Below are positions 1 to 64,000 of a stretch of 64,000 nucleotides of DNA, one piece after another. The translations under genes were made by a program, and so were the position numbers. The first letter of the stretch is position 1, and every line of letters begins with the position of its first letter. Source of the stretch: a virus. The stretch spans positions 2,689-66,688 of IMG/VR virus record IMGVR_UViG_3300021605_000004; one strand, given 5' to 3'. The notes beneath the pieces were generated by a model. It did no database searches, was not told the origin of the DNA, and saw nothing but the letters and a program-made list of their open reading frames with translations.

Positions 1-120
1 CTTTAACGCCTTCTTCACCTCAACCGGGCGGAGGCCAGCCTCAATGACTAAAGCCTCCTGCCCGTTATCTAAAATGTAACAGTTACCTAAAGATTCGCTA
101 CCGATACAGATTAGTTTCAT
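1..120 (-). CDS. MBL-fold metallo-hydrolase/nuclease (YycJ-like), N-terminus only, runs off window
   Basis: Reverse strand reads MKLICIGSESLGNCYILDNGQEALVIEAG, matching the GSxSxGN...L(I/V)(D/E)AG pattern; lies downstream of RecT. Confidence 0.75.
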   Translation of the reverse strand, partial: MKLICIGSESLGNCYILDNGQEALVIEAGLRPVEVKKALK

Positions 121-290
121 AAATCGCTTACAAAATCACATTCAATTAATTCATAATTACCAAACGTATCTGTGTTTCGCATCATGTTAAGGTCTAAATC
201 CGCCAACTTTCTTTCGTTAGTTGTATATGCCCGAAGCAGTTTGAATCCACTTCTATCTGATTGGACGAAAACCAATATCAGTGCTTTCAT
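117..290 (-). CDS. Small hypothetical protein (57 aa)
   Basis: ATG at 290 right after the RecT stop; TGA overlaps the next ATG (ATGA); below the ORF-track cutoff. Confidence 0.55.
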   Translation of the reverse strand: MKALILVFVQSDRSGFKLLRAYTTNERKLADLDLNMMRNTDTFGNYELIECDFVSDL

Positions 291-291
291 G

Positions 292-1182
292 TCAGAAGTC
301 CGGTGTTTTCTTGGTTTTCTTACTGGCCACTTCCGGCTCCGGCCTTACTTCCGGTTCGGGTTCTGTCGGAGGTACTTCCTCGGCGAGTTGAACGGGTTCT
401 TCGGGCATGGAGATTAAAGGCTGTGAGTTTGCCATCTGAGTGGCGTCAAACTTTGGCTTTTCCTCCTCGTCTGAATTTTCAAACAATGCTGCATCGTCAG
501 ATGAGTCAATGATCACCTTACAGGCCGCATTGATCAAAGTCTTGCGAACCATAGATGATGCGAATTTGTTGTGAACTGCGCCTTTGTCTGCCAGATTTCC
601 CATGCCTTGCGCCCATGACGTTCTGATTTGCTCTATTGTCATTGGCTCCATGTCGTAGGTGCCATCCGTGAAACTGATAATGGCATAGCCACCACGAATT
701 TTATCTTCGGCAATGTTCTCCAGTTTCTGTTCGTGACAGATAACTTTTTTACGTCCGGTAAGCGGATCAAGCGTGTACTCAAATTTGTCCTCCTTATAAA
801 TGACAACAGCCTTCACGTCCACTACCTTCCCAAACCTTCTGGCAAGTGCCAGTGAACCGGCGTACTGGCGCTGCATTACCAATTTGTTCCCCCGTGGAAT
901 GAACGCAACCTGGTGTTTCATTGGGCTGAGTCCAGAAACCACCATATTGAATAAACTGTTCATAATCGACTCCTTGGTACACGACTGAAGCACCGGGAGT
1001 CCGGCTTTGTCCTTCTGTTCGTTCAGCATCAGCCATGCTGACCTGAGTGCATTAGAAGCTGAATAGTTGGGCGGTGGAGTAAGGCCACCTACCGATTCCA
1101 GTTCTGTTACCCGGCTGAGTACAAGTTCCACCATCGGAGTCTCAGCTTTTTTAATTACCTGTGTTGATTTTTCGTCTGCCAT
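292..1182 (-). CDS. recT: RecT-family ssDNA-annealing recombinase
   Basis: CTKESIMNSLFNMVVSGLSPMKHQVAFIPRG..QRQYAG and MVRKTLINAACK motifs; acidic C-terminal tail. Confidence 0.85.
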   Translation of the reverse strand: MADEKSTQVIKKAETPMVELVLSRVTELESVGGLTPPPNYSASNALRSAWLMLNEQKDKAGLPVLQSCTKESIMNSLFNMVVSGLSPMKHQVAFIPRGNKLVMQRQYAGSLALARRFGKVVDVKAVVIYKEDKFEYTLDPLTGRKKVICHEQKLENIAEDKIRGGYAIISFTDGTYDMEPMTIEQIRTSWAQGMGNLADKGAVHNKFASSMVRKTLINAACKVIIDSSDDAALFENSDEEEKPKFDATQMANSQPLISMPEEPVQLAEEVPPTEPEPEVRPEPEVASKKTKKTPDF

Positions 1183-1195
1183 AATTTTATTTTAT

Positions 1196-1624
1196 TTACT
1201 GGTTAAATGATTCAATTTGTTCAAGGCTTGGTAGTGTCTGGCCCATATCGGACGGTTCGAATTGGAACTTTTTATTGCATTTTGTACACCGATAGTAGGA
1301 AACCCAGCCATCTGTTCCTGGTTTATATCCATTATGTATCAGTTCACCGCTACACTCAGGACACTGCTTACTCAGGAAAGTCCGTTCGGCCGTAACATAT
1401 TCGTACCTCTTGATGATATTATTTCTTGATTCTTCGGGCTTGTCGGCGATAAACTTCACCTCGTACTTTCCCGGATTGTTGATCATGTCGATCACCTGTT
1501 TGGGAGGGCCTACGTTCACCGGCTGCCGTTCAAGTTTGGCTATCCGTTCAGTCAGTTGGCGTATCAATTCGCCATGGTTTGAGTCCACCTCGGCGATATA
1601 ATTTCTTAGTTCGCGCTTTTTCAT
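1196..1624 (-). CDS. Hypothetical protein with C-terminal Zn-ribbon
   Basis: CPEC...YRCTKC pairs. Confidence 0.6.
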   Translation of the reverse strand: MKKRELRNYIAEVDSNHGELIRQLTERIAKLERQPVNVGPPKQVIDMINNPGKYEVKFIADKPEESRNNIIKRYEYVTAERTFLSKQCPECSGELIHNGYKPGTDGWVSYYRCTKCNKKFQFEPSDMGQTLPSLEQIESFNQ

Positions 1625-1627
1625 ACC

Positions 1628-3568
1628 TTACTTTATTACAAGGTTTTTATCTTTCGACACCACCAGGTTCACCACCTGACACTGTGTTTCAGGTATTTCG
1701 TTGGTGCTTTCACGATTGTCTATCCACACCGGGCAATACGTATCGTGGTACTTCGACATCGCATTTATGATATCAACACCCGCCTGGATCTTCCCGGCTG
1801 AGTTGCAGTCAGAGTACGGAACGCCACGTACCAGGCATTCACATGTTTCAGCTTGGCCACCGTTTAACTGAGACTCAAACATCCTCCAGCGTACAATCGT
1901 AAACATCCCGTTCACCTTGGCCTCCACTAAATCCATGTGTGACTTGGTAAAGGCTTCAATGGCAAACTCACGACGCTCCAACTCACTGATCTGCTGTGCA
2001 AGGTTCTTCTCGTCTGCAAGCAGTTCATTAAGTCTGGTTTCGGATTTTTTGATTACATCCGTAACGGTAAGCTGCCGGTTCAGGTCGTCAATTACAACCT
2101 GGAACTGCGCTTTCTGCTGTTTCAACCCGTCGATATCCAGTTTAGGTACTTCAAGTATCGACAACTGTAACTTGTCGATCATATCCTTGAGGCTACTGAA
2201 CTCAACATTATCTGTTACTGACGGCTTCGGTAACGGTACGGAACTGCCTGCGGCCTTTACGTTTTCTTCGGCTTTTGCTACTTCTGTTTGTGCTTGCTCA
2301 ATCTGCTTTGCTACATCTGTAACCTGGGTGGTTAACCTCGTAACCGTATCGGCATGTGTTTTTCCTTCTGACGAAATAGAAGATAGCCGTAAACGCTTAT
2401 CGGTATTAAAATTCTCCATTAAACTGTTCTGTACCTCGAAGGCTTTGTCTGCATCAAACGGACGCTTACAGGTAGGACATGACAGTTTACTTTCGTCAAC
2501 CGTTAGTACCTCATCGTCAATCGCACCCCATTTGTCACGTAACTGCTTGATGATAGATTGCTCGGATGCTACCTGACGCTCCAGTGACTCCTTGGACAGT
2601 TCCAGTGCTTTGAGCTGCGTCTGCGCGTTCTTCAGTTTCCCGGCAGCCTGGTTCGCCTCCATCTGGCGCTGGTTCTCTTTCGTCTGCCAGTCAGTAAGGA
2701 TCTCGAACGCGATCTGCTGTTGGCGCTTCTTCAGGTCGAAAATCTTAGTCTGGGCAGCTTGCACCTTCTCTCCCTGCTCCTGATACGATGCCACTTGGTC
2801 CTCAATCGTCTTTTCGATTTCAGATATACTGTTCTGGTTGGACTTAATCGCTGCCTTTATCTCACTTTCGTTGATCGGATCCGGTGTGGCGCGCCTCACT
2901 TCATCAACGCGCGAAGGAATCAGGTTCAGGTCGTCTTGCAGCTTCTTCTTCAGCACAGCAATCTCCTTTTTATATTCAATCAGCTTCTTGCCACGGTCCA
3001 TGATCGCCTTGATATCCGACTGAACATCCTTGGATAGCGAAGTCATTACCTCTTTCAGCTCAATCTTTCCGGCCATGGTGACAAGGACTTGGCGACGATC
3101 CTGCCACTTCATCTGGTTGAAGTATAAAGTCGAAGTCAGTAACTTGAACAAGGACTCACTGACGATACCGTCAATCTTATTTTTATATTCTGTGGCAGAT
3201 TGCGGAACATTATCGACATAAAACAGCGTTTCATGGCCCGTAAGATCCGAAGTATCACTGCCTCGACGCCTCGTCCACTTTTCGCGGTAAACCCTCTTTA
3301 ACGTGATCTCTGTGCCATCTACGGTCAAAATACCCTCAACACTGTGGTCGATCATCGGGATAGCCTTGCCATTTTCCAAAGTCTTTATCTCAAAGTCTTT
3401 GCTGTCGTGGCTATCTTTACCGAAAAGGAGCCATGTAAACGCGTCAAAAATGGTTGACTTGCCTGATCCATTCTCACCATGTATGTTACTGGTGTGGTTA
3501 AACTCAACCTCAAGGGATTTTACACCCTTGAAGTTGGTTAGGATTAGTTTTTTCAGTTCGATTCTCAT
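1628..3568 (-). CDS. SMC/Rad50-like coiled-coil ATPase
   Basis: LTNFKG, Walker A GENGSGKST, CPTC zinc hook within the coiled coil, C-terminal WIDNRES. Confidence 0.85.
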   Translation of the reverse strand: MRIELKKLILTNFKGVKSLEVEFNHTSNIHGENGSGKSTIFDAFTWLLFGKDSHDSKDFEIKTLENGKAIPMIDHSVEGILTVDGTEITLKRVYREKWTRRRGSDTSDLTGHETLFYVDNVPQSATEYKNKIDGIVSESLFKLLTSTLYFNQMKWQDRRQVLVTMAGKIELKEVMTSLSKDVQSDIKAIMDRGKKLIEYKKEIAVLKKKLQDDLNLIPSRVDEVRRATPDPINESEIKAAIKSNQNSISEIEKTIEDQVASYQEQGEKVQAAQTKIFDLKKRQQQIAFEILTDWQTKENQRQMEANQAAGKLKNAQTQLKALELSKESLERQVASEQSIIKQLRDKWGAIDDEVLTVDESKLSCPTCKRPFDADKAFEVQNSLMENFNTDKRLRLSSISSEGKTHADTVTRLTTQVTDVAKQIEQAQTEVAKAEENVKAAGSSVPLPKPSVTDNVEFSSLKDMIDKLQLSILEVPKLDIDGLKQQKAQFQVVIDDLNRQLTVTDVIKKSETRLNELLADEKNLAQQISELERREFAIEAFTKSHMDLVEAKVNGMFTIVRWRMFESQLNGGQAETCECLVRGVPYSDCNSAGKIQAGVDIINAMSKYHDTYCPVWIDNRESTNEIPETQCQVVNLVVSKDKNLVIK

Positions 3569-3762
3569 GCCTCACTCCTTTGCATTATTCGTGACACCTG
3601 TTTTTTGATTCCCTTCCGGCTGTGTCGGTTACTTGCCATTTCAATGATGCCTTTTTTCATAAGGTCAAGGTTCGTTCTGGCTATTCTTCCGTCCGGATTG
3701 TCGCAGTAATTCGGAATATTCTTTATCCTGCGCTGCTGTTTTACTTTGGCTTGGCTTTTCAT
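3565..3762 (-). CDS. Hypothetical basic protein
   Basis: Start/stop overlaps with both neighbours. Confidence 0.55.
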   Translation of the reverse strand: MKSQAKVKQQRRIKNIPNYCDNPDGRIARTNLDLMKKGIIEMASNRHSRKGIKKQVSRIMQRSEA

Positions 3763-4100
3763 AACCCTAAATCTGTCTGTAAATATCTTGTCGGAATCGG
3801 ACTCTCCCTCTGTGCAATGTCGTTGGTGTCAAGGCGGATCCAGTACACTTCATTCTTGGCCTCGTCAACTACCACGTCGCACAGGATGTTTCGGAACTCT
3901 GAGCCGGCCTGGATTATGGTTGATGCCTTATTAATGTAGGCTTCGTGGCCTTTGATTTCGGCATTGATCTGCGCTTTGACCTGTGCCAGATTGTCCTCTG
4001 CTTCCTTTTTCTTGTTCAGGTGTTCGGACATTTCCTTGCTGATAGCAAGCATTTCATCATCCCGGAGGATGCACTTGATGTTGAGGGTTTCCTGTTTCAT
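3759..4100 (-). CDS. Hypothetical coiled-coil protein
   Basis: Coupled ORF in the leftward early operon. Confidence 0.65.
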   Translation of the reverse strand: MKQETLNIKCILRDDEMLAISKEMSEHLNKKKEAEDNLAQVKAQINAEIKGHEAYINKASTIIQAGSEFRNILCDVVVDEAKNEVYWIRLDTNDIAQRESPIPTRYLQTDLGL

Positions 4101-4333
4101 TTGCTTAGTTTTAATATTTCTGATTGTAAAAATTTTGGATGTTGCCCTTTGGGTGTGATGCTTTTTAAATCTCCGCGTTTAAGCATCCGGTCTACTGTGG
4201 CCATGCTCACGCCCAGGATATCGCATACGTCGGCCTTGGTGATCGGCTTGTCGAAGCGTTTAGTCATTTCCTCTTGCACGATTTTGCGAATCGTGGAGTA
4301 CAGTTCTTCGGGTGTGATGTCGTGTAATATCAT
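4097..4333 (-). CDS. HTH DNA-binding protein, excisionase-like
   Basis: ITKADVCDILGVSMATVDRMLKRG (HTH_17-like); near the integrase. Confidence 0.8.
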   Translation of the reverse strand: MILHDITPEELYSTIRKIVQEEMTKRFDKPITKADVCDILGVSMATVDRMLKRGDLKSITPKGQHPKFLQSEILKLSK

Positions 4334-4536
4334 TTATGGTTACAGATTACATCATAAGCATTAATTTTCCCAATGAACTCCGTCAGGTCGAAGATAAAGT
4401 CGTGTTCGTTGAGGATGGACCCATCCTCAATTTTCACAACGCGTACTTTCTTCTCCAACTCGTAATATGCCACCAGGACTTTACCGATCTGTGTCGATAA
4501 TATCCCACTCTCGTAAATGAAATGAATCGTCTTCAT
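4330..4536 (-). CDS. Hypothetical protein
   Basis: Coupled ORF. Confidence 0.55.
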   Translation of the reverse strand: MKTIHFIYESGILSTQIGKVLVAYYELEKKVRVVKIEDGSILNEHDFIFDLTEFIGKINAYDVICNHK

Positions 4537-4775
4537 GCCGGATAGATTTGGGATCTCAGGACTTCGTACTGCCCCCAGACTGAGTTAATAACTACTGTGT
4601 CCTTGTCGTCTGCGATGATGATGCCCCAAACCAGGTCTTCATCAATGAAAAACTCGCAGGGAGTGTAAACGGTTGCCGTCCTACGGAACCTGTCAACCTT
4701 CCGAGTTACTGAAATTAAAATATATGCTATTGTAATAACACATATTCCAAGCATAATAAATGAAAATGTCCTCAT
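4533..4775 (-). CDS. Hypothetical membrane-anchored protein
   Basis: N-terminal hydrophobic helix. Confidence 0.55.
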   Translation of the reverse strand: MRTFSFIMLGICVITIAYILISVTRKVDRFRRTATVYTPCEFFIDEDLVWGIIIADDKDTVVINSVWGQYEVLRSQIYPA

Positions 4776-4792
4776 AGTTATTTTGATTTAGG

Positions 4793-5032
4793 TTAATATT
4801 TGCGGATTCCTATGACACCACTGCGTTTCAGCACACAGCGTATGGCCGAGATAGACATATCAAACTCACCGGCCAATACCTTAACAATTTCACCGATGGC
4901 ACCGGATAATTGCTTATACCTTATTAATATATTGGCATTGCGTGAATTTTTAATCGCCTGTCTTTCAGTAAGCAGAACCTTGCTGATACTATTTTTCTTG
5001 CTTTTCGTGTCTACAATCATTATCTTTGACAT
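4793..5032 (-). CDS. Cro-like small HTH regulator; start revised to MSKIMI
   Basis: Divergent from the repressor; C-terminal VKVLAGEFDMSISAIRCVLKR; promoter at 5066-5096 lies just upstream. Confidence 0.55.
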   Translation of the reverse strand: MSKIMIVDTKSKKNSISKVLLTERQAIKNSRNANILIRYKQLSGAIGEIVKVLAGEFDMSISAIRCVLKRSGVIGIRKY

Positions 5033-5065
5033 TATGTTTATTACAATAACAAATAAAATACTTGG

Positions 5066-5096
5066 CAAATATACACCTGATATTTGAATTTCCAAA
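5066..5096 (-). promoter_or_regulatory. Bacteroidota sigma-A-type promoter for the leftward early operon
   Basis: TTTG-N19-TATATTTG on the minus strand. Confidence 0.7.
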
Positions 5097-5132
5097 TAAA
5101 AATATAAGTTTTTACAAAAAAAGTTTTTAACA

Positions 5133-5537
5133 ATGGGGACAATTATACATTTGAAGATGAAAGCAGCCCGTGAATCGTTAGGAATAACGCAGGTTGCAGC
5201 ATCCAAAGAGGCAAAATATAATCAGAGCCAACTTTCACTGATGGAAAGCGGCGAGACGACATTTATCCCAAATAACTATCTGTCGTGGATGGCAAAGCAT
5301 GGCGCGGACCTGAATGGCATATTCAATCCGGACGTGTCGCTGGAAATGTATAAGGATATGTGTACCGTAGCTTCTGAGAAGTTATCTCATCCGCCGGTGG
5401 ACACAAGCCATATTTGCCAGAAGTGTGAGGAGAAAGATCACCAGATAAAGACACTGGAGCAGTATGTGGACGATCTGAGGTTTATGATACGTAAGCCGGT
5501 CAACCCTCCTGAAAATACGAGTGATCCTGGATCATAA
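5133..5537 (+). CDS. XRE-family CI-like repressor
   Basis: MKAARESLGITQVAASKEAKYNQSQLSLMESG HTH plus C-terminal coiled coil. Confidence 0.8.
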   Translation: MGTIIHLKMKAARESLGITQVAASKEAKYNQSQLSLMESGETTFIPNNYLSWMAKHGADLNGIFNPDVSLEMYKDMCTVASEKLSHPPVDTSHICQKCEEKDHQIKTLEQYVDDLRFMIRKPVNPPENTSDPGS

Positions 5538-6714
5538 GCGCGTTTTCTTCCTTGCCGATACGGATATATTTGCGGAATGATTCGTCTGTTTTCCAACCGC
5601 CAACCATCATTATAGCCTTCTGAGGTATCCCGGCCTTGAGCATATTGCTGGCCGCACTGCGCCTCATTGTGTGACTGGACACCAATTCATACTTATTAAC
5701 CACCGTCGTTACCAGCTTACCGCCTTTAGTCTTTGTCACCTGAACATTGTCAGTTATCCCGGCTTTCTTTGCGATAGCCTTTAACGCTTTATTGGTGGAC
5801 TGATTCGACGGAGCTGGTGGCAGTCCGTCCGGGTTATCCTCCAGTATTTGTTTGACGACCCAATGCAGCGGTACAACCACATCCTCGCCGGTCTTCTGGT
5901 TCTTATCCCACATCAGGCCATCACGGACGCTGTTGGGCGTAATCTTTGAACTGTCACTAAACCTCAGTGCCGTGAATGCAGCGATCATGTTCCTGTCGCG
6001 GACGATGGACTGTTTCTTAGGCAGGTTAATCACGTACATCTTCAGCAGCTCATGTACCGTCAGGTATATTGTGAACGCATCCTCTCTTGGCTTGGTGTAT
6101 GCTCCACCTTTATAATCGGTGTTGCGGTGTAGTCCCTGGTCTTTCGCCACGGTCATTAATTCACGTATCACTCCGACATTCTTGCCGATATAATTTATCC
6201 CGGCGCCTATGGTTCCGTCGGCCATTTTAGTACGCTCCAAATACGCTTGGTATTTCTTAAACCATTCATCGTTGATATCGCCAAAGTCTTTTGGGCCATT
6301 GTACCCTTTAAGCAGTTTTAATATCGACCGGTACACCTCAATGGATCCTTCCGGCCGGTATTCAGCACACTCAACAATAAACCGTTCAATGAACTGGACG
6401 AACGTTTCCTTTTTGCCGCCATTTTTTATATCCCGTTCGATGGCTGTCTTTAGGACATTAGGCGTTATATTTGCAAAGTCGGCTTTGAGTGACAGGTGAA
6501 CCTCCCTGGCGCGTGACTTTAACCGTTCAAGGTAAGTTGTCAGAGTGGCCGCTGAAGGAGCATTGGACCGTGGGAGTTGTTTTGCCTTGTTCCAGTTATC
6601 CGGGTGGATAGTTTCGCCGGTGGATATCTTAACACGTCTGCCGTTCATATAGCAGGTTAAGAAAATAAGCGTCTCGGACTTGGCCGATGGCGACTTTAAG
6701 GTATAGGTAAACAT
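5500..6714 (-). CDS. int: Tyrosine integrase, Bacteroidota type; start revised to MFTYTLK
   Basis: N-terminal arm-binding domain (RVKISTG..IHPDNWN), TALRFSD, KTG, SSHTMRRS, FRKYI; TATCTTTG promoter at 6735-6742 supports ATG at 6714. Confidence 0.92.
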   Translation of the reverse strand: MFTYTLKSPSAKSETLIFLTCYMNGRRVKISTGETIHPDNWNKAKQLPRSNAPSAATLTTYLERLKSRAREVHLSLKADFANITPNVLKTAIERDIKNGGKKETFVQFIERFIVECAEYRPEGSIEVYRSILKLLKGYNGPKDFGDINDEWFKKYQAYLERTKMADGTIGAGINYIGKNVGVIRELMTVAKDQGLHRNTDYKGGAYTKPREDAFTIYLTVHELLKMYVINLPKKQSIVRDRNMIAAFTALRFSDSSKITPNSVRDGLMWDKNQKTGEDVVVPLHWVVKQILEDNPDGLPPAPSNQSTNKALKAIAKKAGITDNVQVTKTKGGKLVTTVVNKYELVSSHTMRRSAASNMLKAGIPQKAIMMVGGWKTDESFRKYIRIGKEENALMIQDHSYFQEG

Positions 6715-6842
6715 AGCTGATGAATTGGTTGATGCAAAGATACAACGGATTCTCGCCTTTTTTACAAATTCAAATAAATATTTTTCTATGCCAGTGGTGA
6801 TAAGGCTTTCCAAATATCAGAAACTGCAAAGTAAAAGGACTC

Positions 6843-7110
6843 AGGTGCGGAGTTGGATGCGGTTAGAGGTGCGGTTTTTAGAAAGAATTTGACATATTTA
6901 TCATATCGCATATATGATGTTCGTAGAAATTGAGCCTCAAATATATAGAACTTACAATAAAAAAAGCCTCTGATATAATATAACACAATAAAAAATGAAA
7001 ATCATATATTTCTTCCAATCCCTGTCTCTCCGCATTATATACGCTGAAGGCCCTGTAAACACTAACGTTTCAGGGCCTTTTGATTTTCATAGGTGCGGTT
7101 GTAGGTGCGT
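6843..7110. other. attP: core matching a tRNA (probably Ser) 3' end, flanked by arm-type repeats
   Basis: TTCCAATCCCTGTCTCTCCGCA at 7013-7034; AGGTGCGG-type repeats at 6843, 6855, 6867 and 7091, 7103 (12-bp spacing). Confidence 0.75.
7047..7081 (+). terminator. Intrinsic terminator after the att core
   Basis: AAGGCCCTG...CAGGGCCTT followed by a T run. Confidence 0.65.
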
Positions 7111-7114
7111 ATGC

Positions 7115-8446
7115 CTATCTAAGTTGCCGCCAATAAATCCCGTCAATAATGAATTTCGAGCTGACACCATCTGCAAGTGCAATACTGGACACTTCGCCAC
7201 CAGCCTTATTGATAAAGGACGGGTCGGATGCGTTCTTTAATACTGTCGTTCCGTTGGCTCCAACGTTATTGATCTCAACGACTTGGCCTTCTTCCATTGT
7301 TGATATCAACGGCAAGGTAAGGTTGATTGCCCCGCCCTGGCTGTCGGAGGTATGTGCTTTTTTCAGCGTAGTTGATGTCAATACCGTAGTGGTAAGTATT
7401 TTACTCCACGACACGACATTTCCAATAGCACTTATCTGTGTTTGCAAATTGCTTGTGGCACCGGAAAGGTAATTAATCTCCGCCGCTGTTGCTTCCACGG
7501 CCACTCCGTTAATCTTCGGTGCAATAATGTCCAGTTCATCTATCTGTTTATTGGCATCCAGTACGATTGACTTGGACGCCTCGGCTGTTCCGGCTGTAAC
7601 ATCAATGAATGACAACTTATCAGAGTTTACTGTTCCGGCCTCGATAAATCCGCTTGCATTAAGCACCGGGATTTTGGATGCCGTCAAAGCTGCAAGCTGA
7701 GTCATCAGGATAGCGGCAGTATCCGATAAATGTGATGCAACAATTTCTTTGGCCTTTATCATGGCGGCCAGAATCTTTGACGCTCCAATGGCGAACACTC
7801 CGGCTGCGGACATGGTAACGTCACCAGATATAGCCACTGATTTAACATCCGTTCCATCACCCACAAGCACTTGTGCCGATGTTTTAGCTGATAATTCGAC
7901 AGGTAAGTTTGTTGCACCTCCAACAATGATACTGCCACGTGTGATATCAACCAGTTTGGCTAACGTCACTGCCTTGGCTTCTATTTTAGCTGTCGATACG
8001 CCAAGGTCCTTGATGATAATTTCTCCAGTTGTGGTGTCTATGCCTAAAGTTGTATCGTCAACGATTGACTCGTGTAATGCCTCTGCTTTAATAAAAGGAA
8101 GGCTGTCTACGGACGGAAGGATAAAAACAGACCACGCTGAATTATGGTATTCGCACCATATCTTTGACTTTTTTGCCAACCATGAATAAGGAACTTTGAC
8201 ACCAAACACAGCCAATGAAAAATCTCCAAATCTCGAATCGGCAGTTGTGGTAATAACCACACCCTCATAATCAATCAAAACCACCATTCCTTCCTTTGGA
8301 GTTCCGGTTGGATCTATTGTACAGTTTGCCGAAATTGCTTTGGCTCCATATATTTTATATTGGGACACCCTTGACTCCAGTGTTAACAAGACAGGAAAGG
8401 ATGCGGTGGCAAGGTTTATGGGGCAAATACTATTGATTTTTGACAT
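7115..8446 (-). CDS. Tail-fibre-like structural protein
   Basis: GVSTAKI..AVTLAKL and TAAEINYLSGATSNLQTQI fibre motifs; own TATATTTG promoter at 8463-8470. Confidence 0.6.
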   Translation of the reverse strand: MSKINSICPINLATASFPVLLTLESRVSQYKIYGAKAISANCTIDPTGTPKEGMVVLIDYEGVVITTTADSRFGDFSLAVFGVKVPYSWLAKKSKIWCEYHNSAWSVFILPSVDSLPFIKAEALHESIVDDTTLGIDTTTGEIIIKDLGVSTAKIEAKAVTLAKLVDITRGSIIVGGATNLPVELSAKTSAQVLVGDGTDVKSVAISGDVTMSAAGVFAIGASKILAAMIKAKEIVASHLSDTAAILMTQLAALTASKIPVLNASGFIEAGTVNSDKLSFIDVTAGTAEASKSIVLDANKQIDELDIIAPKINGVAVEATAAEINYLSGATSNLQTQISAIGNVVSWSKILTTTVLTSTTLKKAHTSDSQGGAINLTLPLISTMEEGQVVEINNVGANGTTVLKNASDPSFINKAGGEVSSIALADGVSSKFIIDGIYWRQLR

Positions 8447-8489
8447 CGTAATATGTTTTGTACAAATATAATCTTCGGTTAAAGGATTT

Positions 8490-9110
8490 TCAACGTATAT
8501 TGAATAGGATCATGGCCTCGGCTACCGGAGTGCTGATTGTCCAGTTATATCCTGCACCAAGTCCTATGCCCCACCGATCTTTGAAGGTGTATATCGCGCC
8601 CAGGCTTGCGGCACTCACTTTAATCGGCGATAAGTCCACTGTCGGCTTGCCATACAGCCAGATGTGCGACTTGGTACCATATACCAGTTTTGGTAGGCAT
8701 GTGTCGATATGCGTTGTTACTGTGATGATTTCTTTAGGACTCACTACTTCCTTAAATTGGATCTCAGCCTGACAGTCCTTTACGTTAATGGCATAATGGA
8801 TCCGTCCGCTTCCGGCCGCATTGGTGAACTTGTAGGTATCTTCGAACCACGCCTGACAATATTTTACGGTCGTGTCATGGATGGTAATTACTTTTTCCTT
8901 TGGTCTAAGCCAAGTGGTGTCGTAAATATATATGGTGTCGTGAACCGTGTCGCTTGTTTTAGGCGCTGTCAGGCAGGCTTCGTACAATAATTGTAACTGC
9001 TCTGCCGATTTCTTATAATCAGCCCTCTGGCAACCCTGCTGAATGCACAGGGCTACCAATAGGCCAATTACTACACAGGCTGCAATGAGCCAGGTTAAGG
9101 GATTTTTCAT
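8490..9110 (-). CDS. Membrane-anchored lysis accessory protein, spanin-like
   Basis: N-terminal TM helix, DTVHDTIYIYDT repeats, C-terminal GIGLGAGY beta strands; follows holin and endolysin. Confidence 0.5.
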   Translation of the reverse strand: MKNPLTWLIAACVVIGLLVALCIQQGCQRADYKKSAEQLQLLYEACLTAPKTSDTVHDTIYIYDTTWLRPKEKVITIHDTTVKYCQAWFEDTYKFTNAAGSGRIHYAINVKDCQAEIQFKEVVSPKEIITVTTHIDTCLPKLVYGTKSHIWLYGKPTVDLSPIKVSAASLGAIYTFKDRWGIGLGAGYNWTISTPVAEAMILFNIR

Positions 9111-9292
9111 TTACCTGTTTTGTTACCGTCCTTTGCGACGATAAAGCCAAGTCCTGTAAGGATTGCTACGATGGTAGCAAAAATTTCAGGTGAGATTTTG
9201 CCAGCCAACTGTAACGTTGTGGCAACAAAAAGCAGAAGGCCGCCAAGACTTGTCTTCCATGATCCAAGGATTACTGCCCAGATTTCTTTCAT
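9107..9292 (-). CDS. Holin
   Basis: 61 aa, two TM helices, WKTSLGG...AKD; adjacent to endolysin. Confidence 0.7.
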   Translation of the reverse strand: MKEIWAVILGSWKTSLGGLLLFVATTLQLAGKISPEIFATIVAILTGLGFIVAKDGNKTGK

Positions 9293-9305
9293 AATGTTTG
9301 TTGTT

Positions 9306-9827
9306 TTAAGGTTTAAATTGAAAGTCGTTTAGTCTGTTGATCCATCCTTTTTCGAATTTCTTCTGGGATGGTTTTTCTTTAATAATATTCTTAATAAAGG
9401 CAAGCCGCGCGTTATAAATCTTCATATGAAAATCAGCTTGATTCTGGGCGTTTACAGCGGCTACCGTGTTTGGCCCTGCTATCCCATCATCCGGGAGCAA
9501 TAACAGCCTCTGAGGTATCTTTATGCCCCACTTTCCGCTGCACCACAACCAATCCACAAGGATATTGGCCACGGACTGATTGGTGATATAGTCGGCCATC
9601 CACCGGTCCCAATAGAACTTCTTTAAAACAGTAGTAGCGTCTTGAACAGATAACAGTTTAATATCGTCGTGGTCAATGTCCCCGTCGCCGTCTTTATCGT
9701 ATCCAACCGCCATCCATGTGGATAATGTAACGCCCATGTTTGTAGCACCACCTTTATCATCATGATCCTCAACATAACCGCCTTCCCATTTAAGCATGAT
9801 CGGGGTAAGAAGTTCGACTTTTGCCAT
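9306..9827 (-). CDS. Endolysin, GH108 family with peptidoglycan-binding domain
   Basis: WEGGYV..DKGGATNMGVT, DGIAGPNT, KFEKGWINRL. Confidence 0.9.
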   Translation of the reverse strand: MAKVELLTPIMLKWEGGYVEDHDDKGGATNMGVTLSTWMAVGYDKDGDGDIDHDDIKLLSVQDATTVLKKFYWDRWMADYITNQSVANILVDWLWCSGKWGIKIPQRLLLLPDDGIAGPNTVAAVNAQNQADFHMKIYNARLAFIKNIIKEKPSQKKFEKGWINRLNDFQFKP

Positions 9828-9888
9828 TATTCTGTTCTAAATTCAGATGTAGGTTGACCGTGTTTTCTCGTACAGTCGTTATGGTTTA

Positions 9889-10212
9889 TCATCTCTTAGC
9901 TTTTAATGTTGCATTAACCCTGCCCAATTTTGCTTTGACGCTGTCATGGTCCGCTTCGTTTTTCTCTGCAAATTTTGTCAGTACGGTTTTGATATCCTTT
10001 ACGTCGTCACGCATCATCTTCCATGCCTCCTTACCAATCAACTGCGACTCTATGCTTTCAATCTGTTTCTGGTTGGCCTCAACTGTCTTTTTAATCCCGG
10101 CGTTCTCTGAGTACAGGGTTACGTTCCCAATGATCATGGCGACGATTAATGAACCTATGAGCGTTATCACGAAGTTATTTTCAAGCCAGGAGGTCAGTTT
10201 CTTGGTAGTCAT
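9889..10212 (-). CDS. TM plus coiled-coil membrane protein, possible holin/antiholin
   Basis: Single N-terminal TM helix; upstream of endolysin. Confidence 0.5.
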   Translation of the reverse strand: MTTKKLTSWLENNFVITLIGSLIVAMIIGNVTLYSENAGIKKTVEANQKQIESIESQLIGKEAWKMMRDDVKDIKTVLTKFAEKNEADHDSVKAKLGRVNATLKAKR

Positions 10213-10217
10213 CTATT

Positions 10218-10646
10218 TTATCTGTTAAGGAATATTAAACATAGTATTGCCGCTATCGGGACTAAACCCTGAATTATCCAGTAAATATATATGTTGCTTA
10301 ACGCTTTGTCAATCATAGAGGATGTGCCGGTAGAAACTGAGCCTTTGTAATACCATGGCAGGCTTCGTGACAGGTTCAGGATGGTGTTCCAACCGGTCCA
10401 GGCAAGGAACACGAACACGAACACCAACCATAGCTTACTCCACTGTAGCGGCCACAGGTAAATAAATGAGATCGGGAACACGGCAAACCTGAGTATCGTC
10501 GTCCATGTGTGACGGAACTGGTCCCACTTCTTCGCTCTTGGCATGTCGCCAAGTGCCAGTTTATCCTTCATGGCCAGGACTGAACCCTCCAGGATTGACA
10601 AATACAACAAGAGGATAACCGCCGTAACTACATATAACGTCGTCAT
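10218..10646 (-). CDS. Multi-pass membrane protein
   Basis: About four hydrophobic segments. Confidence 0.6.
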   Translation of the reverse strand: MTTLYVVTAVILLLYLSILEGSVLAMKDKLALGDMPRAKKWDQFRHTWTTILRFAVFPISFIYLWPLQWSKLWLVFVFVFLAWTGWNTILNLSRSLPWYYKGSVSTGTSSMIDKALSNIYIYWIIQGLVPIAAILCLIFLNR

Positions 10647-10891
10647 TTGGCTGGCTTTTTAGGTGTCTGTTCGTCCTTCAGTATAGCCACCATTTGTATC
10701 GCTCCTTCAAGCGTTTGAAGTTGTTTCTGGCACTGCTGAAGTTGCTTTGTTAACGTGTCGGCTTTCTGTGCTACTTTGTTGTAATTGTCGATTAAGCCTT
10801 TGAGCTTTGAATTGAGATAGTTCGTGTCGGCTTTCTGAGCGTTACAGAGTGTAACGGTAAAGACGAATAGGATAATGATTGCTTTTTTCAT
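10643..10891 (-). CDS. Small coiled-coil protein with signal peptide
   Basis: MKKAIIILFVFTVTLCNA|QK. Confidence 0.6.
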   Translation of the reverse strand: MKKAIIILFVFTVTLCNAQKADTNYLNSKLKGLIDNYNKVAQKADTLTKQLQQCQKQLQTLEGAIQMVAILKDEQTPKKPAK

Positions 10892-10915
10892 ATGGTTTTG
10901 TTTTATGGTTTATAA

Positions 10916-13900
10916 TTAAAATGCCTCATCTATTGCATATACAATTTCTATTATCATGTGACCGTTTGAATCACTCATGCCATTTTTAATCTTAATCTGA
11001 CTTGTACCCACCTGTCCTATCAAATCAAGATACTTGTCAACATCACCCAATATAACATCAGAAGTGCAGTCAGACAGCAGGGTTATTTTCCCATATTGGT
11101 CAAAGCGAAAACGAGCAAATGTACCTCCCTCCCCCTCAGCAGGACTAAACATTGAAATAGTTCCCCATCCATGCGCCCAAGGGAAGAAAGTAATCGAAGC
11201 ACCATAAGCAAGATAAATATTGGAATGATATACCTTAACCCCTTTCCATGTTGAAATAGAATCTCTGGATTCAATGGTTCTGTTTACCCGTAGTGAATCA
11301 GAAATAATTACAGGCTTGGTTGCTCTTTGTATCGCCTTGCCCCCTGAATACATCCATGGAAATTTAGTTGAATCAGAAGCATTGTAAGCAGTAAACCACT
11401 CCATCACTTTATCTCCAACAGGAGTTTTCATCACAAGACATTGCCCTGCTGTTCCTGCTGAAGAAGGAAGGGTGTATGCTGTTGCTCCTACGGTTACCGC
11501 CCCCCCAAACGTGCCATTCCCCGAAGCATCCACACCGAACCTCTGTGTTAATGTAGCGGTTGCTCCCGCTGAACCTGCGGGGGCCGTATGCCAAAGTAAT
11601 CCATTTGCGTTTATCTGAATCATTGACGATATTCCTGCGTTTGTTGCTCTGTATTTGTAAGTTGTTCCGTTGTAATACAGGTTACTGCCGATTGTCTGAG
11701 TGCCTACGGCGTGGCTCTGCAATTCCAGCGCACCGGCTACGATGCTGGAATTGGTAGTCGATCCCGGAGTTGTTAAATATGCAGCAGTAGGTGAGGTTGT
11801 TCCTATGCCTACTGAACCTTTCAATAAAGTAGTAGTGACATTATCATTGCCTAATACTACTTGATTACTCTGTAATACTTTAGCATTATATCCTATTGCT
11901 GTTCCATTGGTTAATACTGATTCATTTTGCTTACTGGCATAATTACCTAACAAGGTCATGTAGGTATCACTGACTGATTTCTCTGCTGTATTCTCTGCTC
12001 CAATACCTGAATAGAATCCTGAGAATAGGTTATTGACACCATCTACATTGTAGTAGCCAGCTTGCAGACCATTGAAGGTGTTGTTGCTGCCTGTGGTGTT
12101 GGAGACGCCAGCTCGATAACCATTGAAGGTGTTGGAGAAGCCTGTGGTGTTGGAGTAGCCAGCTTGATAACCATTGAAGGTGTTGGAGAAGCCTGTGGTG
12201 TTGGAGTAGCCAGCTTGATAACCATTGAAGGTGTTGGAACTTCCTGTGGTGTTGGAGTAGCCAGCTTGATAACCATTGAAGGTGTTGAAGTAGCCTGTGG
12301 TGTTGGAGAAGCCAGCATCCATACCATTGAAGGTGTTGTAGTAGCCTGTGGTGTTGGAGACGCCAGCATACATACCATTGAAGGTGTTGTAGTAGCCTGT
12401 GGTGTTGTTGTAGCCAGCATACATACCATTGAAGGTGTTGTAGCTGCCTGTGGTGTTGGAGAAGCCAGCTTGATAACCATTGAAGGTGTTGAAGTAGCCT
12501 GTGGTGTTGGAGAAGCCAGCTCGATAACCATTGAAGGTGTTGTAACTTCCTTTATAAGTTGCTCCTACTTCACCTATTGAACTCTGTCCACCACCACCAA
12601 TGAATAAGTTGTATCCATCTGAGTTGGCTCCTTTATATCCACTTATTTCTACCGCCGTTCCGTCATTAATTATCTGCTTTCTCAGATATGTATTCTGCTG
12701 CGCCAAGTAAGCAATACCCGAACTATCTGCGATGTATTTTGGGTCAGATTCTGTAGTCAGATAGTCTTTGGATTGGTATTTCGTTTGGATTTTGGTAAGA
12801 GTGTCAGGCCACATCACAGCCTTGGTTAATGAATCCTGCAACACATCAAGCAATGCCCGATTACTATGAGTTATTGCTGTTTTTTCAGCATCCGTGACGT
12901 ACCGCTTGTTTATGTAATCAGGTACGTGGTCAGTCGTTAGTGACACCACTCCCTGCTGATTGTTCACTGACACCACGTTATCCGTACCGACTGAACGCTC
13001 CCAGTTCGTGCCGTTATGGATGCAGAAGTCACCGGCGTAAAAGATAATGTCGCCAGATCCTAAATTAACCGTGTCCCCCACTGATACTACATATACCCAT
13101 CCATTTATTCCAGTATTGTCTGCTAATGTAGGTGTGTTTGTATGAGCATCCCATATCCCCTTATAAATCATAAGGACAGCCGGAAGTTGAGAATAGGGGA
13201 CTTTACCACCATTATCTAACGTAGCTACCCCGTTATTAGCTGCACGTTGTATTAATGGTATATACGTAGAGGTTGCTCTTGTCTGACCTAAGAGAACTGA
13301 TGTGGTATCTCCCCTTGCAAGATAATCGTGACTTGCCCTTGTTCTTGAAAGTAATACGTTTGCTGTATCAGATCTACGATATCGATTATTAAGGGTATCT
13401 TGTAATGAAGGATAAAATGTAGAAATAGTTGGTTTATCAGTAAGGGAATTATACGACTTTTCATCCAGTGTCGATAACGAGTCGTGATTATTCAGATTGC
13501 GCTTTAACGCGAGCCGACTGTTCAGGTAGGTTAATGTAATAGCGTTTCTGACCGTGTTACTGTCAGATTTCTGAAATGATCCTGAGTCTGTCGATGCAAT
13601 AGTCCACGTCCTGTCGTGTTTGAGGTTCTGTGTCACCCCGTTAATTGTCAGTTCCGTTACAGCATACGCAAAGGTGCTGTCCGATACACTTGACGGAGTG
13701 CCGATGACCTTGTACCATAAACTGTCAAGGACAGTCTGCATGGACTGTCCTATCTGAGTGGCATGGGTTAATGCAAGCAGCGTTGAGTCGGTGCTTATCC
13801 GTATCAACTGCTTTGGATAATACTTCTCCTTGAATAATGACGATGCTGAGTCCATCCTTACGATAGTCTCTTTTACCTGTGCGCCTGCCGATACTGAAAC

Positions 13901-13933
13901 CAGTACCAGCAGTGCAATCAAAAGTTTCTTCAT
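10916..13933 (-). CDS. Trimeric fibre/adhesin-like protein with signal peptide and 17-aa repeats
   Basis: MKKLLIALLVLVSVSAGA|Q; ANNGVATLDNGGKVP, VVSVNNQQGVVSL, TAIGYNAKV..NQVVLGN, GSVGIGTTSP motifs. Confidence 0.75.
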   Translation of the reverse strand: MKKLLIALLVLVSVSAGAQVKETIVRMDSASSLFKEKYYPKQLIRISTDSTLLALTHATQIGQSMQTVLDSLWYKVIGTPSSVSDSTFAYAVTELTINGVTQNLKHDRTWTIASTDSGSFQKSDSNTVRNAITLTYLNSRLALKRNLNNHDSLSTLDEKSYNSLTDKPTISTFYPSLQDTLNNRYRRSDTANVLLSRTRASHDYLARGDTTSVLLGQTRATSTYIPLIQRAANNGVATLDNGGKVPYSQLPAVLMIYKGIWDAHTNTPTLADNTGINGWVYVVSVGDTVNLGSGDIIFYAGDFCIHNGTNWERSVGTDNVVSVNNQQGVVSLTTDHVPDYINKRYVTDAEKTAITHSNRALLDVLQDSLTKAVMWPDTLTKIQTKYQSKDYLTTESDPKYIADSSGIAYLAQQNTYLRKQIINDGTAVEISGYKGANSDGYNLFIGGGGQSSIGEVGATYKGSYNTFNGYRAGFSNTTGYFNTFNGYQAGFSNTTGSYNTFNGMYAGYNNTTGYYNTFNGMYAGVSNTTGYYNTFNGMDAGFSNTTGYFNTFNGYQAGYSNTTGSSNTFNGYQAGYSNTTGFSNTFNGYQAGYSNTTGFSNTFNGYRAGVSNTTGSNNTFNGLQAGYYNVDGVNNLFSGFYSGIGAENTAEKSVSDTYMTLLGNYASKQNESVLTNGTAIGYNAKVLQSNQVVLGNDNVTTTLLKGSVGIGTTSPTAAYLTTPGSTTNSSIVAGALELQSHAVGTQTIGSNLYYNGTTYKYRATNAGISSMIQINANGLLWHTAPAGSAGATATLTQRFGVDASGNGTFGGAVTVGATAYTLPSSAGTAGQCLVMKTPVGDKVMEWFTAYNASDSTKFPWMYSGGKAIQRATKPVIISDSLRVNRTIESRDSISTWKGVKVYHSNIYLAYGASITFFPWAHGWGTISMFSPAEGEGGTFARFRFDQYGKITLLSDCTSDVILGDVDKYLDLIGQVGTSQIKIKNGMSDSNGHMIIEIVYAIDEAF
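12050..12551 (-). repeat. Coding tandem repeat, about 10 x 51 bp (NTFNGxxAGxxNTTGxx)
   Basis: ACCATTGAAGGTGTT recurs at 12068, 12119, ... 12527 with exact 51-bp period. Confidence 0.97.
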
Positions 13934-13935
13934 AT

Positions 13936-15852
13936 TTAGTCTACGATTAACAGTACCTGTCCGGCGCTTAATCCCGGTGCGTAAGTGAACACATAACCAC
14001 TGCGAGTAACGACCAACTGACTCTGCGGCACGTTATCAATCAAAGGAATGTACATGTCGTTGGGGACGAACTCTGTAACAGTGAAGGCCGTCTGTCCTTC
14101 TGTTGCCGTGAAAGCCTGTGATACAAGGCCGCGTCCTGCTCCGGAAGGTGATTTGGCCGGGATTAAGGTGGTCTGCCTGAGATGTAGCGTCACTGAGTAA
14201 CCGTCACACATGATGTCACTGGCCGAAGCAACAGAATTGGTGCCTTGGAGGATAACTGAACCATCCATGTTCATATCATACCCATTAAGCATCACAACAG
14301 GCCCAATCACGTCTGCCGGTAGTCCACCGCGAACGAGTGAACATTCAAGTTTCTGCTGTGTGTCGTTGATACGGGTAGCTTTCAAAACAATCCGTACACG
14401 ATTATTGTCGGCATTCACCAGGTCGTCAGTGAAATAGTCCAGTACGGTTGTGCCACAGAACAGCACCTTCAGCCTCTTGCCGTTGGCATTAGCGGCCAGT
14501 TTCGCATCCCATACAAACTCCATAAAGTCACCGGCGTTCTCAAAGTATGAGTTGTTGATCTGAAAGTTGTAACAAATTGTAGTGGCATCGGTATTGCCCG
14601 ATGTGGAGTATTCTAAAATGTCATTTACCAGCACCTGAACGTCACCTGCTCCGTCGGCTCCGGGCGAACCGGCTGTGCCCTTATACAAGCCTTTATCAAC
14701 CCAGGATCCGCTTACCTTGTACCATATGTGTCCTGAAGGTGTCTGAAAGCAAACATCTCCGTCGTGTCCGTCATTGTCCGTCGGATCGGTAGTCGTAAAG
14801 AATACCTGGAACTCGGAAGGAGTTGTGCCGCCACCTGCAACGATAGCACCCCAAGGAACGATAGGAACGCTTACCTCGTCATTGTTGACGGTGCAGTTGC
14901 AGTTCTCTCCGGCCAGGATAGTCTGTAACGCCAGTACGTCGTTCTCTGTCGATACGCCACAACGTTCATCCCATAACAGCATGTCAAACATGGCCGCGGC
15001 CTCAAGCACTTTATCCCGGTTGGCCTCCTTGTATGAGAAGTTACTTGTCAGTGATGTTCTCCAGCGGGTAAGCATGTTGCGGTAGCACTCAGCAAGGGCG
15101 CAAATGGTAGCGTCGCACTGAGCATAAATATTATCGTCACCATAAACAATGTCAGTGATCTTCACGGCCGGTTGGGTTGCGCCATAAGCTGCCACCACAT
15201 CCCAAACCAGTGTTGTAACGATATTGGCCTGCCATGTCCTTGTCCAGATACGTGAACCGGCTGTAACGCCACCACCAATGGTTCGCAGATTTGTTATGCC
15301 ATAATCAGTCCATGTCAGCGGCGATATGGTACAGCCTGAACCGGCCGGTTTTGTCAGCGTATGAACGCGGGTGGTAGTTGTTGGGATAAACTGAACACCG
15401 CCGATAATGAGGTTGTAATCCGTAACGTCCTCAGATGTCAACTCCGATGTGCTGCAAAGTACCGCCATGTCAATAGCGACGGCAGGCGCGGTATAATCCA
15501 GTGTGTATGTCCTTACGGTTGGTGTAGGAACAACATCTTCTGTGGCCGTAGTGCCATTATATGTGGCATACTCAAACTGGTACTCGCCAAGATATTCCGT
15601 CGGCAGTACGATTCCTGATTTGGTCCATACTGCGGTTGCCGAACCATGGATATCGGGCGAAGTCCATGCGGACGGTGCTGTTCCCCAGTCATCGTGAACG
15701 TAAAGGATATCTCCGCTTAATTTATGCGTTATTTTTATCAGTCCTACGGTATGAGTGCCTCTGGCAGTGGACGTATCTGTAAAGGTTAAAGTACCTGTTG
15801 CGATGTCAAATGTGATCAGGAAACTCGGAACGAAAGCTGATGCTGTTGTCAT
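13936..15852 (-). CDS. Virion structural protein, Thr/Cys-rich; start probably MTTASAF
   Basis: Between capsid and fibre genes; short Gly-X-Y run, GD..FQT..GHIWYKVSGSW motif; promoter-like TATCTTTG at 15868-15875. Confidence 0.6.
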   Translation of the reverse strand: MTTASAFVPSFLITFDIATGTLTFTDTSTARGTHTVGLIKITHKLSGDILYVHDDWGTAPSAWTSPDIHGSATAVWTKSGIVLPTEYLGEYQFEYATYNGTTATEDVVPTPTVRTYTLDYTAPAVAIDMAVLCSTSELTSEDVTDYNLIIGGVQFIPTTTTRVHTLTKPAGSGCTISPLTWTDYGITNLRTIGGGVTAGSRIWTRTWQANIVTTLVWDVVAAYGATQPAVKITDIVYGDDNIYAQCDATICALAECYRNMLTRWRTSLTSNFSYKEANRDKVLEAAAMFDMLLWDERCGVSTENDVLALQTILAGENCNCTVNNDEVSVPIVPWGAIVAGGGTTPSEFQVFFTTTDPTDNDGHDGDVCFQTPSGHIWYKVSGSWVDKGLYKGTAGSPGADGAGDVQVLVNDILEYSTSGNTDATTICYNFQINNSYFENAGDFMEFVWDAKLAANANGKRLKVLFCGTTVLDYFTDDLVNADNNRVRIVLKATRINDTQQKLECSLVRGGLPADVIGPVVMLNGYDMNMDGSVILQGTNSVASASDIMCDGYSVTLHLRQTTLIPAKSPSGAGRGLVSQAFTATEGQTAFTVTEFVPNDMYIPLIDNVPQSQLVVTRSGYVFTYAPGLSAGQVLLIVD

Positions 15853-15965
15853 GTGTATATGTTTTTCCAAAGATAACTATTGGAATCACAAATATCAAGA
15901 CATTAACCAAAGATGCCGGTTGTATAGACCGGCATCAGATGGAGAGGAGAGAATGGAAACAGAAA

Positions 15966-17138
15966 CTATTTTTTCACTTCGAACGGAACAGTCCGCTTTT
16001 GAATGACAAGATACTCGATCAGCACCGGATGGATCTGCTCAAGTTTTGCGCCCGGAACCTCGTACCCAAAGAACTTGTACAGTGCTTTTTTGTCCGGCCA
16101 TGTCAGAACGGTCTCGATAAAGTCAGGCGTTACAACGTCAGGTATAGCAACAGACAGCATCACTTTGTCCATGCTTGACGGCGCGGGATCGTCCGATAAC
16201 GATGACTGCAACGTGTGAACGTCGTCAGGCGACACAAGCAAATGCTTCTTCAGCACGTTCTTTCTCACCTCAACCATGGTCGGCGGAACTTTGCACAGTG
16301 TCTTGAGTTTGTTGCCGTCCATGCCAAGCAGCACCCATGCCAGAGCATCAGCATCGTACTTTATGATGCGGTTGTTGGTGCATTTCTGAATAAGAGCCAG
16401 GATATCCACGTCACGGGTATCTCCGCCATCCTTCAGCTTTGCACAAACAGCGTCGAACGCTTTAAAGTTAAACTCAAGATCGTTGCGCTTCTCGGCACGT
16501 TTAACGGCCTCGGCAAGCAACTGCTTCTTGTACGTGATTGATTTATTGTCGGGATTGACACCCCAGGCAAGGCAAAGCGTGGATATCTTCACCTCGTTGG
16601 CATAGAACGGACTTTCCTTGCGGAACAGCCAGTAACTTACCACTGCGGACGATGTTTCATTTTCTTCGTACTTCAGCGCGTCAGCTTCCTTATCTTCAAG
16701 GAATGTACGGCCGATAGGATTCTTAGGTGTGACAACCTCCGGATTGAACAGGAACATGAACAATATCTCCTCGATATCGTCCTCTCCAAGCCTCAGGGTC
16801 TTTTCGTTGATGCCGATGCTGCGAAGGATAGGAGAGTAGACGGTTTTGCCATTCTCCACCTTCATGTCGTCAGCCCATGCAATACGAACTTTACCTTTTT
16901 TTGTTTTGTGATCAACAATCCTGGGATACGCGTAACCCTGATTGCCTTTACCGACACCACTCTTGATGCCAGGTGTTCTGAAAACTACGGGTTCGGCTTT
17001 GTTTAAGAATTTGCGATCAATTTCTTTCCATGCTCCGGCGAACAGGCTTTTGATCTCATCCACGCCCTCGTAATATACCCCGGCGTGGGACTTAACTGTG
17101 GAGAGGTCGAGAACAACTCCATTCACATAAATTGCCAT
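15966..17138 (-). CDS. Hypothetical protein downstream of the capsid gene
   Basis: 390-aa ORF in the head-module position. Confidence 0.6.
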   Translation of the reverse strand: MAIYVNGVVLDLSTVKSHAGVYYEGVDEIKSLFAGAWKEIDRKFLNKAEPVVFRTPGIKSGVGKGNQGYAYPRIVDHKTKKGKVRIAWADDMKVENGKTVYSPILRSIGINEKTLRLGEDDIEEILFMFLFNPEVVTPKNPIGRTFLEDKEADALKYEENETSSAVVSYWLFRKESPFYANEVKISTLCLAWGVNPDNKSITYKKQLLAEAVKRAEKRNDLEFNFKAFDAVCAKLKDGGDTRDVDILALIQKCTNNRIIKYDADALAWVLLGMDGNKLKTLCKVPPTMVEVRKNVLKKHLLVSPDDVHTLQSSLSDDPAPSSMDKVMLSVAIPDVVTPDFIETVLTWPDKKALYKFFGYEVPGAKLEQIHPVLIEYLVIQKRTVPFEVKK

Positions 17139-17170
17139 TTTTTTGCTTGTTTAGGGTTTGAATAAAAGAA

Positions 17171-17200
17171 GTCAGGACTGAGATTGCGCCCAGTCCTGAC
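17171..17200 (-). terminator. Terminator after the major capsid gene
   Basis: GTCAGGACTG-N10-CAGTCCTGAC followed by TTCTTTT on the minus strand. Confidence 0.75.
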
Positions 17201-17209
17201 TAATTAAAG

Positions 17210-18661
17210 CTATGCTAATCCGGTAAAGGATGTGTTGATAACGCGAACACCACGCCATGCTTCCAGAAATACATTTCCGAAATCAACAAGCGAGTGAACT
17301 TTGGAGATGTCACCTGTCAGTACGATAGGTCCACCGATAGCGCCTTTAGGACTGCCCATTCCAAGGAACGGAGCAATAGCGCGTTTACGGTCTTTGTAAG
17401 CGCCAAGGCCACGGTAAATCAGTGAAAGATTCGGGATAAGTTCACCGGTCTTTCCTTCACGTACATTACCCAAAGGATAAACAGCGGCGGCGTCTTTCAT
17501 ACCCAGTGTTGATATCCCAAACAGGTAAGGGTTGTTCATAATATAATTGGGCTTGAGGATAATGGTCTGTCCGCCAATCATAATATGTTTGAAACCAACT
17601 GAAAGGTTTTTCTGTCCACCACCTGCATCTGGGGTAAACAGTTCGTTCAGTGAACCGGTTGCATTGGTGATGTAAGATTTGCAGGATTTTTCCACCCTAC
17701 GCAGAAGGTCGCCACCTGAGTCAAACAGCCACTCACCGGCGGGTAAGCCTACGCTTTCACCATATTCGGCCAGTTTGTAGAAATGCTCAACGGTAAAGTC
17801 GGTTGCATCGGTGAACTCAATGTCATAACCACGTTCGCCAATCCAATCCCAGATACCCTGTGTACCGGGAACCAGTACGCTTGCGCTTGTGGCAAGAGAG
17901 GTCTGAACGACAGCAACGTTAGTGGTCTTGGTTCCAAACATGATCTTGGCTTCCATTGCGGCATCAAGGTTCATATCCATGCGAGCGATTTCGTGGTTGT
18001 ACAGTCCAATACCTTCATATTCGACGTATTTCTCACGGGCAAACTCAGCATTTTCAAAACCAAGGGCGTCTTTCAGAATTTCAGTGTAGTAGGTGAATTT
18101 CTGATATCCGGTGTGTGTCGGAGTGGTACCTTCGGTTCCCTGTCCGGCATTTACAGCAGGAGCAAGAGGAAGAACCATACCGGTGCGGATAAGTGCAACA
18201 GGAGTCAGTGCTGTTCCGGCTGAATCCTTCATGTATGCCGTAATGGTGGCATTTGAACTTTCCAGTGTCACGCTCATAATGGTGAACTCAATCATCTTGG
18301 ACGGTGAACCGGCCCAGAAGGACTGTCCTACCCTCGGATATGCGTGATGATAAGTGTCAATGTCGCTGTCAGCGTCAAGGTTGAAGGTGATCAGGTTACC
18401 GGTAGCCGCGCCACCTGTTACGGTGTTACCAATTTTCATGGTCCTGAACGGAGGCATTTCTTCGTGAACGTCAAAAGATTCAGATGCGATGAATTTATCG
18501 CTTCCTTTAAGGATGGAGATGATGTCAAAGGTCAGGATGCCCTGTCCAAAAGATTTACGGAGTTCGGGATAAACCTGTGGTTTATTTGCGAACACCTCAA
18601 GAGTCGTTGCCAAGTCTGCACTGGTATAGTGAGCAATTGGCATATTATCTGTGTGTGCCAT
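17210..18661 (-). CDS. Major capsid protein (putative)
   Basis: 483 aa after scaffold and portal, followed by a terminator; YTEILKD, EAKIMFG and TQGIWDWI resemble HK97-fold motifs. Confidence 0.7.
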   Translation of the reverse strand: MAHTDNMPIAHYTSADLATTLEVFANKPQVYPELRKSFGQGILTFDIISILKGSDKFIASESFDVHEEMPPFRTMKIGNTVTGGAATGNLITFNLDADSDIDTYHHAYPRVGQSFWAGSPSKMIEFTIMSVTLESSNATITAYMKDSAGTALTPVALIRTGMVLPLAPAVNAGQGTEGTTPTHTGYQKFTYYTEILKDALGFENAEFAREKYVEYEGIGLYNHEIARMDMNLDAAMEAKIMFGTKTTNVAVVQTSLATSASVLVPGTQGIWDWIGERGYDIEFTDATDFTVEHFYKLAEYGESVGLPAGEWLFDSGGDLLRRVEKSCKSYITNATGSLNELFTPDAGGGQKNLSVGFKHIMIGGQTIILKPNYIMNNPYLFGISTLGMKDAAAVYPLGNVREGKTGELIPNLSLIYRGLGAYKDRKRAIAPFLGMGSPKGAIGGPIVLTGDISKVHSLVDFGNVFLEAWRGVRVINTSFTGLA

Positions 18662-18684
18662 TGTTAATTTGAATTAGTGTTAGT

Positions 18685-19884
18685 TTATACTTTGATTCCG
18701 CGAGCTTTCAAAAAGTCATTCTGCTGCTGGGATAACTTTTCCTCTTTCGAGTTAGGCTTTGAGATTGTACCGTCCTGTTTCAGTGGTCGGACGTTATGGC
18801 GTTTAACCCATGCTTCGTCCTTAAACTTCTTCTGAAGGTCTTCACTCATTGCCGCGTAAACCTGTTGGCGGTTCTTAAACAGATAGTTAGCCTTTAACAA
18901 ATCTGTTACCTCCTGTTCCATCTGTGCTTCTTTGGCCTCATTCCATTCGGTACCTTCCCGTATGGCTGAACCACGCACAGCGTCCAGAATTTCTTTCACT
19001 GCCTTGGATTTAGCATATCCTTCGCCGATCTCATATTTGAAAGCAACTTCGGTCACTTCTTTGTCGTTGTCGTCCTTGAAAACAACCGGGAACTCAATTT
19101 CTTTCAAGTTGGCCGGGATCTTCTTGGTGAACAGCGGCTCAGTTGCAGCCGTCATTTTTTGTATGCGTTCTTCTTCTTTTTTCTTCGCCTCTGCCAGTTC
19201 TGCGCTGCGATCCACAGATTTAGGTATCTCAATCTGGCCTTTGACAGATGTGAACTTATCCACTGCTGTCTTGGCTGCTACCTGCATCCTTCGCTTGGTC
19301 TGCGCGTCAATAACCGGCTTGTCATCATCGTCACGTTCTGTCACGTTATAATTTGCCAGGATATCCGCCTCTGCATCTGCCTTATTGGAGTACACACCGG
19401 GATGCTCAAGCATCAGCTCCAGTGCCAGTACCTCAATCGGCGAGTCGATATGTGACTTGCTGAAATCCCTTGCGGCTATCTCAGTCATCACAACCGGGTT
19501 CTTGTCCGGGAACTTTTTAAGCAGTCCGTTCAATACGAACAGTTCATCGGATGCGAACAGCGACTTCGGATCGAAACTCTTTGCCAGTTCTTCTTTTTCC
19601 TGTTGCAGCGCGGCATAACGCGTTTCGAAGTCTTTTAGCTTTGTGTCTTTTTCTGTCAAAGAACTTTTCCAGTTGGTTAAGTCTTCTTCAGACTTAAACT
19701 CACTGCCAAGCGTCTCGCTTAGTATTTTGAACCTGTCCGGTACTACCGGTGCAGGCGGGTCGGCTGGCTTTATGTCGGCAGGTGGCGGATCAGTTACAGG
19801 TGGATCGACAACTACCGGCGCAGGATCGTCATGCGTGACAATCTTCAAGTCGGCCTGTGCTAAAATCTTATCAAATGAACTCAT
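18685..19884 (-). CDS. Scaffolding protein (putative)
   Basis: Pro/acidic N-terminus, helical; immediately upstream of MCP. Confidence 0.6.
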   Translation of the reverse strand: MSSFDKILAQADLKIVTHDDPAPVVVDPPVTDPPPADIKPADPPAPVVPDRFKILSETLGSEFKSEEDLTNWKSSLTEKDTKLKDFETRYAALQQEKEELAKSFDPKSLFASDELFVLNGLLKKFPDKNPVVMTEIAARDFSKSHIDSPIEVLALELMLEHPGVYSNKADAEADILANYNVTERDDDDKPVIDAQTKRRMQVAAKTAVDKFTSVKGQIEIPKSVDRSAELAEAKKKEEERIQKMTAATEPLFTKKIPANLKEIEFPVVFKDDNDKEVTEVAFKYEIGEGYAKSKAVKEILDAVRGSAIREGTEWNEAKEAQMEQEVTDLLKANYLFKNRQQVYAAMSEDLQKKFKDEAWVKRHNVRPLKQDGTISKPNSKEEKLSQQQNDFLKARGIKV

Positions 19885-19957
19885 TGCTTGCTTTGTTTTA
19901 GTTTTCGCTGTGCAAGATATTATTGTAGAATCAAATAATCAACGTATGGAAAAGTGA

Positions 19958-19989
19958 AAGGCCCGTAGGTATAAACCTGACGAGCCTTT
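19958..19989 (-). terminator. Hairpin/terminator between portal region and scaffold
   Basis: AAGGCCCGTAGGT-ATAA-ACCTGACGAGCCTT imperfect stem. Confidence 0.45.
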
Positions 19990-20039
19990 GCCGGTGTCCT
20001 GAGATACCACATCGCTAACTAAATCAATAGTTCAAGCGA

Positions 20040-20441
20040 CTATTTCTTTGTTTCCTTAAACGATCCCTGTCCGTTGTCAATATCACCGGTTAACATTCGC
20101 TGAACATATTTGCTTGGGCCTTGACTTGCACCTGGAGCTTTATAGTCCGCGCTTTCTTTTCTCATAAAATAATTCTTAGCATCCTCTGGAGTGTACATAC
20201 GTTCAGTAGGATAACTGCTGTCACCGGGAACCTCCATGGCCATGTCCGGAGTTGGCGATATCATCCCTCGCTGTATCATTCGAATAATGGTGGCGTCCTG
20301 AAGCGGTACTTTCTTCCCGGCATTTACCCTTGCCCTTACCTCATTGATATCGTAAGCCGGATGGTCAAGATGAAGTCCATTAATAAACTCATCCTCACCG
20401 ATTGGGAACAGTGCTGATAATCCATCCAGAAAACTATCCAT
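20040..20441 (-). CDS. Hypothetical protein
   Basis: Overlaps the portal stop. Confidence 0.55.
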   Translation of the reverse strand: MDSFLDGLSALFPIGEDEFINGLHLDHPAYDINEVRARVNAGKKVPLQDATIIRMIQRGMISPTPDMAMEVPGDSSYPTERMYTPEDAKNYFMRKESADYKAPGASQGPSKYVQRMLTGDIDNGQGSFKETKK

Positions 20442-22866
20442 TGCCTTTGGGCTTTAACTTACCGCTCTTAACCGCATTATGTATATGGACACCTTTTAAG
20501 TCCTCATGCGAATACTCTTTGCCGTTCTCGCCTACATACATCTGCTGCATGTTCTTCATGGCCTGCACAGACTGATCTTTATCCTTGCGCATAGTCTCCT
20601 GTGCCATGGTGTTGGTGACGAGTCCTTTGTTTGTCTCCTGAATCTGAGCCATTTTATTCTGATGAGCCAACTGGTCGGCTTGCATCTTGGCCTGATTTGA
20701 CACTTGAGCGTCCTGCTGATTAAGCTGACTCTGCTGCTGCATCATCGCCTGTTTATCTTTGGACGAACGTTCTTCCTGGCGCTTTCTGGCTTTCTCCATG
20801 TAATACGATACCGTCTTAACGGGCGTATCGCTCATTATCATCTGCATGATCACGTTGCCGTCGGCAGTTGATATTTCACGGCCACTACCGGGGACAGGAG
20901 TGGTAGCTTGCTGAAGTTGCTGTAATAGCCACTGCTTCTCTGCGTCGTTTGGCCTTGGTGTAAGCGTTATGCCATACTCGCACTCGTCACGGGTGGCTGT
21001 GATAATAGCCTGTACGCCATATTTGCCGATTACTTCTTTATAGGCATCCCGGCTATATTTATTCCCTCTAATTAATATGGTGGTCCACCGTACAAGGTTC
21101 TCGGCCACGCCTTGCTTCATCCGCATACCTCCGTCCACGATAGGACGCAGAACGTTTGAGGTAGCGTTCATAGCCATCTGCGTTGTAGTAACCGGAGCGT
21201 TCGGATCAGGACTCTGGCCAAGAGACATAGGATTCAACCCAGTGATGTACTCAACCAGGTCGATGTTCATTTTCATTGCGTTCTGAATCTCCGTAAACAT
21301 GGACCCCATGCCGCCGTCCATCTCCTCGATAGGCCGGTTCTGGTTAGGCATACCAGCCGCATTGACGCGCCTGAAAAGTAATTTGTTTGTCGCTAAGAAC
21401 CGCCTGAAGGCTTTTTTAGCTGCCACGTTCGGACCTTCTTTATGCGAGTCCACGGTAGCCATCATGTCAACGTCAAGGAACTGTATCTTACCTTGGGAGT
21501 TGCGCAGTAGTTCTTTATATTTTTCCCATAAATTTTGAAAATTGTTTAGGATCGGAACCAACTGCTCCATTTTACTCTTGCCTGGAAGCACAATCCATTT
21601 ATAGGTGAGTTCAGTGTCGTTCTTGGACGGGTAGGTTACATCATAAGCCGGACCGTACTCAAAAATATCATCCGTTCCGATAACCCACTTGCACTGAAAA
21701 CGCATACGGGTATCACTGAACCGAACCACTTTATCACTGGCCACCTTTTTATTTAAAGGCACTTCCTTAATCATCTCGCGGCCGTACTTATTCTTGGAGA
21801 TAACTTCTTTTGTAGTGTCAATGTCTATCCACTCACAGTTGAAGATGCAGACCTTATACGCGTCATATCCCCAGCCTTCCCCCTGCTGAATGTTATATTT
21901 GTCGAAGAAGTCAACCCTTGGATTGCCAAATTTACCGGCATAGGCTTTAGCGGCCTTACGGAAAAAGTCTTCGTCCTTATCCGGGAAATATTGACGCAAG
22001 GTTGAGATTGACATTAATGAAAAGTGCCATCCCCGTTCACTGTCGCGGCAGTCCACAAAGTCACTGCGCTGCACGTCACCAACAGTCGGTGAAATATATG
22101 TCGGCTTTACTTTGCCATCCTCCGGGTCGTATTGGTTTTGAATACAAGCCTTATTGCCAATGAGTAAATCCCGGTAGAACATCATTTTTACGTCCGGACT
22201 CCAGTGCGATATGTCAAATGAATGCTTTACAATCTGCTCAATGTACCGCAGATGCGCTGGCATAAATTCTTCGCTGTTCTGGTCCATGTCCTCCTGTGTC
22301 TCAGGTAGGTTCTCAGGGATCGGGAACTCAACACCGGCTATAGCCGCTGCCATTTTTATCTTTTCTGCGTTACGTGCTATCGCCCAACGTTCCCATTTTG
22401 CGTCCTCAACCTCATGGATGGTATTATAATCCAGTGGGTCGGCGCTGATCTCATAGTCAATCTTGGCAAACGTTCCAAGCAGTGCCTCCATAATCTTTGG
22501 AGCCGGTGACAAGATATCCCAAACGTCGTGATTAGGGTTTATGGACAAGATATCTGAGTTGCGCTCCTCGGCCGGGTATTCAATCGGATTGCCGTTAATG
22601 TCAAGGATTGAGCCGCTTTTTTCTACCTGTTGTGATTTTGATGGTGATGGTTGCCTGCCTTCGGAAAATAACCTCAGTATTTCAAACCGTGTTGCACCAT
22701 CCCATCCAATCGTTGACGTGCCATTAAGGTAGGACGAATAAAATGCTCTGGCGTTCTGTAAATAATAGGCTTTGTCTCTCAAAGCGGGATTTCGTTCCTG
22801 CAATACGAGATAGGCCGACGTGTCAAAACCTGGGTAACTAATCATGCGGTAATCACTTTCAGGCAA
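20434..22866 (-). CDS. Portal protein, crAss-like size
   Basis: 810 aa directly after TerL; YITGLN..SLGQSP, QMAMNATS and a Gln-rich C-terminal helix. Confidence 0.8.
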   Translation of the reverse strand: MPESDYRMISYPGFDTSAYLVLQERNPALRDKAYYLQNARAFYSSYLNGTSTIGWDGATRFEILRLFSEGRQPSPSKSQQVEKSGSILDINGNPIEYPAEERNSDILSINPNHDVWDILSPAPKIMEALLGTFAKIDYEISADPLDYNTIHEVEDAKWERWAIARNAEKIKMAAAIAGVEFPIPENLPETQEDMDQNSEEFMPAHLRYIEQIVKHSFDISHWSPDVKMMFYRDLLIGNKACIQNQYDPEDGKVKPTYISPTVGDVQRSDFVDCRDSERGWHFSLMSISTLRQYFPDKDEDFFRKAAKAYAGKFGNPRVDFFDKYNIQQGEGWGYDAYKVCIFNCEWIDIDTTKEVISKNKYGREMIKEVPLNKKVASDKVVRFSDTRMRFQCKWVIGTDDIFEYGPAYDVTYPSKNDTELTYKWIVLPGKSKMEQLVPILNNFQNLWEKYKELLRNSQGKIQFLDVDMMATVDSHKEGPNVAAKKAFRRFLATNKLLFRRVNAAGMPNQNRPIEEMDGGMGSMFTEIQNAMKMNIDLVEYITGLNPMSLGQSPDPNAPVTTTQMAMNATSNVLRPIVDGGMRMKQGVAENLVRWTTILIRGNKYSRDAYKEVIGKYGVQAIITATRDECEYGITLTPRPNDAEKQWLLQQLQQATTPVPGSGREISTADGNVIMQMIMSDTPVKTVSYYMEKARKRQEERSSKDKQAMMQQQSQLNQQDAQVSNQAKMQADQLAHQNKMAQIQETNKGLVTNTMAQETMRKDKDQSVQAMKNMQQMYVGENGKEYSHEDLKGVHIHNAVKSGKLKPKGNG

Positions 22867-22905
22867 ATATATAGTTTGAGGATAGGTTTTTCAATGAGTG
22901 GGGGA

Positions 22906-25200
22906 TTAGCCTTCATATCCTGGTATCCATCCCGTAACATCAATAGTTGCATTGGCACCTTTAACGAAATTGTAAAACGGATTCTTTTTGGCAATTAACG
23001 TTCCCAGCTTGGAAGCAATCAAGTCAAGATCGGTAATGTAACTGCGGCCTCCAAACTCAAGATATTCCTGTAATAAATTAAGGTGATAACACCTTTTGAC
23101 ATTTACCGCAACATCATCCTGTAGCCACCGGATAGCGGCCTCAACAATACCGGACTGATTATACCAACCTGGTTCCGGCTTGGCTTTACCAGTAACGCGG
23201 TCATGGTTCGATAACAGATATCCACCGTAACCCATTCGTCTGAAATACTCAGCGATGTTAGGCTTATTGGACTCCGGGAAACACATTGCTCCGCAGTAAA
23301 CATGCGCCATAAGCATATCGTTTTGATATCCTTCAAGCGTGTCCGGCCGGAAACTGTACGTTAAAATATCCCTGTCGGACTCAACCTGGTCTTGCTCTTT
23401 TTCCAATGGATCATTTATCACATCACGCAGCCATGTTATAATCAGTCCGCCTTTTGATGCACGTCCTGAAGGTGTATTGATACCAAACGTGTCAGGGCTT
23501 CCAACAAACGTAGTCATGTCGGCAGGATACCACATGCCATCTCTGAACACGCGCTTATTGGTTTCGTTCTGTTTGAATTTGCGCGATAAATAAAACCGTC
23601 CATCCGTCGGGTTTTCCATCCATCCTACCTCGCTACCAAAACCATTCTTCCAGTAAAAGTCTCCACGAATGGCCTGATACTGTTTATTGGTTTGTAAGAA
23701 TTGTATCTGTTCTTCGATTAAATCACGCCTAAGTACTTGGTTTGCAGGCGGTGGCGTAAATATATCAATATAGCACTGCGGATGCTGACGACGGAATAAT
23801 GCCAATCCGTACCAATCTTTTGCCCTTCGGAACGCGGCAATTTTATTCTCAATAAACTGTCTCGCGCCATAATCTTTTCCGATATACATGGCCTGTTCCG
23901 GAGTGGGCTTCTCAATAACTGATTCTCCGTAGGGTCCAATGTAATCCTGCAATCCATCCTCCGCCCTGAAATAAATATCCACAAAGCCAGATTCGGTCTG
24001 TCCGTTTGCGTCACGTTTTTCAAAGTGTGATCGGTTGCAGAATTTCATGTAATTTTCACCGGCGGATGCCTCTGATATTTCATCGCAAGTGGTCGTTATT
24101 GCACCAATCCCATGTATTTTACTACCGGCACCAAGCGAAAGGCAGAACTTTACAACACCAACAACGTCATTAATATCGTTACGCTGCATTTTTCCACCTT
24201 CATCGCAATGGTAGGCTGAGAGAAATTTCCCATCATACTTCGCTTTGTCTGAACTGGTCGCAAAGTCCACCATGGAGTGAAGGCCAAACTCAACGTCGTC
24301 AAAGTCATCGAACATCATTGAGTTCTTGGGTGCAATGCCACCAGCAGCATCCCATACGGGCTTCCAGAATAGGGGTAAACGGATAAAGGGGTGCGCAAAA
24401 TGCTCCTGGAACACGGTTGTAGCGTTCTCATCGCTCATTCCCTGAATACCAATTTTACAGGCCGATGTTCGGGTTACAAGTTCCGTAAAGACACACTCGA
24501 TTCTTGACGTATCGCCAACACGACGGCTTTTTGGGAAATTGGCACCGAAAATAGTACGCTTGCCGGTGTCAACCATTTCGTAAACACCATATTCATTTTT
24601 TACTGGCAGTCCGGTTTTTTCGTCAATGTCCTTAAATGTAGTGGTCGTCAGTTCGCAATATTTCAAACCGATACTCCACCTCCTGTCGCGATCCCTATAC
24701 TCCGGAAGGATATTATTGTTCAAATACCAAAAATTCAGAAAAAACCAGTAATGTCCGGGTATGTAAGTGTGCTTTCCGTTACAGAAAAAGTGCTTCCCGA
24801 ATAACCTGTAATACCACATGGTTTTCAGCCATGCTATTTCAGTCTCGTATTTCTGTTGGTTTTCTTCCAGTTGCTCCCAGAAAAGTTCAATTACTTTAAG
24901 CTCTCGCCTCACCGGTGACAGCTCCCTGGCTTTGCCTTTCGGCTTTAACTCTGTCCGGATGGATCTTTCAAGTTCAATAAGTCCTTGCGGTATGACTTCA
25001 CGTTGAAACTTCTGTTGTTCCGGTGGCAGTCCGTGTCCTTCAACAAATTCAAAGTCCGGAAAATCTTGTGGTTCTTCTAAACTAAAATGCCGGTACGTTC
25101 TCTGAATAAGGTCAAGCTGATCAATCTCAATAGGGAATAGGTTTGGATCGCCTTGATTCAGGTAAACAAATCGGTCTATGGCTTCGTATTTATACTTCAT
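22906..25200 (-). CDS. terL: Terminase large subunit
   Basis: YIPGHYWFFL, YRDRDR, Walker A-like KSRRVGDT, Walker B DEGGK, nuclease domain with GSPDT and ESNKP. Confidence 0.85.
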   Translation of the reverse strand: MKYKYEAIDRFVYLNQGDPNLFPIEIDQLDLIQRTYRHFSLEEPQDFPDFEFVEGHGLPPEQQKFQREVIPQGLIELERSIRTELKPKGKARELSPVRRELKVIELFWEQLEENQQKYETEIAWLKTMWYYRLFGKHFFCNGKHTYIPGHYWFFLNFWYLNNNILPEYRDRDRRWSIGLKYCELTTTTFKDIDEKTGLPVKNEYGVYEMVDTGKRTIFGANFPKSRRVGDTSRIECVFTELVTRTSACKIGIQGMSDENATTVFQEHFAHPFIRLPLFWKPVWDAAGGIAPKNSMMFDDFDDVEFGLHSMVDFATSSDKAKYDGKFLSAYHCDEGGKMQRNDINDVVGVVKFCLSLGAGSKIHGIGAITTTCDEISEASAGENYMKFCNRSHFEKRDANGQTESGFVDIYFRAEDGLQDYIGPYGESVIEKPTPEQAMYIGKDYGARQFIENKIAAFRRAKDWYGLALFRRQHPQCYIDIFTPPPANQVLRRDLIEEQIQFLQTNKQYQAIRGDFYWKNGFGSEVGWMENPTDGRFYLSRKFKQNETNKRVFRDGMWYPADMTTFVGSPDTFGINTPSGRASKGGLIITWLRDVINDPLEKEQDQVESDRDILTYSFRPDTLEGYQNDMLMAHVYCGAMCFPESNKPNIAEYFRRMGYGGYLLSNHDRVTGKAKPEPGWYNQSGIVEAAIRWLQDDVAVNVKRCYHLNLLQEYLEFGGRSYITDLDLIASKLGTLIAKKNPFYNFVKGANATIDVTGWIPGYEG

Positions 25201-25844
25201 ACCTTTGGCGGACGGCCTCTGCGCGGTTTGTTACCGTAATACGGATCGTTGATATTTAACTGCTTCTTCTCTATCGCCTCGGCCATATGTTCGGGGCGCA
25301 AATTCAACTTCATGCGCTCTGCCAGGACGTACAAAGCACTGCGGACGTTTATGGTTTCTTCGTCCGTAAAGATTTTACGTTCCAGCTCCTGTATCTGCTT
25401 CCTTGCCACTTCAGCATTGGCCATGGCTTCTTTCTTGCCCTTACTGTCTGCGGCGCCCATGGCCACCTGAAATTCTGAGAAGAATATCTCACGGTACATG
25501 ACAAAGGCCGGGAGGTCTGCGATATTGAATTTGGTTACGAAGGCGACTATGGCCGCATTGTACTGGTCATTGTGGCCGATAATACAGTCCTCTACCCATT
25601 CATCGAACGTTCCCTGTGCGTTCTTCTTGAATCCGGCCAGTAGTGCTGCTTCATGCTTGCGTCGGTTAAAATCGTTCGGAAAGAGTTTTAACAGGTCCGC
25701 GTGAGGGTCATAGGTATAGATTGTGTAAGCAATCAGTTTGTCCTTATCCGGACACTCAAACCGAAACTCAGGGATATCGGCTTCCACCTTGGATGGTGTA
25801 GACGGATCGGTAGGGTTGTATAGATAGCTTGAAAATTTCGCCAT
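25197..25844 (-). CDS. Hypothetical protein, terminase-small-subunit position
   Basis: Overlaps the TerL start; C-terminal AT-hook-like RRGRPPK. Confidence 0.5.
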   Translation of the reverse strand: MAKFSSYLYNPTDPSTPSKVEADIPEFRFECPDKDKLIAYTIYTYDPHADLLKLFPNDFNRRKHEAALLAGFKKNAQGTFDEWVEDCIIGHNDQYNAAIVAFVTKFNIADLPAFVMYREIFFSEFQVAMGAADSKGKKEAMANAEVARKQIQELERKIFTDEETINVRSALYVLAERMKLNLRPEHMAEAIEKKQLNINDPYYGNKPRRGRPPKV

Positions 25845-25857
25845 GGCTTATCATTTA

Positions 25858-25888
25858 AAAAGAAAAGGGCGGTTCCGAAGAACCACCC
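25858..25888 (-). terminator. Intrinsic terminator with UUCG loop
   Basis: GGGTGGTTC-TTCG-GAACCGCCC-TTTTCTTTT on the minus strand. Confidence 0.8.
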
Positions 25889-25980
25889 AGATCACAAACC
25901 AGCAAAACAAGCATCGGTAAAAGTAATGCTTGAATGAAGGTTAATCAATTTGTATAAATTGCTTGTTTTGTGCATGTTGG

Positions 25981-26808
25981 TTATTCCATTACCGATAAGA
26001 TATTGCTTCGTCTGGTGACAATCATATCGGCGTCTTTATTGAAAAATTTATTCCCCGGTTCGAGCCTTCTGTTACATCTCCACTTGAACATGATAATATC
26101 GTCCTTCTGAATCTCAGGATGGTCGTACATGTCTTCGAACAGGTACTCCACCGGATCCCCGATATAGCGGATAATCCCTATCCGGTCGTTGAACTGCTTG
26201 TTTTTAATCAAGTCAGGAACAATCATGCCGATCTTTTCAAGGCGTTTCATCCAGTCTTCTGATTCCACGAATAGTTCCGCCAGTACCCACCCGTTAAGCA
26301 TCTTCACGTCGTCACCGGATTTCTTCAGGTAGATGTCGTCATACTTAACAAGGTAGTAGTCCTGATTCTCGCAGTTCAGCTTCATGCCCTTGCCCTCGGA
26401 GTTCATCAGCACCGATGAGTTTACCCATACGATATCGTTAGGCTTGAGTTCGCATTTCGTCTTCCAAAGCATTGAGCCGGGGATAGGAACTTCAATCAAT
26501 GTCGTCTCGGAATACATCGCTTGCTTGCGCGCCTGTATGAGATACCGCTTGACTTCGGGTGGTACGTCCAGTTCTTCAACCGTCTCACGGTACACTTTGC
26601 GCTTACCGAAGATGAGTTTCCGTGGCACCGATATAACCTGGCATACGATAGGCTGAGTCTTAGTCTGGTCGTATGCCTTGCCGTCCTTGAGCGATATCGG
26701 AGCGTGTAGTTCCAACGTACCGTGACTGATCATGTCAGTCTTAACGGCTGGCTTTAACAATACAAGGTTGTTGGCCGGATGGTAGGATTGCAGTTCGGCC
26801 AGTGTCAT
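25981..26808 (-). CDS. Protein with two GroES-like domains
   Basis: HPANNLVLLKP...ELKPNDIVWV...YYLVKYDDI, then MLNGWVLAE...GIIRYIG...IQKDDIIMF...TRRSNILSV. Confidence 0.6.
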   Translation of the reverse strand: MTLAELQSYHPANNLVLLKPAVKTDMISHGTLELHAPISLKDGKAYDQTKTQPIVCQVISVPRKLIFGKRKVYRETVEELDVPPEVKRYLIQARKQAMYSETTLIEVPIPGSMLWKTKCELKPNDIVWVNSSVLMNSEGKGMKLNCENQDYYLVKYDDIYLKKSGDDVKMLNGWVLAELFVESEDWMKRLEKIGMIVPDLIKNKQFNDRIGIIRYIGDPVEYLFEDMYDHPEIQKDDIIMFKWRCNRRLEPGNKFFNKDADMIVTRRSNILSVME

Positions 26809-27095
26809 TCGAAAATCACTTCAGCGTAAGACAATATGAGGTACTTGGCTGTGTGGCCGTCCTCTGTTTCTTCCTCGTATGGCATACCGCTACCGGCCTT
26901 AAAGCCGATGCGCTGCTTGACGTGAATGTTCTCCATACGGTTCCATGGAGTGCCGGTGCCTTTCTTGGCCACTACACCAAAGCGGGTAGGATGTGATTTT
27001 TTTAGTGCTACTTCCGGGATGATAATTCCACCGGCTGATTTTTCTTCGGTGAGTTCTGGCAGTACCATTACTTTTTCACCAAGGAGGACTTTCAT
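26805..27095 (-). CDS. groES: Co-chaperonin GroES (Cpn10)-like; start revised to MKVLLG
   Basis: LGEKVMV, mobile loop EEKSAGGIIIPE, GVVAKKGTG, KYLILS; ATGA overlap with the upstream gene. Confidence 0.85.
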   Translation of the reverse strand: MKVLLGEKVMVLPELTEEKSAGGIIIPEVALKKSHPTRFGVVAKKGTGTPWNRMENIHVKQRIGFKAGSGMPYEEETEDGHTAKYLILSYAEVIFE

Positions 27096-27400
27096 TCGCA
27101 TACAGATACAGATTGAGATGTTGATGAAACATGAACAACTAATCTTCCGGTAGGACTGGCCTTCCACTTGATAGAACCTAATTCCCACACAAAGTCACCA
27201 CGTTCTGTAATGGTTTCAGGTTTCACTTCTTCGAACCAGTCCGGGTACTTCAACATATCAACTTCATACAAAGCTGATTCACCTATTTCAAAAACAGGCC
27301 ATTTAAAGACGCCACAATCGCGAACCTGTTCAAGAATTGTTCCTGCCTTAACGTGCATGAATGGAGATACCCAATCTTTCAGTAATCTGTATTTTTTCAT
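27092..27400 (-). CDS. Hypothetical phage protein
   Basis: MKKYRLLKD...KAGTI...PDWFEEV pattern. Confidence 0.6.
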   Translation of the reverse strand: MKKYRLLKDWVSPFMHVKAGTILEQVRDCGVFKWPVFEIGESALYEVDMLKYPDWFEEVKPETITERGDFVWELGSIKWKASPTGRLVVHVSSTSQSVSVCE

Positions 27401-27520
27401 TGCCTTGCTGTTTTATAGCCGCAATATAATACGAAATATTGGAATATCAGATATTGTTAGCAAAATTAATTTGGTAAATCTTATATTGTGTGGTATATTG
27501 CACACTCAAAACAAGCAGAT

Positions 27521-27913
27521 ATGGTTACGATTAAGGTTACTTTTGAAAACGGCGAAGGGTGCGCTGAGTTCATTAAGATGTTAGGTGCAGACGTGACGGT
27601 TGAGTGTACGGTATGCAAGGCCAACCTGAAACCAAACACCACTCAGGCCGACATAGACGGCGCCATTCGTAAAGAAAGACTCAGAAACTTTACACAAGCG
27701 GCATTTGAGGAAGAACCGGTGGAAGAAGCCCCGATCCCGCTTGAGTTCGTGCAGCCACAAGCGCCTGTAGTGAATAAGGCCACCAAGTCTGACAGGGAAG
27801 TAGCCGCCAGTCAATATCTGCGTGACAAGAAACTGCGAGAGAAACTGGAGAAGATTAAAATGAACGATCCATCGCCAATCAAGGAACCGAAATTACACCG
27901 CGACTTACTTTAA
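27521..27913 (+). CDS. Hypothetical protein; start revised to MVTIKV
   Basis: First gene of a small divergent + strand operon. Confidence 0.55.
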   Translation: MVTIKVTFENGEGCAEFIKMLGADVTVECTVCKANLKPNTTQADIDGAIRKERLRNFTQAAFEEEPVEEAPIPLEFVQPQAPVVNKATKSDREVAASQYLRDKKLREKLEKIKMNDPSPIKEPKLHRDLL

Positions 27914-27925
27914 ACCATAACCCAT

Positions 27926-28225
27926 ATGACAAACCAGGAAATTAAAGAAAAAGCCTTCAACGCACTGCGTGAGATAGCTGTGAGAGCCGACACATCGGTA
28001 CGTGCCATACAGGAACTGGCCACCAAGACATTGTATGACGACGTTAAATTCTTACAAAGCGTCAATGACCTGCGCAATCAGGAGATACAGCGCGAACAGT
28101 TAAAGCTGATGAAGCTCCAGACTGAGAACGAGATCATGCAAGGACAGTGCCTTCGGTTCAAGCTCAAACGCATGATCTGGATAAGAACTAAATTAGGTAT
28201 CATCAAAAAAGAACAATCACAATGA
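27926..28225 (+). CDS. Hypothetical coiled-coil protein
   Basis: ORF in the operon. Confidence 0.6.
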   Translation: MTNQEIKEKAFNALREIAVRADTSVRAIQELATKTLYDDVKFLQSVNDLRNQEIQREQLKLMKLQTENEIMQGQCLRFKLKRMIWIRTKLGIIKKEQSQ

Positions 28226-28527
28226 ACGTAAAAGCAGAATTTGAGAAATTACAGGCCATTGCCGACTCCGGAAAGTTCAGTTATAAAGGTATCGTGTTTA
28301 ATACCGTTGACAGACTCGACAAGGACAACGAGCAGCTTAAAGGAAGGCCGCTGATGCGCTTAACCGGTGTGGACTCACATGGCACAGAAATTCGCGTCTG
28401 GTCACATGATGTAACTGCTGTGGCTAAGACAGTGCATGAGGAAATTGCAGAAATGGTTGCTGAAGTAGGAGTACCAGAAGAAACTGTCCGTAAAGGAAAG
28501 AAGAAGAAGTCTGTTCCTCATAGCTGA
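28222..28527 (+). CDS. Hypothetical protein
   Basis: Coupled ORF. Confidence 0.6.
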   Translation: MNVKAEFEKLQAIADSGKFSYKGIVFNTVDRLDKDNEQLKGRPLMRLTGVDSHGTEIRVWSHDVTAVAKTVHEEIAEMVAEVGVPEETVRKGKKKKSVPHS

Positions 28528-28546
28528 CAAGGGTGGTAACCTTGGG

Positions 28547-28573
28547 AAAGCGGTGGTTTACACCGCTTTTTTT
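28547..28573 (+). terminator. Terminator between convergent operons
   Basis: AAAGCGGTG-GTTTA-CACCGCTTT followed by a T run. Confidence 0.7.
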
Positions 28574-28971
28574 ATGGCTTGTTCAATCTGGTCTTTATTC
28601 TCCATGACATAAAGCATCGCCTCTGTCATCATTTTTACCGTAACATCAAAGTCATGGCAGACTCCGAATTTCCTTGCGATACTTACTGAGCGTGAGGTAA
28701 GCTCATCCCTTGTCACATCTGCGATATGCTGCCGTTCCACTATCGACTCGTCAAATCCTTCACGCTTGACAAGGCTGTAGCTCGGATGAATACCCGACAC
28801 CACCAGTTCTATCCCGACTTGTTGCGGTCCCTGGCATTCATCGAACAGGTTTTCGAACACCTCACGCTTCGATACGATACGATTTGATGCGTCAACGATA
28901 CTGTGCTGCTGCAAGCGGAGCGAGAAACTACCCCACAAATCACGGGATAACTGAGAACTTTTAAATAGCAT
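28558..28971 (-). CDS. Hypothetical protein
   Basis: 137-aa ORF. Confidence 0.55.
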   Translation of the reverse strand: MLFKSSQLSRDLWGSFSLRLQQHSIVDASNRIVSKREVFENLFDECQGPQQVGIELVVSGIHPSYSLVKREGFDESIVERQHIADVTRDELTSRSVSIARKFGVCHDFDVTVKMMTEAMLYVMENKDQIEQAIKKAV

Positions 28972-29191
28972 CTTGTTTATGGATTAAAAATTCATACAAC
29001 TGTTCGGTAGTCTTAACGTCTTTCAGTTCATAGTCCATCTCACTGAGCATCGGGTTCCATGTTCCTGCCATCATTTTATAGTACCAGTGGTGGATATATC
29101 CGCAGCGGCAAAGCGCCCTATCAAGCTCATCAATAGCTTCGGGCGTGGGATCTTGTAAAACAGAAATAAAATTGCCCTTAGTGATCTGCAT
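28961..29191 (-). CDS. Hypothetical protein
   Basis: Preceded by a TATATTTG promoter at 29196-29203. Confidence 0.55.
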   Translation of the reverse strand: MQITKGNFISVLQDPTPEAIDELDRALCRCGYIHHWYYKMMAGTWNPMLSEMDYELKDVKTTEQLYEFLIHKQDAI

Positions 29192-29242
29192 AATGCAAAT
29201 ATAAGGGCAATATATGAAATTCCAATAATTATTTTGCTAACA

Positions 29243-29578
29243 CTATGATATCATCGAAAGTGCTTGTACTGCCAATACTTTAGCCTCAACCCTGAAAGCC
29301 ATGAATTCAACCATTTCGGTTTCATGGGCCGGGGTATCGTTGCCGTTGTGGATGATCGCTAATTCATCGTCAGATGAATACTTGCTTCGGATAATGGCTG
29401 AAACGATTTCGCCTTTGGTTGGCTGGTCTGATACCTTCACCTGGTCGTATTCAAAGGCTGTCTTTTCAGGTTGCCCCGGCATCACGGGAACATTTACAAC
29501 CTGTTCGTTGAAGTTGATCAATCCACCGCCCTGAAGTTTCACGGCGAGAGGTAATTTATTGTCTGATTGTGTTTTCAT
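29243..29578 (-). CDS. Hypothetical protein coupled to the DGR RT; not Avd-like
   Basis: TAATG overlap with the RT stop; acidic, IVSAIIRSKYSSDDELAII. Confidence 0.65.
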   Translation of the reverse strand: MKTQSDNKLPLAVKLQGGGLINFNEQVVNVPVMPGQPEKTAFEYDQVKVSDQPTKGEIVSAIIRSKYSSDDELAIIHNGNDTPAHETEMVEFMAFRVEAKVLAVQALSMIS

Positions 29579-30564
29579 TATGCTGCTATTTTAAGTTCAA
29601 ATAATGGTAAATACTTATTCCATAAAATCTTGCTGTCGGACACTTTAACCCATCCGTAATAACTCATGATCACAGACCGCTTGTTCCTGATCCGGTCAAT
29701 CATGGCAACCCTCTTTTTGAATGCTTTTGCGATTGACTTTCTCATGTATGTCTTGCAATGATCGAATTTGAAGCCGAGAAAATCAACCCGTCGTTTGCGG
29801 ACAGGAAATACCTGATAATTCTTTTTGAGAAAAAGCCTGAGTTTGCTTTCAAGGTAATACTCGATCTTGACCAACAAATACTGCAAATAATCTTTATCCT
29901 GATGAAGAATAACCATGTCGTCACAGTAGCGAAAGAAATTTTTGATCTTCATTTTTTCCTTTAACCAATGATCTGCATAGGCTAAGTAAAGGTTTCCGAA
30001 ATACTGAGACAGGTAATTTCCGATAGGAATTCCTTTTACTGAATCTATGATTTCATCCAAAAGCCAAAGACAATCCTTGCATTTGATTTTCTTGCGAATG
30101 ATCTGTTTCAGAATCGCATTGTTGACAGAAGGGTAAAATTTCCTTACGTCGATTTTGAGACAAAACATTTTCCTGCTGTTACGCAAAACGTTTTCTACTC
30201 TCACCTTACAGGAATGAACCCCCCGGCCTTTGATCGACTGATACGTGTCACGAATGAGAATTTTCTTCCAAATCGGTTCTAAGATTTGCAGGATTGCATG
30301 ATGCAGGATTCTGTCAGGGAAATAGGGGAGTTTTGAGATTTCACGTTCTTTCCCTCTTTCGATTTTTTTATAAGTTTTGTACGCTGAGTTTTTGAATGTT
30401 TTTTGTAATAACATTCGTTGCAATCTTTGTAAATAGTAATCCTCATGCCGATCAACTTGCTTCACTTCGCTATAATGGGTCTTCTTCCTGCGGGCTTTCT
30501 GATGCGCAAGTTTCAGATTATTATAGTCTGCGATCTTTTCAAATAAATTACCTACTCTTTTCAT
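29578..30564 (-). CDS. DGR reverse transcriptase
   Basis: GKEREI, PDRILHHAI, KGRGVH, KIDVRKFYPS, GIPIGNYLSQ (DGR-type SQ), YCDD, DFLGF; 328 aa. Confidence 0.96.
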   Translation of the reverse strand: MKRVGNLFEKIADYNNLKLAHQKARRKKTHYSEVKQVDRHEDYYLQRLQRMLLQKTFKNSAYKTYKKIERGKEREISKLPYFPDRILHHAILQILEPIWKKILIRDTYQSIKGRGVHSCKVRVENVLRNSRKMFCLKIDVRKFYPSVNNAILKQIIRKKIKCKDCLWLLDEIIDSVKGIPIGNYLSQYFGNLYLAYADHWLKEKMKIKNFFRYCDDMVILHQDKDYLQYLLVKIEYYLESKLRLFLKKNYQVFPVRKRRVDFLGFKFDHCKTYMRKSIAKAFKKRVAMIDRIRNKRSVIMSYYGWVKVSDSKILWNKYLPLFELKIAA

Positions 30565-30574
30565 TTACTCCTTC

Positions 30575-30664
30575 TTAATTTGTCCAGAACCTTCGGTTGC
30601 CCTACCAGCACTTTAACGGACGTCCATATATTTTGCCAAGAGGCAAGGATATTTAACGCATTCA
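30575..30664 (-). ncRNA. DGR spacer RNA between TR and RT
   Basis: TTGCC-TCTT-GGCAA hairpin at 30633-30646; position 3' of the TR. Confidence 0.55.
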
Positions 30665-30784
30665 AGAAGTACAACTGAGTGCCAATGTTCTGATTCGCAT
30701 TGCCGGAATCGTTATTCAGATTCCAATTGAAAGCCCCGGCATTCGTACCATTGTTCGCATTGCCGCCGAAAAACGCCACTCTTC
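30665..30784 (-). repeat. DGR template repeat (TR), 120 bp
   Basis: 11 AAY codons, 32 adenines; 21 mismatches to VR, 20 of them at TR adenines. Confidence 0.97.
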
Positions 30785-30817
30785 GCTAAATACCCTATAT
30801 TTTAAAGAACAAAAAAA

Positions 30818-30849
30818 TACGCTTCGCATAATGTGCGGCAAGTGCCGCA
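30818..30849 (-). other. Hairpins just downstream of the VR (candidate target-recognition element/terminator)
   Basis: TGCGGC-ACTT-GCCGCA (30834-30849), then TATGC-GAA-GCGTA plus T run on the minus strand. Confidence 0.65.
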
Positions 30850-30857
30850 ATTTCTTA

Positions 30858-32342
30858 TTAGAAGGACAACCGAGCGCCAATGGTCCGATCCGCCATGCCG
30901 GAACCGCCACTCAGATACCAATTGAAAGCCCCGGCACTCGTACCACCGTACGCAGCGCCGCCGAAAAACGCCACCCTCCAACCCGAAGCCTGATAATAGT
31001 AGTCCGATGGGTAAGTAGAGGACGAACCTCCAACCGATGCAGGGAGTATAACCCTTGAAGAGTTTACAAGGGTTTTCTGCCAACCGTCAGAAGCGGCAAG
31101 GGTTACGCCAAGATAGTCGTAACCTTCGCTTGTATTATCAGCCCAAACTGCTGAATTGTTACTTACATAAGGGATATTATTGTTAATGTTGATACCGTCA
31201 ACGATCTTGTAAATATGTCCCCAAAAGTTTGAAATTCCCCTGTACTTTGAATATCCTGTTGCTGCGACCGTTGCACTTGATGTACTTGCGGCGGCGGCAT
31301 TCTGCCCGGTTGCATTGCCTATGCTGTTGCCTAATCCCGTGGCCACAATTGGGTAATAATTGTTATATGCAGCCCAATCAGAGACATTAGTAATGCCCGA
31401 AATGATTAACTGAGAATTAAGCGTACCGTATTCGACAATGAAAAGTATCTGAATGGCGTTCACTAAATCGTAATCCATTTGCCGCCATCCGATTCCCCTT
31501 TTAGCTGCCATAAGCCTGCCATTTGCCCTGGTAAAGTTTGTGACGGGCCTGAAGCCAGACACACTTGAAAGCTTATCATTAGTGGGAGTAATTGAAACCC
31601 CGGCCTTATAATCCCTGTATGCACTATCAGTAGTGGCATCCCATAATACAGCTTCATACGCCCCTATGTAACGGTAATCCTTGTACGCCCCATCTTTGAT
31701 AAATGCTGGATGCCGGGTGTAACCTGGTATGCTGTCAAGAGAGATGTTCCAAATATGGTAATTCCCGTTTTTTTGGTACTGGTAATAAAACTTGGGAATC
31801 TGTACCATTACCTGTCCGTCTGCCCCGGTAAGTGTTGAAGCTGCCCCGTTTTCCTTGTACGCCCAATCCGTTGCACTCAGGTAGTATTGAACCGCCCCGG
31901 CATCAGATAGAACACAGCCGCGCATTTTACTCTGAACAGGTAAAAGCAAGTCACCGGGAGAAGCACCCAACGTTTGACCGGCCAATGTTCCCTGTCTGAC
32001 ATAGGTATCAGTTACCTCATTCCATGCAAGGCCCTGAAAGTTGGTGTTACTTGAAGCTGAAAGGTTGATCCAGGAAGTGCCGTTGTAGTAATTTAACGTG
32101 TGATCTGTCTTGGCATAGAGCATGCCCTCCTTCGGTGATGATGGGGCCGACGCAGATGGAATTAATTTGATGGTGTCTGTTGATATTTTAGGGATTATTG
32201 CTGTTCCCGTAAAAGTCGGTGATGCAATCGGAGCAAATTTTGCATTTGCCTGAGTCTTAGAATATGGAATAGTTTTATAATCAGTCTGTGCTGATACGTA
32301 AAATGAAAGTATAGCGAATATTAGGATAAGATACTTTTTCAT
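30858..32342 (-). CDS. DGR target: CLec-fold (Mtd/FGE-like) binding protein with signal peptide
   Basis: MKKYLILIFAILSFYVSA|Q; GQVMVQIPKFY, YIGAYEA, YRGISNFWG, C-terminal FGG...GAF...IGARL holding the VR. Confidence 0.88.
   Translation of the reverse strand: MKKYLILIFAILSFYVSAQTDYKTIPYSKTQANAKFAPIASPTFTGTAIIPKISTDTIKLIPSASAPSSPKEGMLYAKTDHTLNYYNGTSWINLSASSNTNFQGLAWNEVTDTYVRQGTLAGQTLGASPGDLLLPVQSKMRGCVLSDAGAVQYYLSATDWAYKENGAASTLTGADGQVMVQIPKFYYQYQKNGNYHIWNISLDSIPGYTRHPAFIKDGAYKDYRYIGAYEAVLWDATTDSAYRDYKAGVSITPTNDKLSSVSGFRPVTNFTRANGRLMAAKRGIGWRQMDYDLVNAIQILFIVEYGTLNSQLIISGITNVSDWAAYNNYYPIVATGLGNSIGNATGQNAAAASTSSATVAATGYSKYRGISNFWGHIYKIVDGININNNIPYVSNNSAVWADNTSEGYDYLGVTLAASDGWQKTLVNSSRVILPASVGGSSSTYPSDYYYQASGWRVAFFGGAAYGGTSAGAFNWYLSGGSGMADRTIGARLSF
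30860..30979 (-). repeat. DGR variable repeat (VR) at the 3' end of the target gene
   Basis: Ungapped 120-bp alignment to the TR, offset 195 bp. Confidence 0.97.
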
Positions 32343-32344
32343 AA

Positions 32345-32869
32345 TTAAATAGTTTTAAGGATTGTAAAATTTCCGTCCGATCTGGTAATTGCAATAGCTC
32401 CTAAAACACTGCCCGCCTGTGCTGTAAATGAATACACAGAATCTGCTGAAGCTGTAGCTCCCAATATTGTTCCGGCAAAAATACTGTCTGTAATGACTGT
32501 TACCGATTTAGCCCCGGATGGTATTGTAGTGCTCGTTGCATAAGTAGCCATAGATGGCGTATCAGTAGATGTTGGCGCTGGAATAATTGTAACATGTTGT
32601 TTTAATGCCAAAAGCATTGTCGTTATGTCAGAATATGTCGTCGCCCCAATAGGATCACCATTCAATAAAACTATTTGCGAGAAAAACACTTCCTTATTGA
32701 ACGAAAATTCGTCAATATTGTCAAATCTCCATCCTGTCCCGGTGACATCCATTCTTACCCACGGTGCGTTTATGTATCTCGTGCCAGTTATGGTTGTATT
32801 ATTTGACGCCAGAAAATCTATCTGCACCCTGCTATTAACAGTGTCTATGGTTAAATTAACTTTATTCAT
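32345..32869 (-). CDS. Thr/Ser-rich beta-strand protein upstream of the DGR target
   Basis: 174-aa ORF after a TATCTTTG promoter at 32886-32893. Confidence 0.6.
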   Translation of the reverse strand: MNKVNLTIDTVNSRVQIDFLASNNTTITGTRYINAPWVRMDVTGTGWRFDNIDEFSFNKEVFFSQIVLLNGDPIGATTYSDITTMLLALKQHVTIIPAPTSTDTPSMATYATSTTIPSGAKSVTVITDSIFAGTILGATASADSVYSFTAQAGSVLGAIAITRSDGNFTILKTI

Positions 32870-32919
32870 TGCTTTGAATTTTAAACAAAGATAATGGGAG
32901 TGAAATGGAAAATCAACGG

Positions 32920-35900
32920 CTACCGAATGACCCTTGCGCTGCGTTTCTTTTTCAAAGGCGTTTTTTCAGCATTGGATATTCGTGTCATTAGTTTGTCAAC
33001 TGTTCCGGCACCTGGATACCCATACATGGTAGCTAATACTAAATGAACGCTTCTTGCAGCATTCCAAGCATCGTATTCTGATTTAGAAAGAGATTCACCT
33101 GCCATTACTTTTTTACCAATGTTATACAAACTTCCACCTGCGGCAGTTACTGTTTGTAACATTGTTTGAGCTGCCATAGTGTACTGCAATAAGGCATCAA
33201 AAACCTTCGCTGCGTCGGTATATCCATTTGTCTCAACAGGCCTAACGTAAAATGCTGCAAGTGCATAATTGTTTAAGTCTTTCAGCCACTCAGGTTTCTT
33301 ATTGGCAGGATGTGTGGAATTTATAATAGAAAGTGCAGTTATTTGTGTTGCCCTATTTATATTACCCCAGGTGCCAAGTGATAATTGCATCATGCTTGCT
33401 GCCGGGATAGCATACCAAAATGCCGGGTCTTTTAATTTGGATATTCCCTTGAGTGCATTATCCTTTAATTTATTGGCTGTTTCTTTATCCCATAAATCAA
33501 CAATCTGGGCAGCAATATAAGACAGTCCGGCCATTTGAACTACACCTATAGATGCAAAGGCTGTTTGTGAAGCAAGGAATGATCCTATTTTTTTTGTTGC
33601 CTCAGCTCTTCCCTCATTGGTTCCAAGCGTTAAGTTTTTCACTTGTTTTATAAAACGCAAACTTTCTCTTATTTGCCATGTCTGCATGTAGTTAATCATA
33701 ATGTCACCGGCACCACCATCCTGTGCCTTTTTGACAATCTTTTCCATGGATGGGAACGTGTCATATGCCATCCACTTTGCTTCTGCTGATGCTTTTGCAA
33801 ATTGATCCATGTTGGCACTCTTATACTCTGGATCGGTAAGCCACTTGTTTGTGTCAAACTCTTTCCCGGTAAACTCCAGGAACGCATGATTGAACTCGTT
33901 CAGGAATATCCTTTTTTGCGTTGCTCTATCGTTAAATGACAACACATATAATCCTTTCTTTGTTGCGTTATTTGAGTCGCTATACTCAGAATAATATCGT
34001 TCTGCTTCCCTAAACCCGGATTCATTATGAAGAACCTCAAGTGTTTTATTTTCCTCTTTGTCGAGTTTCAACATCGTATCTGCGTAGTCTTTCCATTGGG
34101 ATACAGGCAACTGTCCAAGTGCAGTGAACTGGTTCCCTGCGGTATCTTTTATCAACCTCGTTGGATCAAGTAACGATACGCGTCCCATTTTAGCTCCCGT
34201 AGTTAACGCCTTAATCAATATACGGTTTCCTACACCCCTGTTTATTTTCGTGGCATATACATTTGTAAATCTGGTTCGCAGTCCTTCTGCGAGTTCAGAT
34301 ACAACTTGAACCTCTGGTATTGATAATGATTTCTTTGGAGCCTCGCCCGGAACACCGCTAACCTCTGTTTTGTTTTTTAGTGTGTTCAATGCCCTTACTG
34401 TATTGTAAAGAGGGTCAGCCATGTAATAATTTAACAGATTGGTAAGCGTATATTGCCTAAACTTATCTGTGGCACCCATTTTAGATATGTGATAATCAAA
34501 TGTACGCTCGTTTACATTTCCTGATTTTGTATGAGGTGCAGTTCTGTCAAGCAGCGCAGAGTCTATGAATTGTTGAGCGTTCATAGCATCATCAACAGGC
34601 TTGTCGAAAATAAAGAATGGATCATAAAAACGTAAAGGTGTAAATGGGATATTCCTTTTTGTAGCATTTACCTTTTGTTCGTGTTGTTGTGCATCGTATC
34701 CCTTTTGTAAATCCCTTAAAAATTGAAATAAATTTTTAGACAACAGGTGTGATACATCTTTATAAACCTCCTCATCTGTTTTTTCAAGTTTAAGTATAAT
34801 GTCCTTCCCTCCATTCCTATTTCGTAAATTCTGATAAGCCTGCCTGTCTAATTTCCTTGTCTCAGCATCATACCCTTTGCTGTTTTGAGCATCCGCAATA
34901 TATCTTTTACCCCAATCCGATTCCGCTATATCCCAATAACTCAAGACCTGTTCCTTTGTCAGGCCGGTAGCCTGCATGATGCTTTGAAGTTTGGCCTCTG
35001 GAATATTGGCCTGCCATGTCATCATTACCCTCAGTGCATTGACCTCCCTGTCTGCAAGTTCTTTTGATTTATTGGTTTTAAATTCAGACCTAAAGGTTTT
35101 GGCAAACGGTGAAGATGTAAGTGCTGTGTGAAATAACACGTCTCGTTTTTTGTTTAACATCTCAATGGATGTTAAAAGTGCATTGTTGAAAATTTCAAAT
35201 ACCGGATGTGAGTGCTTTCCGGCAATGCCATATTTTTCATCAATGTCGGTCATGTCTTTTTTACGGGAAAGGTCTTTAAGCAATTCACCTTTGTTTTCTT
35301 CATTCAATAACCTGTCTCGGACATATTTTGATTTTTCTGCCGCAGCCCTTATCACATTTATAAAATCCACGTCGATAATACTTGCACGTTTTAACACGTC
35401 AATAGACGAAGCTATGTCAATAAGTTTGCGCGGCATATTGCCATAAGTCAACTGCTCGACAACTTTAACATAAGTATCCAACTCTCCAAGCGAAAGATTG
35501 TCAATGGATTTATCATTTGAATTTTTACGGAGCCACGCAATGACTTCTCTTTGTTCTGGTGTGAAATTTTCCCAGTCAACAAACTTCCAATTATCTTTCG
35601 CCTGGTATTTGCTTATGTATTTAAAGTATTGCTCCGACTGTTGCAGTAACTTTTCTGTCATTCCCTCAATACCCACCTCGTTCAGTTTGGTAAATAGTCC
35701 CTGGACACTTTCACCATAGACGGCATCTTGATAATTTTTAGCTAAGTCGCTGTATTTATCAATTACATTTCCATTCTTGTCGTAAAATTTACCATCAGAA
35801 TACGTAATATCTTCCTGTGCCATCAATCTGTCGATCTTATTTTTGACCAGCGACAGGTTCTTTTTTAATTGGATTACATCATCTATGCTGCTTATATTGG

Positions 35901-38900
35901 CTGGATCTATCTTAATCAAGTCTTCAACACTTCCAATCAATCCGTCCATGGAGTCCGCACTAATCATCCGTTCAACACCTGAATCGGAAAAAATTTTGTC
36001 CATTTCATTGCGGTAATCATCGAAGAACTTTTGAACATTCTCGACATTTGATACTTTTTTACGGGTTAATTCTTCCGCTATTGTCCTTAAATCAGAAAGC
36101 ATCTGATCTGGCATGTCAGCAAACTTATCTTTAGGAATTGCCTGTAATTCTTTAGCCCATCCCAGATAACCTTTTCCTGTTCCTTTTGAAAATTCATTCT
36201 TTTTTATAAGCCTACCAATCTCCTTCTGTAATTCTGCTATTTCATTGGCAGTTTCCTTAAACGCTATGTCTGTTGTGGCTTTTTCTATGTAATTCAAGGC
36301 TTTTTCAAGATCGCGATACGATGTGGCGTTGTTTACTCTGCGAAGTAAGGTTTTTGTTTTCTGTCCGGTTAGTTTTTTTATCACATCGGAGTTGTCTTCA
36401 ATGGTGCTTGAAATTTGAGACCTTACATCATCTATTGTTTCCAGTTCGCTTCGCAATGAACCTGCATTGTTTTTAAGTCCTGTTACTTCCTTGCTGCGGG
36501 ACTCAGCTCCTTTTTCAAACGCTTCTGTCTTTGTCTTTCCTTTGATTTTTTGTTCAGCCTGGAATAATTTGTCTTTTAAGTTACGATAGTCCTGTTTCAG
36601 TTTATTCCTTATACCAACAGTTTCCTCAATGTCTTTTTGTACTTTTTTAGAATCAAATTCCTTCCATTGCGGTAGTCCATTGAACTTTGATATGAGCTTG
36701 CTTGTTTCTTCTTGTGGTAAATTTTGTTCTTTGCACAACCTTTTAATCTCGGCCACACCTTTAGATACAGCTTCTGCAACAGAGCCTCCAAGTCTCACGG
36801 CTTCTGACGCGACCCAAACACCGCCTTTCATAATTTGAGCCTGATATGGTAAGAATGCCACCATTGTCATATTGTTGACGGCATCATATCCTTGCTTTTT
36901 TATTCTTGCTGCAAGTTCATCGGCCTTGTCTTTTATGGATTTCTTTGTGACTTCTTCCGGTGTCGGAATACGCTTCCGTTCTTCGGCCATCTGTTTCCTG
37001 ATAGGCTCAGACAGTTTATTCATCTCCTGCATGGTGATTTCACGACGGGCAAAACGCTCCTGGATGGCGTTCATTTGCTCGTCAAGGGACGGAACTTTTA
37101 CTGGTTCTGGTTCGTGTTTGGCTGCGGCGGGTTCTGAGATGGTAGGCTCGGTGATGAGTTCGTCTGCTTGTTTGATTGCCTCAACGAGTCCAGCTTCATC
37201 TGCGCTTTCTGCTTTGCGTTCAATATCCGCTGTAACGCTTTCAAGTTCGTTAACGTCCTTGTCTGTAATTCGTTTGATTGTTCCATCGCTTACCTGTGTT
37301 TTTATTTCTTCGTAAATTGGTTTAAATTCAGGTATTCCAGCCATATCCGGGAAAAGATCAGTTCCATCTTTAACGCCTTTGCGTGTTTCAATTCTTTTCT
37401 TTACACATTCGATAAACTGCTCACCTTTTGGTGTTATGGAATATTCTCCATCGCCAAAAGAAGATACATAACCTTTTTTATCTAATGACTTAAATAATTT
37501 TTCCTTTATTTTGTCCTTAATGGTTATTACCTCTGTTCCATTTTCGGAACTTATAGATTTTAAATCCATGTCCTTTACGGTAGAATACAACATCGACGCC
37601 TCCATTGGCTTCATGTCTGTATTAAGTCCACTCACTACATCTTCTACCGCTTTAACTTGACTTATACTTACCTCTTTATGTGGCTCAATTATCTTACCTC
37701 TATTTCCTTCAGTGGGAGTGACTGGTTTTTCGGCAACAACCGATGGTTCTTCCTTTGGTACTTCGATCGGGTTTACGGATTCAGCCTTAGTCTCTGTGAT
37801 AGGTGCCTGCATCTCTACAGGCACCTTTTCTTCGGATATAGGCTCACTTACTTGCAGCCGCCCTTTTTCTTCTTGCCCATTTTCGATAGGTATTTCTGGT
37901 TTGACTTCCGAAGGCTTAACCGCTGAGGGCGGGGTAATAGCATCTTCAACTGCCTTGACAAGTTCAGGGTTACTCCCGTCTGCCTTGGCCTTGTGATAGG
38001 CTTCGGATATTGATTGATTTGTGGTTTTTATTTCTTTAACCCACGGTTCGTTGTAATCAGAAAGTTGATTTTTAGTTATCTCGATACCGATTTTAGGGGC
38101 AATTTCATCGTTTATCTTTTGAATTATTTCTTCCGTTGTTAAATCTTTTGACTTCCCGCTATCAAATATTTCATTTTCAATATCATCCCATATCTTTTTA
38201 ATTTGAGGTATTGTTCCTTTGTTTGTTTTTAACCTATCGAAATATATTTCTCCTTCGGGAATTATCCTTTTTGCAGAAACAACATCTCCATTAGGCAATA
38301 CAACTCTGATTTCTTTCGTACCACCCCTCCACAACATCGCAATATCTTCTATTGAAAATATTGAATTGTCAGGATGAGTATGTATAATAATAGACGGTTT
38401 TTCTGGTTCCCAATTTACTCCTGCATTGGGAGATATGATGCCCTTATCTGATTCTAATTGGGTACTTATAATATTTCCTTTTTCATCAGTTACAACTGCC
38501 CACTCACTTTGCCTTCCATTATTGGCAATTCTATCTAATTTCTCAATAGATTTAGGGTTCTCTTTACCTATTTCGTCAAGTTTATTCTGCACTTCCCCCC
38601 CCGCCTGCCGGACGGGTTCGGGGGTAGGCTCAACCGGCACATCCGCAGGCTTGTCCTCCGCTGCGGTCGGAGTTTGTTTTACTGTGGTAACTATTTTATT
38701 AAATTCCTGTACGGCCTTGGTTTCGTTCTGGTTTCTTTCCAGTGGCTCTTTATCTTTTGCTTCATTGACTTCATTGAGATCAATACCTGCGGACTTGGAT
38801 TGTTCCACAACCTCTGCCTTTTGCTGAAGTGTTAATTCTGCTGATTCGTTGTTTAATTTTGCGTCTTTAATGACTGAATATGCACGTATCGCTTCTGAAT

Positions 38901-40410
38901 TAGCTTCTTCCATTGTGGCATAATCGACAGATGTAACCACCTCTCCTTTGTTATTGTTGGTCGTTACATTGAATTTTTCTCCAACAGGAGTAATAACAAC
39001 GCCATCAATCGCAGGAATAACACTCGGCCTTATACCCTCAGTAGCCCATGCAATCTTAATTTTTGCACTTTGAGGTACTTGTGGATCTTTTAAAAACGTT
39101 TCAGGCGTTTCAATCCATTTTGTTTCAGCGCCCTCACCCATAGACCTGAGTTCTTCGGGTGTAAATTCTATCTTAAACTCTCCTTTATTGGCCTTGTCAG
39201 ACGTGAAATTATTTGATTTTATAAATTTCCCGGCCGCATGGATTCCTTTTAGTCCACCAAGAGTTGCGAACGACATGATCCAGTCTTCGTTCGTAATATC
39301 CTTCCATTTTTTCCCTTCAAGCATAGCACCACCAGTAACAAAGGCCACATTTTCTACACCAAATCCTGTTGTGTTAATGGCTGCCTTTGCCGCCTTCTCA
39401 GTAAGACCTGAAAATGCTTTCGTTGCGGCCTTACTTGCCATCGCAGTGCCATACCCTATACCACCCACAATGCCACCAAGTATAGATCCCTTACCAAACG
39501 CTTTTGCTGTTTGGCCCCAGTCCACATCGTTAGGGTCGGCGCCATCTCCAATTTGCGTCAATACATCTCTTGCCGCATCATACGCGCCTAATGCGCCAGC
39601 CCCTTGTGCAGCCGACTGTGACAGTACGGACATCGGATGAGTGACAATATTCTTAGCCGTCTGTTTGATGAACTCCTTTGCTGCGGTCTCTGTCATGCCT
39701 TCTTTTACTGCAACGGATACCGCTTTTTTTACAGCGGATTTTGCAAGCATGCCTACACCAGCTTTAGCAACACCTCCACCAATAGACCCGCCAGGTCCGA
39801 ATGACGGCAAGTCAATTACCAGTGACGTGAACATGGATGCAACTTTCTCCGGTGTGCTGGGCTGGTAGTCGGTAATGTCAGTAGTCATTATAGGGCGTCC
39901 CTCTTTGGCTTTATAAGCCATTCCTATCAATGAATTATTTAACCCATCAGCTAATATGTAATCAAATGAAGATTCTGCTGCCTTTTTATCCCAATCCATG
40001 AACGGTTTTGACGTTCCTTCTTCAATGTTTTGCAGTTTTATTTCTGCAATGTTCGGCGGATTGTCAACTACTGATGCTGGACTTTGAGTAGATGAAGGTA
40101 CGACGGGTGACTCCACTACGGCCTCGCCAGATAAGGATGATCGTGAAGGACTCTGGCTTTCGAATGGTTGTAACGTTACATCGCCAGAACCGGTAGGTTC
40201 TTTTTTTTTTAATGTCCAGTTGGATTCGAACTCATTATATCCACCAACGTCCAGTTTGTTTTGAGTAGCAAAGTCGTGAAAACTTTTCCTGTTTTCCGGC
40301 TTCTCCATTCCGGTTTTAAATGACTGGTAATCGCCAATATCCAATTTATTGGACACCGCAAAATCATATAACGACTTTAAGTTTTTTTCGTCCATTATTT
40401 CGGCCTCCAT
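32920..40410 (-). CDS. Giant internal virion/ejection protein (2496 aa) with a JAB/MPN-like domain
   Basis: Last of three genes after the tail module; Gly/Ala hydrophobic hairpins, long helical regions; EWAVV...HTHPDNSIFSIED. Confidence 0.65.
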   Translation of the reverse strand: MEAEIMDEKNLKSLYDFAVSNKLDIGDYQSFKTGMEKPENRKSFHDFATQNKLDVGGYNEFESNWTLKKKEPTGSGDVTLQPFESQSPSRSSLSGEAVVESPVVPSSTQSPASVVDNPPNIAEIKLQNIEEGTSKPFMDWDKKAAESSFDYILADGLNNSLIGMAYKAKEGRPIMTTDITDYQPSTPEKVASMFTSLVIDLPSFGPGGSIGGGVAKAGVGMLAKSAVKKAVSVAVKEGMTETAAKEFIKQTAKNIVTHPMSVLSQSAAQGAGALGAYDAARDVLTQIGDGADPNDVDWGQTAKAFGKGSILGGIVGGIGYGTAMASKAATKAFSGLTEKAAKAAINTTGFGVENVAFVTGGAMLEGKKWKDITNEDWIMSFATLGGLKGIHAAGKFIKSNNFTSDKANKGEFKIEFTPEELRSMGEGAETKWIETPETFLKDPQVPQSAKIKIAWATEGIRPSVIPAIDGVVITPVGEKFNVTTNNNKGEVVTSVDYATMEEANSEAIRAYSVIKDAKLNNESAELTLQQKAEVVEQSKSAGIDLNEVNEAKDKEPLERNQNETKAVQEFNKIVTTVKQTPTAAEDKPADVPVEPTPEPVRQAGGEVQNKLDEIGKENPKSIEKLDRIANNGRQSEWAVVTDEKGNIISTQLESDKGIISPNAGVNWEPEKPSIIIHTHPDNSIFSIEDIAMLWRGGTKEIRVVLPNGDVVSAKRIIPEGEIYFDRLKTNKGTIPQIKKIWDDIENEIFDSGKSKDLTTEEIIQKINDEIAPKIGIEITKNQLSDYNEPWVKEIKTTNQSISEAYHKAKADGSNPELVKAVEDAITPPSAVKPSEVKPEIPIENGQEEKGRLQVSEPISEEKVPVEMQAPITETKAESVNPIEVPKEEPSVVAEKPVTPTEGNRGKIIEPHKEVSISQVKAVEDVVSGLNTDMKPMEASMLYSTVKDMDLKSISSENGTEVITIKDKIKEKLFKSLDKKGYVSSFGDGEYSITPKGEQFIECVKKRIETRKGVKDGTDLFPDMAGIPEFKPIYEEIKTQVSDGTIKRITDKDVNELESVTADIERKAESADEAGLVEAIKQADELITEPTISEPAAAKHEPEPVKVPSLDEQMNAIQERFARREITMQEMNKLSEPIRKQMAEERKRIPTPEEVTKKSIKDKADELAARIKKQGYDAVNNMTMVAFLPYQAQIMKGGVWVASEAVRLGGSVAEAVSKGVAEIKRLCKEQNLPQEETSKLISKFNGLPQWKEFDSKKVQKDIEETVGIRNKLKQDYRNLKDKLFQAEQKIKGKTKTEAFEKGAESRSKEVTGLKNNAGSLRSELETIDDVRSQISSTIEDNSDVIKKLTGQKTKTLLRRVNNATSYRDLEKALNYIEKATTDIAFKETANEIAELQKEIGRLIKKNEFSKGTGKGYLGWAKELQAIPKDKFADMPDQMLSDLRTIAEELTRKKVSNVENVQKFFDDYRNEMDKIFSDSGVERMISADSMDGLIGSVEDLIKIDPANISSIDDVIQLKKNLSLVKNKIDRLMAQEDITYSDGKFYDKNGNVIDKYSDLAKNYQDAVYGESVQGLFTKLNEVGIEGMTEKLLQQSEQYFKYISKYQAKDNWKFVDWENFTPEQREVIAWLRKNSNDKSIDNLSLGELDTYVKVVEQLTYGNMPRKLIDIASSIDVLKRASIIDVDFINVIRAAAEKSKYVRDRLLNEENKGELLKDLSRKKDMTDIDEKYGIAGKHSHPVFEIFNNALLTSIEMLNKKRDVLFHTALTSSPFAKTFRSEFKTNKSKELADREVNALRVMMTWQANIPEAKLQSIMQATGLTKEQVLSYWDIAESDWGKRYIADAQNSKGYDAETRKLDRQAYQNLRNRNGGKDIILKLEKTDEEVYKDVSHLLSKNLFQFLRDLQKGYDAQQHEQKVNATKRNIPFTPLRFYDPFFIFDKPVDDAMNAQQFIDSALLDRTAPHTKSGNVNERTFDYHISKMGATDKFRQYTLTNLLNYYMADPLYNTVRALNTLKNKTEVSGVPGEAPKKSLSIPEVQVVSELAEGLRTRFTNVYATKINRGVGNRILIKALTTGAKMGRVSLLDPTRLIKDTAGNQFTALGQLPVSQWKDYADTMLKLDKEENKTLEVLHNESGFREAERYYSEYSDSNNATKKGLYVLSFNDRATQKRIFLNEFNHAFLEFTGKEFDTNKWLTDPEYKSANMDQFAKASAEAKWMAYDTFPSMEKIVKKAQDGGAGDIMINYMQTWQIRESLRFIKQVKNLTLGTNEGRAEATKKIGSFLASQTAFASIGVVQMAGLSYIAAQIVDLWDKETANKLKDNALKGISKLKDPAFWYAIPAASMMQLSLGTWGNINRATQITALSIINSTHPANKKPEWLKDLNNYALAAFYVRPVETNGYTDAAKVFDALLQYTMAAQTMLQTVTAAGGSLYNIGKKVMAGESLSKSEYDAWNAARSVHLVLATMYGYPGAGTVDKLMTRISNAEKTPLKKKRSARVIR

Positions 40411-41669
40411 GTTTTGTTCGGCGTGGTGGAAACTGGTTGCTGTTTAGTTGGCGGTTCTACTGTTGCTCCGAACTCTCCGGACTCAGGAGAATCCCATCCA
40501 TCCAGTCCTGTTTTTCTGCCTTTCAAGTCAGTCATAACGGATCTTGCCACTGTGGGAACCGTAACATTGATAGAAGGACTGCCTGCCGGATCGCCTTTTG
40601 GTTTTCCTTGAACAGTCATCCACGCCTGTCCATTACCGGAATGAATCTGTATAACATCGGCATTTTCTAAGTTTAAGTCAGTATAATTCCCATCAGCACC
40701 CTTAACTTTTAACGTGCCAGTCCATTTCGGCTTGCGTGACAATCCGGAAAGATCCCAAACGTACCCATCGGCATCAGCATCCCTTGGTATTAATTTTATT
40801 CCCTTGAAATTACCACCTTGTCCACCTCCGTTATTTATTGTTGTATGTGGTTGTGCTACATTTCCACCCCACGTCTTGTCGTCCTTTCTGAACTTTTCAG
40901 CATAGTCCAGTGCTGCTTTACGTGCCAACGTTTCACCACCTCCGGTTTGTGACATCCAGAAGTTGCGCCATTTTTGGTTGTAATCAAATAAACTTGTAGC
41001 CGTTGGGATAGGATTAAGTTTTTCAGTATTGTACCGTTCCATTCCTTCCTTCAGTACACCTCTGTCTGTTTTGGCTCCTTTAAGCGCCGCATCAAGGTCT
41101 CCACTCATGGATTTCCAGTCGTAAGGTTTGGAACCGACGTAATTATTATACACTGACCGGGCAATAGGAATATCATTGATGCTTTGTGCGCCTTTTGTTT
41201 TTGTGTCAAGGTCTTTTACGAACTGCTTGTATTCTTCCTCAGTAATCGTTCCGGCACGTAAGTCCTGTGTCGCCGCCTGCAACGTCTCATTATAATCCTT
41301 CGAAAGTCCTTTGAGCGCCGTTACCTGGCCGATAAGTTTCTTGTATGCCTGATTCTGCTGTAATGTCTGATCGGCGTTAAGGTTCAGGCGGTTTAGTCCA
41401 GTTTGATTCTTGTAAAGTCCTTTTGCGTACTGGATATAATCGTTAATGGCTTTGTTGGCAAGGTTCTGGTGAGTGGCGTCAATATCATCCGTTTTCAGGT
41501 CGGCCATAGTCTTGGCCACCTGTTCGGCCTGTAACCGCTGAAGGGTTCCTTTTGGATCTTGGAACGCGGCAATGGTATTGATAAAATTCTCAGTACCCTG
41601 TGGATCGGATACCGGCTCCGGTGCTGTGAACGGATCGTACTGCCGTTGGAAGGTTATGTTTCGGTTCAT
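40395..41669 (-). CDS. Internal virion/ejection protein (putative)
   Basis: Helical Gln/Asn-rich; position in the cargo cluster. Confidence 0.5.
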   Translation of the reverse strand: MNRNITFQRQYDPFTAPEPVSDPQGTENFINTIAAFQDPKGTLQRLQAEQVAKTMADLKTDDIDATHQNLANKAINDYIQYAKGLYKNQTGLNRLNLNADQTLQQNQAYKKLIGQVTALKGLSKDYNETLQAATQDLRAGTITEEEYKQFVKDLDTKTKGAQSINDIPIARSVYNNYVGSKPYDWKSMSGDLDAALKGAKTDRGVLKEGMERYNTEKLNPIPTATSLFDYNQKWRNFWMSQTGGGETLARKAALDYAEKFRKDDKTWGGNVAQPHTTINNGGGQGGNFKGIKLIPRDADADGYVWDLSGLSRKPKWTGTLKVKGADGNYTDLNLENADVIQIHSGNGQAWMTVQGKPKGDPAGSPSINVTVPTVARSVMTDLKGRKTGLDGWDSPESGEFGATVEPPTKQQPVSTTPNKTWRPK

Positions 41670-41672
41670 GTG

Positions 41673-42332
41673 TTATTCATCAACATTATAATGCCGGTTG
41701 TCCGGTGTACTGAAATTAGAGCTACCCATCCCGTAATCTTGTCGTTGTGAATTAAAGTCGATTGGTGCTTGTCCCTTCCCACTCAGCAGCGCGATGATCT
41801 TCGCCCAATTCCCATCCAGGAATTTCCCGGCCGTACCGGTGAGTGAGGTCATAAAGTCGTTCTGTAATGAGTTTTTATTCATCTCATTCTGTCCTTGCAG
41901 TAGTCCAATGTCCGTTTTATTCCCAAGGACATTCGCCTCCATTGCCGCCATCGGCCCACCCAGATACCTTGCATACGCGTCCATGTTGGCATTTCTGGCC
42001 TGTTCGTTTGCCATGTCAAGGTTGCGAAGTTGGCTGTTCTGTGCGGCACTCTGTTTGGTAAGGAAGTCAACTACGCCGCCACCGCTTAACCAGTCCTGTG
42101 CCTCACCTAATGTCGTTGGAAGTTGATTGTTTATGTCGGCCTTCATCGTCTCGTAACCAGCAAGTCCGCGGGAGGCTTGTTCGGCATATATGTTTTTGGC
42201 CTGTTGTGCCGCTGCACTTACTTTCTGCTGCTGCTTGATTGCCTCAAGGTTGGCATTGTTCTCGTCGTGGGACTTGTTGGAATTTAACAACCCCAGAACC
42301 GTGTTCGCTATGCCTAAAATTTCGCCTACCAT
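41673..42332 (-). CDS. Pilot/ejection protein (putative)
   Basis: Gly-rich hydrophobic N-terminus then Gln/Ala/Asn-rich helix. Confidence 0.55.
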   Translation of the reverse strand: MVGEILGIANTVLGLLNSNKSHDENNANLEAIKQQQKVSAAAQQAKNIYAEQASRGLAGYETMKADINNQLPTTLGEAQDWLSGGGVVDFLTKQSAAQNSQLRNLDMANEQARNANMDAYARYLGGPMAAMEANVLGNKTDIGLLQGQNEMNKNSLQNDFMTSLTGTAGKFLDGNWAKIIALLSGKGQAPIDFNSQRQDYGMGSSNFSTPDNRHYNVDE

Positions 42333-42334
42333 GA

Positions 42335-43015
42335 TTAATATTGTTTGCCCGTTAAAATATGTGTGTAGTACTCCTGGAATATCTCGTCAGCATCGAACTG
42401 ATACCCGTGAAATACGTTCAAAGCCTTGATGTAGTCCCGGTCGAAAATGGCCTTATCGGTAACCGTGAATGCCTTGTCGCGCTTTACCCACTCATTCTCA
42501 GCATAGGCTTGCACGACGGCCCTTGCCATTCTCGGAATATAGGTAACACCGTCCATGCTGACTCCGGTAGGAGTGTAGTTCAGTGTCACTTCGGCGACAC
42601 TTATCGGAGCGTCGATGATCACGCGCCTGTTCTCGGTATCCAGTGAGTAATATGCTTTGAACGTGGACTGCGTTACCGGATACACCACCGTATCGCGGGT
42701 TGATACACCGCAGTCGTCCGTGGACAATACCGGCATATCTGACCTTGGAGTGAACGCAAAGAACCGGCCATCGTGAACGATACCGATACTGACGAACTTT
42801 AAGAAATCGTTGGGCAGTACAACCACGCGCATCTCAGTCTGAATAGGCAATATAACCGGTTTAGTCGCCGGTAGGCTTTGCAGCCTGAGTCCTTCGTAGC
42901 CTTTAATGGCGAAATTGAGCAGTCGCATGAATTGGCCAGGGTCAGATGAATCTCCCCAAGCCAACATTATGTCGTCAACAATTTGTTTGAATGAAACCCA
43001 TCCCGATACGTTCAT
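42335..43015 (-). CDS. Tail ring/adaptor protein
   Basis: VVLPNDFLKFVSIG motif typical of tail tubular/ring proteins. Confidence 0.6.
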   Translation of the reverse strand: MNVSGWVSFKQIVDDIMLAWGDSSDPGQFMRLLNFAIKGYEGLRLQSLPATKPVILPIQTEMRVVVLPNDFLKFVSIGIVHDGRFFAFTPRSDMPVLSTDDCGVSTRDTVVYPVTQSTFKAYYSLDTENRRVIIDAPISVAEVTLNYTPTGVSMDGVTYIPRMARAVVQAYAENEWVKRDKAFTVTDKAIFDRDYIKALNVFHGYQFDADEIFQEYYTHILTGKQY

Positions 43016-46000
43016 AATGCCACTCCCGTTACTTCAACACTTAATAATTTATGCTCCGTCGTTTCTTCACCTTGCAGCTTCACTGAAAGACTCTGGCCTT
43101 GCAGGTCGTCACCGTCAACCAGGTCACTGATCGCCGGAGTGAGGCTTCTCGTAGTCATGTTCTTTCCGAACTCGGCCACGAACTTCCCGTTTACTGAGGT
43201 AAATGCACCGGCTTTCAGAAGCGACATCATCCCGATAGGGTTGTTGTCTGTTGCAGGTATCGAAATATCCCCGGCCACCGGTGCGGAGAACTTTTTACTG
43301 CTACCAACAAATATAGTCAACCACCGTTTGAATATCAACAGGAGCTTATTCAGCACAACGGTCACCCAGTAAGGGTATTGTACGCCGTAGAAATTAGACC
43401 TTGGCGCGGTATTTGAGTTGTGAACCCAAAGCTCATTACCACTGAAGGACGTAATGACTTTCTTGCTGAAACCGTATTCGTCCGGCATGAAGTCAAAAAA
43501 TGCCACGAACCCGTCCTGTTTACTGCCACCGGTATCACGGAAGGCCAGTGTAAAGGAGTTGGATGCCGTTGTCTTATCGGTGAATGTCCAGATCACTAAA
43601 CTGTTCTCCTGATCAAAGGATGCGATCACGTCCACGTTGTCCGCACTGCCAAAGGCTGTACATGCTTCGTGCATGAACGAGTTGATGTTATAATCCACGC
43701 ACAAGTTCTGGATACCGTTACCATCATCCCGGCAGATAGCGTGAGAATTAAAGTCGAAGAAATATGCCCGTGTCTCGTTCTTAACCACCGATCCCGGATG
43801 AACCGTACCAAAGTCTGAGTCGTGGACAATAAGCGTTCCAAGGACGTCCTTCGTTGAGGACAGTATCTCTTTGGACTCCGAACTGGGCTGTGTCACACCG
43901 GCCCTGCCGATATATAACGACGACTGTTTTGAGGTTTGTAAAATCTTTAACGTGAACCCAACCTCCTCGATATGGTTGATCGGGCCGTACTTCTCGGCTA
44001 ACGTAACGGAGTCAGAGCTGTCAACGTGAGAGAGGTTGTTAATTCTGGTGTCCTGTATGAACAGGCCGGAGTAAAGGAGTTTGGATACATATTTCGTTCT
44101 GCGAGCATCCCGAAACTCAATATTGTATAAGCCAATATTAATGGCGTCACTATTATAAAAATCAGAATACGAGTTTCTTTCTACCGGGAAACAGTTGTGC
44201 ATCTGACGATACCCAACATAAGCATCCCCGTATGTAAATGTGCCTCTTGCTGAAACTTGTTGCGTTTGATCTCTGTTCCATGAGTTTGTTACGGGTGCAT
44301 TTGTTTCACTTGTAGCAGGGGTGCATTGAAAAGAATGGAACCTGTTATCCGTATGAGGATTGAGTATGGGTAGTGGGGGGCCAAAATCATAGTACACTAA
44401 CCGTTCTGTGTTGTTATTAGGGCGGTAAATCTCTACAATAGTATTGTCTTTTGATATCCCCAGTCCTGAAAAATTGATCTTGCCTATAATAAATGTGGCT
44501 GTGTTAATGGATCGAATTTTGTTTCCGTTTCCATCTCTTATAAAATTATCGGTTTCCAAACTCGTGTCTTGTTGGTATCCAGTAGCTCCGTCTGGCCAAA
44601 AAACTCCAAGAATTTCAGTGTCTATTGAAAATGGGAACGTTTTATAGTCGCTCCCGTCACGATTAAGAATAAAACGTATCCTGTCACCTGGAACAAAATC
44701 ATAAGGTGATAGGTTAAATTTTGTCAACTCGTGTTTAGTCTGGACAATATATTCATTTATGTTTATGCTTGTATAGTGTAATGCAGAAACATTTGGAGTA
44801 TATGCTGTATTGCTTATATTAACAATGGACGCGTATATATAATAACTTATAGATGAATTTCTTGCATACACCCACTGATAATGGGTAGCCCAAATTGGAG
44901 GTAAGTGGTTAATCTCCCACTTGATTGTATTCTGTAATATTCGGTGTTCTGTCTGTGATTCAACCTGTGATGGGACATATGCTATTGATTCTGTTGATGT
45001 GTTTACCGTGGACTTTCGGTTAGCCCTGTCCTTATATACGATACCAAATGGATGGTGCGATCCAGACTTGAATGTATGCAGTACACTGTTGTTTGATAGT
45101 TTTAGAATCTCCACGTCTACCTTGGAACAATTAACACATGTTCCCCATGGATTCCCATTAGAATTTGTGACTTCAATTATAAAACCAATAGAATTTACGT
45201 CTACCGGCGGAGTACCAGGACTCCCATGTACAGCGTCATACAATCCACTCACTCCGCCAAATCCTTTAAACGTCCACGCATCAAGTGTAATTAATCTTCC
45301 ATATGTTGTACGAACTCGAAGTTGCGCGCAGGCTTCTTCAATAAAATCTTTTAAGGACATCTGGCTACTTGCTACCACCGTGGCGTATCCATGAATCGGC
45401 TCATCCCAAAAACTACCAAATACTTGAGCTGCTATTTCGTCAGCAGGAGGGTATGTTATCGGATGCCATGTAGCTGGTTCTGGATTGTTATATCTCCCTG
45501 GCAGACAGGAAATTTGTATTACATAAGTAAAACCTGGCTCCCAAAAGTCAACTCCCGAAGTAGGTGTGAGTAAATTGATAGACCCTCCGTAAAACTGGTC
45601 TCCTTGGCTACATCCAAATTGCTGAGACACTACAGCCGTGTTGTCTATTGATTTTATTATTTTACCTACTGTAACCTGTTGTGACGCAACGGATAATGCA
45701 ACGTCTATATTGGTGTTATCGTACCCCTCAATGTAATTACCGTCCACTATTCTATTCTTCTCAATAATCTCATTATGTGCCGATATCTGCGGAACGGCAT
45801 CATATGGCCGGTTACACTCAGTTTGGGTGAGACCCTCCGCAATATCGTCATCGTAAAACAGGTAAACAACATTGATGTCATCAAGCATACCAGTTTCACG
45901 TTCCCCGGCAGAATCGTACTTGTAAATTCTTTTTATCAACTGCCAGTTGCCCGTATTCAGTACACGTACTGATATTTCTATTGTTTTAACCTCGGAAACT

Positions 46001-46932
46001 CCAGTATTAACCCAAACATTAATCACATTGTCAATTCGAATATCTTCATTGTAAGCGCCATTAAGAAGTTCAGGACGTGATGGTAATGGAACAATACTTG
46101 GGGGACTCCAAACTGATTTCTCGTTGTCATCGTACACATAGCGGTACGAAAACTGAAACAGTTTATTGTGCAATTTGTTCACAACCCTGTTCGCATCATC
46201 ATCATAACTCGGCCCCGGTGCATAGGCCGGTGGCCACTTGATTCGGTCCAGTATATGCCATGTAAGTGCTGAATACACTCCGACGTTGGCAGTCTCCCAA
46301 TGGATATCAACCGTCGTTCCGGTTAATGGATAGGCCGACGTGACACTCAGGCAACGGTAAGACTTGCCTAAATACGAAACCACCATACCGGGTTGATATG
46401 TATTGGAACCATTGAACGGATTTGTCATACCCGCAGCCTTGACCATGTTCACCTTGCGCGGCGGGTTGTAATCCACGAACGGCGTCCCCTCGTATCCATC
46501 AGTGAAGTACAACAGATCGTCGATTGTGGAGGCTGAGACGCGGTAATTATACTGGAAATTGAGGAGGTACTGACTATAAAGGATCCACTCCAGTTTTTTA
46601 TTGGACGTGAACATTCTTAAAATGCAATGTTTCCGGTCGGCTTTGGCACGATCAGTCGTTACGTCCGCCAGGAAATAGATTATCGTCCCGGCATTAATGT
46701 CTTTGGTAGTTCCGACGCATTTAAAATCGCCAACCGGCATTGTAAAGCCGGTATTGATCGTCATGGCCATCACCGAATCAAAGCCACGCATGTTCACAAG
46801 GCGCCCGGATGAGTTCTCCTCGATCATGTTCCGTACCATGCCCACCTCGTTAGGCGCAAGCATTTCAGGTGAACTGTCCAAGTTCATCCTTACATCCTTG
46901 AAACCACGAACGTCAGAAAACTTTTGCATCAA
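43012..46932 (-). CDS. Tail stabilisation/muzzle protein (P22 gp10/crAss-like)
   Basis: MNLDSSP, DDLLYFTDG..NPPRKVN, FQFSYRYVYDDNEKSVWSP, NRIVDGNY, FKSG..HPFGIVYKD. Confidence 0.75.
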   Translation of the reverse strand: MMQKFSDVRGFKDVRMNLDSSPEMLAPNEVGMVRNMIEENSSGRLVNMRGFDSVMAMTINTGFTMPVGDFKCVGTTKDINAGTIIYFLADVTTDRAKADRKHCILRMFTSNKKLEWILYSQYLLNFQYNYRVSASTIDDLLYFTDGYEGTPFVDYNPPRKVNMVKAAGMTNPFNGSNTYQPGMVVSYLGKSYRCLSVTSAYPLTGTTVDIHWETANVGVYSALTWHILDRIKWPPAYAPGPSYDDDANRVVNKLHNKLFQFSYRYVYDDNEKSVWSPPSIVPLPSRPELLNGAYNEDIRIDNVINVWVNTGVSEVKTIEISVRVLNTGNWQLIKRIYKYDSAGERETGMLDDINVVYLFYDDDIAEGLTQTECNRPYDAVPQISAHNEIIEKNRIVDGNYIEGYDNTNIDVALSVASQQVTVGKIIKSIDNTAVVSQQFGCSQGDQFYGGSINLLTPTSGVDFWEPGFTYVIQISCLPGRYNNPEPATWHPITYPPADEIAAQVFGSFWDEPIHGYATVVASSQMSLKDFIEEACAQLRVRTTYGRLITLDAWTFKGFGGVSGLYDAVHGSPGTPPVDVNSIGFIIEVTNSNGNPWGTCVNCSKVDVEILKLSNNSVLHTFKSGSHHPFGIVYKDRANRKSTVNTSTESIAYVPSQVESQTEHRILQNTIKWEINHLPPIWATHYQWVYARNSSISYYIYASIVNISNTAYTPNVSALHYTSININEYIVQTKHELTKFNLSPYDFVPGDRIRFILNRDGSDYKTFPFSIDTEILGVFWPDGATGYQQDTSLETDNFIRDGNGNKIRSINTATFIIGKINFSGLGISKDNTIVEIYRPNNNTERLVYYDFGPPLPILNPHTDNRFHSFQCTPATSETNAPVTNSWNRDQTQQVSARGTFTYGDAYVGYRQMHNCFPVERNSYSDFYNSDAINIGLYNIEFRDARRTKYVSKLLYSGLFIQDTRINNLSHVDSSDSVTLAEKYGPINHIEEVGFTLKILQTSKQSSLYIGRAGVTQPSSESKEILSSTKDVLGTLIVHDSDFGTVHPGSVVKNETRAYFFDFNSHAICRDDGNGIQNLCVDYNINSFMHEACTAFGSADNVDVIASFDQENSLVIWTFTDKTTASNSFTLAFRDTGGSKQDGFVAFFDFMPDEYGFSKKVITSFSGNELWVHNSNTAPRSNFYGVQYPYWVTVVLNKLLLIFKRWLTIFVGSSKKFSAPVAGDISIPATDNNPIGMMSLLKAGAFTSVNGKFVAEFGKNMTTRSLTPAISDLVDGDDLQGQSLSVKLQGEETTEHKLLSVEVTGVAL

Positions 46933-47495
46933 GCCTTTTTGTAAATGTTACTGGAAGAAGGATCTCCTTTTATCGCGGCAACCGCCCCGTCAATGATTGT
47001 CTGAGCGACACCGGCCGGAAGTGATATCTCCTCCTCGTCCTCATACGCGTCGAAACTTACCACCACATCAGCCAGAACCTGAGTCACGTCTTTAGGCAGT
47101 GAACGGTTGAACCGCACTGTCGTTCCGGTGACCACATAGAACACGAACCCGTTGATATGGTTGGCGTCGGATGACGAATTTAGGCTGTAGGATGGCGATG
47201 GGTAAAACTCGGTGTCGTCCGGGTCACAGGCCGCATCAGAACTCACCGGCAGAATACGGACAATGCCTTTGGCGTTAGAACGCGTCTGGATGATCGGAAT
47301 GGTTATCTCTGCGACACGGTTCGTAACCGGCAGAGTCACGCGCTTGGTGTAGTAGTTGTACTGGTTGTTGTCGGCATTAAACAACTGCCCGACCACCTGG
47401 GAAAACACATTGCTCAGATGCAGTGCAACGCTGCGGTCCGAAAACTCCAAACCGCAAATATCTTTAACCTGCTGAACTAATACGTCTTTTTTCAT
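46929..47495 (-). CDS. Tail ring protein (putative)
   Basis: Coupled gene in the tail module. Confidence 0.5.
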   Translation of the reverse strand: MKKDVLVQQVKDICGLEFSDRSVALHLSNVFSQVVGQLFNADNNQYNYYTKRVTLPVTNRVAEITIPIIQTRSNAKGIVRILPVSSDAACDPDDTEFYPSPSYSLNSSSDANHINGFVFYVVTGTTVRFNRSLPKDVTQVLADVVVSFDAYEDEEEISLPAGVAQTIIDGAVAAIKGDPSSSNIYKKA

Positions 47496-48364
47496 TTCGA
47501 CATCTCCATTGCGTACTGGGCGATTTCTTTTTCTGAGAGATTTATTCCAATCTTACTCAGGATAAAATACACAAACCGATATAAGTATTGAGACTCCCAC
47601 TCAAGTTCGACGGTTAACGACCAATATAAAGTACCTGTCATCTCCGGCTTTATCACATTTTCCTTTAATAGTAGACTACCAAATGCACCAACTCTTTGAT
47701 ATAGATTGTACACTACTGTTGTGGCGGAATCTATGGAAGGTGGATCGGTAGGGTCTGGACCCGGAGTGATCTTAGGATATGGTTTGTCGCTAACATATGT
47801 TCCCGTTGGCATGTAAATGATAATGCTTGGACTGAGTGCATCCTGGCAGTAATCATAATATGGCGTAGTCGGATTGCTGAAATAGTCCAGTCTTACAGTA
47901 AGGACATCGTATGGTACGACGTGCAGGCCGTCAGAACTTACTCTCCCGAATGGAGTCACCTTGGGCCGGGTAAACACATCGCGCTGCTTCTTGACGAACA
48001 GTTCATCACTGACGATATCCACCTTGCGGATGGCCGGAACCTGAGACAGCGGATCGGAAATATTGTCCGATGTGGTAAAGGCAACGATGTAACGGCGATA
48101 GTCCGACGGCACCACGCCAAGTCCGTCCGCATCTATGTCGATATCCTCCGTTTTCTTGAATGGGATCAGTGGCGTGGTGGACAGAACCTTATTTAACAAG
48201 GCCGGGTCCGCCGAAGCCGCAATGATCTCGTTCATAAGCGCCTGATACCACTCATCCTGAACCATCGGAAGCAGTAAATTAAGACGAGAGGGCGGTATCG
48301 CTCCGCCACTCTCGTATCGTCCTGCGATGTAACTCGCCAGGTTATATATCTGGAATAGTGTCAC
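47492..48364 (-). CDS. Tail ring protein (putative)
   Basis: LIPFKK, VPSDY, LDYFSNP; resembles 49259-49861. Confidence 0.55.
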   Translation of the reverse strand: MTLFQIYNLASYIAGRYESGGAIPPSRLNLLLPMVQDEWYQALMNEIIAASADPALLNKVLSTTPLIPFKKTEDIDIDADGLGVVPSDYRRYIVAFTTSDNISDPLSQVPAIRKVDIVSDELFVKKQRDVFTRPKVTPFGRVSSDGLHVVPYDVLTVRLDYFSNPTTPYYDYCQDALSPSIIIYMPTGTYVSDKPYPKITPGPDPTDPPSIDSATTVVYNLYQRVGAFGSLLLKENVIKPEMTGTLYWSLTVELEWESQYLYRFVYFILSKIGINLSEKEIAQYAMEMSK

Positions 48365-48368
48365 CTGA

Positions 48369-49262
48369 CTACGGTACTACAACTAACGTTAAATTGCCTG
48401 ATGCGGTAACACGAAGCCTGTATTTGGTTCCGGCAGCACTGTAAAGAACAAGCCCCTGCAATGTATCGCTGATAACTACACGCTTTGCGCTGAGACTGTC
48501 TGCTGCAACCTTTCCGGTAGATGCGGTAAGTGGTATAGTCCCGACGAGAACCCTTGTAGTACCTGCGACGGTAGCCGATGCGATGGTGTCAGTGGCCCTC
48601 ACGCTATGCGCGAAGGATACGCTGTTTGCATTGCCGGTAGTCTTGGTAACGGTATTTGTGGTTCCAGGGAGAGTCAAAGTGGTTGCTACTGATGCGGCCG
48701 TACCGTAAAATTTTGGTGCGGTAAGCGAGTCAGTGACCACCAGTGAATGATTAATTGTGGTACTGTTGGCATTGGTAGCTGTCTTGGCCAGAGTGTTGCC
48801 GCCCGGTAGTGTAATGGTAGCACCGCTTACTGCCAGTGTTCCGGCAATAGCCGTGTTCCCTGTAGCTGCGGCGACGGTAAACTTGTTGTAAGATGTACCG
48901 AGTCCCACTGCCCCCGCGGCTCGTAACGCCCCAAGGAATGTTCCGGTACCGGTAACGTCGAGTGTTGTGCTGAATGTTCCGGACGAAGCGGTAACCACAC
49001 CGGCAACAACCGCCATATTAGCGACGTTGTAGCGGGTTGTAGAGGCTAAAAGGTACGTGCCATTGGCATTAGGCCCAACAGCAACCTTTGAACAATATAA
49101 AGTGCTGTCAGCTATAACGTAAAAAAAGTCATTGATCTTGACGAACTCGCCGAACGTAGTTGCCCTTGTCGGCAGGACGAATATCTGATGCTTTTTCGTC
49201 TGCTGTGCAAAAGCAGAGCAGGTAAGTAAAATGGCAATAGCCATCAAGATGATTTTTTTCAT
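48369..49262 (-). CDS. Thr/Ala-rich fibre-like protein with signal peptide; start revised to MKKIILM
   Basis: ATGA overlap with upstream stop; MKKIILMAIAILLTCSAFA|QQ; FTVAAATGNTAIAGTL and C-terminal GTKYRLRVTASGNL fibre motifs. Confidence 0.7.
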   Translation of the reverse strand: MKKIILMAIAILLTCSAFAQQTKKHQIFVLPTRATTFGEFVKINDFFYVIADSTLYCSKVAVGPNANGTYLLASTTRYNVANMAVVAGVVTASSGTFSTTLDVTGTGTFLGALRAAGAVGLGTSYNKFTVAAATGNTAIAGTLAVSGATITLPGGNTLAKTATNANSTTINHSLVVTDSLTAPKFYGTAASVATTLTLPGTTNTVTKTTGNANSVSFAHSVRATDTIASATVAGTTRVLVGTIPLTASTGKVAADSLSAKRVVISDTLQGLVLYSAAGTKYRLRVTASGNLTLVVVP

Positions 49263-49861
49263 TTTTGGTTTTGTTTTTGGATTAAGTCTGTTTGATTTAC
49301 GGAAATTCCTAAAGATTGAAGTATGAACTGTTCGATAAACACCACGTCCGATTCGTTCCATAGAACTGGTGACGATACATCGGCGTTGAACTCGGCATAA
49401 CCGTTGGTGCTGATCACGGCATATGTTACCGGCTCCGGCTTGGCGAAATAACTCAGTGTGACGTACTTGACATCAAGCGGCCTGAACCGGATATAATTCG
49501 CCTGCATGTTACCGACTGGAAACAGCTTTGACGGGAACTCAATCTTATGCGCACACATCACGTCAAATGCTTTATCGTCCAGCATGTTGATGCGGACGGT
49601 TATCGAACCGTTCTTATAGTACGCGTCTTCTATCGCGTATAAGTCGGATGGTATTATTGCCACTCCATCAGTCACGATAAGCGGCTGAGTCGTATCGCCT
49701 TTGACTTTCTTGAACTTTCTCAGCGCAAAATAGTCCTTCTCCGCGTACCTCTGCAAGAACAGCTTTAACGTCGCACCGTCGTATAACGTGGCGAACAGTT
49801 CAGGTTGCAACGGTTCAGAGGTGAACTGCGAAATATGCTGGGCTATGGTTTCAAGTGTCAT
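49259..49861 (-). CDS. Tail ring protein (putative)
   Basis: LRKFKK, IPSDL, LSYFAKP; TAAATTTG promoter at 49867-49874. Confidence 0.55.
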   Translation of the reverse strand: MTLETIAQHISQFTSEPLQPELFATLYDGATLKLFLQRYAEKDYFALRKFKKVKGDTTQPLIVTDGVAIIPSDLYAIEDAYYKNGSITVRINMLDDKAFDVMCAHKIEFPSKLFPVGNMQANYIRFRPLDVKYVTLSYFAKPEPVTYAVISTNGYAEFNADVSSPVLWNESDVVFIEQFILQSLGISVNQTDLIQKQNQK

Positions 49862-49957
49862 GCGGCCAAATTTAAGATACCGCTATCGTTTAGTCAAGGT
49901 GTAGGCCGGAGCTTGACTTTCGCTGCATCGGTGGTAGCAAGTAGCGTCCTTCGCTTT

Positions 49958-50242
49958 TTAATCCTCGGCCTTTTTTTCTTCTCCTTCATATAAAAATAAT
50001 GTCTTGTAACCAGTTATCTTCTCGATTTCACTTGCGCGGTACTCCTGGAGTTTTGATACACGTCCTTTTTCTGCCTTAACCTCAATAAAGAACGGCTCAT
50101 GTCCCATGCAGCGTAATGGCAAGCTGGGCAGTAGCAGTAGGTCTGAGATGCCGTTTCGATTCGTCTGTATGAGCTTCACCACGTACCACCCTTGATTTGT
50201 GTACTGCTTGATTAGCCTGCTTTGGAACTTTGACTCCGACAT
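49958..50242 (-). CDS. VRR-NUC nuclease
   Basis: SESKFQ, GISDLL, FIEVK, GRVSKLQ. Confidence 0.85.
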   Translation of the reverse strand: MSESKFQSRLIKQYTNQGWYVVKLIQTNRNGISDLLLLPSLPLRCMGHEPFFIEVKAEKGRVSKLQEYRASEIEKITGYKTLFLYEGEEKKAED

Positions 50243-51464
50243 GGAAATCTTTTTTATAGTGAAATGATGTGTAGTCTTTTTTGCTTTTTAGAACTTTATA
50301 AATCTTTTCCTCAATTCCGTCCTCCGCGAACACCCAGTAAAGACGCGCCTTTTCAGTGCGTTCTTTGCTGACAATCCGGTTCCGGCCCTGTTCATACGAG
50401 AGAAACGAATAAGGTATGTTAATAAAAATGATAGCAAAAGCCGTGTCCAGTCGGACCCCCTCGCGTGAGGAAACGAACTGCCCCAAGAATGTTTTTTCGT
50501 TGTCGGCCTGAAATTCCTCCGGTATCGCTGTCCAGTTCGGGAACACGGCCTTTAGCATCTCAAACTCAGCCACGAAATGATAAAAAACCGCTATTTTCTT
50601 CCCGGCAAACATTTCTTTAATCTTCTCAGCCTTGGCAGACGTAAGGACATGTCCTATCCCGGCCTCGTCCTTCACAGTGCCGCTGCATATCTGGTGGATC
50701 TTGCTCATTTTCTTAACAGCGGTATCGGCCAGGATGGTTGCGCCAGTTCTTCCAGTGAACACTCCGTCCTTGTTTATCCTGTTGATTAATATTTTCTGTC
50801 CTTCCGACATCGGGACGTAAATAACACTTTCTTCAATCCGGTTCTCAAATCCGCTGTCAACCTGAGTCTGTGAGAAAAACAGATGTTTGACGAACGGCTC
50901 AATGTCCTTGATCCTGGCGCCGGAGTAATCGTTAACGGTTCTCCCGTACAAATACTGCACCTTCACGTCCACGAACACCTTTGCCCAGTGGTAAAAGTTC
51001 TTATACTGCGCGAACGGGCTGAACGAACTGATGTAGAACTGGTGGTACAACTGGCTGAAGCTCTCTGGCGAAGGAGTTGCTGACAGATAGATTATTGGTA
51101 GTCCTAACGTAAGGCGCTTGATATCTTTGACGCGCTTACTTTGCTTGGGAAAAGCCGAAAGTGAATGCGATTCATCACAGACCACCAAATCGAATGACCC
51201 CTGAACCTTATGCAGCGAGTCGTAATTGATCACGGTACACTCAAAGTCATTCACATACGACTGGTAATCCGAAACGATGGACGGTATCGCCTTTAGTTTA
51301 GTGACGAACAGAACATTTTTCGCACCGTATTTTTTGATGGTTTCCATGGCGATGATCGTCTTGCCAGTTCTTGTCTCACAGCACAGATAGGCTATTTTAT
51401 GATCGCGCAAAGATTGACTTGCTTTGTCCGATATATCAATTTGGTAGTCGCGGAGTTGTATCAT
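50097..51464 (-). CDS. SNF2/SF2-like helicase; start revised to MIQLRDYQ
   Basis: LRDYQ, TRTGKT, DESH, LSATP, EGVRL, EQGRNR. Confidence 0.88.
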   Translation of the reverse strand: MIQLRDYQIDISDKASQSLRDHKIAYLCCETRTGKTIIAMETIKKYGAKNVLFVTKLKAIPSIVSDYQSYVNDFECTVINYDSLHKVQGSFDLVVCDESHSLSAFPKQSKRVKDIKRLTLGLPIIYLSATPSPESFSQLYHQFYISSFSPFAQYKNFYHWAKVFVDVKVQYLYGRTVNDYSGARIKDIEPFVKHLFFSQTQVDSGFENRIEESVIYVPMSEGQKILINRINKDGVFTGRTGATILADTAVKKMSKIHQICSGTVKDEAGIGHVLTSAKAEKIKEMFAGKKIAVFYHFVAEFEMLKAVFPNWTAIPEEFQADNEKTFLGQFVSSREGVRLDTAFAIIFINIPYSFLSYEQGRNRIVSKERTEKARLYWVFAEDGIEEKIYKVLKSKKDYTSFHYKKDFHVGVKVPKQANQAVHKSRVVRGEAHTDESKRHLRPTATAQLAITLHGT

Positions 51465-51784
51465 AATTTTGCCTTTATCTCCTTGATGTCGTTCATCAGC
51501 CGCGTCCACTCAGGATTGGTGGCCGACACATTCTCTTGTTCGTATTCGCGGATCTTCAGAAGCGACTCAAGCCATCCTATCACCATACACGCTCCGAAGA
51601 AAACCACAAAGATCACAGGGAATGAAACATACCAATGATCGAAAATCCATGTCTTCAACGGACTGTTGTGCAATAACTTCAGGACGATGTATGCCGTTCC
51701 CATGAACTGAACATAACTGACGTAGGTTCTTGCCCGGTCAAAATATATTTTCCACTTGGCTATTTTGCGTATCGTGATCCTCAT
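51461..51784 (-). CDS. Small two-TM membrane protein
   Basis: Two hydrophobic segments. Confidence 0.6.
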   Translation of the reverse strand: MRITIRKIAKWKIYFDRARTYVSYVQFMGTAYIVLKLLHNSPLKTWIFDHWYVSFPVIFVVFFGACMVIGWLESLLKIREYEQENVSATNPEWTRLMNDIKEIKAKL

Positions 51785-52548
51785 AATGAGCAGTTTTTAC
51801 AGTCACTGCACCTTGCGGTCATCGTTAATGCGTCCTTGCGGAACCGCCTCATATTTGAACCGTTCCAGATGCGGCCAAACTTTTCCGTGAATCCATTCCC
51901 CACCTCATTGTACGAGTAGCATGGAACAAGTGAGCCGTCGGTGTTTATTGTGATGAATGAGAACGGGGCGCGGCAAGTGGTTTTTGTGTTGAAGTCTTTT
52001 GGCCGGGTACTGGGCGCGTTGCCCTCGCAGTACACAGTGAAGCCATCCTCCATTCCGTCGATATGCCCTCCCGTCTGGTTGAACAGTTCTATCGGGATGA
52101 TATTCTCAGCCTGTACGTCCAACCAGTGCTGTGGATTATCATATACCGACACGCGAACCAGCTTTAGGTTCTCGAACTGTTCCAGGAGCCACTGCTTATC
52201 GGTAGTCAAATAATCACCGTTGGTCGTCACGGAGAATGGTATCCCGTACATGTCAACGGTATCACAGAACAGCATAAAATGAGGGTGCATCATTGGCTCA
52301 CCCTTACCGGTAATGGCGATGTGCTTCACCTTGTGCTTTATGTTGTGAAGGAACAAATGGAACTTCTCCACGTCCATGTCTTTGGGCTGTGACTTCACCC
52401 ACCGGTTATGCTCAGTATCGGCTAACGTTGGAGAGTGGTACGGGCAGAACGAACATGTCCGGTTGCACCGGTTGGTGATATTTACCGCCAGATACAGTGG
52501 GAGCGGGCTGAAGCCCTGCGCGGCCTTATAAATCAAATTTTTTACCAT
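51781..52548 (-). CDS. Radical SAM/SPASM protein
   Basis: CNRTCSFC, GEPMMHP, TTNG, CRAPF...DGSLVPC...CKNC. Confidence 0.9.
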   Translation of the reverse strand: MVKNLIYKAAQGFSPLPLYLAVNITNRCNRTCSFCPYHSPTLADTEHNRWVKSQPKDMDVEKFHLFLHNIKHKVKHIAITGKGEPMMHPHFMLFCDTVDMYGIPFSVTTNGDYLTTDKQWLLEQFENLKLVRVSVYDNPQHWLDVQAENIIPIELFNQTGGHIDGMEDGFTVYCEGNAPSTRPKDFNTKTTCRAPFSFITINTDGSLVPCYSYNEVGNGFTEKFGRIWNGSNMRRFRKDALTMTARCSDCKNCSL

Positions 52549-53339
52549 CGTTTGAGGATTATGGAAATCATGTCCCGGACAAACCGATACAGGAGATATA
52601 AAACCGTGGAAACCTTGCAGCCATACCGCCAGATGAAATCAAACCGGATTTTATGGTTGCCGATAACGTACTTAAGACGCTTTATCCTGTCGCGGGTATG
52701 CGTCACGGACTCATCCATGATACAAAACACTGAGCCGTAGAACTCAGGCATCCGGGCGAGTTTGTAATGCCTGACCAGTGTTAGAACAATCGGCAAGTCC
52801 CATACGTGAAAGCCCTTGCGGATAAACTCATCCATGTCCACATGTGCCTTGAAGTCACACCGGCGGATCATGTAGGACTGGGCATAGATACAGGCCGAAC
52901 CTTTAAGTAAAGTGTCGAAGGTGATCGGCGCGGTGCTGCGGACACTGGTGATGTTATTGCCACGCTCCACCAACACATCATGGACACTTAACGCCACATC
53001 ATCGTGCGCATCCATAAACTCGACTTGTTTTTGAAGTTTGTTATGACTGTAAAACCAGTCGTCCGCGTCACAGAGACTTATGTACTCACCCTTGCACCGG
53101 CTCAGTCCTACCGCGTAGTTCTTCATCATGCCCAGGTGCTGCGGAAACTCAATACATGACAACAAGTTGTTGTCATAATATTCTTGGATTATCCCCCGAC
53201 TCCCGTCCGTTGAACCGTCATCACAGACGATGATCTGGACTGGGAACGTTGTAACCTGCGCCAGGACGCTGTCGATGGCGCGGCGGACAGTGGATACGTG
53301 GTTGTAGCAGGTGATGAGGACTGAGACTTTGTATGTCAT
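52542..53339 (-). CDS. GT2-family glycosyltransferase
   Basis: VSVLITCYNH, CDDGSTDGS, GEYISLCDADD, KLQKQV. Confidence 0.9.
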   Translation of the reverse strand: MTYKVSVLITCYNHVSTVRRAIDSVLAQVTTFPVQIIVCDDGSTDGSRGIIQEYYDNNLLSCIEFPQHLGMMKNYAVGLSRCKGEYISLCDADDWFYSHNKLQKQVEFMDAHDDVALSVHDVLVERGNNITSVRSTAPITFDTLLKGSACIYAQSYMIRRCDFKAHVDMDEFIRKGFHVWDLPIVLTLVRHYKLARMPEFYGSVFCIMDESVTHTRDRIKRLKYVIGNHKIRFDFIWRYGCKVSTVLYLLYRFVRDMISIILKRW

Positions 53340-53950
53340 AAGAGTGTGAGTTGTTTGTTTTCAGGAGTTGCTGCACTAATTCTCGCCGTGGCTATCTGGA
53401 TATATTCTTCCTGTAACTCAGAACCAATAAAATTGAATCCTTCCTGTTTACAGGAGATTAACGTAGATCCACTTCCTGAGAACGGATCATAGACTAAACC
53501 ATTTGGCTGAGTGACAAGCCTTACCAAATAGCGCATTAAGGCCAGTGGTTTTACCGTTGGGTGGTTGTTCTTTTGTGGAGTTGTAAATCCGTGCATTCTG
53601 TCAACAAACGGATCTCCGGTTCTGTTTCGGTACTCGTCGTCTTTATGCTTTGGTTCTATGCCACCGCAACCCATATTCCTTTCGGAAGGACTTACCTTGG
53701 CGCAGTAAAAGAATCGGGCAGCGGAACCCTTATCGCCATAAAATGATTCACCGTCGTCACCTTTCTGTGAGAAGTCGCCATAAATACCATTCGACTTACC
53801 ATCCATGCCACGCTTTACCGGAGCAGCAGCACCGCCATTTATCGGAAACATCGCCACCACTTCATCCTTTCCTGAATTTGGTAAAATATTAAACATTGCC
53901 TTAATATCATTAGGCATTTTATCGTACAACGGCTGTTCTATTTTTACCAT
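53336..53950 (-). CDS. C-terminal half of a split N4/N6 DNA methyltransferase
   Basis: GSAARFFYCAK, NHPTVKP, SAM motif DPFSGSGST; no DPPY. Confidence 0.88.
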   Translation of the reverse strand: MVKIEQPLYDKMPNDIKAMFNILPNSGKDEVVAMFPINGGAAAPVKRGMDGKSNGIYGDFSQKGDDGESFYGDKGSAARFFYCAKVSPSERNMGCGGIEPKHKDDEYRNRTGDPFVDRMHGFTTPQKNNHPTVKPLALMRYLVRLVTQPNGLVYDPFSGSGSTLISCKQEGFNFIGSELQEEYIQIATARISAATPENKQLTLL

Positions 53951-54563
53951 TTCTTCTGCCTTTAAAATTTGGAACGTATTTTCTGTTATGTTCTTCGCAA
54001 TGGCATTTACAACATAGCGTTATCCCATTTTCAATATCCCACAACTCATTGCAAACCCTTGCATCATTTCTGCTTTTAATGTTAAAAATCTCGATAATCT
54101 TTGACAATTCAATTTTATGGTGGCTTTCTAATTCATCAATACTGCCACATCTTACACACTTACCATCGCGTATCTTCACGGCATCCATCCAATTTCTATT
54201 TTCAGTCATTGTCCTAATAGAAATATTTAATCTGGAAATTCCGCCTTTCCATTGATAATGATTTTCACCACGGCATTTTTTTCCACGATCAATTATCTTA
54301 TTTCGATTTTCGGCACACCATTTTTTATGTGATTCTGAACGCTTTATGTTTGATTCTTTGCTTTTAGGTATTCCAGATAAATGATTTGTACCCTTTAATC
54401 TGCCAAGTTGCAATGATTCTTTTTGACAATCGGTAATAGGAAATATTTTTTTACATTGTTCTCGGTGTTTATAACACGCAACATATCTAACTTTAACCAA
54501 CTCATGTGGTCGTCGATACATTGGTTTATCACAAATAAAACATTTACAATTAGGTGTTCTCAT
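53919..54563 (-). CDS. Free-standing HNH endonuclease splitting the methyltransferase
   Basis: RGENHYQWKGG, RDGKCVRCG..LESHH, NGITLCCKCH. Confidence 0.9.
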   Translation of the reverse strand: MRTPNCKCFICDKPMYRRPHELVKVRYVACYKHREQCKKIFPITDCQKESLQLGRLKGTNHLSGIPKSKESNIKRSESHKKWCAENRNKIIDRGKKCRGENHYQWKGGISRLNISIRTMTENRNWMDAVKIRDGKCVRCGSIDELESHHKIELSKIIEIFNIKSRNDARVCNELWDIENGITLCCKCHCEEHNRKYVPNFKGRRNGKNRTAVVR

Positions 54564-56592
54564 TCAGCCATTTATAAAGTTTATCTTTTTGTTCCTTGCT
54601 TAAATTATCTTTACAAAGACACTCATTTTCTGGATAAGAAACAATAAGGTTGGCGGGGAACCTACCTGAACTTGGTACTCCAGTTAATTTATTATTCTCG
54701 TTTTTAAATCCACTCCCATCTTTCCATAACGGGGCCTCACGTTCTTTACGTTCAACGGTACGTAGCATATCGTCAACTTCGGGGTTTGTTTCAACCCTAC
54801 ACCCGTCAATATTTATCCCACCCGTTCCCCACTTCAGGACGTTTTCGGCTACCGTTTTCTCCGATAGCGGCTTGCGAGCAATCGTGATCAGTTCCATTGC
54901 GGGTTTTAGTGCGGTTCCCCAACCATCCCATTGCTTTGCGGCATCGGTGGCGGGGGCGGTGATGTCAAATTCTTTTTCTCCTGCAAAATTCGATATTGTT
55001 CCCCCCGTTAATCCAGCACAACCAGTACCTATTACTTCTCGTTCTGCTTGTTGTATATTTTCAAATGGTAATTCCAAAAAGTTCTTAATTGTATTATACT
55101 GTTCCGTGGTAATTCCTTGAGTTTTTTGTTTATTCCATAACCATCCTGTTGGATTCCCATTTTTACTTGGGAATAACATTGTAAGTTCTTTTCTACTTAT
55201 CCCTTTTTCATCTGCAATATTTAAGATATAATCAATAAACCAACCAAGTGAAGTTCCATTCTGCTTATCCAACGCCTTACTGATGGATAGACTTTTCGGG
55301 AAGCCTGAATTGCCCGTAATAAAAATTTTGCCATTTCTTCTGGCTACAAATGCTCCAGTTGGGACTTCAACACACCAAACATTCCCCTTGTACTCTATGG
55401 GGGTTATCGTTGCTCTTGTGATTCGTGTAGTTTGTGTGCTTGATTGGTTTGAAACAACATTAGATTCTCTATCCTGTTGTCCTGCGGGTTGTGATTTAAG
55501 TGATGAACAACCTCTGTTCTTAAAAGCGTTCTGTTTATTGATTTTGCCATTATCAATCGGTGTTCCATTACATATCCGTCTTTTCGAGCCATGCCCATAA
55601 ATTCTATCGGACACCTCACGTATTTTATAGGTAAATAATTCCCATGTTTTTTGAAATAAGTCACACCGCCCTTCCATGCAGGATTTAATTCCCCCCGTAA
55701 TCCAGTTCCGGGAAATTTCAAACCTGTTCTGTCGAATTTGTTTGCTGTCAAATTTATGCCCCTCAGTTTCCCGTTGCACCGATTTGAGCAAGTTGGATTT
55801 TTTATTTTCTTTAACCACGCATTCGGTTTCCACACTTGTTTGTGGCACACAGGGCAGGTTATTAATGTCTTTTGTTGTTGTTCTATTGGGATAATTGGCA
55901 AAATTCTGTTTCTCAGAAGTAATTTGCTTCTGCACGGTATGGAGCAGGTCTTGTTTCGTAATGCTTGTTCCTTGTTCCGGGTAGTAAATGGTTTCTGGCA
56001 AATCTGACAAACTTTCCAAAAAGGGTATATTCTCTTGCTGTTCAAGTGTTTCTGCGTAGGCAAATTCTTTTCTTCCGCTTCGTTCAACAATGACACGATG
56101 ATTTCTACTGACAATTTGATCTGTATTATCTGATTGTATTCGGTAAGCGGTATGTTTGTTTTCATAATGATAGCTCTTTGTAGGAACGTGAAATTCAAAT
56201 TTATTTTCATTACAAAGATAACATAATACGGGATTAAATGCAATGTTTTTATTGTATCGTTCCCACCCGTTTATTGTTAATATTTCGGTATCTTCAGATA
56301 AGCATCCGTACACCCACGCAATTATATCACGTAACTCAAATCCTGCATCTTCGATATTCACAGCCATCCGATGTTGGGTGCGGGTTCCACAGAAACACAG
56401 TAGGTATCCTCCGGGCTTCAATACTCGCAGACATTCGGTGAAGGTTGCCACGTCCGGGATAGAGTAATCCCACTTCTTTCCCATGAAGGAAATTCCGTAT
56501 GGAGGATCTGTGACAATGGAATCCAGAAAATTATCTGGCATCCGCTTCATGGTTTCCAGATTTGATTCGTTGTATATCCTGTTCACTTCCAT
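54550..56592 (-). CDS. N-terminal half of a split DNA methyltransferase, containing an intein
   Basis: DSIVTDPPY, AWVYG|intein|SGFPKS, WDGWGTALKPA, GTGGINIDGCRV, GRFPANL; no SAM motif I. Confidence 0.9.
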   Translation of the reverse strand: MEVNRIYNESNLETMKRMPDNFLDSIVTDPPYGISFMGKKWDYSIPDVATFTECLRVLKPGGYLLCFCGTRTQHRMAVNIEDAGFELRDIIAWVYGCLSEDTEILTINGWERYNKNIAFNPVLCYLCNENKFEFHVPTKSYHYENKHTAYRIQSDNTDQIVSRNHRVIVERSGRKEFAYAETLEQQENIPFLESLSDLPETIYYPEQGTSITKQDLLHTVQKQITSEKQNFANYPNRTTTKDINNLPCVPQTSVETECVVKENKKSNLLKSVQRETEGHKFDSKQIRQNRFEISRNWITGGIKSCMEGRCDLFQKTWELFTYKIREVSDRIYGHGSKRRICNGTPIDNGKINKQNAFKNRGCSSLKSQPAGQQDRESNVVSNQSSTQTTRITRATITPIEYKGNVWCVEVPTGAFVARRNGKIFITGNSGFPKSLSISKALDKQNGTSLGWFIDYILNIADEKGISRKELTMLFPSKNGNPTGWLWNKQKTQGITTEQYNTIKNFLELPFENIQQAEREVIGTGCAGLTGGTISNFAGEKEFDITAPATDAAKQWDGWGTALKPAMELITIARKPLSEKTVAENVLKWGTGGINIDGCRVETNPEVDDMLRTVERKEREAPLWKDGSGFKNENNKLTGVPSSGRFPANLIVSYPENECLCKDNLSKEQKDKLYKWLNENT
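55309..56304 (-). mobile_element. Intein, 332 aa
   Basis: Block A CLSEDTEILTINGW, block B VSRNHRV, blocks F/G YKGNVWCVEVPTGAFVARRNGKIFITGN, +1 Ser; removal restores VYG-SGFPKS. Confidence 0.92.
55404..56165 (-). CDS. HNH endonuclease with Zn fingers nested in the intein, +1 frame; start uncertain (frame open to 56243)
   Basis: CQIC/CSIPC, CPVC/CSNRC, RGELNPAWKGG, GYVMEHRLIM, VVHHLNHNPQDNRIENL. Confidence 0.85.
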   Translation of the reverse strand: MKTNIPLTEYNQIIQIKLSVEIIVSLLNEAEEKNLPTQKHLNSKRIYPFWKVCQICQKPFTTRNKEQALRNKTCSIPCRSKLLLRNRILPIIPIEQQQKTLITCPVCHKQVWKPNAWLKKIKNPTCSNRCNGKLRGINLTANKFDRTGLKFPGTGLRGELNPAWKGGVTYFKKHGNYLPIKYVRCPIEFMGMARKDGYVMEHRLIMAKSINRTLLRTEVVHHLNHNPQDNRIENLMLFQTNQAHKLHESQEQR

Positions 56593-56700
56593 ATTTTTGG
56601 CCTCCCTTGGTACTGCGCCAGTACGCTGTCGATGGCGCGGCGGACGGTGGATACGTGGTTGAAGCAGGTGATGAGGACTGAGACTTTATACATCATAAGA
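56573..56700 (-). pseudogene. Chimeric duplication scar: GT2 5' end fused to the 3' end of gene 57736-58050
   Basis: 56613-56700 matches 53256-53343 (6 mismatches in 88 bp); 56573-56617 matches 57726-57770 (1 in 45 bp). Confidence 0.9.
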
Positions 56701-57745
56701 ATAATCCTATTTGGTCTGTAATTCTTTTTTCTGCGATTTTGATATAGGCTGGATTGAGTTCAAATCCGATGTAGTTTCTATTTAGTTTTCTGGCCACTAA
56801 AGCTGTCGTTCCAGCACCCATGAATGGATCAAGAACTACCCCCCCCTCTGGACATCCGGCCAGTATGCAGGGCTGAATTAACTTTTCAGGAAACGTGGCG
56901 AAATGAGCATCTGTAAACGGTTTGGTTGTTACAGTCCAGACTGACTTTTTATTAGCCATGCCATTTCCAATTACACTTCCATCTTCATCATAATTACCTG
57001 AATGGTGGGCAAGTTTTTTATCTCCAGTGCCACGGTGGTCATAACCTTTTCTTAACTCACCAACCACCTTCATGTTCCCATTTGTTTTACAGGGTACGCG
57101 TTCACTACCTGTTTGATTTTCTATGTCCTGAAGCAATCGCTGAATCGACGCATCTTTTATCGGTGTTTTTATAGACTCGGCGTCGTAGTAGTATTTCTGC
57201 GACTTGCTCAATAGGAAAATATACTCATGCGCCTTTGTGCAACGGTCTGTGACAGATTCTGGCATGGGGTTCGGTTTGTTCCAGATTATATCCTGCCTTA
57301 AATACCACCCATCGGCACGCAAGGCAAAGGCGACCATCCAAGGAATTCCTATTAGGTCTTTGGGCTTAATAATAGAATGTTTCCTATCAGTAGGTCGTGT
57401 TTCCCCCTTGCCTGATATTTGATGTTGGCTACCTTCAATAGTATTACGATCCAAATGTTCCGTACTCCATGCCTGACCTGATTGACCTTTGCCACCCCAA
57501 TACGAATCCCCAAGATTTAACCATAACGTGCCGTCATTTTGAAGAACACGCTTCACTTCTCTGAACGCCTGAACCAATTTTGCAACGTAGGCTTCTGGTG
57601 TTTCCTCTAAACCTATCTGATCAACCGTTCCGTAATCCCTCAATCCATAATAAGGCGGCGATGTAACACAACAATCCACTGATTTATCAGCAATATCAGC
57701 CATGCCAGTAATACAGTTCGTGTTATATATCCTGTTCACTTCCAT
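56693..57745 (-). CDS. Site-specific DNA methyltransferase (N4/N6, beta-type motif order)
   Basis: VTSPPY, LNLGDSY, WYLRQDIIWNKPNPMPES, HFATFP, DPFMGAGTT. Confidence 0.93.
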   Translation of the reverse strand: MEVNRIYNTNCITGMADIADKSVDCCVTSPPYYGLRDYGTVDQIGLEETPEAYVAKLVQAFREVKRVLQNDGTLWLNLGDSYWGGKGQSGQAWSTEHLDRNTIEGSQHQISGKGETRPTDRKHSIIKPKDLIGIPWMVAFALRADGWYLRQDIIWNKPNPMPESVTDRCTKAHEYIFLLSKSQKYYYDAESIKTPIKDASIQRLLQDIENQTGSERVPCKTNGNMKVVGELRKGYDHRGTGDKKLAHHSGNYDEDGSVIGNGMANKKSVWTVTTKPFTDAHFATFPEKLIQPCILAGCPEGGVVLDPFMGAGTTALVARKLNRNYIGFELNPAYIKIAEKRITDQIGLFL

Positions 57746-58050
57746 ATTTTTGGCCTCCCCTGGTACTGCGGCAATGACGCCAAGTCGCTCTCTGGTTCGG
57801 GTTCTATAACTTTAGGCTTAACTGGCTCTTTCTTACCCGCCTCCACCGGCTGTATCTCATATCCAACCGGGCAGTTATCGTACCCGAAGGAAATAAACTC
57901 AACGGACAAGCCGAGGCCTTCTAAAGTTTCTTTGATTAAGTCGCGATATGCCCTGAGATCATTCTGCCCGAACCGGTGCGAGACGGAAATTGCCTTGCCG
58001 TGAGTGGACTTGAGGGTGATTTGGAGTGTCGTAAGGTGTAGGGATGTCAT
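57736..58050 (-). CDS. Hypothetical protein
   Basis: Coupled ORF. Confidence 0.6.
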   Translation of the reverse strand: MTSLHLTTLQITLKSTHGKAISVSHRFGQNDLRAYRDLIKETLEGLGLSVEFISFGYDNCPVGYEIQPVEAGKKEPVKPKVIEPEPESDLASLPQYQGRPKIWK

Positions 58051-58679
58051 GGCTCAAGTGTGATTATGTAATAATTCTCCTGAATACCAATAGCATCTCC
58101 ATTTGAGTTAAAACATTTTGCTAAATATTTAGGATTACAATGAGTTATCCTGTGGCCACTACCAATACTGTGAATATGCCTTTTACCACAATAAGGACAC
58201 GGAGAACAAACACCTCCTTCATTTCTTTTTTGATATATAACAGGACATTGATATTTTGCTGGATTTAACTTTGATGTACGTATTTCAATCACATCAACAT
58301 TTGTTGCAGTTTCTATAAAATCAACAAAATCCTCCTCAATCTGAAACATTTTAGCTTTTTTACCATTCTTTATTCCATAATAACCTATCTGTGAATATTT
58401 TTCAGCCATCCTGTTTATAAACTCCATTGACATTCTGTCTTCTATCGAATGACAAATTGTTTTCCATCCATGTCCTCCTTCGGGACGTTCACTGCCTGTT
58501 AAGTGAACCATGTGAAAATGCTGTTGCTTTTCATTGAACTCCAACCTGAACATCATTTTTTCCATCTTTGTAATATCTAATAAATTAATCCCCCTTCCGC
58601 AAAAGGCTAATCGAGTACAAGCCAATAGGCGAGAATCGCAGTTGCAGTCGGGGGATTGAATGTTTTTATGAGTTGTCAT
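58047..58679 (-). CDS. Hypothetical protein with C-terminal CPYC..H Zn motif; start may be internal
   Basis: CPYCGKRHIHS..GHRITHC. Confidence 0.55.
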   Translation of the reverse strand: MTTHKNIQSPDCNCDSRLLACTRLAFCGRGINLLDITKMEKMMFRLEFNEKQQHFHMVHLTGSERPEGGHGWKTICHSIEDRMSMEFINRMAEKYSQIGYYGIKNGKKAKMFQIEEDFVDFIETATNVDVIEIRTSKLNPAKYQCPVIYQKRNEGGVCSPCPYCGKRHIHSIGSGHRITHCNPKYLAKCFNSNGDAIGIQENYYIITLEP

Positions 58680-58697
58680 TGTACCAGATTAGCGACC

Positions 58698-58778
58698 GCA
58701 ATATACACCCGAATATTAGAATAACCAAACAAAACTTACTAACAATTTGGAGTTTCGAATAATTTGCTATTATCTTTG
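58698..58778. promoter_or_regulatory. Back-to-back Bacteroidota promoters
   Basis: Plus strand: TTTG (58746)-N21-TATCTTTG (58771); minus strand: TTTG-N20-TATATTGC. Confidence 0.65.
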
Positions 58779-58935
58779 CCGGTGAAGACTGACAACTTCA
58801 TCACATGTTTGGGATTACCTTAAAAGAAATTTTAACTCATAATCTGTCGGTGGTAGTAATAACCGTTCGGACCCAAACCCGTTATGGCTATTGGTATGTC
58901 AAAACCCCACCGGCAGATTTTTTATCCTATTGCGT

Positions 58936-61083
58936 ATGACTCAAGTGACGATGTTTAAAAATGCCAAGGACCCAGGCGACCCGAAGTTGGTAAATGTTGA
59001 TAGGATTGTGGAAGGAATACAGCATGGGCAGTGGCAGTCGATGATTGACAAATTAAACAGTATCGAGCCGGACTCACCCGAACAAAAGAAGTTCAAGAAC
59101 ACGTCACTACCGGCTATCTGCTGGCAGGGAGAGTTTACCTACCGCAACGACAAGGGATGCGCCCAGCACTCCGGACTTGTATGCCTGGACTTTGATCATA
59201 TACCGGTAGAGGAAATGGAACACCAAAAAGAATTAATAATAAACTCTGAGCATACCCATATCCTTTTTAAATCCCCGAGGGGCAGCGGCTATAAAGCGAT
59301 AGTGAAGATCCCGGCCGATATCGAGAACCATAAGGCGTATGTCATGGCGTTAGGTACTAAAGTTAAAAATCTCTACTATGACCACTTTGATGATATCTCA
59401 CGGCTGTGCTTCGTGTCCTACGACCCGGAGATTTATTACAATAAAGACTCGAAGATATGGGATGGGAAAGGGATTATAAAGAAAGTAACCGCTAAAACCC
59501 TCGACACCGCCTATATCCCGTCCGATATCCGACAAACATTTGAGAACCTTATCACCTGGGCGGAGAAGACATCCCGGTACGAGGATGACAATAAGCATAA
59601 ACATTTAGTTAAGGTGCTGGGAGCATGCAACCGTTATGGCATTCCAAAAGAGGACGCGATCAAGCTCACGTATGAACGTTACAAGGACACAAAGAATGTT
59701 GAACCAGTCAAATATGAAGATTACGAGAACCGGGCCGACAGCACTTACCGTCTATATCAACACCAGCACGGGACGGAGACCTTTGACACCCCGGCGGCGG
59801 AATTTGAGATCGGTGACCCGGACGCCACGATCAATCAGTTTCCGATTGAGGTATTCCCCGTCCACCTACAGCACTATATCCTGGACCTGAACCAGTCCTT
59901 AAATTACAGCAAAGACTTTCTATCCACGACGATACTCTCCGCCATGGCGACCCTAAACGGTAATAAGTACAAGCTCAGAGTGAAAGATAATTGGATATCC
60001 CCCACGATATTTTGGTTTGCGATAGTTGGAGATCCGGGTACCATGAAGTCCCACCCGGTATCCACGATACTGCAACCGATCAAGGAGATTGACAAGCTGT
60101 CCAAGCTATCACACGATATTGAGTACGATAAGTGGGAGCAGAAGCAGATAGAGCTGAAGTCTAAGAAGCAGCAACCCGAGGAGTCCTCTAAACGCCCCAT
60201 CTTCAAGCAGATCATGATATCTGACATAACCCTGGAAGCGCTGCACGAGGTCTCGTCCTTTAACCAGAGAGGTTTAATGTACTACCGGGATGAGCTGAAA
60301 GCCTTCATCAATAATATGAACGTCTACCGAAAAGGATCAGATGGCGAGTTTTGGCTTGAGTCGTTCAATAACGGCTCATATATCGTGAATAGAGTCTCGT
60401 CCCGTCCCCGCCTGATAGATAATACGAACATAAACATCATCGGCACGATACAGCCGGACACATTATCATCCATGGCCAAGGACATGTCGGATAATGGACT
60501 GATTGATAGATTTCTTTTCACCGGCGCCGAACGCAACATCTATGGATTCACGACACAGAAGCCCGACGGCCGGTTCGCCGACTACTGGCGCAACTGCCTT
60601 AACATGGCGAACGGCCACTTCAGATATGAACAGCGTTCAGATACCGTGATCATAGACTTAACGGATACCGCCCTGGAGCGTTTTGTTGAAATAGATCACA
60701 TTATCTGCGAATGGCAGCGCAGTGAGGATATATCGAATGAGATGAAGGGGTACCTGTCGAAGGCTAAGACGTATATCCCACGGTTCGCTCTCCTGATGGC
60801 GCTATTTGACATGATCTTCGACGGGATAGAGTTACATTCGGTGGGGGTAGAGCATATTAACAAAGCCTTTCAGATCATGCGGTATTTCTTGAAATCCGGA
60901 AATGACATCTTTAACGAATCGAAAACAACCTCAGAAATGAGAGATATCACACAGGCGAATAAAGGACTTGGCAAAAGAGACAAGATTAAAAAATTAATAG
61001 CCGAAGGGTTCAGCCAAACCAAAATTGCCAAGGAACTAAAAGTGTCAAGGCAGTATATTTCTAAAATTTTATCCCAAAAATAG
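58936..61083 (+). CDS. Primase-helicase-like replication protein (BT4734/VirE-N primase-like + DUF3987-like P-loop + C-terminal HTH)
   Basis: HSGLVCLDFD, FKSPRGSGYK, DISRLCFVSYDP, GDPGTMKS, DELK, IIGTIQP, NGLIDRF, FSQTKIAKELKVSRQYISK. Confidence 0.85.
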   Translation: MTQVTMFKNAKDPGDPKLVNVDRIVEGIQHGQWQSMIDKLNSIEPDSPEQKKFKNTSLPAICWQGEFTYRNDKGCAQHSGLVCLDFDHIPVEEMEHQKELIINSEHTHILFKSPRGSGYKAIVKIPADIENHKAYVMALGTKVKNLYYDHFDDISRLCFVSYDPEIYYNKDSKIWDGKGIIKKVTAKTLDTAYIPSDIRQTFENLITWAEKTSRYEDDNKHKHLVKVLGACNRYGIPKEDAIKLTYERYKDTKNVEPVKYEDYENRADSTYRLYQHQHGTETFDTPAAEFEIGDPDATINQFPIEVFPVHLQHYILDLNQSLNYSKDFLSTTILSAMATLNGNKYKLRVKDNWISPTIFWFAIVGDPGTMKSHPVSTILQPIKEIDKLSKLSHDIEYDKWEQKQIELKSKKQQPEESSKRPIFKQIMISDITLEALHEVSSFNQRGLMYYRDELKAFINNMNVYRKGSDGEFWLESFNNGSYIVNRVSSRPRLIDNTNINIIGTIQPDTLSSMAKDMSDNGLIDRFLFTGAERNIYGFTTQKPDGRFADYWRNCLNMANGHFRYEQRSDTVIIDLTDTALERFVEIDHIICEWQRSEDISNEMKGYLSKAKTYIPRFALLMALFDMIFDGIELHSVGVEHINKAFQIMRYFLKSGNDIFNESKTTSEMRDITQANKGLGKRDKIKKLIAEGFSQTKIAKELKVSRQYISKILSQK

Positions 61084-61085
61084 CT

Positions 61086-61336
61086 TGTCAACCAATGGTT
61101 GACAGTTAGTTGACACGTAAAATACTGATACACAATGAAATCAACCATTTGTCAACCAGTTGACAGATTTTTCTTTAACGCCTTTACCTATACCTATATA
61201 AATTTCTATAAGAAAAAATATATATATTATATTTTATATGGCTTGTCAACCATGTTGACAAAGTGCCTGTATCGCTACAGCACCAACGGTTTGTAGTGTC
61301 AACCACATGGTTGACAAGGTTGACAGTTGGTTGACA
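61086..61336. repeat. Iteron cluster, putative replication origin
   Basis: Four TGTCAAC and seven GTTGACA copies around an AT-rich core, right after the primase stop. Confidence 0.8.
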
Positions 61337-61557
61337 AAAATTGTTAGGGTATGGAATAGTTTAATGTACATATAATCAGTATCTAACATCAAAATCAGTA
61401 ATGGAAAATGGAATCAACAAATCAAAAACTAACAACAACCATTTTTTAATTGTGAAAAATGTTCACGTGATCAAAAATAACAGATAGTGATTTTTTACTG
61501 TTATGGTATACAAACAACTAATGAACTATACATCAATGCGTAACGTCAAAATCAGTA

Positions 61558-61770
61558 ATGCTAAATTCAATGAAAATACCTGTAACTATACTGAATAACA
61601 AAGAAATAACCCACTTTTCCGACCGGTTCTTTACCGTCAACAACAGAAACTATGAGATCATTCAAACTGAAAAACGCGGCCGGACTTTTTACCATACCGT
61701 CAAAAATGACATGAAAGAATACAAGGAATTTTCACATGACAAGTTAGTTCAGTTTATAACCGGTACTTGA
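61558..61770 (+). CDS. Hypothetical protein
   Basis: 70-aa ORF. Confidence 0.45.
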   Translation: MLNSMKIPVTILNNKEITHFSDRFFTVNNRNYEIIQTEKRGRTFYHTVKNDMKEYKEFSHDKLVQFITGT

Positions 61771-62247
61771 CTTTATGTTTTGGACTTTATATCTTGCACT
61801 CCACAAAACAAAACAAGCGTGTCTGAGCAGGTCAATTTAATCGTTCATATCCGGGTGGGTCGTCGCCAACACCAAACCGATTTTATAAACCCACCGGGTA
61901 CCAAATTTTCAAATTTCAAATACAGTTTATTACTTTCCAGGCTGCAAGGCGTTTCTGATAACATGCCTTCCTTGCTGTTCGGAATTACAACCGCACCTTA
62001 TACGGCACCTAATCACATTACACCGATTATAACTAACTAACAAATAGTATATTACAACAAAAGAATACAATCATACGTTGATTCTCACCTATGTTTCAGC
62101 CGTTAAAATACGAAAAAGTCCCAACATTTCAGGAGCTTGAAAGGTTTAGTAATGAGATAGAAGCGGACAAAACCAGGACTGAGGATAATAAGATAAAGTG
62201 TAGAGAATATATAAAATACTGGGCAGGTAGACTGCAAACATGTTTGT

Positions 62248-62634
62248 ATGTACAAACAAATTAAATTTTCTTACGTGGGCAATACTTTTACAACAAAGTC
62301 GCATCTTGATTTTATGAAGTTGGTTAACAATTTCAACCAACTTATTTACTGTAGAACTCACGTACAAGGTCCACATATTACACAATCTCAATCAATGGTT
62401 TTATTGTTTATTTGGTCCCTTGGTTTGGATGTTTTTCAACCTTGCCAGATTTACAAATTACTGGCAATTACTCAACAGAACGCCACAAATTACATTAATA
62501 TCCTCATAAGATACGGCTATTTAATAAAGGTAGGTTTTGGTCAATACCAACTTACCGAACAGTCCCACACCTTTATAAATACCTTCTTTGCCGATCTTAA
62601 AACCAGGCAAAAAGCCCCTTTTCGGTTCCGTTAA
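62248..62634 (+). CDS. Winged-helix DNA-binding protein (putative)
   Basis: QIYKLLAITQQNATNYINILIRYGYLIKVGFGQYQLT. Confidence 0.55.
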   Translation: MYKQIKFSYVGNTFTTKSHLDFMKLVNNFNQLIYCRTHVQGPHITQSQSMVLLFIWSLGLDVFQPCQIYKLLAITQQNATNYINILIRYGYLIKVGFGQYQLTEQSHTFINTFFADLKTRQKAPFRFR

Positions 62635-62859
62635 TATAGTAAATTCCTTATCTTTCCTTTGTATTATCTAATACACCTAACATCACTAACTTGGTGTTGG
62701 TAATCAATGTTTTACTGTATTGATTGCTATGTTATTCACGTCTAATTATATCAGAATACAATAATAATTATTCGAATTTCCTTGCTATCGTAGTATGGTT
62801 TGGACTATCTTTGTTTCATCAAACAGCAACAATATAAACAACAATAAAAAAACAGCACT

Positions 62860-63246
62860 ATGAAAACGGGACTACATACAAGGAAGACAACCTGGAAAAG
62901 AAGGTTAGAGATTGAATCCGCATTAAAGGGGCAAATAAAGTACATTTTTTATTCAGCCGAAAAGAGCCACAAATCATACCAGCTTATATTAGATGATATA
63001 AGTGATTTAGTGTACAATCATAAAGACCTTGTTTTTTTACCGGCTTATGTTCGCTCAGGTATACAAGGTTATTTGTTTGCTTATTACGATATGTTCTGGA
63101 CTAAGGTGGAGTGGGTTCACTGGTATAACGGGAAATTTGTGGGGAAAAATTTACCCTATGGAAAAGACTTCAAACAAGAGTTAGCTGAATCAGCTCATGT
63201 TTATAAAGGGACTGAGGATATTTACACGGAAAGAAAGCCCGCCTAA
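62860..63246 (+). CDS. Hypothetical early protein
   Basis: TATCTTTG promoter at 62806-62813; A-rich leader. Confidence 0.6.
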   Translation: MKTGLHTRKTTWKRRLEIESALKGQIKYIFYSAEKSHKSYQLILDDISDLVYNHKDLVFLPAYVRSGIQGYLFAYYDMFWTKVEWVHWYNGKFVGKNLPYGKDFKQELAESAHVYKGTEDIYTERKPA

Positions 63247-63321
63247 TTTTTTACCCTTATACACTTTTAAACTTTACCCAGTTCAATAAAGCACTACAAA
63301 CCAATAAAAAACGATACAATT

Positions 63322-63558
63322 ATGAAGACCTTAACCATTTACGACATAAAGAGATTTAGCGAAGATGCAAGCCCGTATTTTTTTGATCGCAAGACCTTAA
63401 AATTTTTCGGCCAAACGATGAAGGATTTCAAAGTATACAAACAGACCGACGGTAGATATTTAATAACCGCGCCGATGTTTGACCGCTTCACAGGCAAACA
63501 GGTAGGAACAACTACAAGATATTTCAATCCAATTAACAATAAATTAGAACAAAACTAA
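63322..63558 (+). CDS. Hypothetical early protein
   Basis: YFFDRKTLKFFG; A-rich leader. Confidence 0.65.
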   Translation: MKTLTIYDIKRFSEDASPYFFDRKTLKFFGQTMKDFKVYKQTDGRYLITAPMFDRFTGKQVGTTTRYFNPINNKLEQN

Positions 63559-63572
63559 AGGAGGATCATATT

Positions 63573-63923
63573 ATGAAAATCAAAGCAGAGAACGCCCAGA
63601 GATTTATTAACCATTGCACCATATTAGCTAAACTGGCAGGACAAGAAGACTGGTATGATGGCATGAAAATATACGGATTTTTAAACCGCCTGGAAAGGAA
63701 GGAAAACCGGAGAATGATCAGCGAATGTAACACCGTGGAAGACAACGAAGCCAGGACAAAGAAAGTAAAGCAGATCATATCAAAGATACTGCCAAACTTA
63801 GAAGGTTTTAAGTTCAACGGAGACCCCAGGGGCTACACGTTAAAGATAAGCGAAGAAGAAGCCAAAAAGTTAGGGATTTATACCGACTGGGGAGGATATG
63901 GGATACTTGCTCCTGAGTTTTAA
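63573..63923 (+). CDS. Hypothetical early protein
   Basis: 116-aa ORF with a NGDPRGY motif. Confidence 0.65.
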   Translation: MKIKAENAQRFINHCTILAKLAGQEDWYDGMKIYGFLNRLERKENRRMISECNTVEDNEARTKKVKQIISKILPNLEGFKFNGDPRGYTLKISEEEAKKLGIYTDWGGYGILAPEF

Positions 63924-64000
63924 TTAAACAGAATTTTACACCCTCTCCCGCAAAAGTAATAGTTTGTGATCGCATCCGGCGGGAGGGACAAATATAAACC

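What the first reader, a model, noticed from the sequence alone, without database searches (positions are those of the whole stretch)
10643..49262. Four virion-region proteins, including the DGR target, carry Sec signal peptides with A|Q cleavage
Seen: MKKAIIILFVFTVTLCNA|Q (10891), MKKLLIALLVLVSVSAGA|Q (13933), MKKYLILIFAILSFYVSA|Q (32342) and MKKIILMAIAILLTCSAFA|Q (49262). Three of the four have fibre or receptor-binding-type bodies. Knowledge: tailed-phage fibres normally assemble in the cytoplasm with no signal peptide, and +1 Gln (pyroglutamate, the Q-rule) is typical of Bacteroidota SPI substrates. Inference: either fibres mature in the periplasm and join particles at lysis, or the prophage gives its host exported, diversifying adhesins. 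Either would be an unusual system.
Basis: partly seen in the sequence, partly recalled or inferred. Interest (0 to 1): 0.78.

Follow-up and report, generated by a model that had tools for sequence, protein, structure and literature searches.

The report
Phage fibre proteins carrying export signals
A freshwater Bacteroidota phage gives three tail-fibre-like proteins, one of them its hypervariable DGR target, the export signals normally found on host envelope proteins, which suggests that fibre proteins pass through the periplasm, something not described for tailed phages.

Summary
The four N-termini are in the sequence exactly as written. No signal-peptide predictor was on hand, so I used a crude screen of my own. 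It passed 10 of 541 ATG-started ORFs, and only these four have the MKK...A|Q form.

The 82-aa protein lies in the lysis cassette and is ordinary.

The other three are fibre-like:
- P2, 1005 aa, has tail and tailspike domains.
- P3, 494 aa, is the target of an active DGR.
- P4, 297 aa, is a predicted intertwined homotrimer.

The signals are conserved as a feature:
- 34 of 38 P4 relatives in an exhaustive search have one.
- 30 of 37 relatives of the P2 N-terminus have one.
- 17 of the 21 closest P3 relatives have one.
- More distant P3 relatives, and those in cultured Bacteroidota phages, have ordinary fibre N-termini instead.

A second, independent mark of export turned up. The Bacteroidota O-glycosylation sequon D-[ST]-[AILMTV] is about 3-fold enriched in P2, in P4 and in their signal-bearing families. 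It is depleted in fibre relatives without a signal (observed/expected 0.51) and in 35 other proteins of this phage (0.63).

Export is well supported. Where the proteins end up is not settled. My odds are about 0.38 that they dock on particles at lysis and about 0.35 that they act in the cell envelope. I found no description of this in the papers searched.

The parts
10643..10891 (-). P1: 82-aa protein with a signal peptide (residues 1-18, CNA|Q) followed by a coiled coil. First gene of the lysis cassette. Its stop overlaps the start of the holin-like gene.
   Evidence: Translations. Only weak coiled-coil family matches.
10916..13933 (-). P2: 1005-aa fibre- or tailspike-like protein. Signal peptide at residues 1-18 (AGA|Q). 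Carries 14 O-glycosylation sequons.
   Evidence: phrog_13892 minor tail protein 4.9e-32; phrog_31460, 23837 and 4636. Sequons 14 against 4.2 expected. Relatives carry signals.
13709..13879 (-). Domain of about 55 aa that follows the signal in P2 (residues 19-75).
   Evidence: hhalign of the P4-family against the P2-family N-domains: Prob 95.6%, E 1.1e-8 over 55 columns; reversed control Prob 0.5%; only 27.9% when P2 and one relative alone serve as template.
30858..32342 (-). P3: 494-aa DGR variable protein. Signal peptide at residues 1-18 (VSA|Q), a short fibre-like linker, then a conserved body (residues about 103-494).
   Evidence: phrog_5302 tail protein 5.8e-89. 61% identical over residues 103-494 to P0008, a relative with no signal that carries PF18454 Mtd_N. 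Relatives in crAss-like phages are annotated tail or tail-collar fibre.
30860..30977 (-). Variable repeat (VR) at the C-terminus of P3.
   Evidence: 83% identical to the TR. Mismatches lie at TR adenines apart from one T>G. Contigs of three runs differ from the window at 30883-30908 while the flanks are identical.
30665..30782 (-). Template repeat (TR) of the DGR.
29578..30564 (-). DGR reverse transcriptase, 328 aa.
   Evidence: PF00078 RVT_1, 9.1e-14.
48369..49262 (-). P4: 297-aa fibre. Signal peptide at residues 1-19 (AFA|Q), N-domain, repeat shaft and a small C-terminal knob. Carries 5 sequons.
   Evidence: Relatives. Q at +1 is invariant in 20 of 20 aligned sequences. Homotrimer score 0.89 against a best control of 0.00. 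Sequons 5 against 1.0 expected.
49008..49205 (-). Domain that follows the signal in P4 (residues 20-85), a small beta domain.
   Evidence: AF2 pLDDT about 90 over residues 30-80. Lies outside the predicted trimer interface. Shared with the P2 family.
10218..10646 (-). Holin-like protein, 142 aa, with three hydrophobic segments.
   Evidence: Hydropathy scan. No family match.
9889..10212 (-). 107-aa protein with an N-terminal membrane segment and a coiled coil, resembling an i-spanin.
   Evidence: phrog_739 Rz-like spanin at E 0.0075, which is weak. Hydropathy scan.
9306..9827 (-). Endolysin.
   Evidence: Glyco_hydro_108 4.8e-20 and PG_binding_3 3.9e-11.
8490..9110 (-). 206-aa protein anchored in the envelope by an N-terminal hydrophobic segment. 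Rich in sequons.
   Evidence: Hydropathy scan. Sequons 4 against 0.7 expected; 4 of 2000 local shuffles reach this.
13936..15870 (-). 644-aa protein just upstream of P2, with no signal and no sequon. Possibly a fibre assembled in the cytoplasm.
   Evidence: 0 sequons against 3.9 expected. No family or PDB match. Only weak Atlas leads, all under 0.8.

Best explanation
P2, P3 and P4 are real Sec/signal-peptidase-I substrates of a Bacteroidota host. They are made together with the structural genes of a temperate, distantly crAss-like phage.

Proposed pathway:
1. They cross the inner membrane.
2. The signal is cut before an invariant Gln, which the host cyclises to pyroglutamate (the Q-rule).
3. 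P2 and P4 are then O-glycosylated at their many D-[ST]-[AILMTV] sequons by the host's general periplasmic glycosylation system.
4. They fold into trimeric fibres that leave a small N-terminal domain free.
5. When holin, endolysin and spanin-like proteins merge the compartments, the fibres dock through this shared N-domain onto finished particles. They serve as accessory receptor-binding fibres, and P3 is diversified by the DGR.

P1 is a separate matter. It is a periplasmic component of the lysis cassette, an antiholin-like or spanin-associated protein.

Shown here: the signal-type N-termini and their conservation; the sequon enrichment; the fibre homology; the shared N-domain; an active VR.

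Inferred: export, cleavage and glycosylation themselves. The docking step is the weakest link.

My odds are about 0.85 that the three proteins are exported. The confidence of 0.38 given for this explanation is for the whole chain, docking on particles included.
For: Signals are conserved as a feature:
- P4 residues 1-85 against 1.84 billion representative proteins gave 38 hits at E<=1e-3. 34 pass my signal screen and match from their residue 1-3, 2 begin inside the signal, and 2 are repeat artefacts.
- Q at +1 is invariant in 20 of 20 aligned P4 relatives.
- 30 of 37 relatives of the P2 N-terminus pass the screen. By eye, 5 of the other 7 are truncated or start too far upstream.
- 38 of the 120 best P3 relatives pass, 28 of them with Q at +1, and 17 of the closest 21 pass.

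Sequon D-[ST][AILMTV]:
- P2 has 14 against 4.2 expected (0 of 2000 local shuffles reach this). P4 has 5 against 1.07 (4 of 2000).
- P4 relatives with a signal: observed/expected (O/E) 3.44 (n=23). P4 relatives without one: 0.51 (n=21). P2 family: 2.90 (n=24).
- Near-miss motifs are not enriched: D[ST][other] 0.71 and 0.58, E[ST][set] 0.97 and 0.71.
- 35 other proteins of the phage: 29 against 46.0 expected.
- Positive control: the crAss001 lysis protein gp27 has 4 against 0.3, while its fibres gp22-26 are not enriched.
- The motif, and its restriction to non-cytoplasmic proteins, come from the abstract of PMC8550257 and passages of PMC12871550.

Pointing to the virion:
- The genes sit inside structural blocks and abut or overlap the upstream gene.
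- No Bacteroidota -7 motif lies within 200 nt upstream of P1, P2 or P4.
- The N-terminus is kept while the C-terminus is swapped. P2 against P0167 is 94.7% identical over residues 1-208 and then 44% in a different arrangement. P4 against P0124 is 76% identical over residues 1-147 and then has no match.
- P2 and P4 families share the N-domain. So do some P3 relatives: P0002 and P0006 hit P2-family N-domains at 1e-5 and 5e-9.
- P4 homotrimer score 0.89, best of 3 controls 0.00, runs agree in at least 93% of contacts, pLDDT at least 84. The mark was reached by 20 of 30 solved pairs and 1 of 23 single chains. The calibration used two copies and other alignments, so these counts hold only roughly here.
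- PF13884 (Peptidase_S74) occurs in 14 of 37 P2 relatives.
- The VR differs between samples while the flanks are identical.
Against: - I know of no tailed phage whose fibres are exported, and four literature searches found none.
- No trained signal-peptide predictor was available.
- Several signal-bearing P3 relatives are signal plus body only, with nothing to dock with.
- In IMG/VR loci L027, L035 and L036 the signal-bearing target sits in a run of 3-6 small signal or lipoprotein-like ORFs. That looks more like an envelope complex than a virion part.
- P3 and its family are not enriched in sequons: O/E 0.92-1.00, and 451 of 2000 shuffles reach the value for P3.
- The N-domain could not be tied to a known virion-docking domain. 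hhalign against Mtd_N-type N-termini gave Prob 0.6%, and 1 of 20 members hit Mtd_N at E 0.018.
- With P2 and one relative alone as template, the link between the P2 and P4 N-domains is weak (Prob 27.9%).
- Fibres would have to find particles only after lysis has begun.
- No virion or expression data exist for this phage.
Confidence: 0.38

Rival explanations
1. The three proteins are exported but never join particles. They act in the envelope of the infected or lysogenic cell. Possible roles are binding or degrading receptor polysaccharide as it is assembled on the periplasmic side (which would exclude superinfecting phages and protect progeny from debris), binding parts of incoming phages, or display on the cell surface by a host route not recognised here. 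In each case the DGR would diversify a host-side binder.
For: Export is supported as above.

Signal-plus-body-only relatives have no docking part.

Runs of small signal or lipoprotein-like ORFs lie around signal-bearing targets in L027, L035 and L036.

By my screen 13 of 80 IMG/VR loci have a signal-bearing target: 11 are clear, L040 and L043 were flagged at an internal Met, one locus had no readable frame, and L029 looks like one by eye.

Cellular DGR targets usually have a signal or membrane segment (passage of PMC8144416). Bacteroides DGRs that diversify periplasmic proteins are described (passage of bioRxiv 2024.11.15.621889).

One -7-like motif lies 141 nt upstream of P3.

The phage has an integrase.

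A 644-aa fibre-like protein without a signal could be the real virion fibre. This rests on weak leads only.
Against: The genes are embedded in structural operons and coupled to them.

Their makeup is that of trimeric phage fibres, with N-termini kept and C-termini swapped.

Plain SPI substrates without a lipobox or a T9SS C-terminal domain stay in the periplasm. No T9SS or lipoprotein family matched.

No ligand in the periplasm is known for such fibres.
Confidence: 0.35
2. The hydrophobic N-termini are not cleaved export signals in practice. The fibres assemble in the cytoplasm as usual, and the segment serves as a membrane tether or a buried helix, or is removed by a phage protease.
For: No cleavage data exist.

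Authors of a P. gingivalis phage survey suggested that predicted signals on capsid proteins are removed by prohead proteases (passage of PMC10367356).

AF2 models residues 2-18 of P4 as a helix.
Against: An invariant Q at +1, small residues at -3 and -1, and free drift of the hydrophobic core are what signal peptidase I and glutaminyl cyclase require. A buried helix would not need them.

Specific enrichment of a sequon that is used only outside the cytoplasm is hard to explain without export.
Confidence: 0.1
3. The pattern is chance or an annotation artefact: wrong start codons, or hydrophobic stretches with no function.
For: My signal screen is crude. P4 has a longer alternative ORF that runs to 49361.
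Against: Only 10 of 541 ORFs pass the screen, and only these four have the MKK...A|Q form.

Relatives from independent assemblies start at the same MKK and keep the feature.
Confidence: 0.03

Closest known systems
Bacteroidota Sec/SPI substrates that obey the Q-rule (PMC5837995 and PMC10653852, abstracts seen in the listing)
   Same: MKK n-region, hydrophobic core of 11-13 residues, small residues at -3 and -1, and Gln at +1 in all four proteins. Q at +1 is invariant in the P4 family.
   Different: These are phage-encoded proteins with fibre bodies lying in structural operons, not host envelope proteins. Neither cleavage nor pyroglutamate has been shown.
Phage DGR tail-fibre targets: BPP-1 Mtd (recalled), the tail or tail-collar fibre proteins of crAss-like phages, and the prophage DGR targets surveyed in PMC6199706
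   Same: A TR/VR pair with adenine-specific changes, an adjacent RT and a VR at the C-terminus. The body of P3 is homologous to crAss-like tail proteins and to the Yersinia phage fEV-1 tail fibre.
   Different: PMC6199706 states that phage DGR proteins lack detectable signal peptides or membrane segments (passage). P3 and 17 of its 21 closest relatives have a signal. The relatives in cr55_1, Versailles and P. gingivalis phage005b do not.
Exported cellular DGR targets: Legionella LdtA and Treponema TvpA (recalled), and the Bacteroides type V pilus tip adhesins and periplasmic variable proteins of bioRxiv 2024.11.15.621889
   Same: A DGR-diversified binding protein with an N-terminal export signal.
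   Different: Those are encoded by chromosomes or ICEs and mostly use lipoprotein signals and pilus assembly (passages). P3 has a plain SPI-type signal and a phage tail-protein body, and lies between a 2496-aa virion-block gene and the RT of a phage.
Signal-peptide proteins of unknown function that obey the Q-rule in P. gingivalis prophages (PMC10367356)
   Same: Proteins encoded by Bacteroidota phages that are predicted to use the host Sec/SPI route and expose Gln.
   Different: Passages only were read, and the supplements that list the genes were closed. The passages mention no fibre bodies, no DGR target and no glycosylation sequons. P4 has no tblastn match in 50,697 phage records.
Substrates of the Bacteroidota general O-glycosylation system (PMC12871550, PMC8550257)
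   Same: The sequon D-[ST]-[AILMTV] is enriched in P2, P4, their families and the 206-aa envelope protein. The system acts only on non-cytoplasmic proteins.
   Different: The word 'phage' occurs 0 times in the review. Glycosylation of these proteins is inferred from the sequence only.
Periplasmic lysis regulators and spanins (T4 RI antiholin with a cleavable signal: known to me from the title of a reference listed in PMC13577005, and from recall)
   Same: P1 is a small protein with a signal, encoded immediately upstream of a holin-like gene in a cassette that also holds an endolysin.
   Different: No homology to RI or to any spanin was found. Its role is inferred from position and makeup.

Membership tests
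Sec/SPI signal peptide, Bacteroidota Q-rule | Positively charged n-region, hydrophobic core of 7-15 residues, small residues at -3 and -1 | tested here: met
   Read directly from the translations. The crude screen passes all four.
Sec/SPI signal peptide, Bacteroidota Q-rule | Gln at +1 | tested here: met
   All four. Invariant in 20 of 20 P4 relatives. 28 of the 38 signal-bearing P3 relatives.
Sec/SPI signal peptide, Bacteroidota Q-rule | Accepted by a trained predictor (SignalP or LipoP) | not testable with these tools
Sec/SPI signal peptide, Bacteroidota Q-rule | Cleavage and N-terminal pyroglutamate in the mature protein | not testable with these tools
   Needs proteomics.
Lipoprotein (SPII) signal | Lipobox ending in Cys at +1 | tested here: inconclusive
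   P2 and P3 have no Cys near the cleavage site. P1 (TLC|N) and P4 (LTC|S) have a Cys with an atypical residue at -1. No predictor was available.
DGR variable protein | TR/VR pair that differs at TR adenines, with the VR at the 3' end of the target | tested here: met
   One non-adenine difference, T>G.
DGR variable protein | Adjacent reverse transcriptase | tested here: met
   RVT_1, 9.1e-14.
DGR variable protein | VR varies in natural populations | tested here: met
   Contigs of X3, X4 and X6 differ from the window at 30883-30908, and X4 has 0 differences over 30990-32424. This is contig-level evidence, and the studies may belong to one campaign.
DGR variable protein | C-type-lectin fold around the VR | tested here: inconclusive
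   The AF2 model of P3 is poor (mean pLDDT 42.3). No PDB sequence match.
Tailed-phage tail fibre / receptor-binding protein (virion part) | Homology to known tail proteins | tested here: met
   P3: phrog_5302 5.8e-89. P2: phrog_13892 4.9e-32. For P4 the only match is phrog_4527 at E 0.0073, which is weak.
Tailed-phage tail fibre / receptor-binding protein (virion part) | Trimeric fibre | tested here: met
   P4 only: score 0.89 against a best control of 0.00. This is a model, not a measurement.
Tailed-phage tail fibre / receptor-binding protein (virion part) | Present in purified particles | not testable with these tools
   No isolate and no proteome.
Tailed-phage tail fibre / receptor-binding protein (virion part) | Assembly in the cytoplasm (no export signal) | tested here: not met
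   All three carry signals. Comparison fibres do not.
Bacteroidota O-glycoprotein | D-[ST]-[AILMTV] sequons in a non-cytoplasmic protein | tested here: met
   Enriched in P2 and P4. P3 has 3 sequons, which is not an enrichment.
Bacteroidota O-glycoprotein | Glycan attached | not testable with these tools
   Needs glycoproteomics.
T9SS cargo | C-terminal sorting domain | tested here: not met
   No Por_Secre_tail or other CTD family in Pfam at E<=0.01 or in NCBIfam at E<=0.1. An unrecognised CTD cannot be excluded.
Spanin / antiholin (P1) | Homology to a known spanin or antiholin | tested here: not met
   No significant family match. Only position and makeup fit.

The most novel reading that the evidence does not exclude
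A lineage of Bacteroidota phages sends its tail fibres through the host's Sec pathway. In the periplasm the fibres are capped with pyroglutamate and coated with the host's own O-glycan. They attach to particles only when lysis merges the compartments. This would be the first case of periplasmic maturation of a tailed-phage virion part, and the first virion to wear a host-type glycan made by the Bacteroidota general glycosylation system. One such fibre would in addition be hypermutated by a DGR.
Probability: 0.3. Interest if true: 0.9.

Novelty: new variant of a known kind. Interest (0 to 1): 0.7.

Why it matters
Tail fibres of tailed phages are held to fold and assemble in the cytoplasm, and surveys have used the lack of a signal peptide to tell phage DGR targets from cellular ones.

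Here whole families of fibre-like phage proteins keep a host-type export signal. Two of them also carry a strong, specific excess of the host's glycosylation sequon.

If the proteins end up on particles, this changes how virion assembly, stability and host recognition are understood in a major phylum. It would also mean that host glycans decorate phage surfaces.

If they stay in the envelope, it shows that phages place trimeric, DGR-diversified binders in the periplasm of their hosts. That would be a new kind of lysogenic conversion or exclusion.

Either way it gives a simple sequence rule, signal plus sequon excess, for finding such proteins in metagenomes.

Tried and rejected
- The major capsid protein has no tblastn match in the 50,697 phage records. 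The terminase found no relative in viral contigs. The capsid protein found one, at 30% identity (L003), which has no signal-bearing fibre in the 21 kb held.
- P4 has no match in the phage records, in viral contigs or in genome contigs. The first alignment was too diverse for the tool, so I sent a closer one.
- Link between the N-domain and Mtd_N: not supported (hhalign Prob 0.6%; 1 of 20 members at E 0.018). Atlas hits were under 0.9 and are leads only.
- Fold search with the P4 model gave 0 matches at E<=0.001 in the PDB and 1 in BFVD, a collagen-like phage fibre. The short N-terminal matches to phage tail proteins there are leads only.
- The AF2 model of P3 was too poor (pLDDT 42.3) for a fold search.
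- PDB sequence searches with P2, P3, the 644-aa protein and profile A4 found nothing.
- No T9SS C-terminal domain and no lipoprotein family matched.
- The full Bacteroidota promoter motif gave 5 matches against 2.8 expected, which is not significant, and none lies upstream of the signal genes.
- No RNA holder was listed among the sequencing runs, so nothing can be said about expression.
- Literature searches for exported or glycosylated phage fibres found no description. Only open-access papers and bioRxiv preprints are covered, and supplements were closed. These include the gene lists of PMC10367356 and Additional file 10 of PMC6199706, which may bear on the claim.
- No docking test between an N-domain and a virion protein was run, because no partner could be named on evidence.
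Full report
**What is there**

All genes from 292 to 58679 run on the minus strand.
- P1, 10643-10891, 82 aa.
- P2, 10916-13933, 1005 aa.
- P3, 30858-32342, 494 aa.
- P4, 48369-49262, 297 aa.

Each has MKK, a hydrophobic core of 11-13 residues, small residues at -3 and -1, and Gln at +1. No signal-peptide predictor was available, so I wrote a crude screen. It passed 10 of 541 ATG-started ORFs of 60 aa or more in six frames, and only these four have MKK and Q at +1. The start of P2 lies 2 nt after the stop of the upstream gene, and so does that of P3. The start of P4 overlaps the upstream stop (ATGA). The longer ORF to 49361 is not used in relatives, which match from their residue 1-3.

**The element**

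The window is 64 kb of a single 66,688-bp contig that the tools treat as a virus record. It has no terminal repeat and no tRNA.

It encodes:
- a terminase (phrog_6681), a portal protein (phrog_6547) and a capsid protein (phrog_13704);
- two very large proteins, 1306 aa and 2496 aa;
- a tyrosine integrase (phrog_1, 2.9e-21) and a primase-helicase;
- a GH108 endolysin.

The capsid protein has no tblastn match in 50,697 phage records. The gene order recalls crAss001 only loosely. The runs that hold the phage are lake and freshwater metagenomes. Integration in a host genome is not shown.

**P1 is a lysis protein**

P1 (signal plus coiled coil) is followed in turn by:
- a holin-like protein with three hydrophobic segments, which its stop overlaps;
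- a 107-aa protein with an N-terminal membrane segment and a coiled coil (Rz-like at E 0.0075, weak);
- the endolysin;
- a 206-aa envelope-anchored protein.

Export of such a protein is ordinary. No homology to a known antiholin or spanin was found.

**The other three are fibre-like**

- P2 has minor-tail, tail and tailspike PHROG domains (4.9e-32 and weaker), and matches tail proteins of many phages over residues 219-716 only.
- P3 matches phrog_5302, tail protein, at 5.8e-89. Its residues from about 104 on are homologous to the tail or tail-collar fibre proteins of crAss-like phages and to the Yersinia phage fEV-1 tail fibre.
- P4 has only a weak family match. It consists of a small N-domain modelled with confidence (pLDDT about 90), repeat shaft sequence and a small knob. 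Three copies of the mature part are predicted to intertwine over residues about 89-285. The score is 0.89 and the best of 3 controls 0.00. The runs agree in at least 93% of contacts and pLDDT is at least 84. The mark was reached by 20 of 30 solved pairs and 1 of 23 single chains. The calibration used two copies and other alignments, so the counts hold only roughly. This is a model, not a measurement.

**The DGR**

The TR (30665-30782) and the VR (30860-30977, the last codons of P3) are 83% identical. Within the repeat, all differences but one lie at TR adenines. The RT lies next to them. Contigs of three runs differ from the window at 30883-30908, inside the VR, while kilobases of flank are identical. 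So the DGR appears to be active. This is contig-level evidence, and the studies may belong to one campaign.

**Are the signals conserved?**

- P4: an exhaustive phmmer search with residues 1-85 against 1.84 billion representatives gave 38 hits. 34 pass the screen and match from residue 1-3, 2 begin inside the signal, and 2 are repeat artefacts. In an alignment of 20 relatives, Q at +1 is invariant while the hydrophobic core drifts.
- P2: 30 of 37 relatives of the first 230 residues pass. By eye, 5 of the other 7 are truncated or start too far upstream, and 3 show no signal.
- P3: 38 of the 120 best relatives pass (28 with Q at +1). By eye, 2 more have a signal behind a start called too far upstream. 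17 of the closest 21 pass. The rest begin with fibre-type N-termini (three with PF18454 Mtd_N) or directly with the body. P3 is 61% identical over residues 103-494 to P0008, a relative with Mtd_N and no signal.
- In IMG/VR, my screen flagged 13 of 80 loci with a P3 relative. 11 are clear, 2 were flagged at an internal Met, and one locus had no readable frame. Only L007 and L008 are of the Q type.
- The relatives in cr55_1, Bacteroides phage Versailles and P. gingivalis phage005b have no signal. Nor do the crAss001 fibres gp22-26.

So the signal is a conserved, selected feature of particular fibre lineages, placed in front of a body that elsewhere serves without one.

**A shared domain behind the signal**

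The roughly 55 residues that follow the signal are related between the P4 and P2 families: hhalign Prob 95.6%, E 1.1e-8 over 55 columns, against Prob 0.5% for a reversed control. With P2 and one relative alone as template the figure is only 27.9%. Two P3 relatives (P0002 and P0006) carry N-domains like those of P2-family members (1e-5 and 5e-9).

The module evolves as fibre anchors do. P2 and P0167 are 94.7% identical over residues 1-208 and then diverge. P4 and P0124 are 76% identical over residues 1-147 and then unrelated. In the trimer model the N-domains lie outside the interface. A relation to Mtd_N is not supported.

**A second mark of export**

Bacteroidota O-glycosylate non-cytoplasmic proteins at D-[ST]-[AILMTV] (abstract of PMC8550257; passages of the review PMC12871550).

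Within this phage:
- P2 has 14 such sequons against 4.2 expected (0 of 2000 local shuffles reach this).
- P4 has 5 against 1.07 (4 of 2000).
- The 206-aa envelope protein has 4 against 0.71 (4 of 2000).
- P3 has 3 against 1.68 (451 of 2000).
- 35 other proteins of the phage together have 29 against 46.0.

Across families (observed/expected, O/E):
- P4 relatives with a signal 3.44 (n=23); fibre relatives without a signal 0.51 (n=21).
- P2 family 2.90 (n=24).
- P3 family 0.92-1.00.
- 28 further P4-family members from the exhaustive search: 116 against 42.4.

Near-miss motifs are not enriched: D[ST][other] 0.71 and 0.58, E[ST][set] 0.97 and 0.71, D[AG][set] 0.22 and 0.90. The reversed motif is mildly raised (1.87 and 1.31), and so is N[ST][set] in both P4 groups.

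As a control, the crAss001 lysis protein gp27 has 4 against 0.3, and its fibres are not enriched.

Relatives share ancestry, so family counts are not independent events. The figures for single proteins and the contrast with signal-less relatives still stand.

**What it most likely does**

I put export of P2, P3 and P4 at about 0.85. Their fate is open.

For docking on particles:
- They sit in structural operons and are coupled to them.
- No -7 promoter motif lies within 200 nt upstream of P1, P2 or P4, while such motifs lie upstream of the genes that precede P4 and P2. These are motif matches only.
- They have the makeup of fibres and the N-kept, C-swapped pattern.
- Fibres of one phage share the N-domain.

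Against it:
- I know of no precedent.
- Some relatives are signal plus body only.
- In L027, L035 and L036 the signal-bearing target lies in a run of 3-6 small signal or lipoprotein-like ORFs among portal and capsid genes.
- P3 is not rich in sequons.
- A 644-aa protein without a signal lies just upstream of P2 and may be the ordinary fibre (weak leads only).

My odds are about 0.38 for maturation in the periplasm followed by docking at lysis, 0.35 for a role in the envelope without joining particles, 0.10 for an uncleaved hydrophobic N-terminus, and 0.03 for an artefact.

**Comparison with what is known**

- The Q-rule is established for host proteins (abstracts in the listing).
- PMC6199706 states that phage DGR proteins lack signals and membrane segments (passage).
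- PMC8144416 reports signals or membrane segments mainly for cellular targets (passage).
- A Bacteroides study describes pilus-tip and periplasmic DGR targets on ICEs and chromosomes (passages).
- PMC10367356 notes five Q-rule signal proteins of unknown function in P. gingivalis prophages (passages).
- None of these passages, and none of the listings of four searches, describes fibre-like phage proteins with conserved SPI signals or a sequon excess. The review on Bacteroidota O-glycosylation does not contain the word 'phage'.
- The searches cover only open-access papers and preprints, and supplements were closed.

**Verdict**

I rate the finding a new variant of known kinds, with real interest.

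Noticed in passing
window 30883-30908: Contigs from three lake or freshwater runs differ from the window only inside the VR, while the flanks are identical. The DGR therefore appears active in natural populations.
   Followed up: partly
L027 8558-11488; L035 1411-6146; L036 3613-6077: In IMG/VR contigs whose signals are not of the Q type (so probably from other host phyla), the signal-bearing DGR-target relative lies in a run of 3-6 consecutive small ORFs with signal or lipoprotein-like N-termini, amid portal and capsid genes. This may be an exported complex.
   Followed up: no
L007 5702-8618: A contig with different head genes carries a 70%-identical signal-bearing target and an RT whose first 50 residues differ from the window's RT at three positions (by eye). 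The DGR cassette seems to move between phage types.
   Followed up: no
L086 (crAss001) 25093-25695: The crAss001 lysis regulatory protein gp27 has 4 O-glycosylation sequons against 0.3 expected. Envelope-exposed proteins of cultured Bacteroides phages may also be glycosylated.
   Followed up: partly
window 8490-9110: A 206-aa protein downstream of the endolysin has an N-terminal hydrophobic segment, a possible lipobox (QQGC) and a sequon excess. L007 has a similar protein, judged by eye, downstream of its endolysin. It is a candidate outer-membrane spanin-like component.
   Followed up: partly
window 51781-53339: By eye from their N-termini, a radical-SAM-like gene and a family-2 glycosyltransferase-like gene lie among DNA methyltransferase-like genes. 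They could serve DNA hypermodification or glycosylation. No family search was run on them.
   Followed up: no
window 32920-40410 and 43012-46932: Two giant proteins, 2496 and 1306 aa. The first has almost no family match (only phrog_24532 over residues 11-70). The second matches a virion structural PHROG (phrog_14478, 3.1e-49). The phage lineage itself is poorly represented in public phage records.
   Followed up: partly
G000:C1:1-1300 (upstream of the window): Two tandem paralogous minus-strand genes (204 and 223 aa) with near-identical N-termini overlie a long simple-repeat stretch.
   Followed up: no
window 13936-15870: A 644-aa protein with no signal has 0 sequons against 3.9 expected. With the other cytoplasmic proteins (O/E 0.63) this suggests that the sequon is avoided outside exported proteins.
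   Followed up: partly

What the first reader, a model, noticed from the sequence alone, without database searches (positions are those of the whole stretch)
53336..54670. Methyltransferase split into two genes by a free-standing HNH, with extra peptides on both new ends
Seen: catalytic DPPY is in 54550-56592 and the SAM motif DPFSGSGST is in 53336-53950. An HNH ORF lies between them and overlaps both (14 and 32 nt), leaving no room for an intron. The break falls in a segment that, from my recollection of this family, reads GRFPANLI.DGS.EVV..FP. The N-half gains ~30 aa (VSYPENECLCKDNLSKEQKDKLYKWLNENT) and the C-half ~25 aa (MVKIEQPLYDKMPNDIKAMFNILPN); neither looks like a split intein. Knowledge: HNH-fractured genes exist (phage Aeh1 nrdA/mobE). 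Inference: the two peptides may be a docking pair carried by the element, re-associating the halves without splicing.
Basis: partly seen in the sequence, partly recalled or inferred. Interest (0 to 1): 0.78.

Follow-up and report, generated by a model that had tools for sequence, protein, structure and literature searches.

The report
Mobile HNH cassette splitting a methyltransferase
A selfish nuclease gene has cut a phage DNA-methylase gene in two and brought with it two short conserved peptide tails that probably let the halves work together again; this arrangement is common in uncultured phages.

Summary
On the minus strand lie an N-half (54550-56592, DPPY), an HNH gene (53919-54563) and a C-half (53336-53950, FxGSG). 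They overlap by 14 and 32 nt and use three different frames. The break is exact relative to unsplit homologues (GRFPANLI|HDGSDEVV).

Both extra peptides are conserved coding sequence. The N-tail matches in 16 of 16 aligned N-halves from DNA of 40-67% GC. A profile of the C-tail finds 229 protein clusters, and in 137 of the best 150 it starts at residue 1-9.

Close relatives of the HNH almost always sit at this site between these tails: 13 of 13 viral loci, and 79-80 of 81 metagenome or genome loci. Cassettes that are 100% identical in DNA, tails included, lie in methylase backbones only 35-88% identical. The split state changes at least 4 to 13 times on the methylase tree. So the cassette is mobile and carries the tails.

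Relatives with a deleted HNH stay split, and two natural fusions exist. There is no intron and no split intein. Docking of the tails is plausible but not shown.

The mechanism has a proven precedent in phage Aeh1 NrdA/MobE, so this is a new, widespread member of a known kind. Separately, the N-half holds an intein with an out-of-frame HNH gene inside it.

The parts
54550..56592 (-). N-half methyltransferase ORF (680 aa). It holds motif IV TDPPYG, an intein-like insert, an XRE/HTH-like insert, and ends ...GRFPANLI plus the N-tail plus TAA.
   Evidence: ORF list. Pfam N6_N4_Mtase 40.6 bits. Alignment to N-halves of other loci.
54643..54666 (-). Codons for GRFPANLI, the last residues shared with unsplit methylases. 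This is the left edge of the cassette.
   Evidence: In run X11 a contig matches 53852-54670 with 3 differences and then runs on unlike the window.
54553..54642 (-). N-tail: 30 codons, VSYPENECLCKDNLSKEQKDKLYKWLNENT. The stop is at 54550-54552. The last 11 nt of the tail plus the stop overlap the HNH start.
   Evidence: Conserved in 16 of 16 aligned N-halves. Seen in 79 of 81 HNH loci.
53919..54563 (-). Free-standing HNH endonuclease gene (214 aa). It has an N-terminal Cys-rich finger, two CxxC pairs and HH...N...H.
   Evidence: Catalytic and zinc residues are invariant in 45 relatives. The model's C-terminal ~90 residues resemble small HNH nucleases only weakly; best Foldseek E is 0.04.
53876..53950 (-). 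C-tail: 25 codons, MVKIEQPLYDKMPNDIKAMFNILPN. The first 32 nt overlap the HNH 3' end.
   Evidence: Conserved in 50 of 50 aligned split C-halves, with M12/P13, F20 and N25 invariant or nearly so. The profile search finds 229 clusters.
53336..53875 (-). C-half methyltransferase core: SGKDEVVAMFP..., SAARFFYCAK, NHPTVKP, motif I DPFSGSGST, then the stop.
   Evidence: Pfam 74.1 bits. Alignments.
53876..54642 (-). The whole inserted cassette relative to unsplit alleles (767 nt): N-tail, HNH, C-tail.
   Evidence: Difference from unsplit homologues. Low G+C. Equivalent tracts are 100% identical between divergent backbones in L032, L034 and L035.
55297..56304 (-). Intein-like insert in the N-half (aa 97-432): AWVYG|CLSEDTEILT ... 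GKIFITGN|SGFPKS. It is separate from the finding.
   Evidence: Absent from intein-free N-halves at exactly this point. Weak match to an intein-containing NCBIfam model, E=5e-5.
55404..56243 (-). Second HNH ORF (279 aa, Pfam HNH_3) nested in the intein in another frame. Both frames are open.
   Evidence: Stops per frame are 1, 33 and 0. The same arrangement occurs in L014.

Best explanation
A free-standing HNH homing-endonuclease cassette (about 767 nt here) has inserted into a beta-class N6/N4 DNA methyltransferase gene of a lake-water phage. It sits exactly between GRFPANLI and (H)DGSDEVV.

The cassette has three parts:
- a 30-codon N-tail that ends the upstream half;
- the HNH gene, whose start overlaps that stop;
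- a 25-codon C-tail that begins the downstream half and overlaps the HNH stop.

The two halves are translated as separate polypeptides. The N-half must in addition lose its intein by protein splicing. The halves then reassemble non-covalently into one methyltransferase fold, with no RNA or protein splicing at this site. The tails travel with the nuclease gene when it homes into unsplit alleles. They serve as the element's own remedy for the break, most likely by folding together into a small strand-plus-helix module that tethers the halves.

Shown: the anatomy, the conservation of the tails, the fixed site, and the mobility of the cassette including its tails.
Inferred: separate translation, reassembly, docking by the tails, and cleavage of empty sites by the HNH.

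My odds: about 0.85 that this is a mobile HNH cassette that carries the tails; about 0.55 that the tails dock the halves.
For: Anatomy and exact break.

The tails are real coding sequence.
- The N-tail consensus LSYPE(N/D)EYxL(K/R)DxxTxEQxxxLxxW(L/M)NEN(A/T) holds in 16 of 16 N-halves, taken from loci whose G+C ranges from 0.40 to 0.67.
- The C-tail consensus MxIxExxYxxMPxxLxALFxKLPN holds in 50 of 50 aligned split C-halves.
- The C-tail profile, run against 1.84 billion representatives, finds 229 clusters at E<=1e-3 and 132 at E<=1e-10. In 137 of the best 150 it starts at residue 1-9.

The HNH is tied to this site.
- 13 of 15 viral loci found with the HNH are close relatives, and all 13 lie behind an N-half that ends in the N-tail. 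The other 2 are remote partial matches elsewhere.
- Of 80 metagenome loci plus 1 genome locus, 79 show the N-tail ending 13, 16, 19 or 61 nt after the HNH start, and 80 show the C-tail. L080 is partial and L081 degenerate.

Mobility.
- L032, L034 and L035 are 100% identical in DNA from about -97, or about -58 in L035, relative to the HNH start, to at least +620/+800. Their flanks are 0.35-0.88 identical.
- On a tree of the C-half core with the tail columns left out, 76 split and 26 unsplit rows need 13 changes. Starred branches force at least 4. The shuffle mean is 23.
- The window's C-half sits in a 95*-supported clade of 16 unsplit and 2 split rows.
- In run X11 a contig matches 53852-54670 with 3 differences and then diverges exactly at the cassette edge.
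- G+C dips over the cassette.

The split survives loss of the HNH. L005-L008 keep both halves and both tails, 35 nt apart. The gap aligns to the first ~13 nt and the last ~40-60 nt of related HNH genes.

The tails tolerate being one chain. Natural fusions P0292 (...WLDANA-TTRFMGGT-MKIDEK...) and L009 exist.

AlphaFold2 of P0292 gives pLDDT 69-92 (means of 10-residue blocks) for residues 251-310 as strand-helix-linker-strand-helices, between low-confidence linkers. The core matches CcrM, RsrI and M.BceJIV.

Precedent: in phage Aeh1, tails that came with mobE are essential for the split NrdA. I read the abstract, introduction and discussion of PMC3045599.
Against: No direct evidence that the two tails touch.
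- Covariation between N-tail and C-tail columns over 79 natural pairs was not enriched over the tail-versus-HNH control: 10 of 754 pairs lay above the control's 99th percentile, where 7.5 are expected.
- The P0292 model rests on an alignment in which MAFFT put the N-halves' GRFPANLI under the C-tail region. The N-tail therefore had almost no alignment depth, and GRWPANLI itself came out below pLDDT 50. No contacts are returned by the tool.

In the Aeh1 precedent the tails were not needed for the two fragments to bind each other. They were needed for a higher-order assembly. So 'docking pair' may be the wrong picture here too.

The tails here are not oppositely charged (my count on the sequence: about -1 and 0).

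Nuclease activity, methylation activity and expression are all untested.
- The Pfam HNH score is below its cut-off.
- No Foldseek match to the HNH model reaches E<=0.001.
- The almost invariable association of the HNH with the methylase could also mean a functional partnership.
- Metagenome contigs can be chimeric at shared repeats, which weakens any single-contig junction.
Confidence: 0.7

Rival explanations
1. The cassette is mobile and carries the tails, but the tails do not dock on each other. Each tail caps or stabilises its own fragment, or mediates a higher-order assembly or DNA contact. The methyltransferase core interface alone brings the halves together.
For: In Aeh1 the tails were dispensable for the NrdA-a/NrdA-b heterodimer but essential for its dimerisation (PMC3045599 discussion). 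There was no covariation excess between the tails. The C-tail motif (K/R)MPxxL scores best of 20 offsets against the GRFPANLI profile: +7.27 against a shuffle mean of -9.09, sd 0.70. In L035 the first 7 N-tail residues are replaced by HSGEDEV, which resembles the unsplit HDGSDEV. Both observations hint that the tails partly mimic the partner's missing segment.
Against: The B-profile test on the N-tail was not specific: offsets 11, 12 and 15 scored higher than offset 0. In the P0292 model the only strand of the N-tail (251-254) lies between disordered linkers. Its nearest possible partners are the C-tail strands. That is an inference, because no contacts are given.
Confidence: 0.25
2. The HNH is not, or not only, a selfish homing endonuclease. 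It is a working partner of the methyltransferase, for example a phage nuclease against unmethylated DNA from which the phage's own methylation protects it. The three genes would then be a co-adapted operon.
For: The association is nearly invariable: 13 of 13 and about 80 of 81 loci. The HNH is as conserved as the methylase halves, 48-63% identity to the window's. The overlapping stops and starts suggest coupled translation.
Against: The HNH has been deleted while the split methylase is kept in L005-L008, and it is absent from both natural fusions. Identical cassettes sit in divergent backbones, and the state is patchy on the methylase tree. This is the signature of homing. The position inside a coding sequence at one fixed codon is typical of homing endonuclease genes.
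Confidence: 0.1
3. The halves are rejoined by splicing or recoding: a group I intron that carries the HNH ORF, a degenerate split intein, or ribosomal bypass.
For: The break is codon-exact, as at intron and intein sites. The C-tail ends in an invariant Asn, followed in the window by Ser. The same gene holds a real intein nearby.
Against: cmscan at E<=10 over 53000-57000 finds no intron family. Both tails are conserved as protein across 40-67% G+C, so they are translated. The halves are in different frames. The tails total 55 residues, far too few for a HINT fold. The first tail residue is L or V, not Cys or Ser. The residue after the Asn is mostly Pro, and also E, D, L or H. The 600-790 nt gap is far beyond known bypassing.
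Confidence: 0.03
4. The methyltransferase is dead. The two ORFs are decaying fragments, and the tail conservation reflects constraints of the overlapping HNH gene or its expression signals.
For: Only 14 and 32 nt of the tails overlap the HNH. No activity data exist. Phage methylases are often dispensable (discussion of PMC11855218).
Against: Most tail codons do not overlap the HNH yet are conserved. All catalytic motifs are intact in both halves, in the window and across the aligned split relatives. The tails persist where the HNH is gone.
Confidence: 0.04

Closest known systems
Phage Aeh1 nrdA-a / mobE / nrdA-b, 'genes in pieces' (Friedrich 2007, recalled; Crona et al. 2011, PMC3045599: abstract, introduction and discussion read)
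   Same: A free-standing HNH homing endonuclease gene sits inside a conserved enzyme gene and splits it into two ORFs. The nuclease gene overlaps the downstream half. There is no RNA or protein splicing. The C- and N-terminal tails are absent from unsplit homologues and arrived with the element. G+C dips over the insert.
   Different: The host gene differs: a DNA methyltransferase rather than a ribonucleotide reductase. The Aeh1 case is a single phage, and its tails are oppositely charged unique sequences. Here the tails are a conserved pair found in 229 protein clusters and about 90 HNH loci. They are not oppositely charged. There is DNA-level evidence that the same cassette with its tails has recently moved between alleles. 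Function of the tails is proven in Aeh1 and untested here.
ShiLan domain / hidden HNH in actinophage methylases (PMC11855218: abstract, introduction, results, discussion and figure legends read; PMC9957025: passages only)
   Same: A phage DNA methylase family is invaded at fixed conserved sites by an HNH-bearing element that is neither intron nor intein. The element has a patchy distribution and shows horizontal transfer between divergent methylases. An intein is present in the same gene.
   Different: In ShiLan the insertion stays open in the methylase frame, giving one polypeptide with a looped-out insert, and the HNH is hidden in another frame. At the site studied here both flanking frames stop, giving two polypeptides with tails. 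tblastn with two members of this HNH family finds no Mycobacterium phage. The ShiLan-like layout does occur in this window, but at the intein (55404-56243). I could not see the ShiLan sequence or its repository, so I could not test whether its site is the same.
Fractured genes with split inteins and a free-standing endonuclease (Dassa et al. 2009, PMC2677866: passages read)
   Same: A gene is broken in two with a homing endonuclease gene between the halves and extra peptides on both new ends. Such loci are found mainly in metagenomes. That paper also notes that endonucleases fracture intein-less genes.
   Different: The tails here are 30 and 25 residues and lack the intein blocks. There is no Cys or Ser at tail position 1, and mostly Pro after the terminal Asn. 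The nuclease is an HNH, not the GIY-YIG or Vsr-like kinds found in those loci. 'methyl' does not occur in that paper's main text.
T4 gene 39 / mobA / gene 60 (as described in the PMC3045599 discussion; otherwise recalled)
   Same: An HNH cassette splits a topoisomerase subunit gene, and the products carry tail-like extensions.
   Different: The T4 cassette also carries a 50-nt translational bypass element. Nothing comparable is seen here.

Membership tests
Beta-class N6/N4 DNA methyltransferase (Pfam PF01555) | Motif IV (D/S)PP(Y/F) lies N-terminal to motif I FxGxG, and the Pfam score is above the gathering cut-off. | tested here: met
   TDPPYG is in the N-half and DPFSGSGST in the C-half. Scores are 40.6 and 74.1 bits against a cut-off of 26.7.
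Beta-class N6/N4 DNA methyltransferase (Pfam PF01555) | Fold like solved beta-class enzymes. | tested here: met
   The model of the natural fused relative P0292 matches CcrM 6pbd (E=3.8e-11), RsrI, M.BceJIV and MboIIA. This was tested on a relative, not on the window's own halves.
Beta-class N6/N4 DNA methyltransferase (Pfam PF01555) | Methylates DNA. | not testable with these tools
   No assay is available.
Free-standing HNH homing endonuclease | HNH catalytic core with zinc-binding cysteines. | tested here: met
   H149, N179, H188 and C136, C139, C184 are invariant, and H148 and C187 nearly so, in 45 relatives. PHROG HNH families match at E=5.9e-7. Caveats: Pfam HNH scores 18.9 bits against a 21.4 cut-off, and the best Foldseek match has E=0.04.
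Free-standing HNH homing endonuclease | Sits at one fixed site of a conserved host gene and has its own ORF outside an intron or intein. | tested here: met
   13 of 13 viral loci and 79-80 of 81 metagenome or genome loci are at the same codon. No intron is found.
Free-standing HNH homing endonuclease | Patchy distribution and transfer between divergent alleles with co-converted flanks. | tested here: met
   13 changes on the tree, with at least 4 forced. Cassettes are 100% identical while flanks are 0.35-0.88 identical. Contig X11 breaks at 54670.
Free-standing HNH homing endonuclease | Cuts the empty allele near the insertion site. | not testable with these tools
   No assay is available.
Endonuclease-fractured gene reassembled by element-borne tails (Aeh1 NrdA type) | Two ORFs with a nuclease gene between them, and tails that are absent from unsplit homologues. 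| tested here: met
Endonuclease-fractured gene reassembled by element-borne tails (Aeh1 NrdA type) | The tails are required for assembly or activity. | not testable with these tools
   No activity or binding assay is on hand. The covariation count between the tails was not above its control.
Split intein / fractured gene of the Dassa type | An N-intein that starts with Cys or Ser and has blocks A and B; a C-intein that ends in (H)N followed by Cys, Ser or Thr; together enough residues for a HINT fold. | tested here: not met
   The tails are 30 and 25 residues. Tail position 1 is L or V. The residue after the invariant Asn is mostly Pro. The halves are in different frames.
Group I or II intron carrying an HNH ORF | Intron RNA core detectable, and flanking intron sequence that is non-coding. 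| tested here: not met
   cmscan against Rfam at E<=10 over 53000-57000 gives only two chance matches to unrelated families. Both flanks of the HNH are conserved as protein.
ShiLan-type in-frame-open insertion with a hidden HNH | The host reading frame stays open through the whole insertion. | tested here: not met
   At this site the N-half frame stops at 54550-54552, and the C-half is in another frame. The feature is met at the other insert, 55404-56243.

The most novel reading that the evidence does not exclude
The two tails are an autonomous, portable heterodimerisation module: a small strand-plus-helix domain made of two chains. A homing endonuclease carries it as a non-covalent substitute for an intein. 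Any allele it invades is broken and mended in the same event. After the nuclease gene decays, the module stays behind, either as the glue of a two-subunit enzyme (L005-L008) or, after fusion, as a new insert domain in a single chain (P0292, L009). Homing endonucleases would then be a regular source of split enzymes and of new inserted domains. The tail pair might also work as a natural docking tag when moved to other proteins.
Probability: 0.35. Interest if true: 0.75.

Novelty: new member of a known kind. Interest (0 to 1): 0.6.

Why it matters
How can a free-standing homing endonuclease gene land inside a coding sequence without killing it? So far the only worked-out answer without splicing is one phage, Aeh1, whose authors proposed that element-borne tails might be a general mechanism.

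This locus belongs to a large natural family of such cassettes: 229 C-tail clusters, and 150 metagenomic relatives of the HNH, of which 80 were examined. The family has a conserved tail pair, clear signs of recent homing, decay intermediates with a deleted HNH, and fused end products. That makes the proposal testable at scale.
- About 79 natural tail pairs are on hand for co-evolution and structure work.
- Matched split, unsplit and fused alleles are available for biochemistry.

It also shows a route by which selfish elements create two-subunit enzymes and new insert domains.

I found no description of it. Four literature searches turned up none. In the 50,697 deposited phage records searched, no record covers 80% or more of either of two HNH queries; the matches are partial, at 29-40% identity. 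Supplements and code repositories of the ShiLan papers could not be seen and may bear on whether related cassettes were noted there.

Tried and rejected
- Complex prediction of the two tails alone (residues 643-680 of the N-half with residues 1-36 of the C-half, each with its alignment): no answer, score 0.11 against a mark of 0.32. Controls were not run. This is evidence neither way.
- Covariation (MI with APC) over 79 non-identical natural tail pairs, with tail-versus-HNH columns as control: 10 of 754 pairs lay above the control's 99th percentile, where 7.5 are expected. The top pairs join the N-tail helix (columns 24-34) to C-tail columns 15-19, but the highest control value is higher still. 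Inconclusive.
- I could not build a correct alignment for folding the tail module with the alignment tool. MAFFT put C-tails on N-tails, or N-halves on the C-tail region, or C-halves on N-halves, or collapsed everything. I therefore spent the second fold job on the HNH instead.
- Test of whether the N-tail start copies HDGSDEVV: offsets 0-4 score -9.1 to -6.6 against a shuffle mean of -11.7. Unrelated offsets score higher, so the signal is not specific. An earlier version of that script timed out.
- 'ALFxKLPN' as a copy of GRFPANLI: the score equals the shuffle mean, so this is rejected. '(K/R)MPxxL' scores +7.27, which is suggestive only.
- Close relatives by exact peptide patterns of the window's own C-half and HNH in viral contigs: none. 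Megablast of the locus against deposited phages: no match.
- Search for more fused forms like L009: only L009 itself came back, 1 protein among 81 candidates.
- RNA evidence: no RNA holder is listed among 17 runs. One metatranscriptome from a holder's sample has next to none of the words. Splicing could therefore not be checked on reads.
- In the four runs laid, no contig joins across the cassette, so no empty allele of this phage was seen.
- PDB sequence search with the HNH: 0 matches at E<=1.

Full report
**What is there**

The window is part of a 66.7-kb virus record. Near-identical sequence occurs in lake-water and freshwater metagenomes of several studies. On the minus strand, one search lists three overlapping ORFs:
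- 54550-56592 (680 aa, TDPPYG);
- 53919-54563 (214 aa);
- 53336-53950 (204 aa, DPFSGSGST).

The sequence shows the first stop (TAA, 54550-54552) 11 nt after the ATG of the middle ORF, a 14-nt overlap. The ATG of the third ORF lies 32 nt before the stop of the middle one. The three ORFs use three different frames.

Pfam N6_N4_Mtase matches the first ORF over profile positions 2-132 and the third over 159-220. Both scores are above the cut-off. Pfam HNH matches the middle ORF below its cut-off. PHROG HNH families match it at E=5.9e-7.

Unsplit phage methylases read ...GR(F/W)PAN(L/F)(I/V)HDGS(D/E)EVVxLFP... in one piece. So nothing of the enzyme is missing. The window has 30 extra residues after GRFPANLI and 25 extra residues before SGKDEVVAMFP. 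G+C falls to 0.32-0.37 over the HNH.

**The tails are conserved coding sequence**

The search with the C-half returned many proteins of about 200 residues that cover the query from residue 1. Aligned, they share MxxIEExLYNKMPxxLxALFxKLPN ahead of PGSDEVV. Of the 120 best hits, 76 are split forms with this tail, 26 are unsplit, and 18 could not be classified.

N-halves found with the post-intein part of the window's N-half end in GRFPANLI-LSYPENEYxLKDNLTxEQxxKLxxWLNEN(T/A). This holds for all 16 aligned N-halves. They come from loci whose G+C ranges from 0.40 to 0.67.

A profile of the C-tail was run against 1.84 billion representative proteins. It finds 229 clusters at E<=1e-3, and in 137 of the best 150 the match starts at residue 1-9. 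Of the 13 others:
- one is a natural fusion (P0292);
- one is a tandem duplication (P0243);
- one is a 1722-aa protein matched only on profile positions 24-40, which I did not inspect;
- ten have longer called N-termini. I looked at three of these, P0285, P0360 and P0371.

Conservation as protein across such different base compositions rules out read-through into non-coding DNA.

**The HNH belongs to this site**

With an alignment of the HNH, the viral collection gave 15 loci. Thirteen are close full-length relatives, and all 13 lie directly behind an N-half ending in the N-tail. The C-half with its tail follows wherever the contig goes on. Two are remote partial matches elsewhere.

The metagenome collection gave 150 relatives, of which the best 80 were kept. 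The genome collection gave one close relative in an alphaproteobacterial MAG and three remote ones. In these 81 loci:
- the FPANLI codons lie 97 nt before the HNH start;
- the N-half stops 13, 16, 19 or 61 nt after the HNH start in 79 loci. L080 keeps only the helix part in frame, and L081 is degenerate;
- the C-tail is seen in 80.

I found no close relative of this HNH in any other host gene. Deposited phage genomes hold no full-length relative. Two queries gave only partial matches of 29-40% identity to HNH genes of Bacillus, Staphylococcus and other phages.

**The cassette moves, and the tails move with it**

Three observations support this.

1. L032 (which equals L036), L034 and L035 come from different metagenomes and are 100% identical in DNA across the cassette. 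For the L032/L034 pair identity starts at about -97, the FPANVI codons. For pairs with L035 it starts at about -58. It runs through the HNH to at least +620, and to +800 for L034/L035. The methylase sequence on either side is only 0.35-0.88 identical. L035's junction lies 7 codons further in: GRFPANVI-HSGEDEV-YILKEN... against GRFPANVI-LTYPEDE-YILKEN.... This looks like a different crossover point into an unsplit recipient.

2. On a maximum-likelihood tree of the C-half core, with the tail columns left out, 76 split and 26 unsplit rows need 13 changes of state. Well-supported branches alone force at least 4. Shuffled labels need 23 on average. The window's own C-half sits in a 95%-supported clade of 16 unsplit and 2 split sequences. 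The tree is a quick search on 176 columns, and it cannot tell gain from loss.

3. In run X11 a contig matches 53852-54670 with 3 differences. It then continues for 70 letters unlike the window, exactly at the GRFPANLI edge.

The contigs of X6, X4 and X7 cover the C-half/HNH junction, and those of X6 and X7 run on across the HNH/N-half junction too, so the layout is reproducible. No contig in the four runs joins across the cassette.

**Decay products**

Four near-identical viral contigs (L005-L008) have the N-half with its tail, a 35-nt gap, and the C-half with its tail, but no HNH. The gap reads MRTPRKCHYKLENRKYNDNN* in the HNH frame. At the DNA level L005 aligns to the N-tail plus the first ~13 nt of related HNH genes, and then directly to their last ~40-60 nt plus the C-half. 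The nuclease gene was therefore lost by internal deletion, and the split enzyme with both tails was kept.

Two natural single-chain forms exist. P0292 (448 aa) reads ...WLDANA-TTRFMGGT-MKIDEK.... L009 has a ~50-residue Cys-rich linker between the tails, and a search found only L009 itself. These fusions are rare, and the tails are missing from ordinary unsplit relatives. I therefore read the fusions as secondary, not as the ancestral insert.

**Not an intron, not an intein**
- Rfam at E<=10 finds no intron family in 53000-57000.
- The tails are translated, as shown above.
- The halves are in different frames.
- The tails total 55 residues.
- Tail position 1 is L or V.
- The residue after the invariant terminal Asn is usually Pro.

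**Do the tails dock?**

This remains an inference. AlphaFold2 of P0292 gives a methyltransferase core that matches CcrM, RsrI and M.BceJIV. It gives a confident module for residues 251-310, with 10-residue block means of pLDDT 69-92:
- strand EYEL;
- helix PDQLLELERWLDA;
- linker;
- strand KID;
- two short helices;
- strand FQK;
- the start of the helix PGSVEVLE (307-314), where confidence falls away.

This module lies between two low-confidence linkers. The only strand of the N-tail would need a partner, and the nearest candidates are the C-tail strands. However, the tool returns no contacts. The alignment had also misplaced the N-halves, so the N-tail had almost no depth. Covariation over 79 natural pairs was not above its control. 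Attempts to build a better alignment failed.

**The HNH**

Catalytic and zinc residues are invariant or nearly so in 45 relatives. The model has mean pLDDT 81.7. It shows a helical N-terminal two-thirds and a C-terminal ~90 residues that resemble small HNH nucleases only weakly. These include T5 SciA and GVE2 HNH; the best E is 0.04, and nothing reaches 0.001.

**Comparison with what is known**

The closest case is phage Aeh1. There mobE splits nrdA, and the C- and N-terminal tails that came with the insertion are essential for activity. They are not needed for the two fragments to bind each other. The authors suggested such tails might be general (PMC3045599).

Dassa et al. describe fractured genes with split inteins and note intein-less fractures. 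Methylases are not mentioned in their main text.

The ShiLan papers describe the same enzyme class in actinophages invaded by an intein, a LAGLIDADG element and an in-frame-open insertion that hides an HNH, with horizontal transfer between divergent methylases.

The present cassette is a third solution in the same gene class: two chains with conserved tails. Four literature searches found no description of it. Supplements and repositories were not visible to me.

**Verdict**

The locus is a mobile HNH cassette that fractures a methyltransferase gene and carries a conserved pair of tails. The kind is known from one phage. This is a new, widespread and much better sampled member. The docking role of the tails is the open and testable part.

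Noticed in passing
window 55297-56304 (-), with ORF 55404-56243 (-): The N-half holds an intein-like insert (AWVYG|CLSEDTEILT...GKIFITGN|SGFPKS; weak NCBIfam intein match, E=5e-5). Its middle encodes a 279-aa HNH_3 endonuclease in another frame. The intein frame has 0 stops in 279 codons, while the third frame has 33. L014 (54% G+C) has the same layout. Between the window and L014 the HNH frame is 53% identical over 274 aa. The intein frame is only about 26% identical in the central 200 columns. This is a ShiLan-like 'hidden HNH' nested in an intein.
   Followed up: partly
proteins P0254, P0266, P0359, P0247, P0338: Some split C-halves are 318-468 aa long. They carry a further in-frame-open insertion of about 100-250 residues between SAARFF and YCAKAS. 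This is a third insertion hot spot in this methylase and may hide another out-of-frame nuclease gene.
   Followed up: no
L035:780-900 against L034: This is a variant left junction of an otherwise identical cassette. The N-half reads GRFPANVI-HSGEDEV-YILKEN instead of GRFPANVI-LTYPEDE-YILKEN. The unsplit-type sequence therefore extends 7 codons into the tail.
   Followed up: partly
C-tail residues 10-17 (window 53900-53923): The invariant (K/R)MPxxL of the C-tail resembles the RFPANL of the methylase. It gives the best of 20 offsets, +7.27 against a shuffle mean of -9.09. This may be a diverged copy of the segment on the other side of the break, or chance.
   Followed up: partly
window 56693-57745 (-): A second, unsplit beta-class methyltransferase (350 aa, SPPY...DPFMGAGTT, Pfam 177 bits) lies 100 nt upstream of the split one.
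   Followed up: no
window 54954-55295, run X7: In one freshwater run, 340 nt of the N-half are replaced by 139 other letters. This stretch lies in the XRE/HTH-like insert just after the intein. The 120 nt before it carry many third-position-like differences. This is a variable segment within the same phage lineage.
   Followed up: no
L048, L053, L055, L058, L074, L080, L086, L088, L089, L097: This subgroup of the cassette has an HNH ORF of about 790 nt instead of about 590-625 nt. The C-tail starts about 775 nt after the HNH start.
   Followed up: no
protein P0243: This 191-aa protein holds two tandem copies of the C-tail plus the start of the C-half core.
   Followed up: no
window 51781-52548 (-) and 52542-53339 (-): Directly downstream of the C-half lie two ORFs. 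One has a CNRTCSFC (CX3CX2C) motif that reads like a radical SAM enzyme. The other reads like a family-2 glycosyltransferase. Both readings come from the translation only and were not tested.
   Followed up: no

Follow-up and report, generated by a model that had tools for sequence, protein, structure and literature searches.

Genes and features at the locus

The window, by which we mean the whole stretch of DNA analyzed (64,000 nucleotides, positions 2,689 to 66,688 of the IMG/VR virus record IMGVR_UViG_3300021605_000004), carries an interrupted N6_N4 DNA methylase gene. All features described here lie on the minus strand, and coordinates are those of the window. An ORF of 680 aa (54550-56592) encodes the N-terminal part of the methylase (Pfam N6_N4_Mtase, 3.5e-10, profile positions 2-132 of 221) together with an intein. 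It comprises a 96-aa N-extein (56305-56592), which contains a DPPY motif and ends in ...AWVYG at the G|C junction; the intein itself (55309-56304); and a C-extein stretch (54550-55308), which runs from SGFPKS... to ...RFPANLIV and a short tail. The first intein codon, Cys (56304-56302), directly follows ...VYG, and the last, Asn (55311-55309), is followed by the Ser of SGFPKS. Within the intein, the N-terminal Hint part covers residues 1 to ∼140 (55885-56304) and the C-terminal Hint part, with blocks F and G, residues 290-332 (55309-55437); residues 152-289 (55438-55851) form a host-frame passenger loop that is predicted to be disordered and that corresponds to an HNH gene read through in the -1 register.

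The HNH gene occupies the +1 frame of the same DNA, as an ORF of 279 codons counted from its first TTG (55404-56243; stop codon, 55406-55404). Its probable coding sequence begins at ATG 56165 (55404-56165, 253 aa), 8 nt downstream of a Shine-Dalgarno-like AAAGAG (56174-56179), and comprises N-terminal helices, two Cys4 zinc fingers, and an HNH_3 catalytic core (55440-55514, residues 244-268 of the 279-codon frame in the Pfam match). Beyond the C-extein stretch, the methylase gene is split by a second, free-standing HNH gene of 214 aa (53919-54563; Pfam HNH, 0.0017, below the cutoff; phrog_8446, 5.9e-7); the same position is occupied in four other loci. The C-terminal part of the methylase follows (53336-53950, 204 aa; N6_N4_Mtase, 2.1e-20, profile positions 159-220) and carries the SAM-binding motif DPFSGSGST. 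It is uncertain whether this methylase copy, interrupted by the second HNH gene as well, gives an active product. The second HNH of the window was considered as a counterpart of the second hidden HNH of locus L004, but the similarity is weak (E = 0.001) and the two were not equated. A megablast search against phage records gave no near-identical record.

The insert has the conserved parts of an intein

A sequence-only reading of this DNA had placed a complete intein at 55309-56304, with C1, an SRNH block B, and a terminal GN/S; all of these coordinates were borne out, and the intein is 332 aa long. Residues C1, H69, C311, T330, G331, and N332 do not vary among 83 sequences, and every one of the 136 complete loci has the G|C junction and ...TGN|SGFPK; in one genome locus, TGFPK replaces SGFPK after the intein. 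Block B of inteins has the motif TxxH with a conserved His. In the window it reads SRNH (residues 66-69), with Ser where Thr is usual and with the invariant H69. The penultimate residue is Gly (the invariant G331) and not the usual His; non-His penultimate residues occur in active inteins. Empty alleles have ...YG|SGFPKS... contiguous, in Mantra gp64 and in the intein-less loci, so that the insert is absent exactly there.

An intein profile matched the solved AceL NrdHF intein 6zgq (3.3e-7). The AlphaFold2 (AF2) model of the host frame, i.e., the methylase-intein frame, gives residues 1-140 and 290-332 pLDDT values above 90, and residues 152-271 and 280-289 values below 50; the matches listed by Foldseek for this model are nearly all inteins or Hint domains, the best at 4.7e-5. 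A passenger loop between Hint parts, which had been proposed from the sequence, is thus what the model predicts: the Hint parts, which are conserved, are modeled with confidence, and the loop appears disordered. Pfam searches with the whole intein and with its N- and C-terminal pieces, using the single window sequence at E values up to 10, gave chance-level matches and no intein or Hint family; of the two frames that the sequence-only reading proposed to compare with HMMs, only the nuclease frame found its Pfam family above the cutoff (see below). Class 3 inteins have a WCT triplet (Trp in block B, Cys in block F, and Thr in block G) and use the block F Cys. Here C311 and T330 do not vary, and among solved structures the best match is of class 3, yet C1 is present and there is no Trp at the expected place in block B. 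By the evidence of conserved residues, profile, and fold, we regard the insert as a bona fide intein with complete Hint parts, one that would be expected to splice.

Loss of splicing, here or generally, with the insert kept as a tolerated loop of the ShiLan kind (see below) or the methylase copy already dead, seems to us unlikely. The penultimate Gly and the missing Pfam intein match would suit it, as would the fact that related loci tolerate the same HNH read-through without any intein and the splitting of the window's methylase gene by a second HNH. Against this, 83 diverged sequences all retain C1, the His of block B, the terminal Asn, and Ser+1, which would be unexpected for a dead splicing domain, and host-frame selection acts on the Hint parts.

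The overlapping frame encodes a probable HNH endonuclease with a likely start of its own

The claim that the +1 frame at 55404-56243 encodes an HNH nuclease was confirmed by profile searches: it scores as Pfam HNH_3 with 30.6 bits (cutoff, 24.8) and matches eight PHROG HNH families, the best at 1.7e-14. H221, H222, N241, and H244 are invariant across the HNH alignment, and the eight zinc Cys residues are invariant or almost so. The structure model has a pLDDT of 89.4; it had no significant match among PDB folds (best E, 0.29), and a search of PDB sequences with the HNH profile gave weak zinc-finger matches and no relative. AF2 was highly confident in both frames in their overlap (host residues ∼100-140), which may partly be an echo of the conservation of the other frame. 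A free-standing homologue (L053) starts at the residue equivalent to ATG 56165; its intein frame is destroyed, but the N-terminal helices are retained. The +1-frame product is probably an HNH_3 homing endonuclease, whose expected activity would be cleavage of intein-less alleles.

Two routes to this product had been envisaged, initiation at ATG 56165 and a +1 frameshift, and the comparisons favor the first. An ATG occupies the same alignment column (window position 56165) in 77 of 111 aligned sequences and is missing there in 34; some ATG upstream of the zinc finger is present in 109 of the 111. A Shine-Dalgarno-like motif precedes it in 48 of the 77 sequences with the column ATG, versus 6 of the 34 without it; the motif is AAAGGAG in many homologues and degenerate in the window. 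For the Tyr at which the ATG arises, the host frame uses TAT in 81 of 107 sequences, where 60.2 were expected. A promoter scan gave 8 promoter-like sites versus 11.0 expected from shuffles, and we gave no weight to the one that lies upstream of the HNH start (56280-56251, minus strand). Because the ATG is shared and often accompanied by a Shine-Dalgarno-like motif, independent initiation is favored over frameshifting, and we infer that the nuclease is translated separately from this internal start.

A programmed +1 ribosomal frameshift, for example at CCC-TTT-TTG near ∼56020, would instead yield a fusion of N-extein, N-terminal Hint part, and HNH; we judge it improbable, more so than a loss of splicing. 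The T-run of the window stands at the entry to the zinc finger and would allow Phe-tRNA to re-pair in the +1 frame, and the HNH register is +1 throughout, in all 136 intein loci and in 15 intein-less loci. The T-run is explained by double coding, however, since IPFLES and YPFWK are both conserved; the ∼45 residues upstream of the slip site are conserved as protein in the free-standing homologue, whose ORF begins there; and the ATG is conserved together with an AGGAG-like motif.

Both frames are held open

The sequence-only reading had noted that the middle of the intein contains no stop in the host frame. There is none anywhere in the window intein, and the same holds for homologues: not one of 116 distinct intein DNAs has a host-frame stop, whereas their +2 frames have 9 to 44, and 114 of the 116 have an HNH frame of 213 or more open codons. 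Homologues thus keep both frames. When HNH codons were shuffled synonymously in the 116 sequences, 6.4 to 23 host-frame stops were predicted (median, 13.1), and none of the 11,600 shuffles was free of stops; the control frame had 18.3 stops observed versus 17.7 shuffled. For the window alone, 100 shuffles gave on average 13.65 host-frame stops and never fewer than 7, versus 0 observed, and the third frame had 34 observed versus 31.3 shuffled. The host frame is therefore open beyond chance. In the reverse shuffles, the HNH frame stayed open in only 17 of 11,600.

Variability by codon position separates the two constraints. From about HNH codon 73 on, the third position of HNH codons is the most variable (0.43 to 0.68), and variability at the second position, which is the third position of host codons, falls as low as 0.04; upstream of codon 73 the pattern is reversed or flat. 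This indicates selection on the HNH frame in the middle and on the intein frame at the ends, the codon statistics backing host-frame selection in the N-terminal Hint part only to about residue 107. We conclude from these patterns that the HNH frame is under purifying selection and that selection holds both frames open: in the middle of the cassette it acts on the HNH protein sequence, with the host frame barred only from stop codons. The exception is the first ∼45 codons of the HNH gene, which coincide with the folded Hint part and are constrained in both frames.

These results leave very little room for the HNH frame as an unexpressed relic, i.e., a once in-frame endonuclease domain shifted by two compensating indels. 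The nuclease of canonical HNH inteins is in frame, according to the accessible text of bioRxiv 10.1101/2025.01.02.630785, and one protein (P0002) joins the HNH frame to the C-terminal Hint part and C-extein. This was the sole protein from a search for in-frame HNH among longer proteins, and it is only half in frame; the search, a weak one, gave no fully in-frame version. A relic would also not be expected to remain open for at least 213 codons in nearly all sequences, with third positions most variable and second positions nearly fixed, when so few reverse shuffles left the frame open; and the near-identical cassettes in divergent genes described below imply a working nuclease.

The cassette is widespread and recently mobile

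We examined 163 sequences, 162 loci and the window, and found the identical layout in 136 of them, representing the 116 distinct intein DNAs, with GC contents of 0.32 to 0.61. The layout also occurs in genome contigs, including that of an isolate (L167). Contigs of runs from three other studies differed from the window by 0 to 1 base over the stretch and had no inserted or deleted letters, so the compensating indel errors that could have placed the HNH out of frame are absent, and the layout is not an assembly or sequencing error. No RNA run was listed as containing the stretch. An artefact, for which a G6 homopolymer run in the region might speak, is scarcely credible when the frame relation is common to 116 distinct sequences from many assemblies, and an RNA-level intron is no better, since the open host frame would then be needless and an Rfam scan of 52500-58000 at E values up to 1 gave no match; a group I or group II intron with an endonuclease ORF was dropped as a candidate on the same two grounds, the missing Rfam match and a host frame held open by selection.

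The inteins of two loci (L088 and L009) are 99.2% identical over 1,032 nt, with flanking exteins that are only ∼60% identical. Near-identical cassettes in methylases so divergent point to recent mobility. HNH identity within the family falls to ∼35 to 40%, and a protein collection contains 783 HNH-sized relatives, counted irrespective of genomic context. Judged by these comparisons, the family is old and still mobile, in phages and prophages of many phyla, including those of cultured hosts. Among the cultured carriers, a Plastorhodobacter isolate has the intein form and a Cupriavidus isolate the hidden form. How often such an architecture occurs, which the sequence-only reading could not check, can now be answered: it is common, with at least 116 distinct sequences, and its general kind has been in print since 2025.

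A probable two-gene mobile cassette

The arrangement is most probably a mobile cassette of two genes, an intein in the methylase frame and an overlapping, separately translated HNH_3 zinc-finger homing endonuclease in the +1 frame. Ribosomes on the methylase mRNA would read straight through the intein in the host frame; the Hint parts, residues 1 to ∼110-140 and ∼290-332, would fold together, with the ∼140 to 180 residues between them tolerated as an unstructured loop; and the intein would excise itself between ...VYG and SGFPKS.... The HNH protein would be made from ATG 56165, within the N-terminal Hint part, and would cut intein-less methylase alleles at a putative target site, after which repair would copy in the whole cassette.

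More tentatively, a single HNH lineage may have switched repeatedly among four interchangeable ways of residing in one and the same methylase gene: as an overlap with an intein; hidden, without an intein, within a zinc ribbon (CxC...CxxC) whose loop is the read-through; antisense between gene halves split exactly at the intein site; and free-standing. We hold this to be a real possibility but would not yet adopt it. Were it true, the family would offer a natural series for the capture of mini-inteins by free-standing nucleases and for the rise of hidden nuclease genes and fractured genes from them. In the intein form, ∼45 codons would then encode two folded polypeptides, Hint strands including block B and the N-terminal helices of the HNH.

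Inteins, hidden HNH insertions, and split genes are linked here within one gene family. The cassette is a clean and statistically strong case of overlapping genes: selection acts on the sequence of one frame, whereas all it requires of the other is that it have no stops. Gene callers miss the nuclease or misdescribe the methylase. The predicted tolerance of a ∼140- to 180-residue loop of arbitrary sequence between Hint halves may be of interest to intein engineering.

Comparison with known systems

Inteins whose homing endonuclease is out of frame, and phage methylases with a hidden HNH gene, have been described by the Gogarten laboratory in 2025-2026. The accessible text of these descriptions contains no +1-frame HNH inside a methylase intein, and the supplements of bioRxiv 10.1101/2025.01.02.630785 may list further cases. 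Recent papers, in the same portions, call out-of-frame intein homing endonucleases rare; the present family shows one such arrangement to be abundant.

A close parallel is provided by the noncanonical actinobacteriophage inteins of Gosselin, Arsenault, and Gogarten (bioRxiv 10.1101/2025.01.02.630785), with a homing endonuclease in a separate frame. As in the window, these are complete inteins in which the host frame reads unrecognizably through the nuclease region, the nuclease itself being encoded by a second ORF of that DNA; the window shows the same trait, an endonuclease ORF inside the intein in another frame and a host-frame middle without recognizable structure. The authors infer invasion of inteins by free-standing endonucleases and continued horizontal transfer. 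As far as the preprint's accessible text goes, its same-strand case is endonuclease VII-like and in frame 3, the others are antisense LAGLIDADG or VSR-like, and HNH occurs in frame only, whereas the window has an HNH in +1; the inteins reside in DNA polymerase, minor capsid, terminase, and thymidylate synthase genes and not in a methylase; and the splicing domain is typically not overlapped by the second ORFs, whereas ∼45 HNH codons of the window overlap the N-terminal Hint part, including block B.

The ShiLan domain and kindred HNH genes hidden out of frame in the DNA methylases of phages (Arsenault, Gosselin, and Gogarten, Genes 2025, PMC11855218; also PMC9957025 and PMC12613952) share with the window the N6_N4 methylase host, a zinc-finger HNH hidden in another frame, a stop-free methylase frame, and a homing-like distribution. 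ShiLan has no splicing domain, another site (...ARKP...), and the HNH in the third frame, whereas the HNH of the window lies inside an intein in the +1 frame. Fifteen related loci of our set are of this ShiLan-like, intein-less type, with a hidden HNH and no splicing domain, and Mantra gp64 is itself a locus of the set (L002).

A cyanobacterial dnaX intein with an out-of-frame LAGLIDADG endonuclease was reported by Phillips, DeSimone, and Gogarten (bioRxiv 10.64898/2026.09.14.751524), who, in the accessible part of their text, credit Gorbalenya 1998 as the root. It resembles the window in its broad distribution, its overlapping endonuclease ORF, and a constrained endonuclease frame over a relaxed host frame in the overlap; as described there, it differs in being LAGLIDADG in a +2 ORF of a cellular gene, where the window has a phage methylase with an HNH_3 in the +1 frame. 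Fractured genes, in which a free-standing endonuclease gene lies between the halves of a split intein (Dassa et al. 2009, PMC2677866), are as described in the accessible text physically split in both host gene and intein, whereas here the intein is uninterrupted and shares its DNA with the nuclease gene; in both, the nuclease is a separate product tied to a Hint domain, and the two arrangements may be evolutionary neighbors.

Organization of the intein-bearing methylase locus

The window forms part of a phage genome, and adjoining ORFs match PHROG families of tail protein, virion structural proteins, and helicases. On the minus strand, a 680-aa ORF (54550-56592) begins as an N6_N4 DNA methylase (Pfam, 3.5e-10) and is interrupted after ...AWVYG by a 332-residue intein (56304-55309, minus strand), which starts CLSEDTEILT, contains SRNH, and ends ...IFITGN; the methylase then continues as SGFPKS. 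These junctions reproduce exactly the span (55309-56304) proposed in the sequence-only reading, which had also placed an HNH nuclease in the +1 frame. That frame, whose codons begin one nucleotide after those of the methylase/intein (host) frame, is indeed open for 279 codons (56243-55404, minus strand); it matches eight PHROG HNH families (best, 1.7e-14) and scores above the Pfam HNH_3 cut-off (30.6 versus 24.8 bits).

A second, free-standing HNH gene (53919-54563, minus strand) splits the methylase a second time: the N-part stops at 54550, and the C-part spans 53336-53950 (minus strand). The HNH gene overlaps the two by 14 and 32 nt, respectively, leaving no room for a ribozyme. Because the gene is split here too, the window's methylase copy may not give an active enzyme. 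In four other loci (L007, L124, L035, and L013), homologues of the second HNH start just where the N-part ORF of the methylase is ending. An upstream methylase (56693-57745) has the same first eight residues as the intein-bearing one.

Distribution of the arrangement

The same layout is found in LR756508.1, a huge uncultured phage record, with an HNH 41% identical to that of the window. An HNH-based search yielded equal numbers of loci from viral contigs and metagenomes (80 each) and 34 from genomes; 163 sequences (162 loci plus the window) were classified. In 136, both splice junctions (G/C... and ...TGN/SGFPK) are present and the methylase frame is open, with the HNH in its +1 frame; a further 6 are consistent with this layout but clipped by a contig end, and 3 look degraded (L096, L111, and L121). 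In 15 the same HNH is hidden in the methylase +1 frame with no intein. The remainder are a free-standing HNH (L053), an HNH lying antisense between two methylase halves (L073), and the Mantra record (L002), which was fetched separately. Collapsing the 136 loci gave 116 distinct intein DNAs (269 to 427 codons; GC, 0.32 to 0.61). Cultured carriers include a Plastorhodobacter daqingensis isolate (L167, intein form) and a Cupriavidus isolate (L180, hidden form without intein). In one database protein (P0002, 801 aa) the HNH frame continues into the C-part of the splicing (Hint) domain and the C-extein; a single-indel variant and an error are both possible.

The dual-frame layout is neither artefact nor chance

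Compensating indel errors could have separated an HNH that was originally in frame. At the contig level, contigs from runs of three other studies (X5, X6, and X10) carry no inserted or deleted letters over the stretch, with 0 to 1 differences. The lake/freshwater contigs are identical to the window across intein and N-extein; X5 and X6 follow it for 14 nt of the C-extein and then diverge (left of 55295), and several contigs break off at 56569-56617, close to where the gene starts.

No stop interrupts the host frame of any of the 116 distinct intein DNAs, and the +1 frame is open for 169 to 353 codons (at least 213 in 114 of the 116); the +2 frame has 9 to 44 stops per sequence. When synonymous codons were permuted inside the HNH frame (116 sequences, 11,600 shuffles), 6.4 to 23 host-frame stops per sequence were predicted (median, 13.1), and none of the 11,600 shuffles was stop-free; a control frame was unchanged (18.3 stops observed versus 17.7 shuffled). 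In the reverse test, with host codons shuffled, the HNH frame stayed open in 17 of 11,600. We conclude that the dual-frame layout is neither artefact nor chance.

The intein and its central region

Searching Pfam with both frames recovered the HNH, but the single window intein sequence matched no intein family. An alignment of 83 host-frame inteins has invariant C1, H69, C311, T330, G331, and N332, and its profile matches the solved AceL NrdHF intein (3.3e-7). In the AlphaFold2 model, residues 1-140 and 290-332 have pLDDT values above 90, and those of residues 152-271 and 280-289 lie below 50; among the Foldseek matches listed for this model, almost all are inteins or Hint domains (best, 4.7e-5). 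The protein is predicted to splice. The invariant block F Cys (residue 311, window about 55372-55374) and block G Thr, with a class 3 intein as the nearest solved structure, hint at a class 3-like mechanism despite the presence of Cys1.

Codon-position variability was examined in 111 of the 116 sequences, five with a +1 stretch shorter than 240 codons having been dropped. In the ~70 codons that open the +1 stretch, variability either peaks at the host third position or is unusually low at all three positions (0.16 to 0.38). From codon ~73 onward, through to the end, it is the HNH third position that varies most (0.43 to 0.68), and variability at the HNH second position (the third of the host frame) drops as far as 0.04 to 0.14 in the catalytic region. 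The HNH is thus under purifying selection, with the host-frame middle selected solely for openness and its ends as intein. The middle would then be the passenger loop originally proposed.

The HNH nuclease and its probable start

The +1-frame product is modeled with a mean pLDDT of 89.4. In the HNH alignment there is little or no variation at its catalytic His and Asn residues or in its two Cys4 zinc fingers; neither model nor profile gave a significant match in the PDB. Either an ATG at 56165 or a +1 frameshift had been suggested for its expression. An ATG occupies this alignment column in 77 of 111 sequences, and some ATG lies 5' of the first zinc finger in 109. It is built from a host Tyr codon and a following codon starting with G; that Tyr codon is TAT in 81 of 107 cases, versus 60.2 expected from each locus's own usage. 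Of the 77 sequences that have the ATG, 48 carry an AGGAG-like motif 5 to 17 nt ahead of it, compared with 6 of the 34 that lack it, although the sequences are related and the counts not independent; the window has a degenerate AAAGAG. The free-standing homologue L053 starts at the equivalent residue and keeps the N-terminal helices, its former intein frame being full of stops. Together these features favor an internal start over a frameshift. With an internal start, ~45 HNH codons would share their DNA with the folded N-part of the Hint domain, block B included. We infer from the sequences that the +1 frame is translated and that its product cleaves a target site.

Mobility and other forms of the HNH

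HNH identity correlates weakly with extein identity (r about 0.3; 3,160 pairs, 80 loci). The inteins of L088 and L009 share 99.2% identity across 1032 nt but sit in exteins about 60% identical, even in the 60 nt beside each junction, and four more pairs likewise combine near-identical inteins with divergent exteins. The cassette has therefore been transferred in recent time, and with precision, from one divergent methylase gene to another.

Hidden, intein-less loci (L063, L065, L068-L071, L074-L076, L078-L082, and L137; also L173, L177, L180, and L182-L185) carry a shorter form of the same HNH family a few residues downstream of SGFPKS, where the methylase frame is open and the HNH is read in +1. 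Host-frame Cys pairs (CxC ... CxxC) flank the insert in 9 of 12 compared (exceptions, L065, L069, and L082) and resemble a zinc ribbon that would close the loop. In L073 (1868-4006), the antisense HNH, of the window's family, splits the methylase just upstream of the ...YG/SGFPKS insertion point; WCHC closes the N-half and CPCC opens the C-half, and the two may be parts of a split zinc ribbon. In L004, an open methylase frame of 1191 codons conceals a second HNH ORF (4525-5259, 244 aa), read in a different frame, near the site equivalent to the window's gene split, and a third insert lies further along.

In a quick-search, midpoint-rooted tree of 125 HNH proteins, from which the direction of change is not readable, the free-standing L053, antisense L073, and hidden L065 nest within intein-borne clades (SH-aLRT at least 99 for L053 and L065, 81 to 84 for L073); a branch with weak support (82) has 11 of the 12 hidden HNHs on the same side.

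Comparison with published systems

Inteins with a homing endonuclease in a separate reading frame have been described in actinobacteriophages, the second-frame types being endonuclease VII-like (frame 3) and LAGLIDADG or VSR-like (antisense) (bioRxiv 10.1101/2025.01.02.630785). There, HNH endonucleases are in frame only and none of the reported inteins is in a methylase, whereas the window has a +1-frame HNH in a methylase. A 2025 paper shows the mycobacteriophage methylase "ShiLan domain" to be an HNH concealed in another frame, without a splicing domain, unlike the window's HNH, which lies inside an intein; L002 is Mantra gp64, among its examples (PMC11855218). A cyanobacterial dnaX intein carries an out-of-frame LAGLIDADG, in a preprint that credits the idea to Gorbalenya 1998 and terms the arrangement a rarity (bioRxiv 10.64898/2026.09.14.751524). 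All three works come from one laboratory. A full-text literature search found no +1-frame HNH in an N6_N4 methylase intein, though supplements may list more. Within that literature, the arrangement is already known in kind, and the very abundant N6_N4-methylase intein with its HNH is a new case of it.
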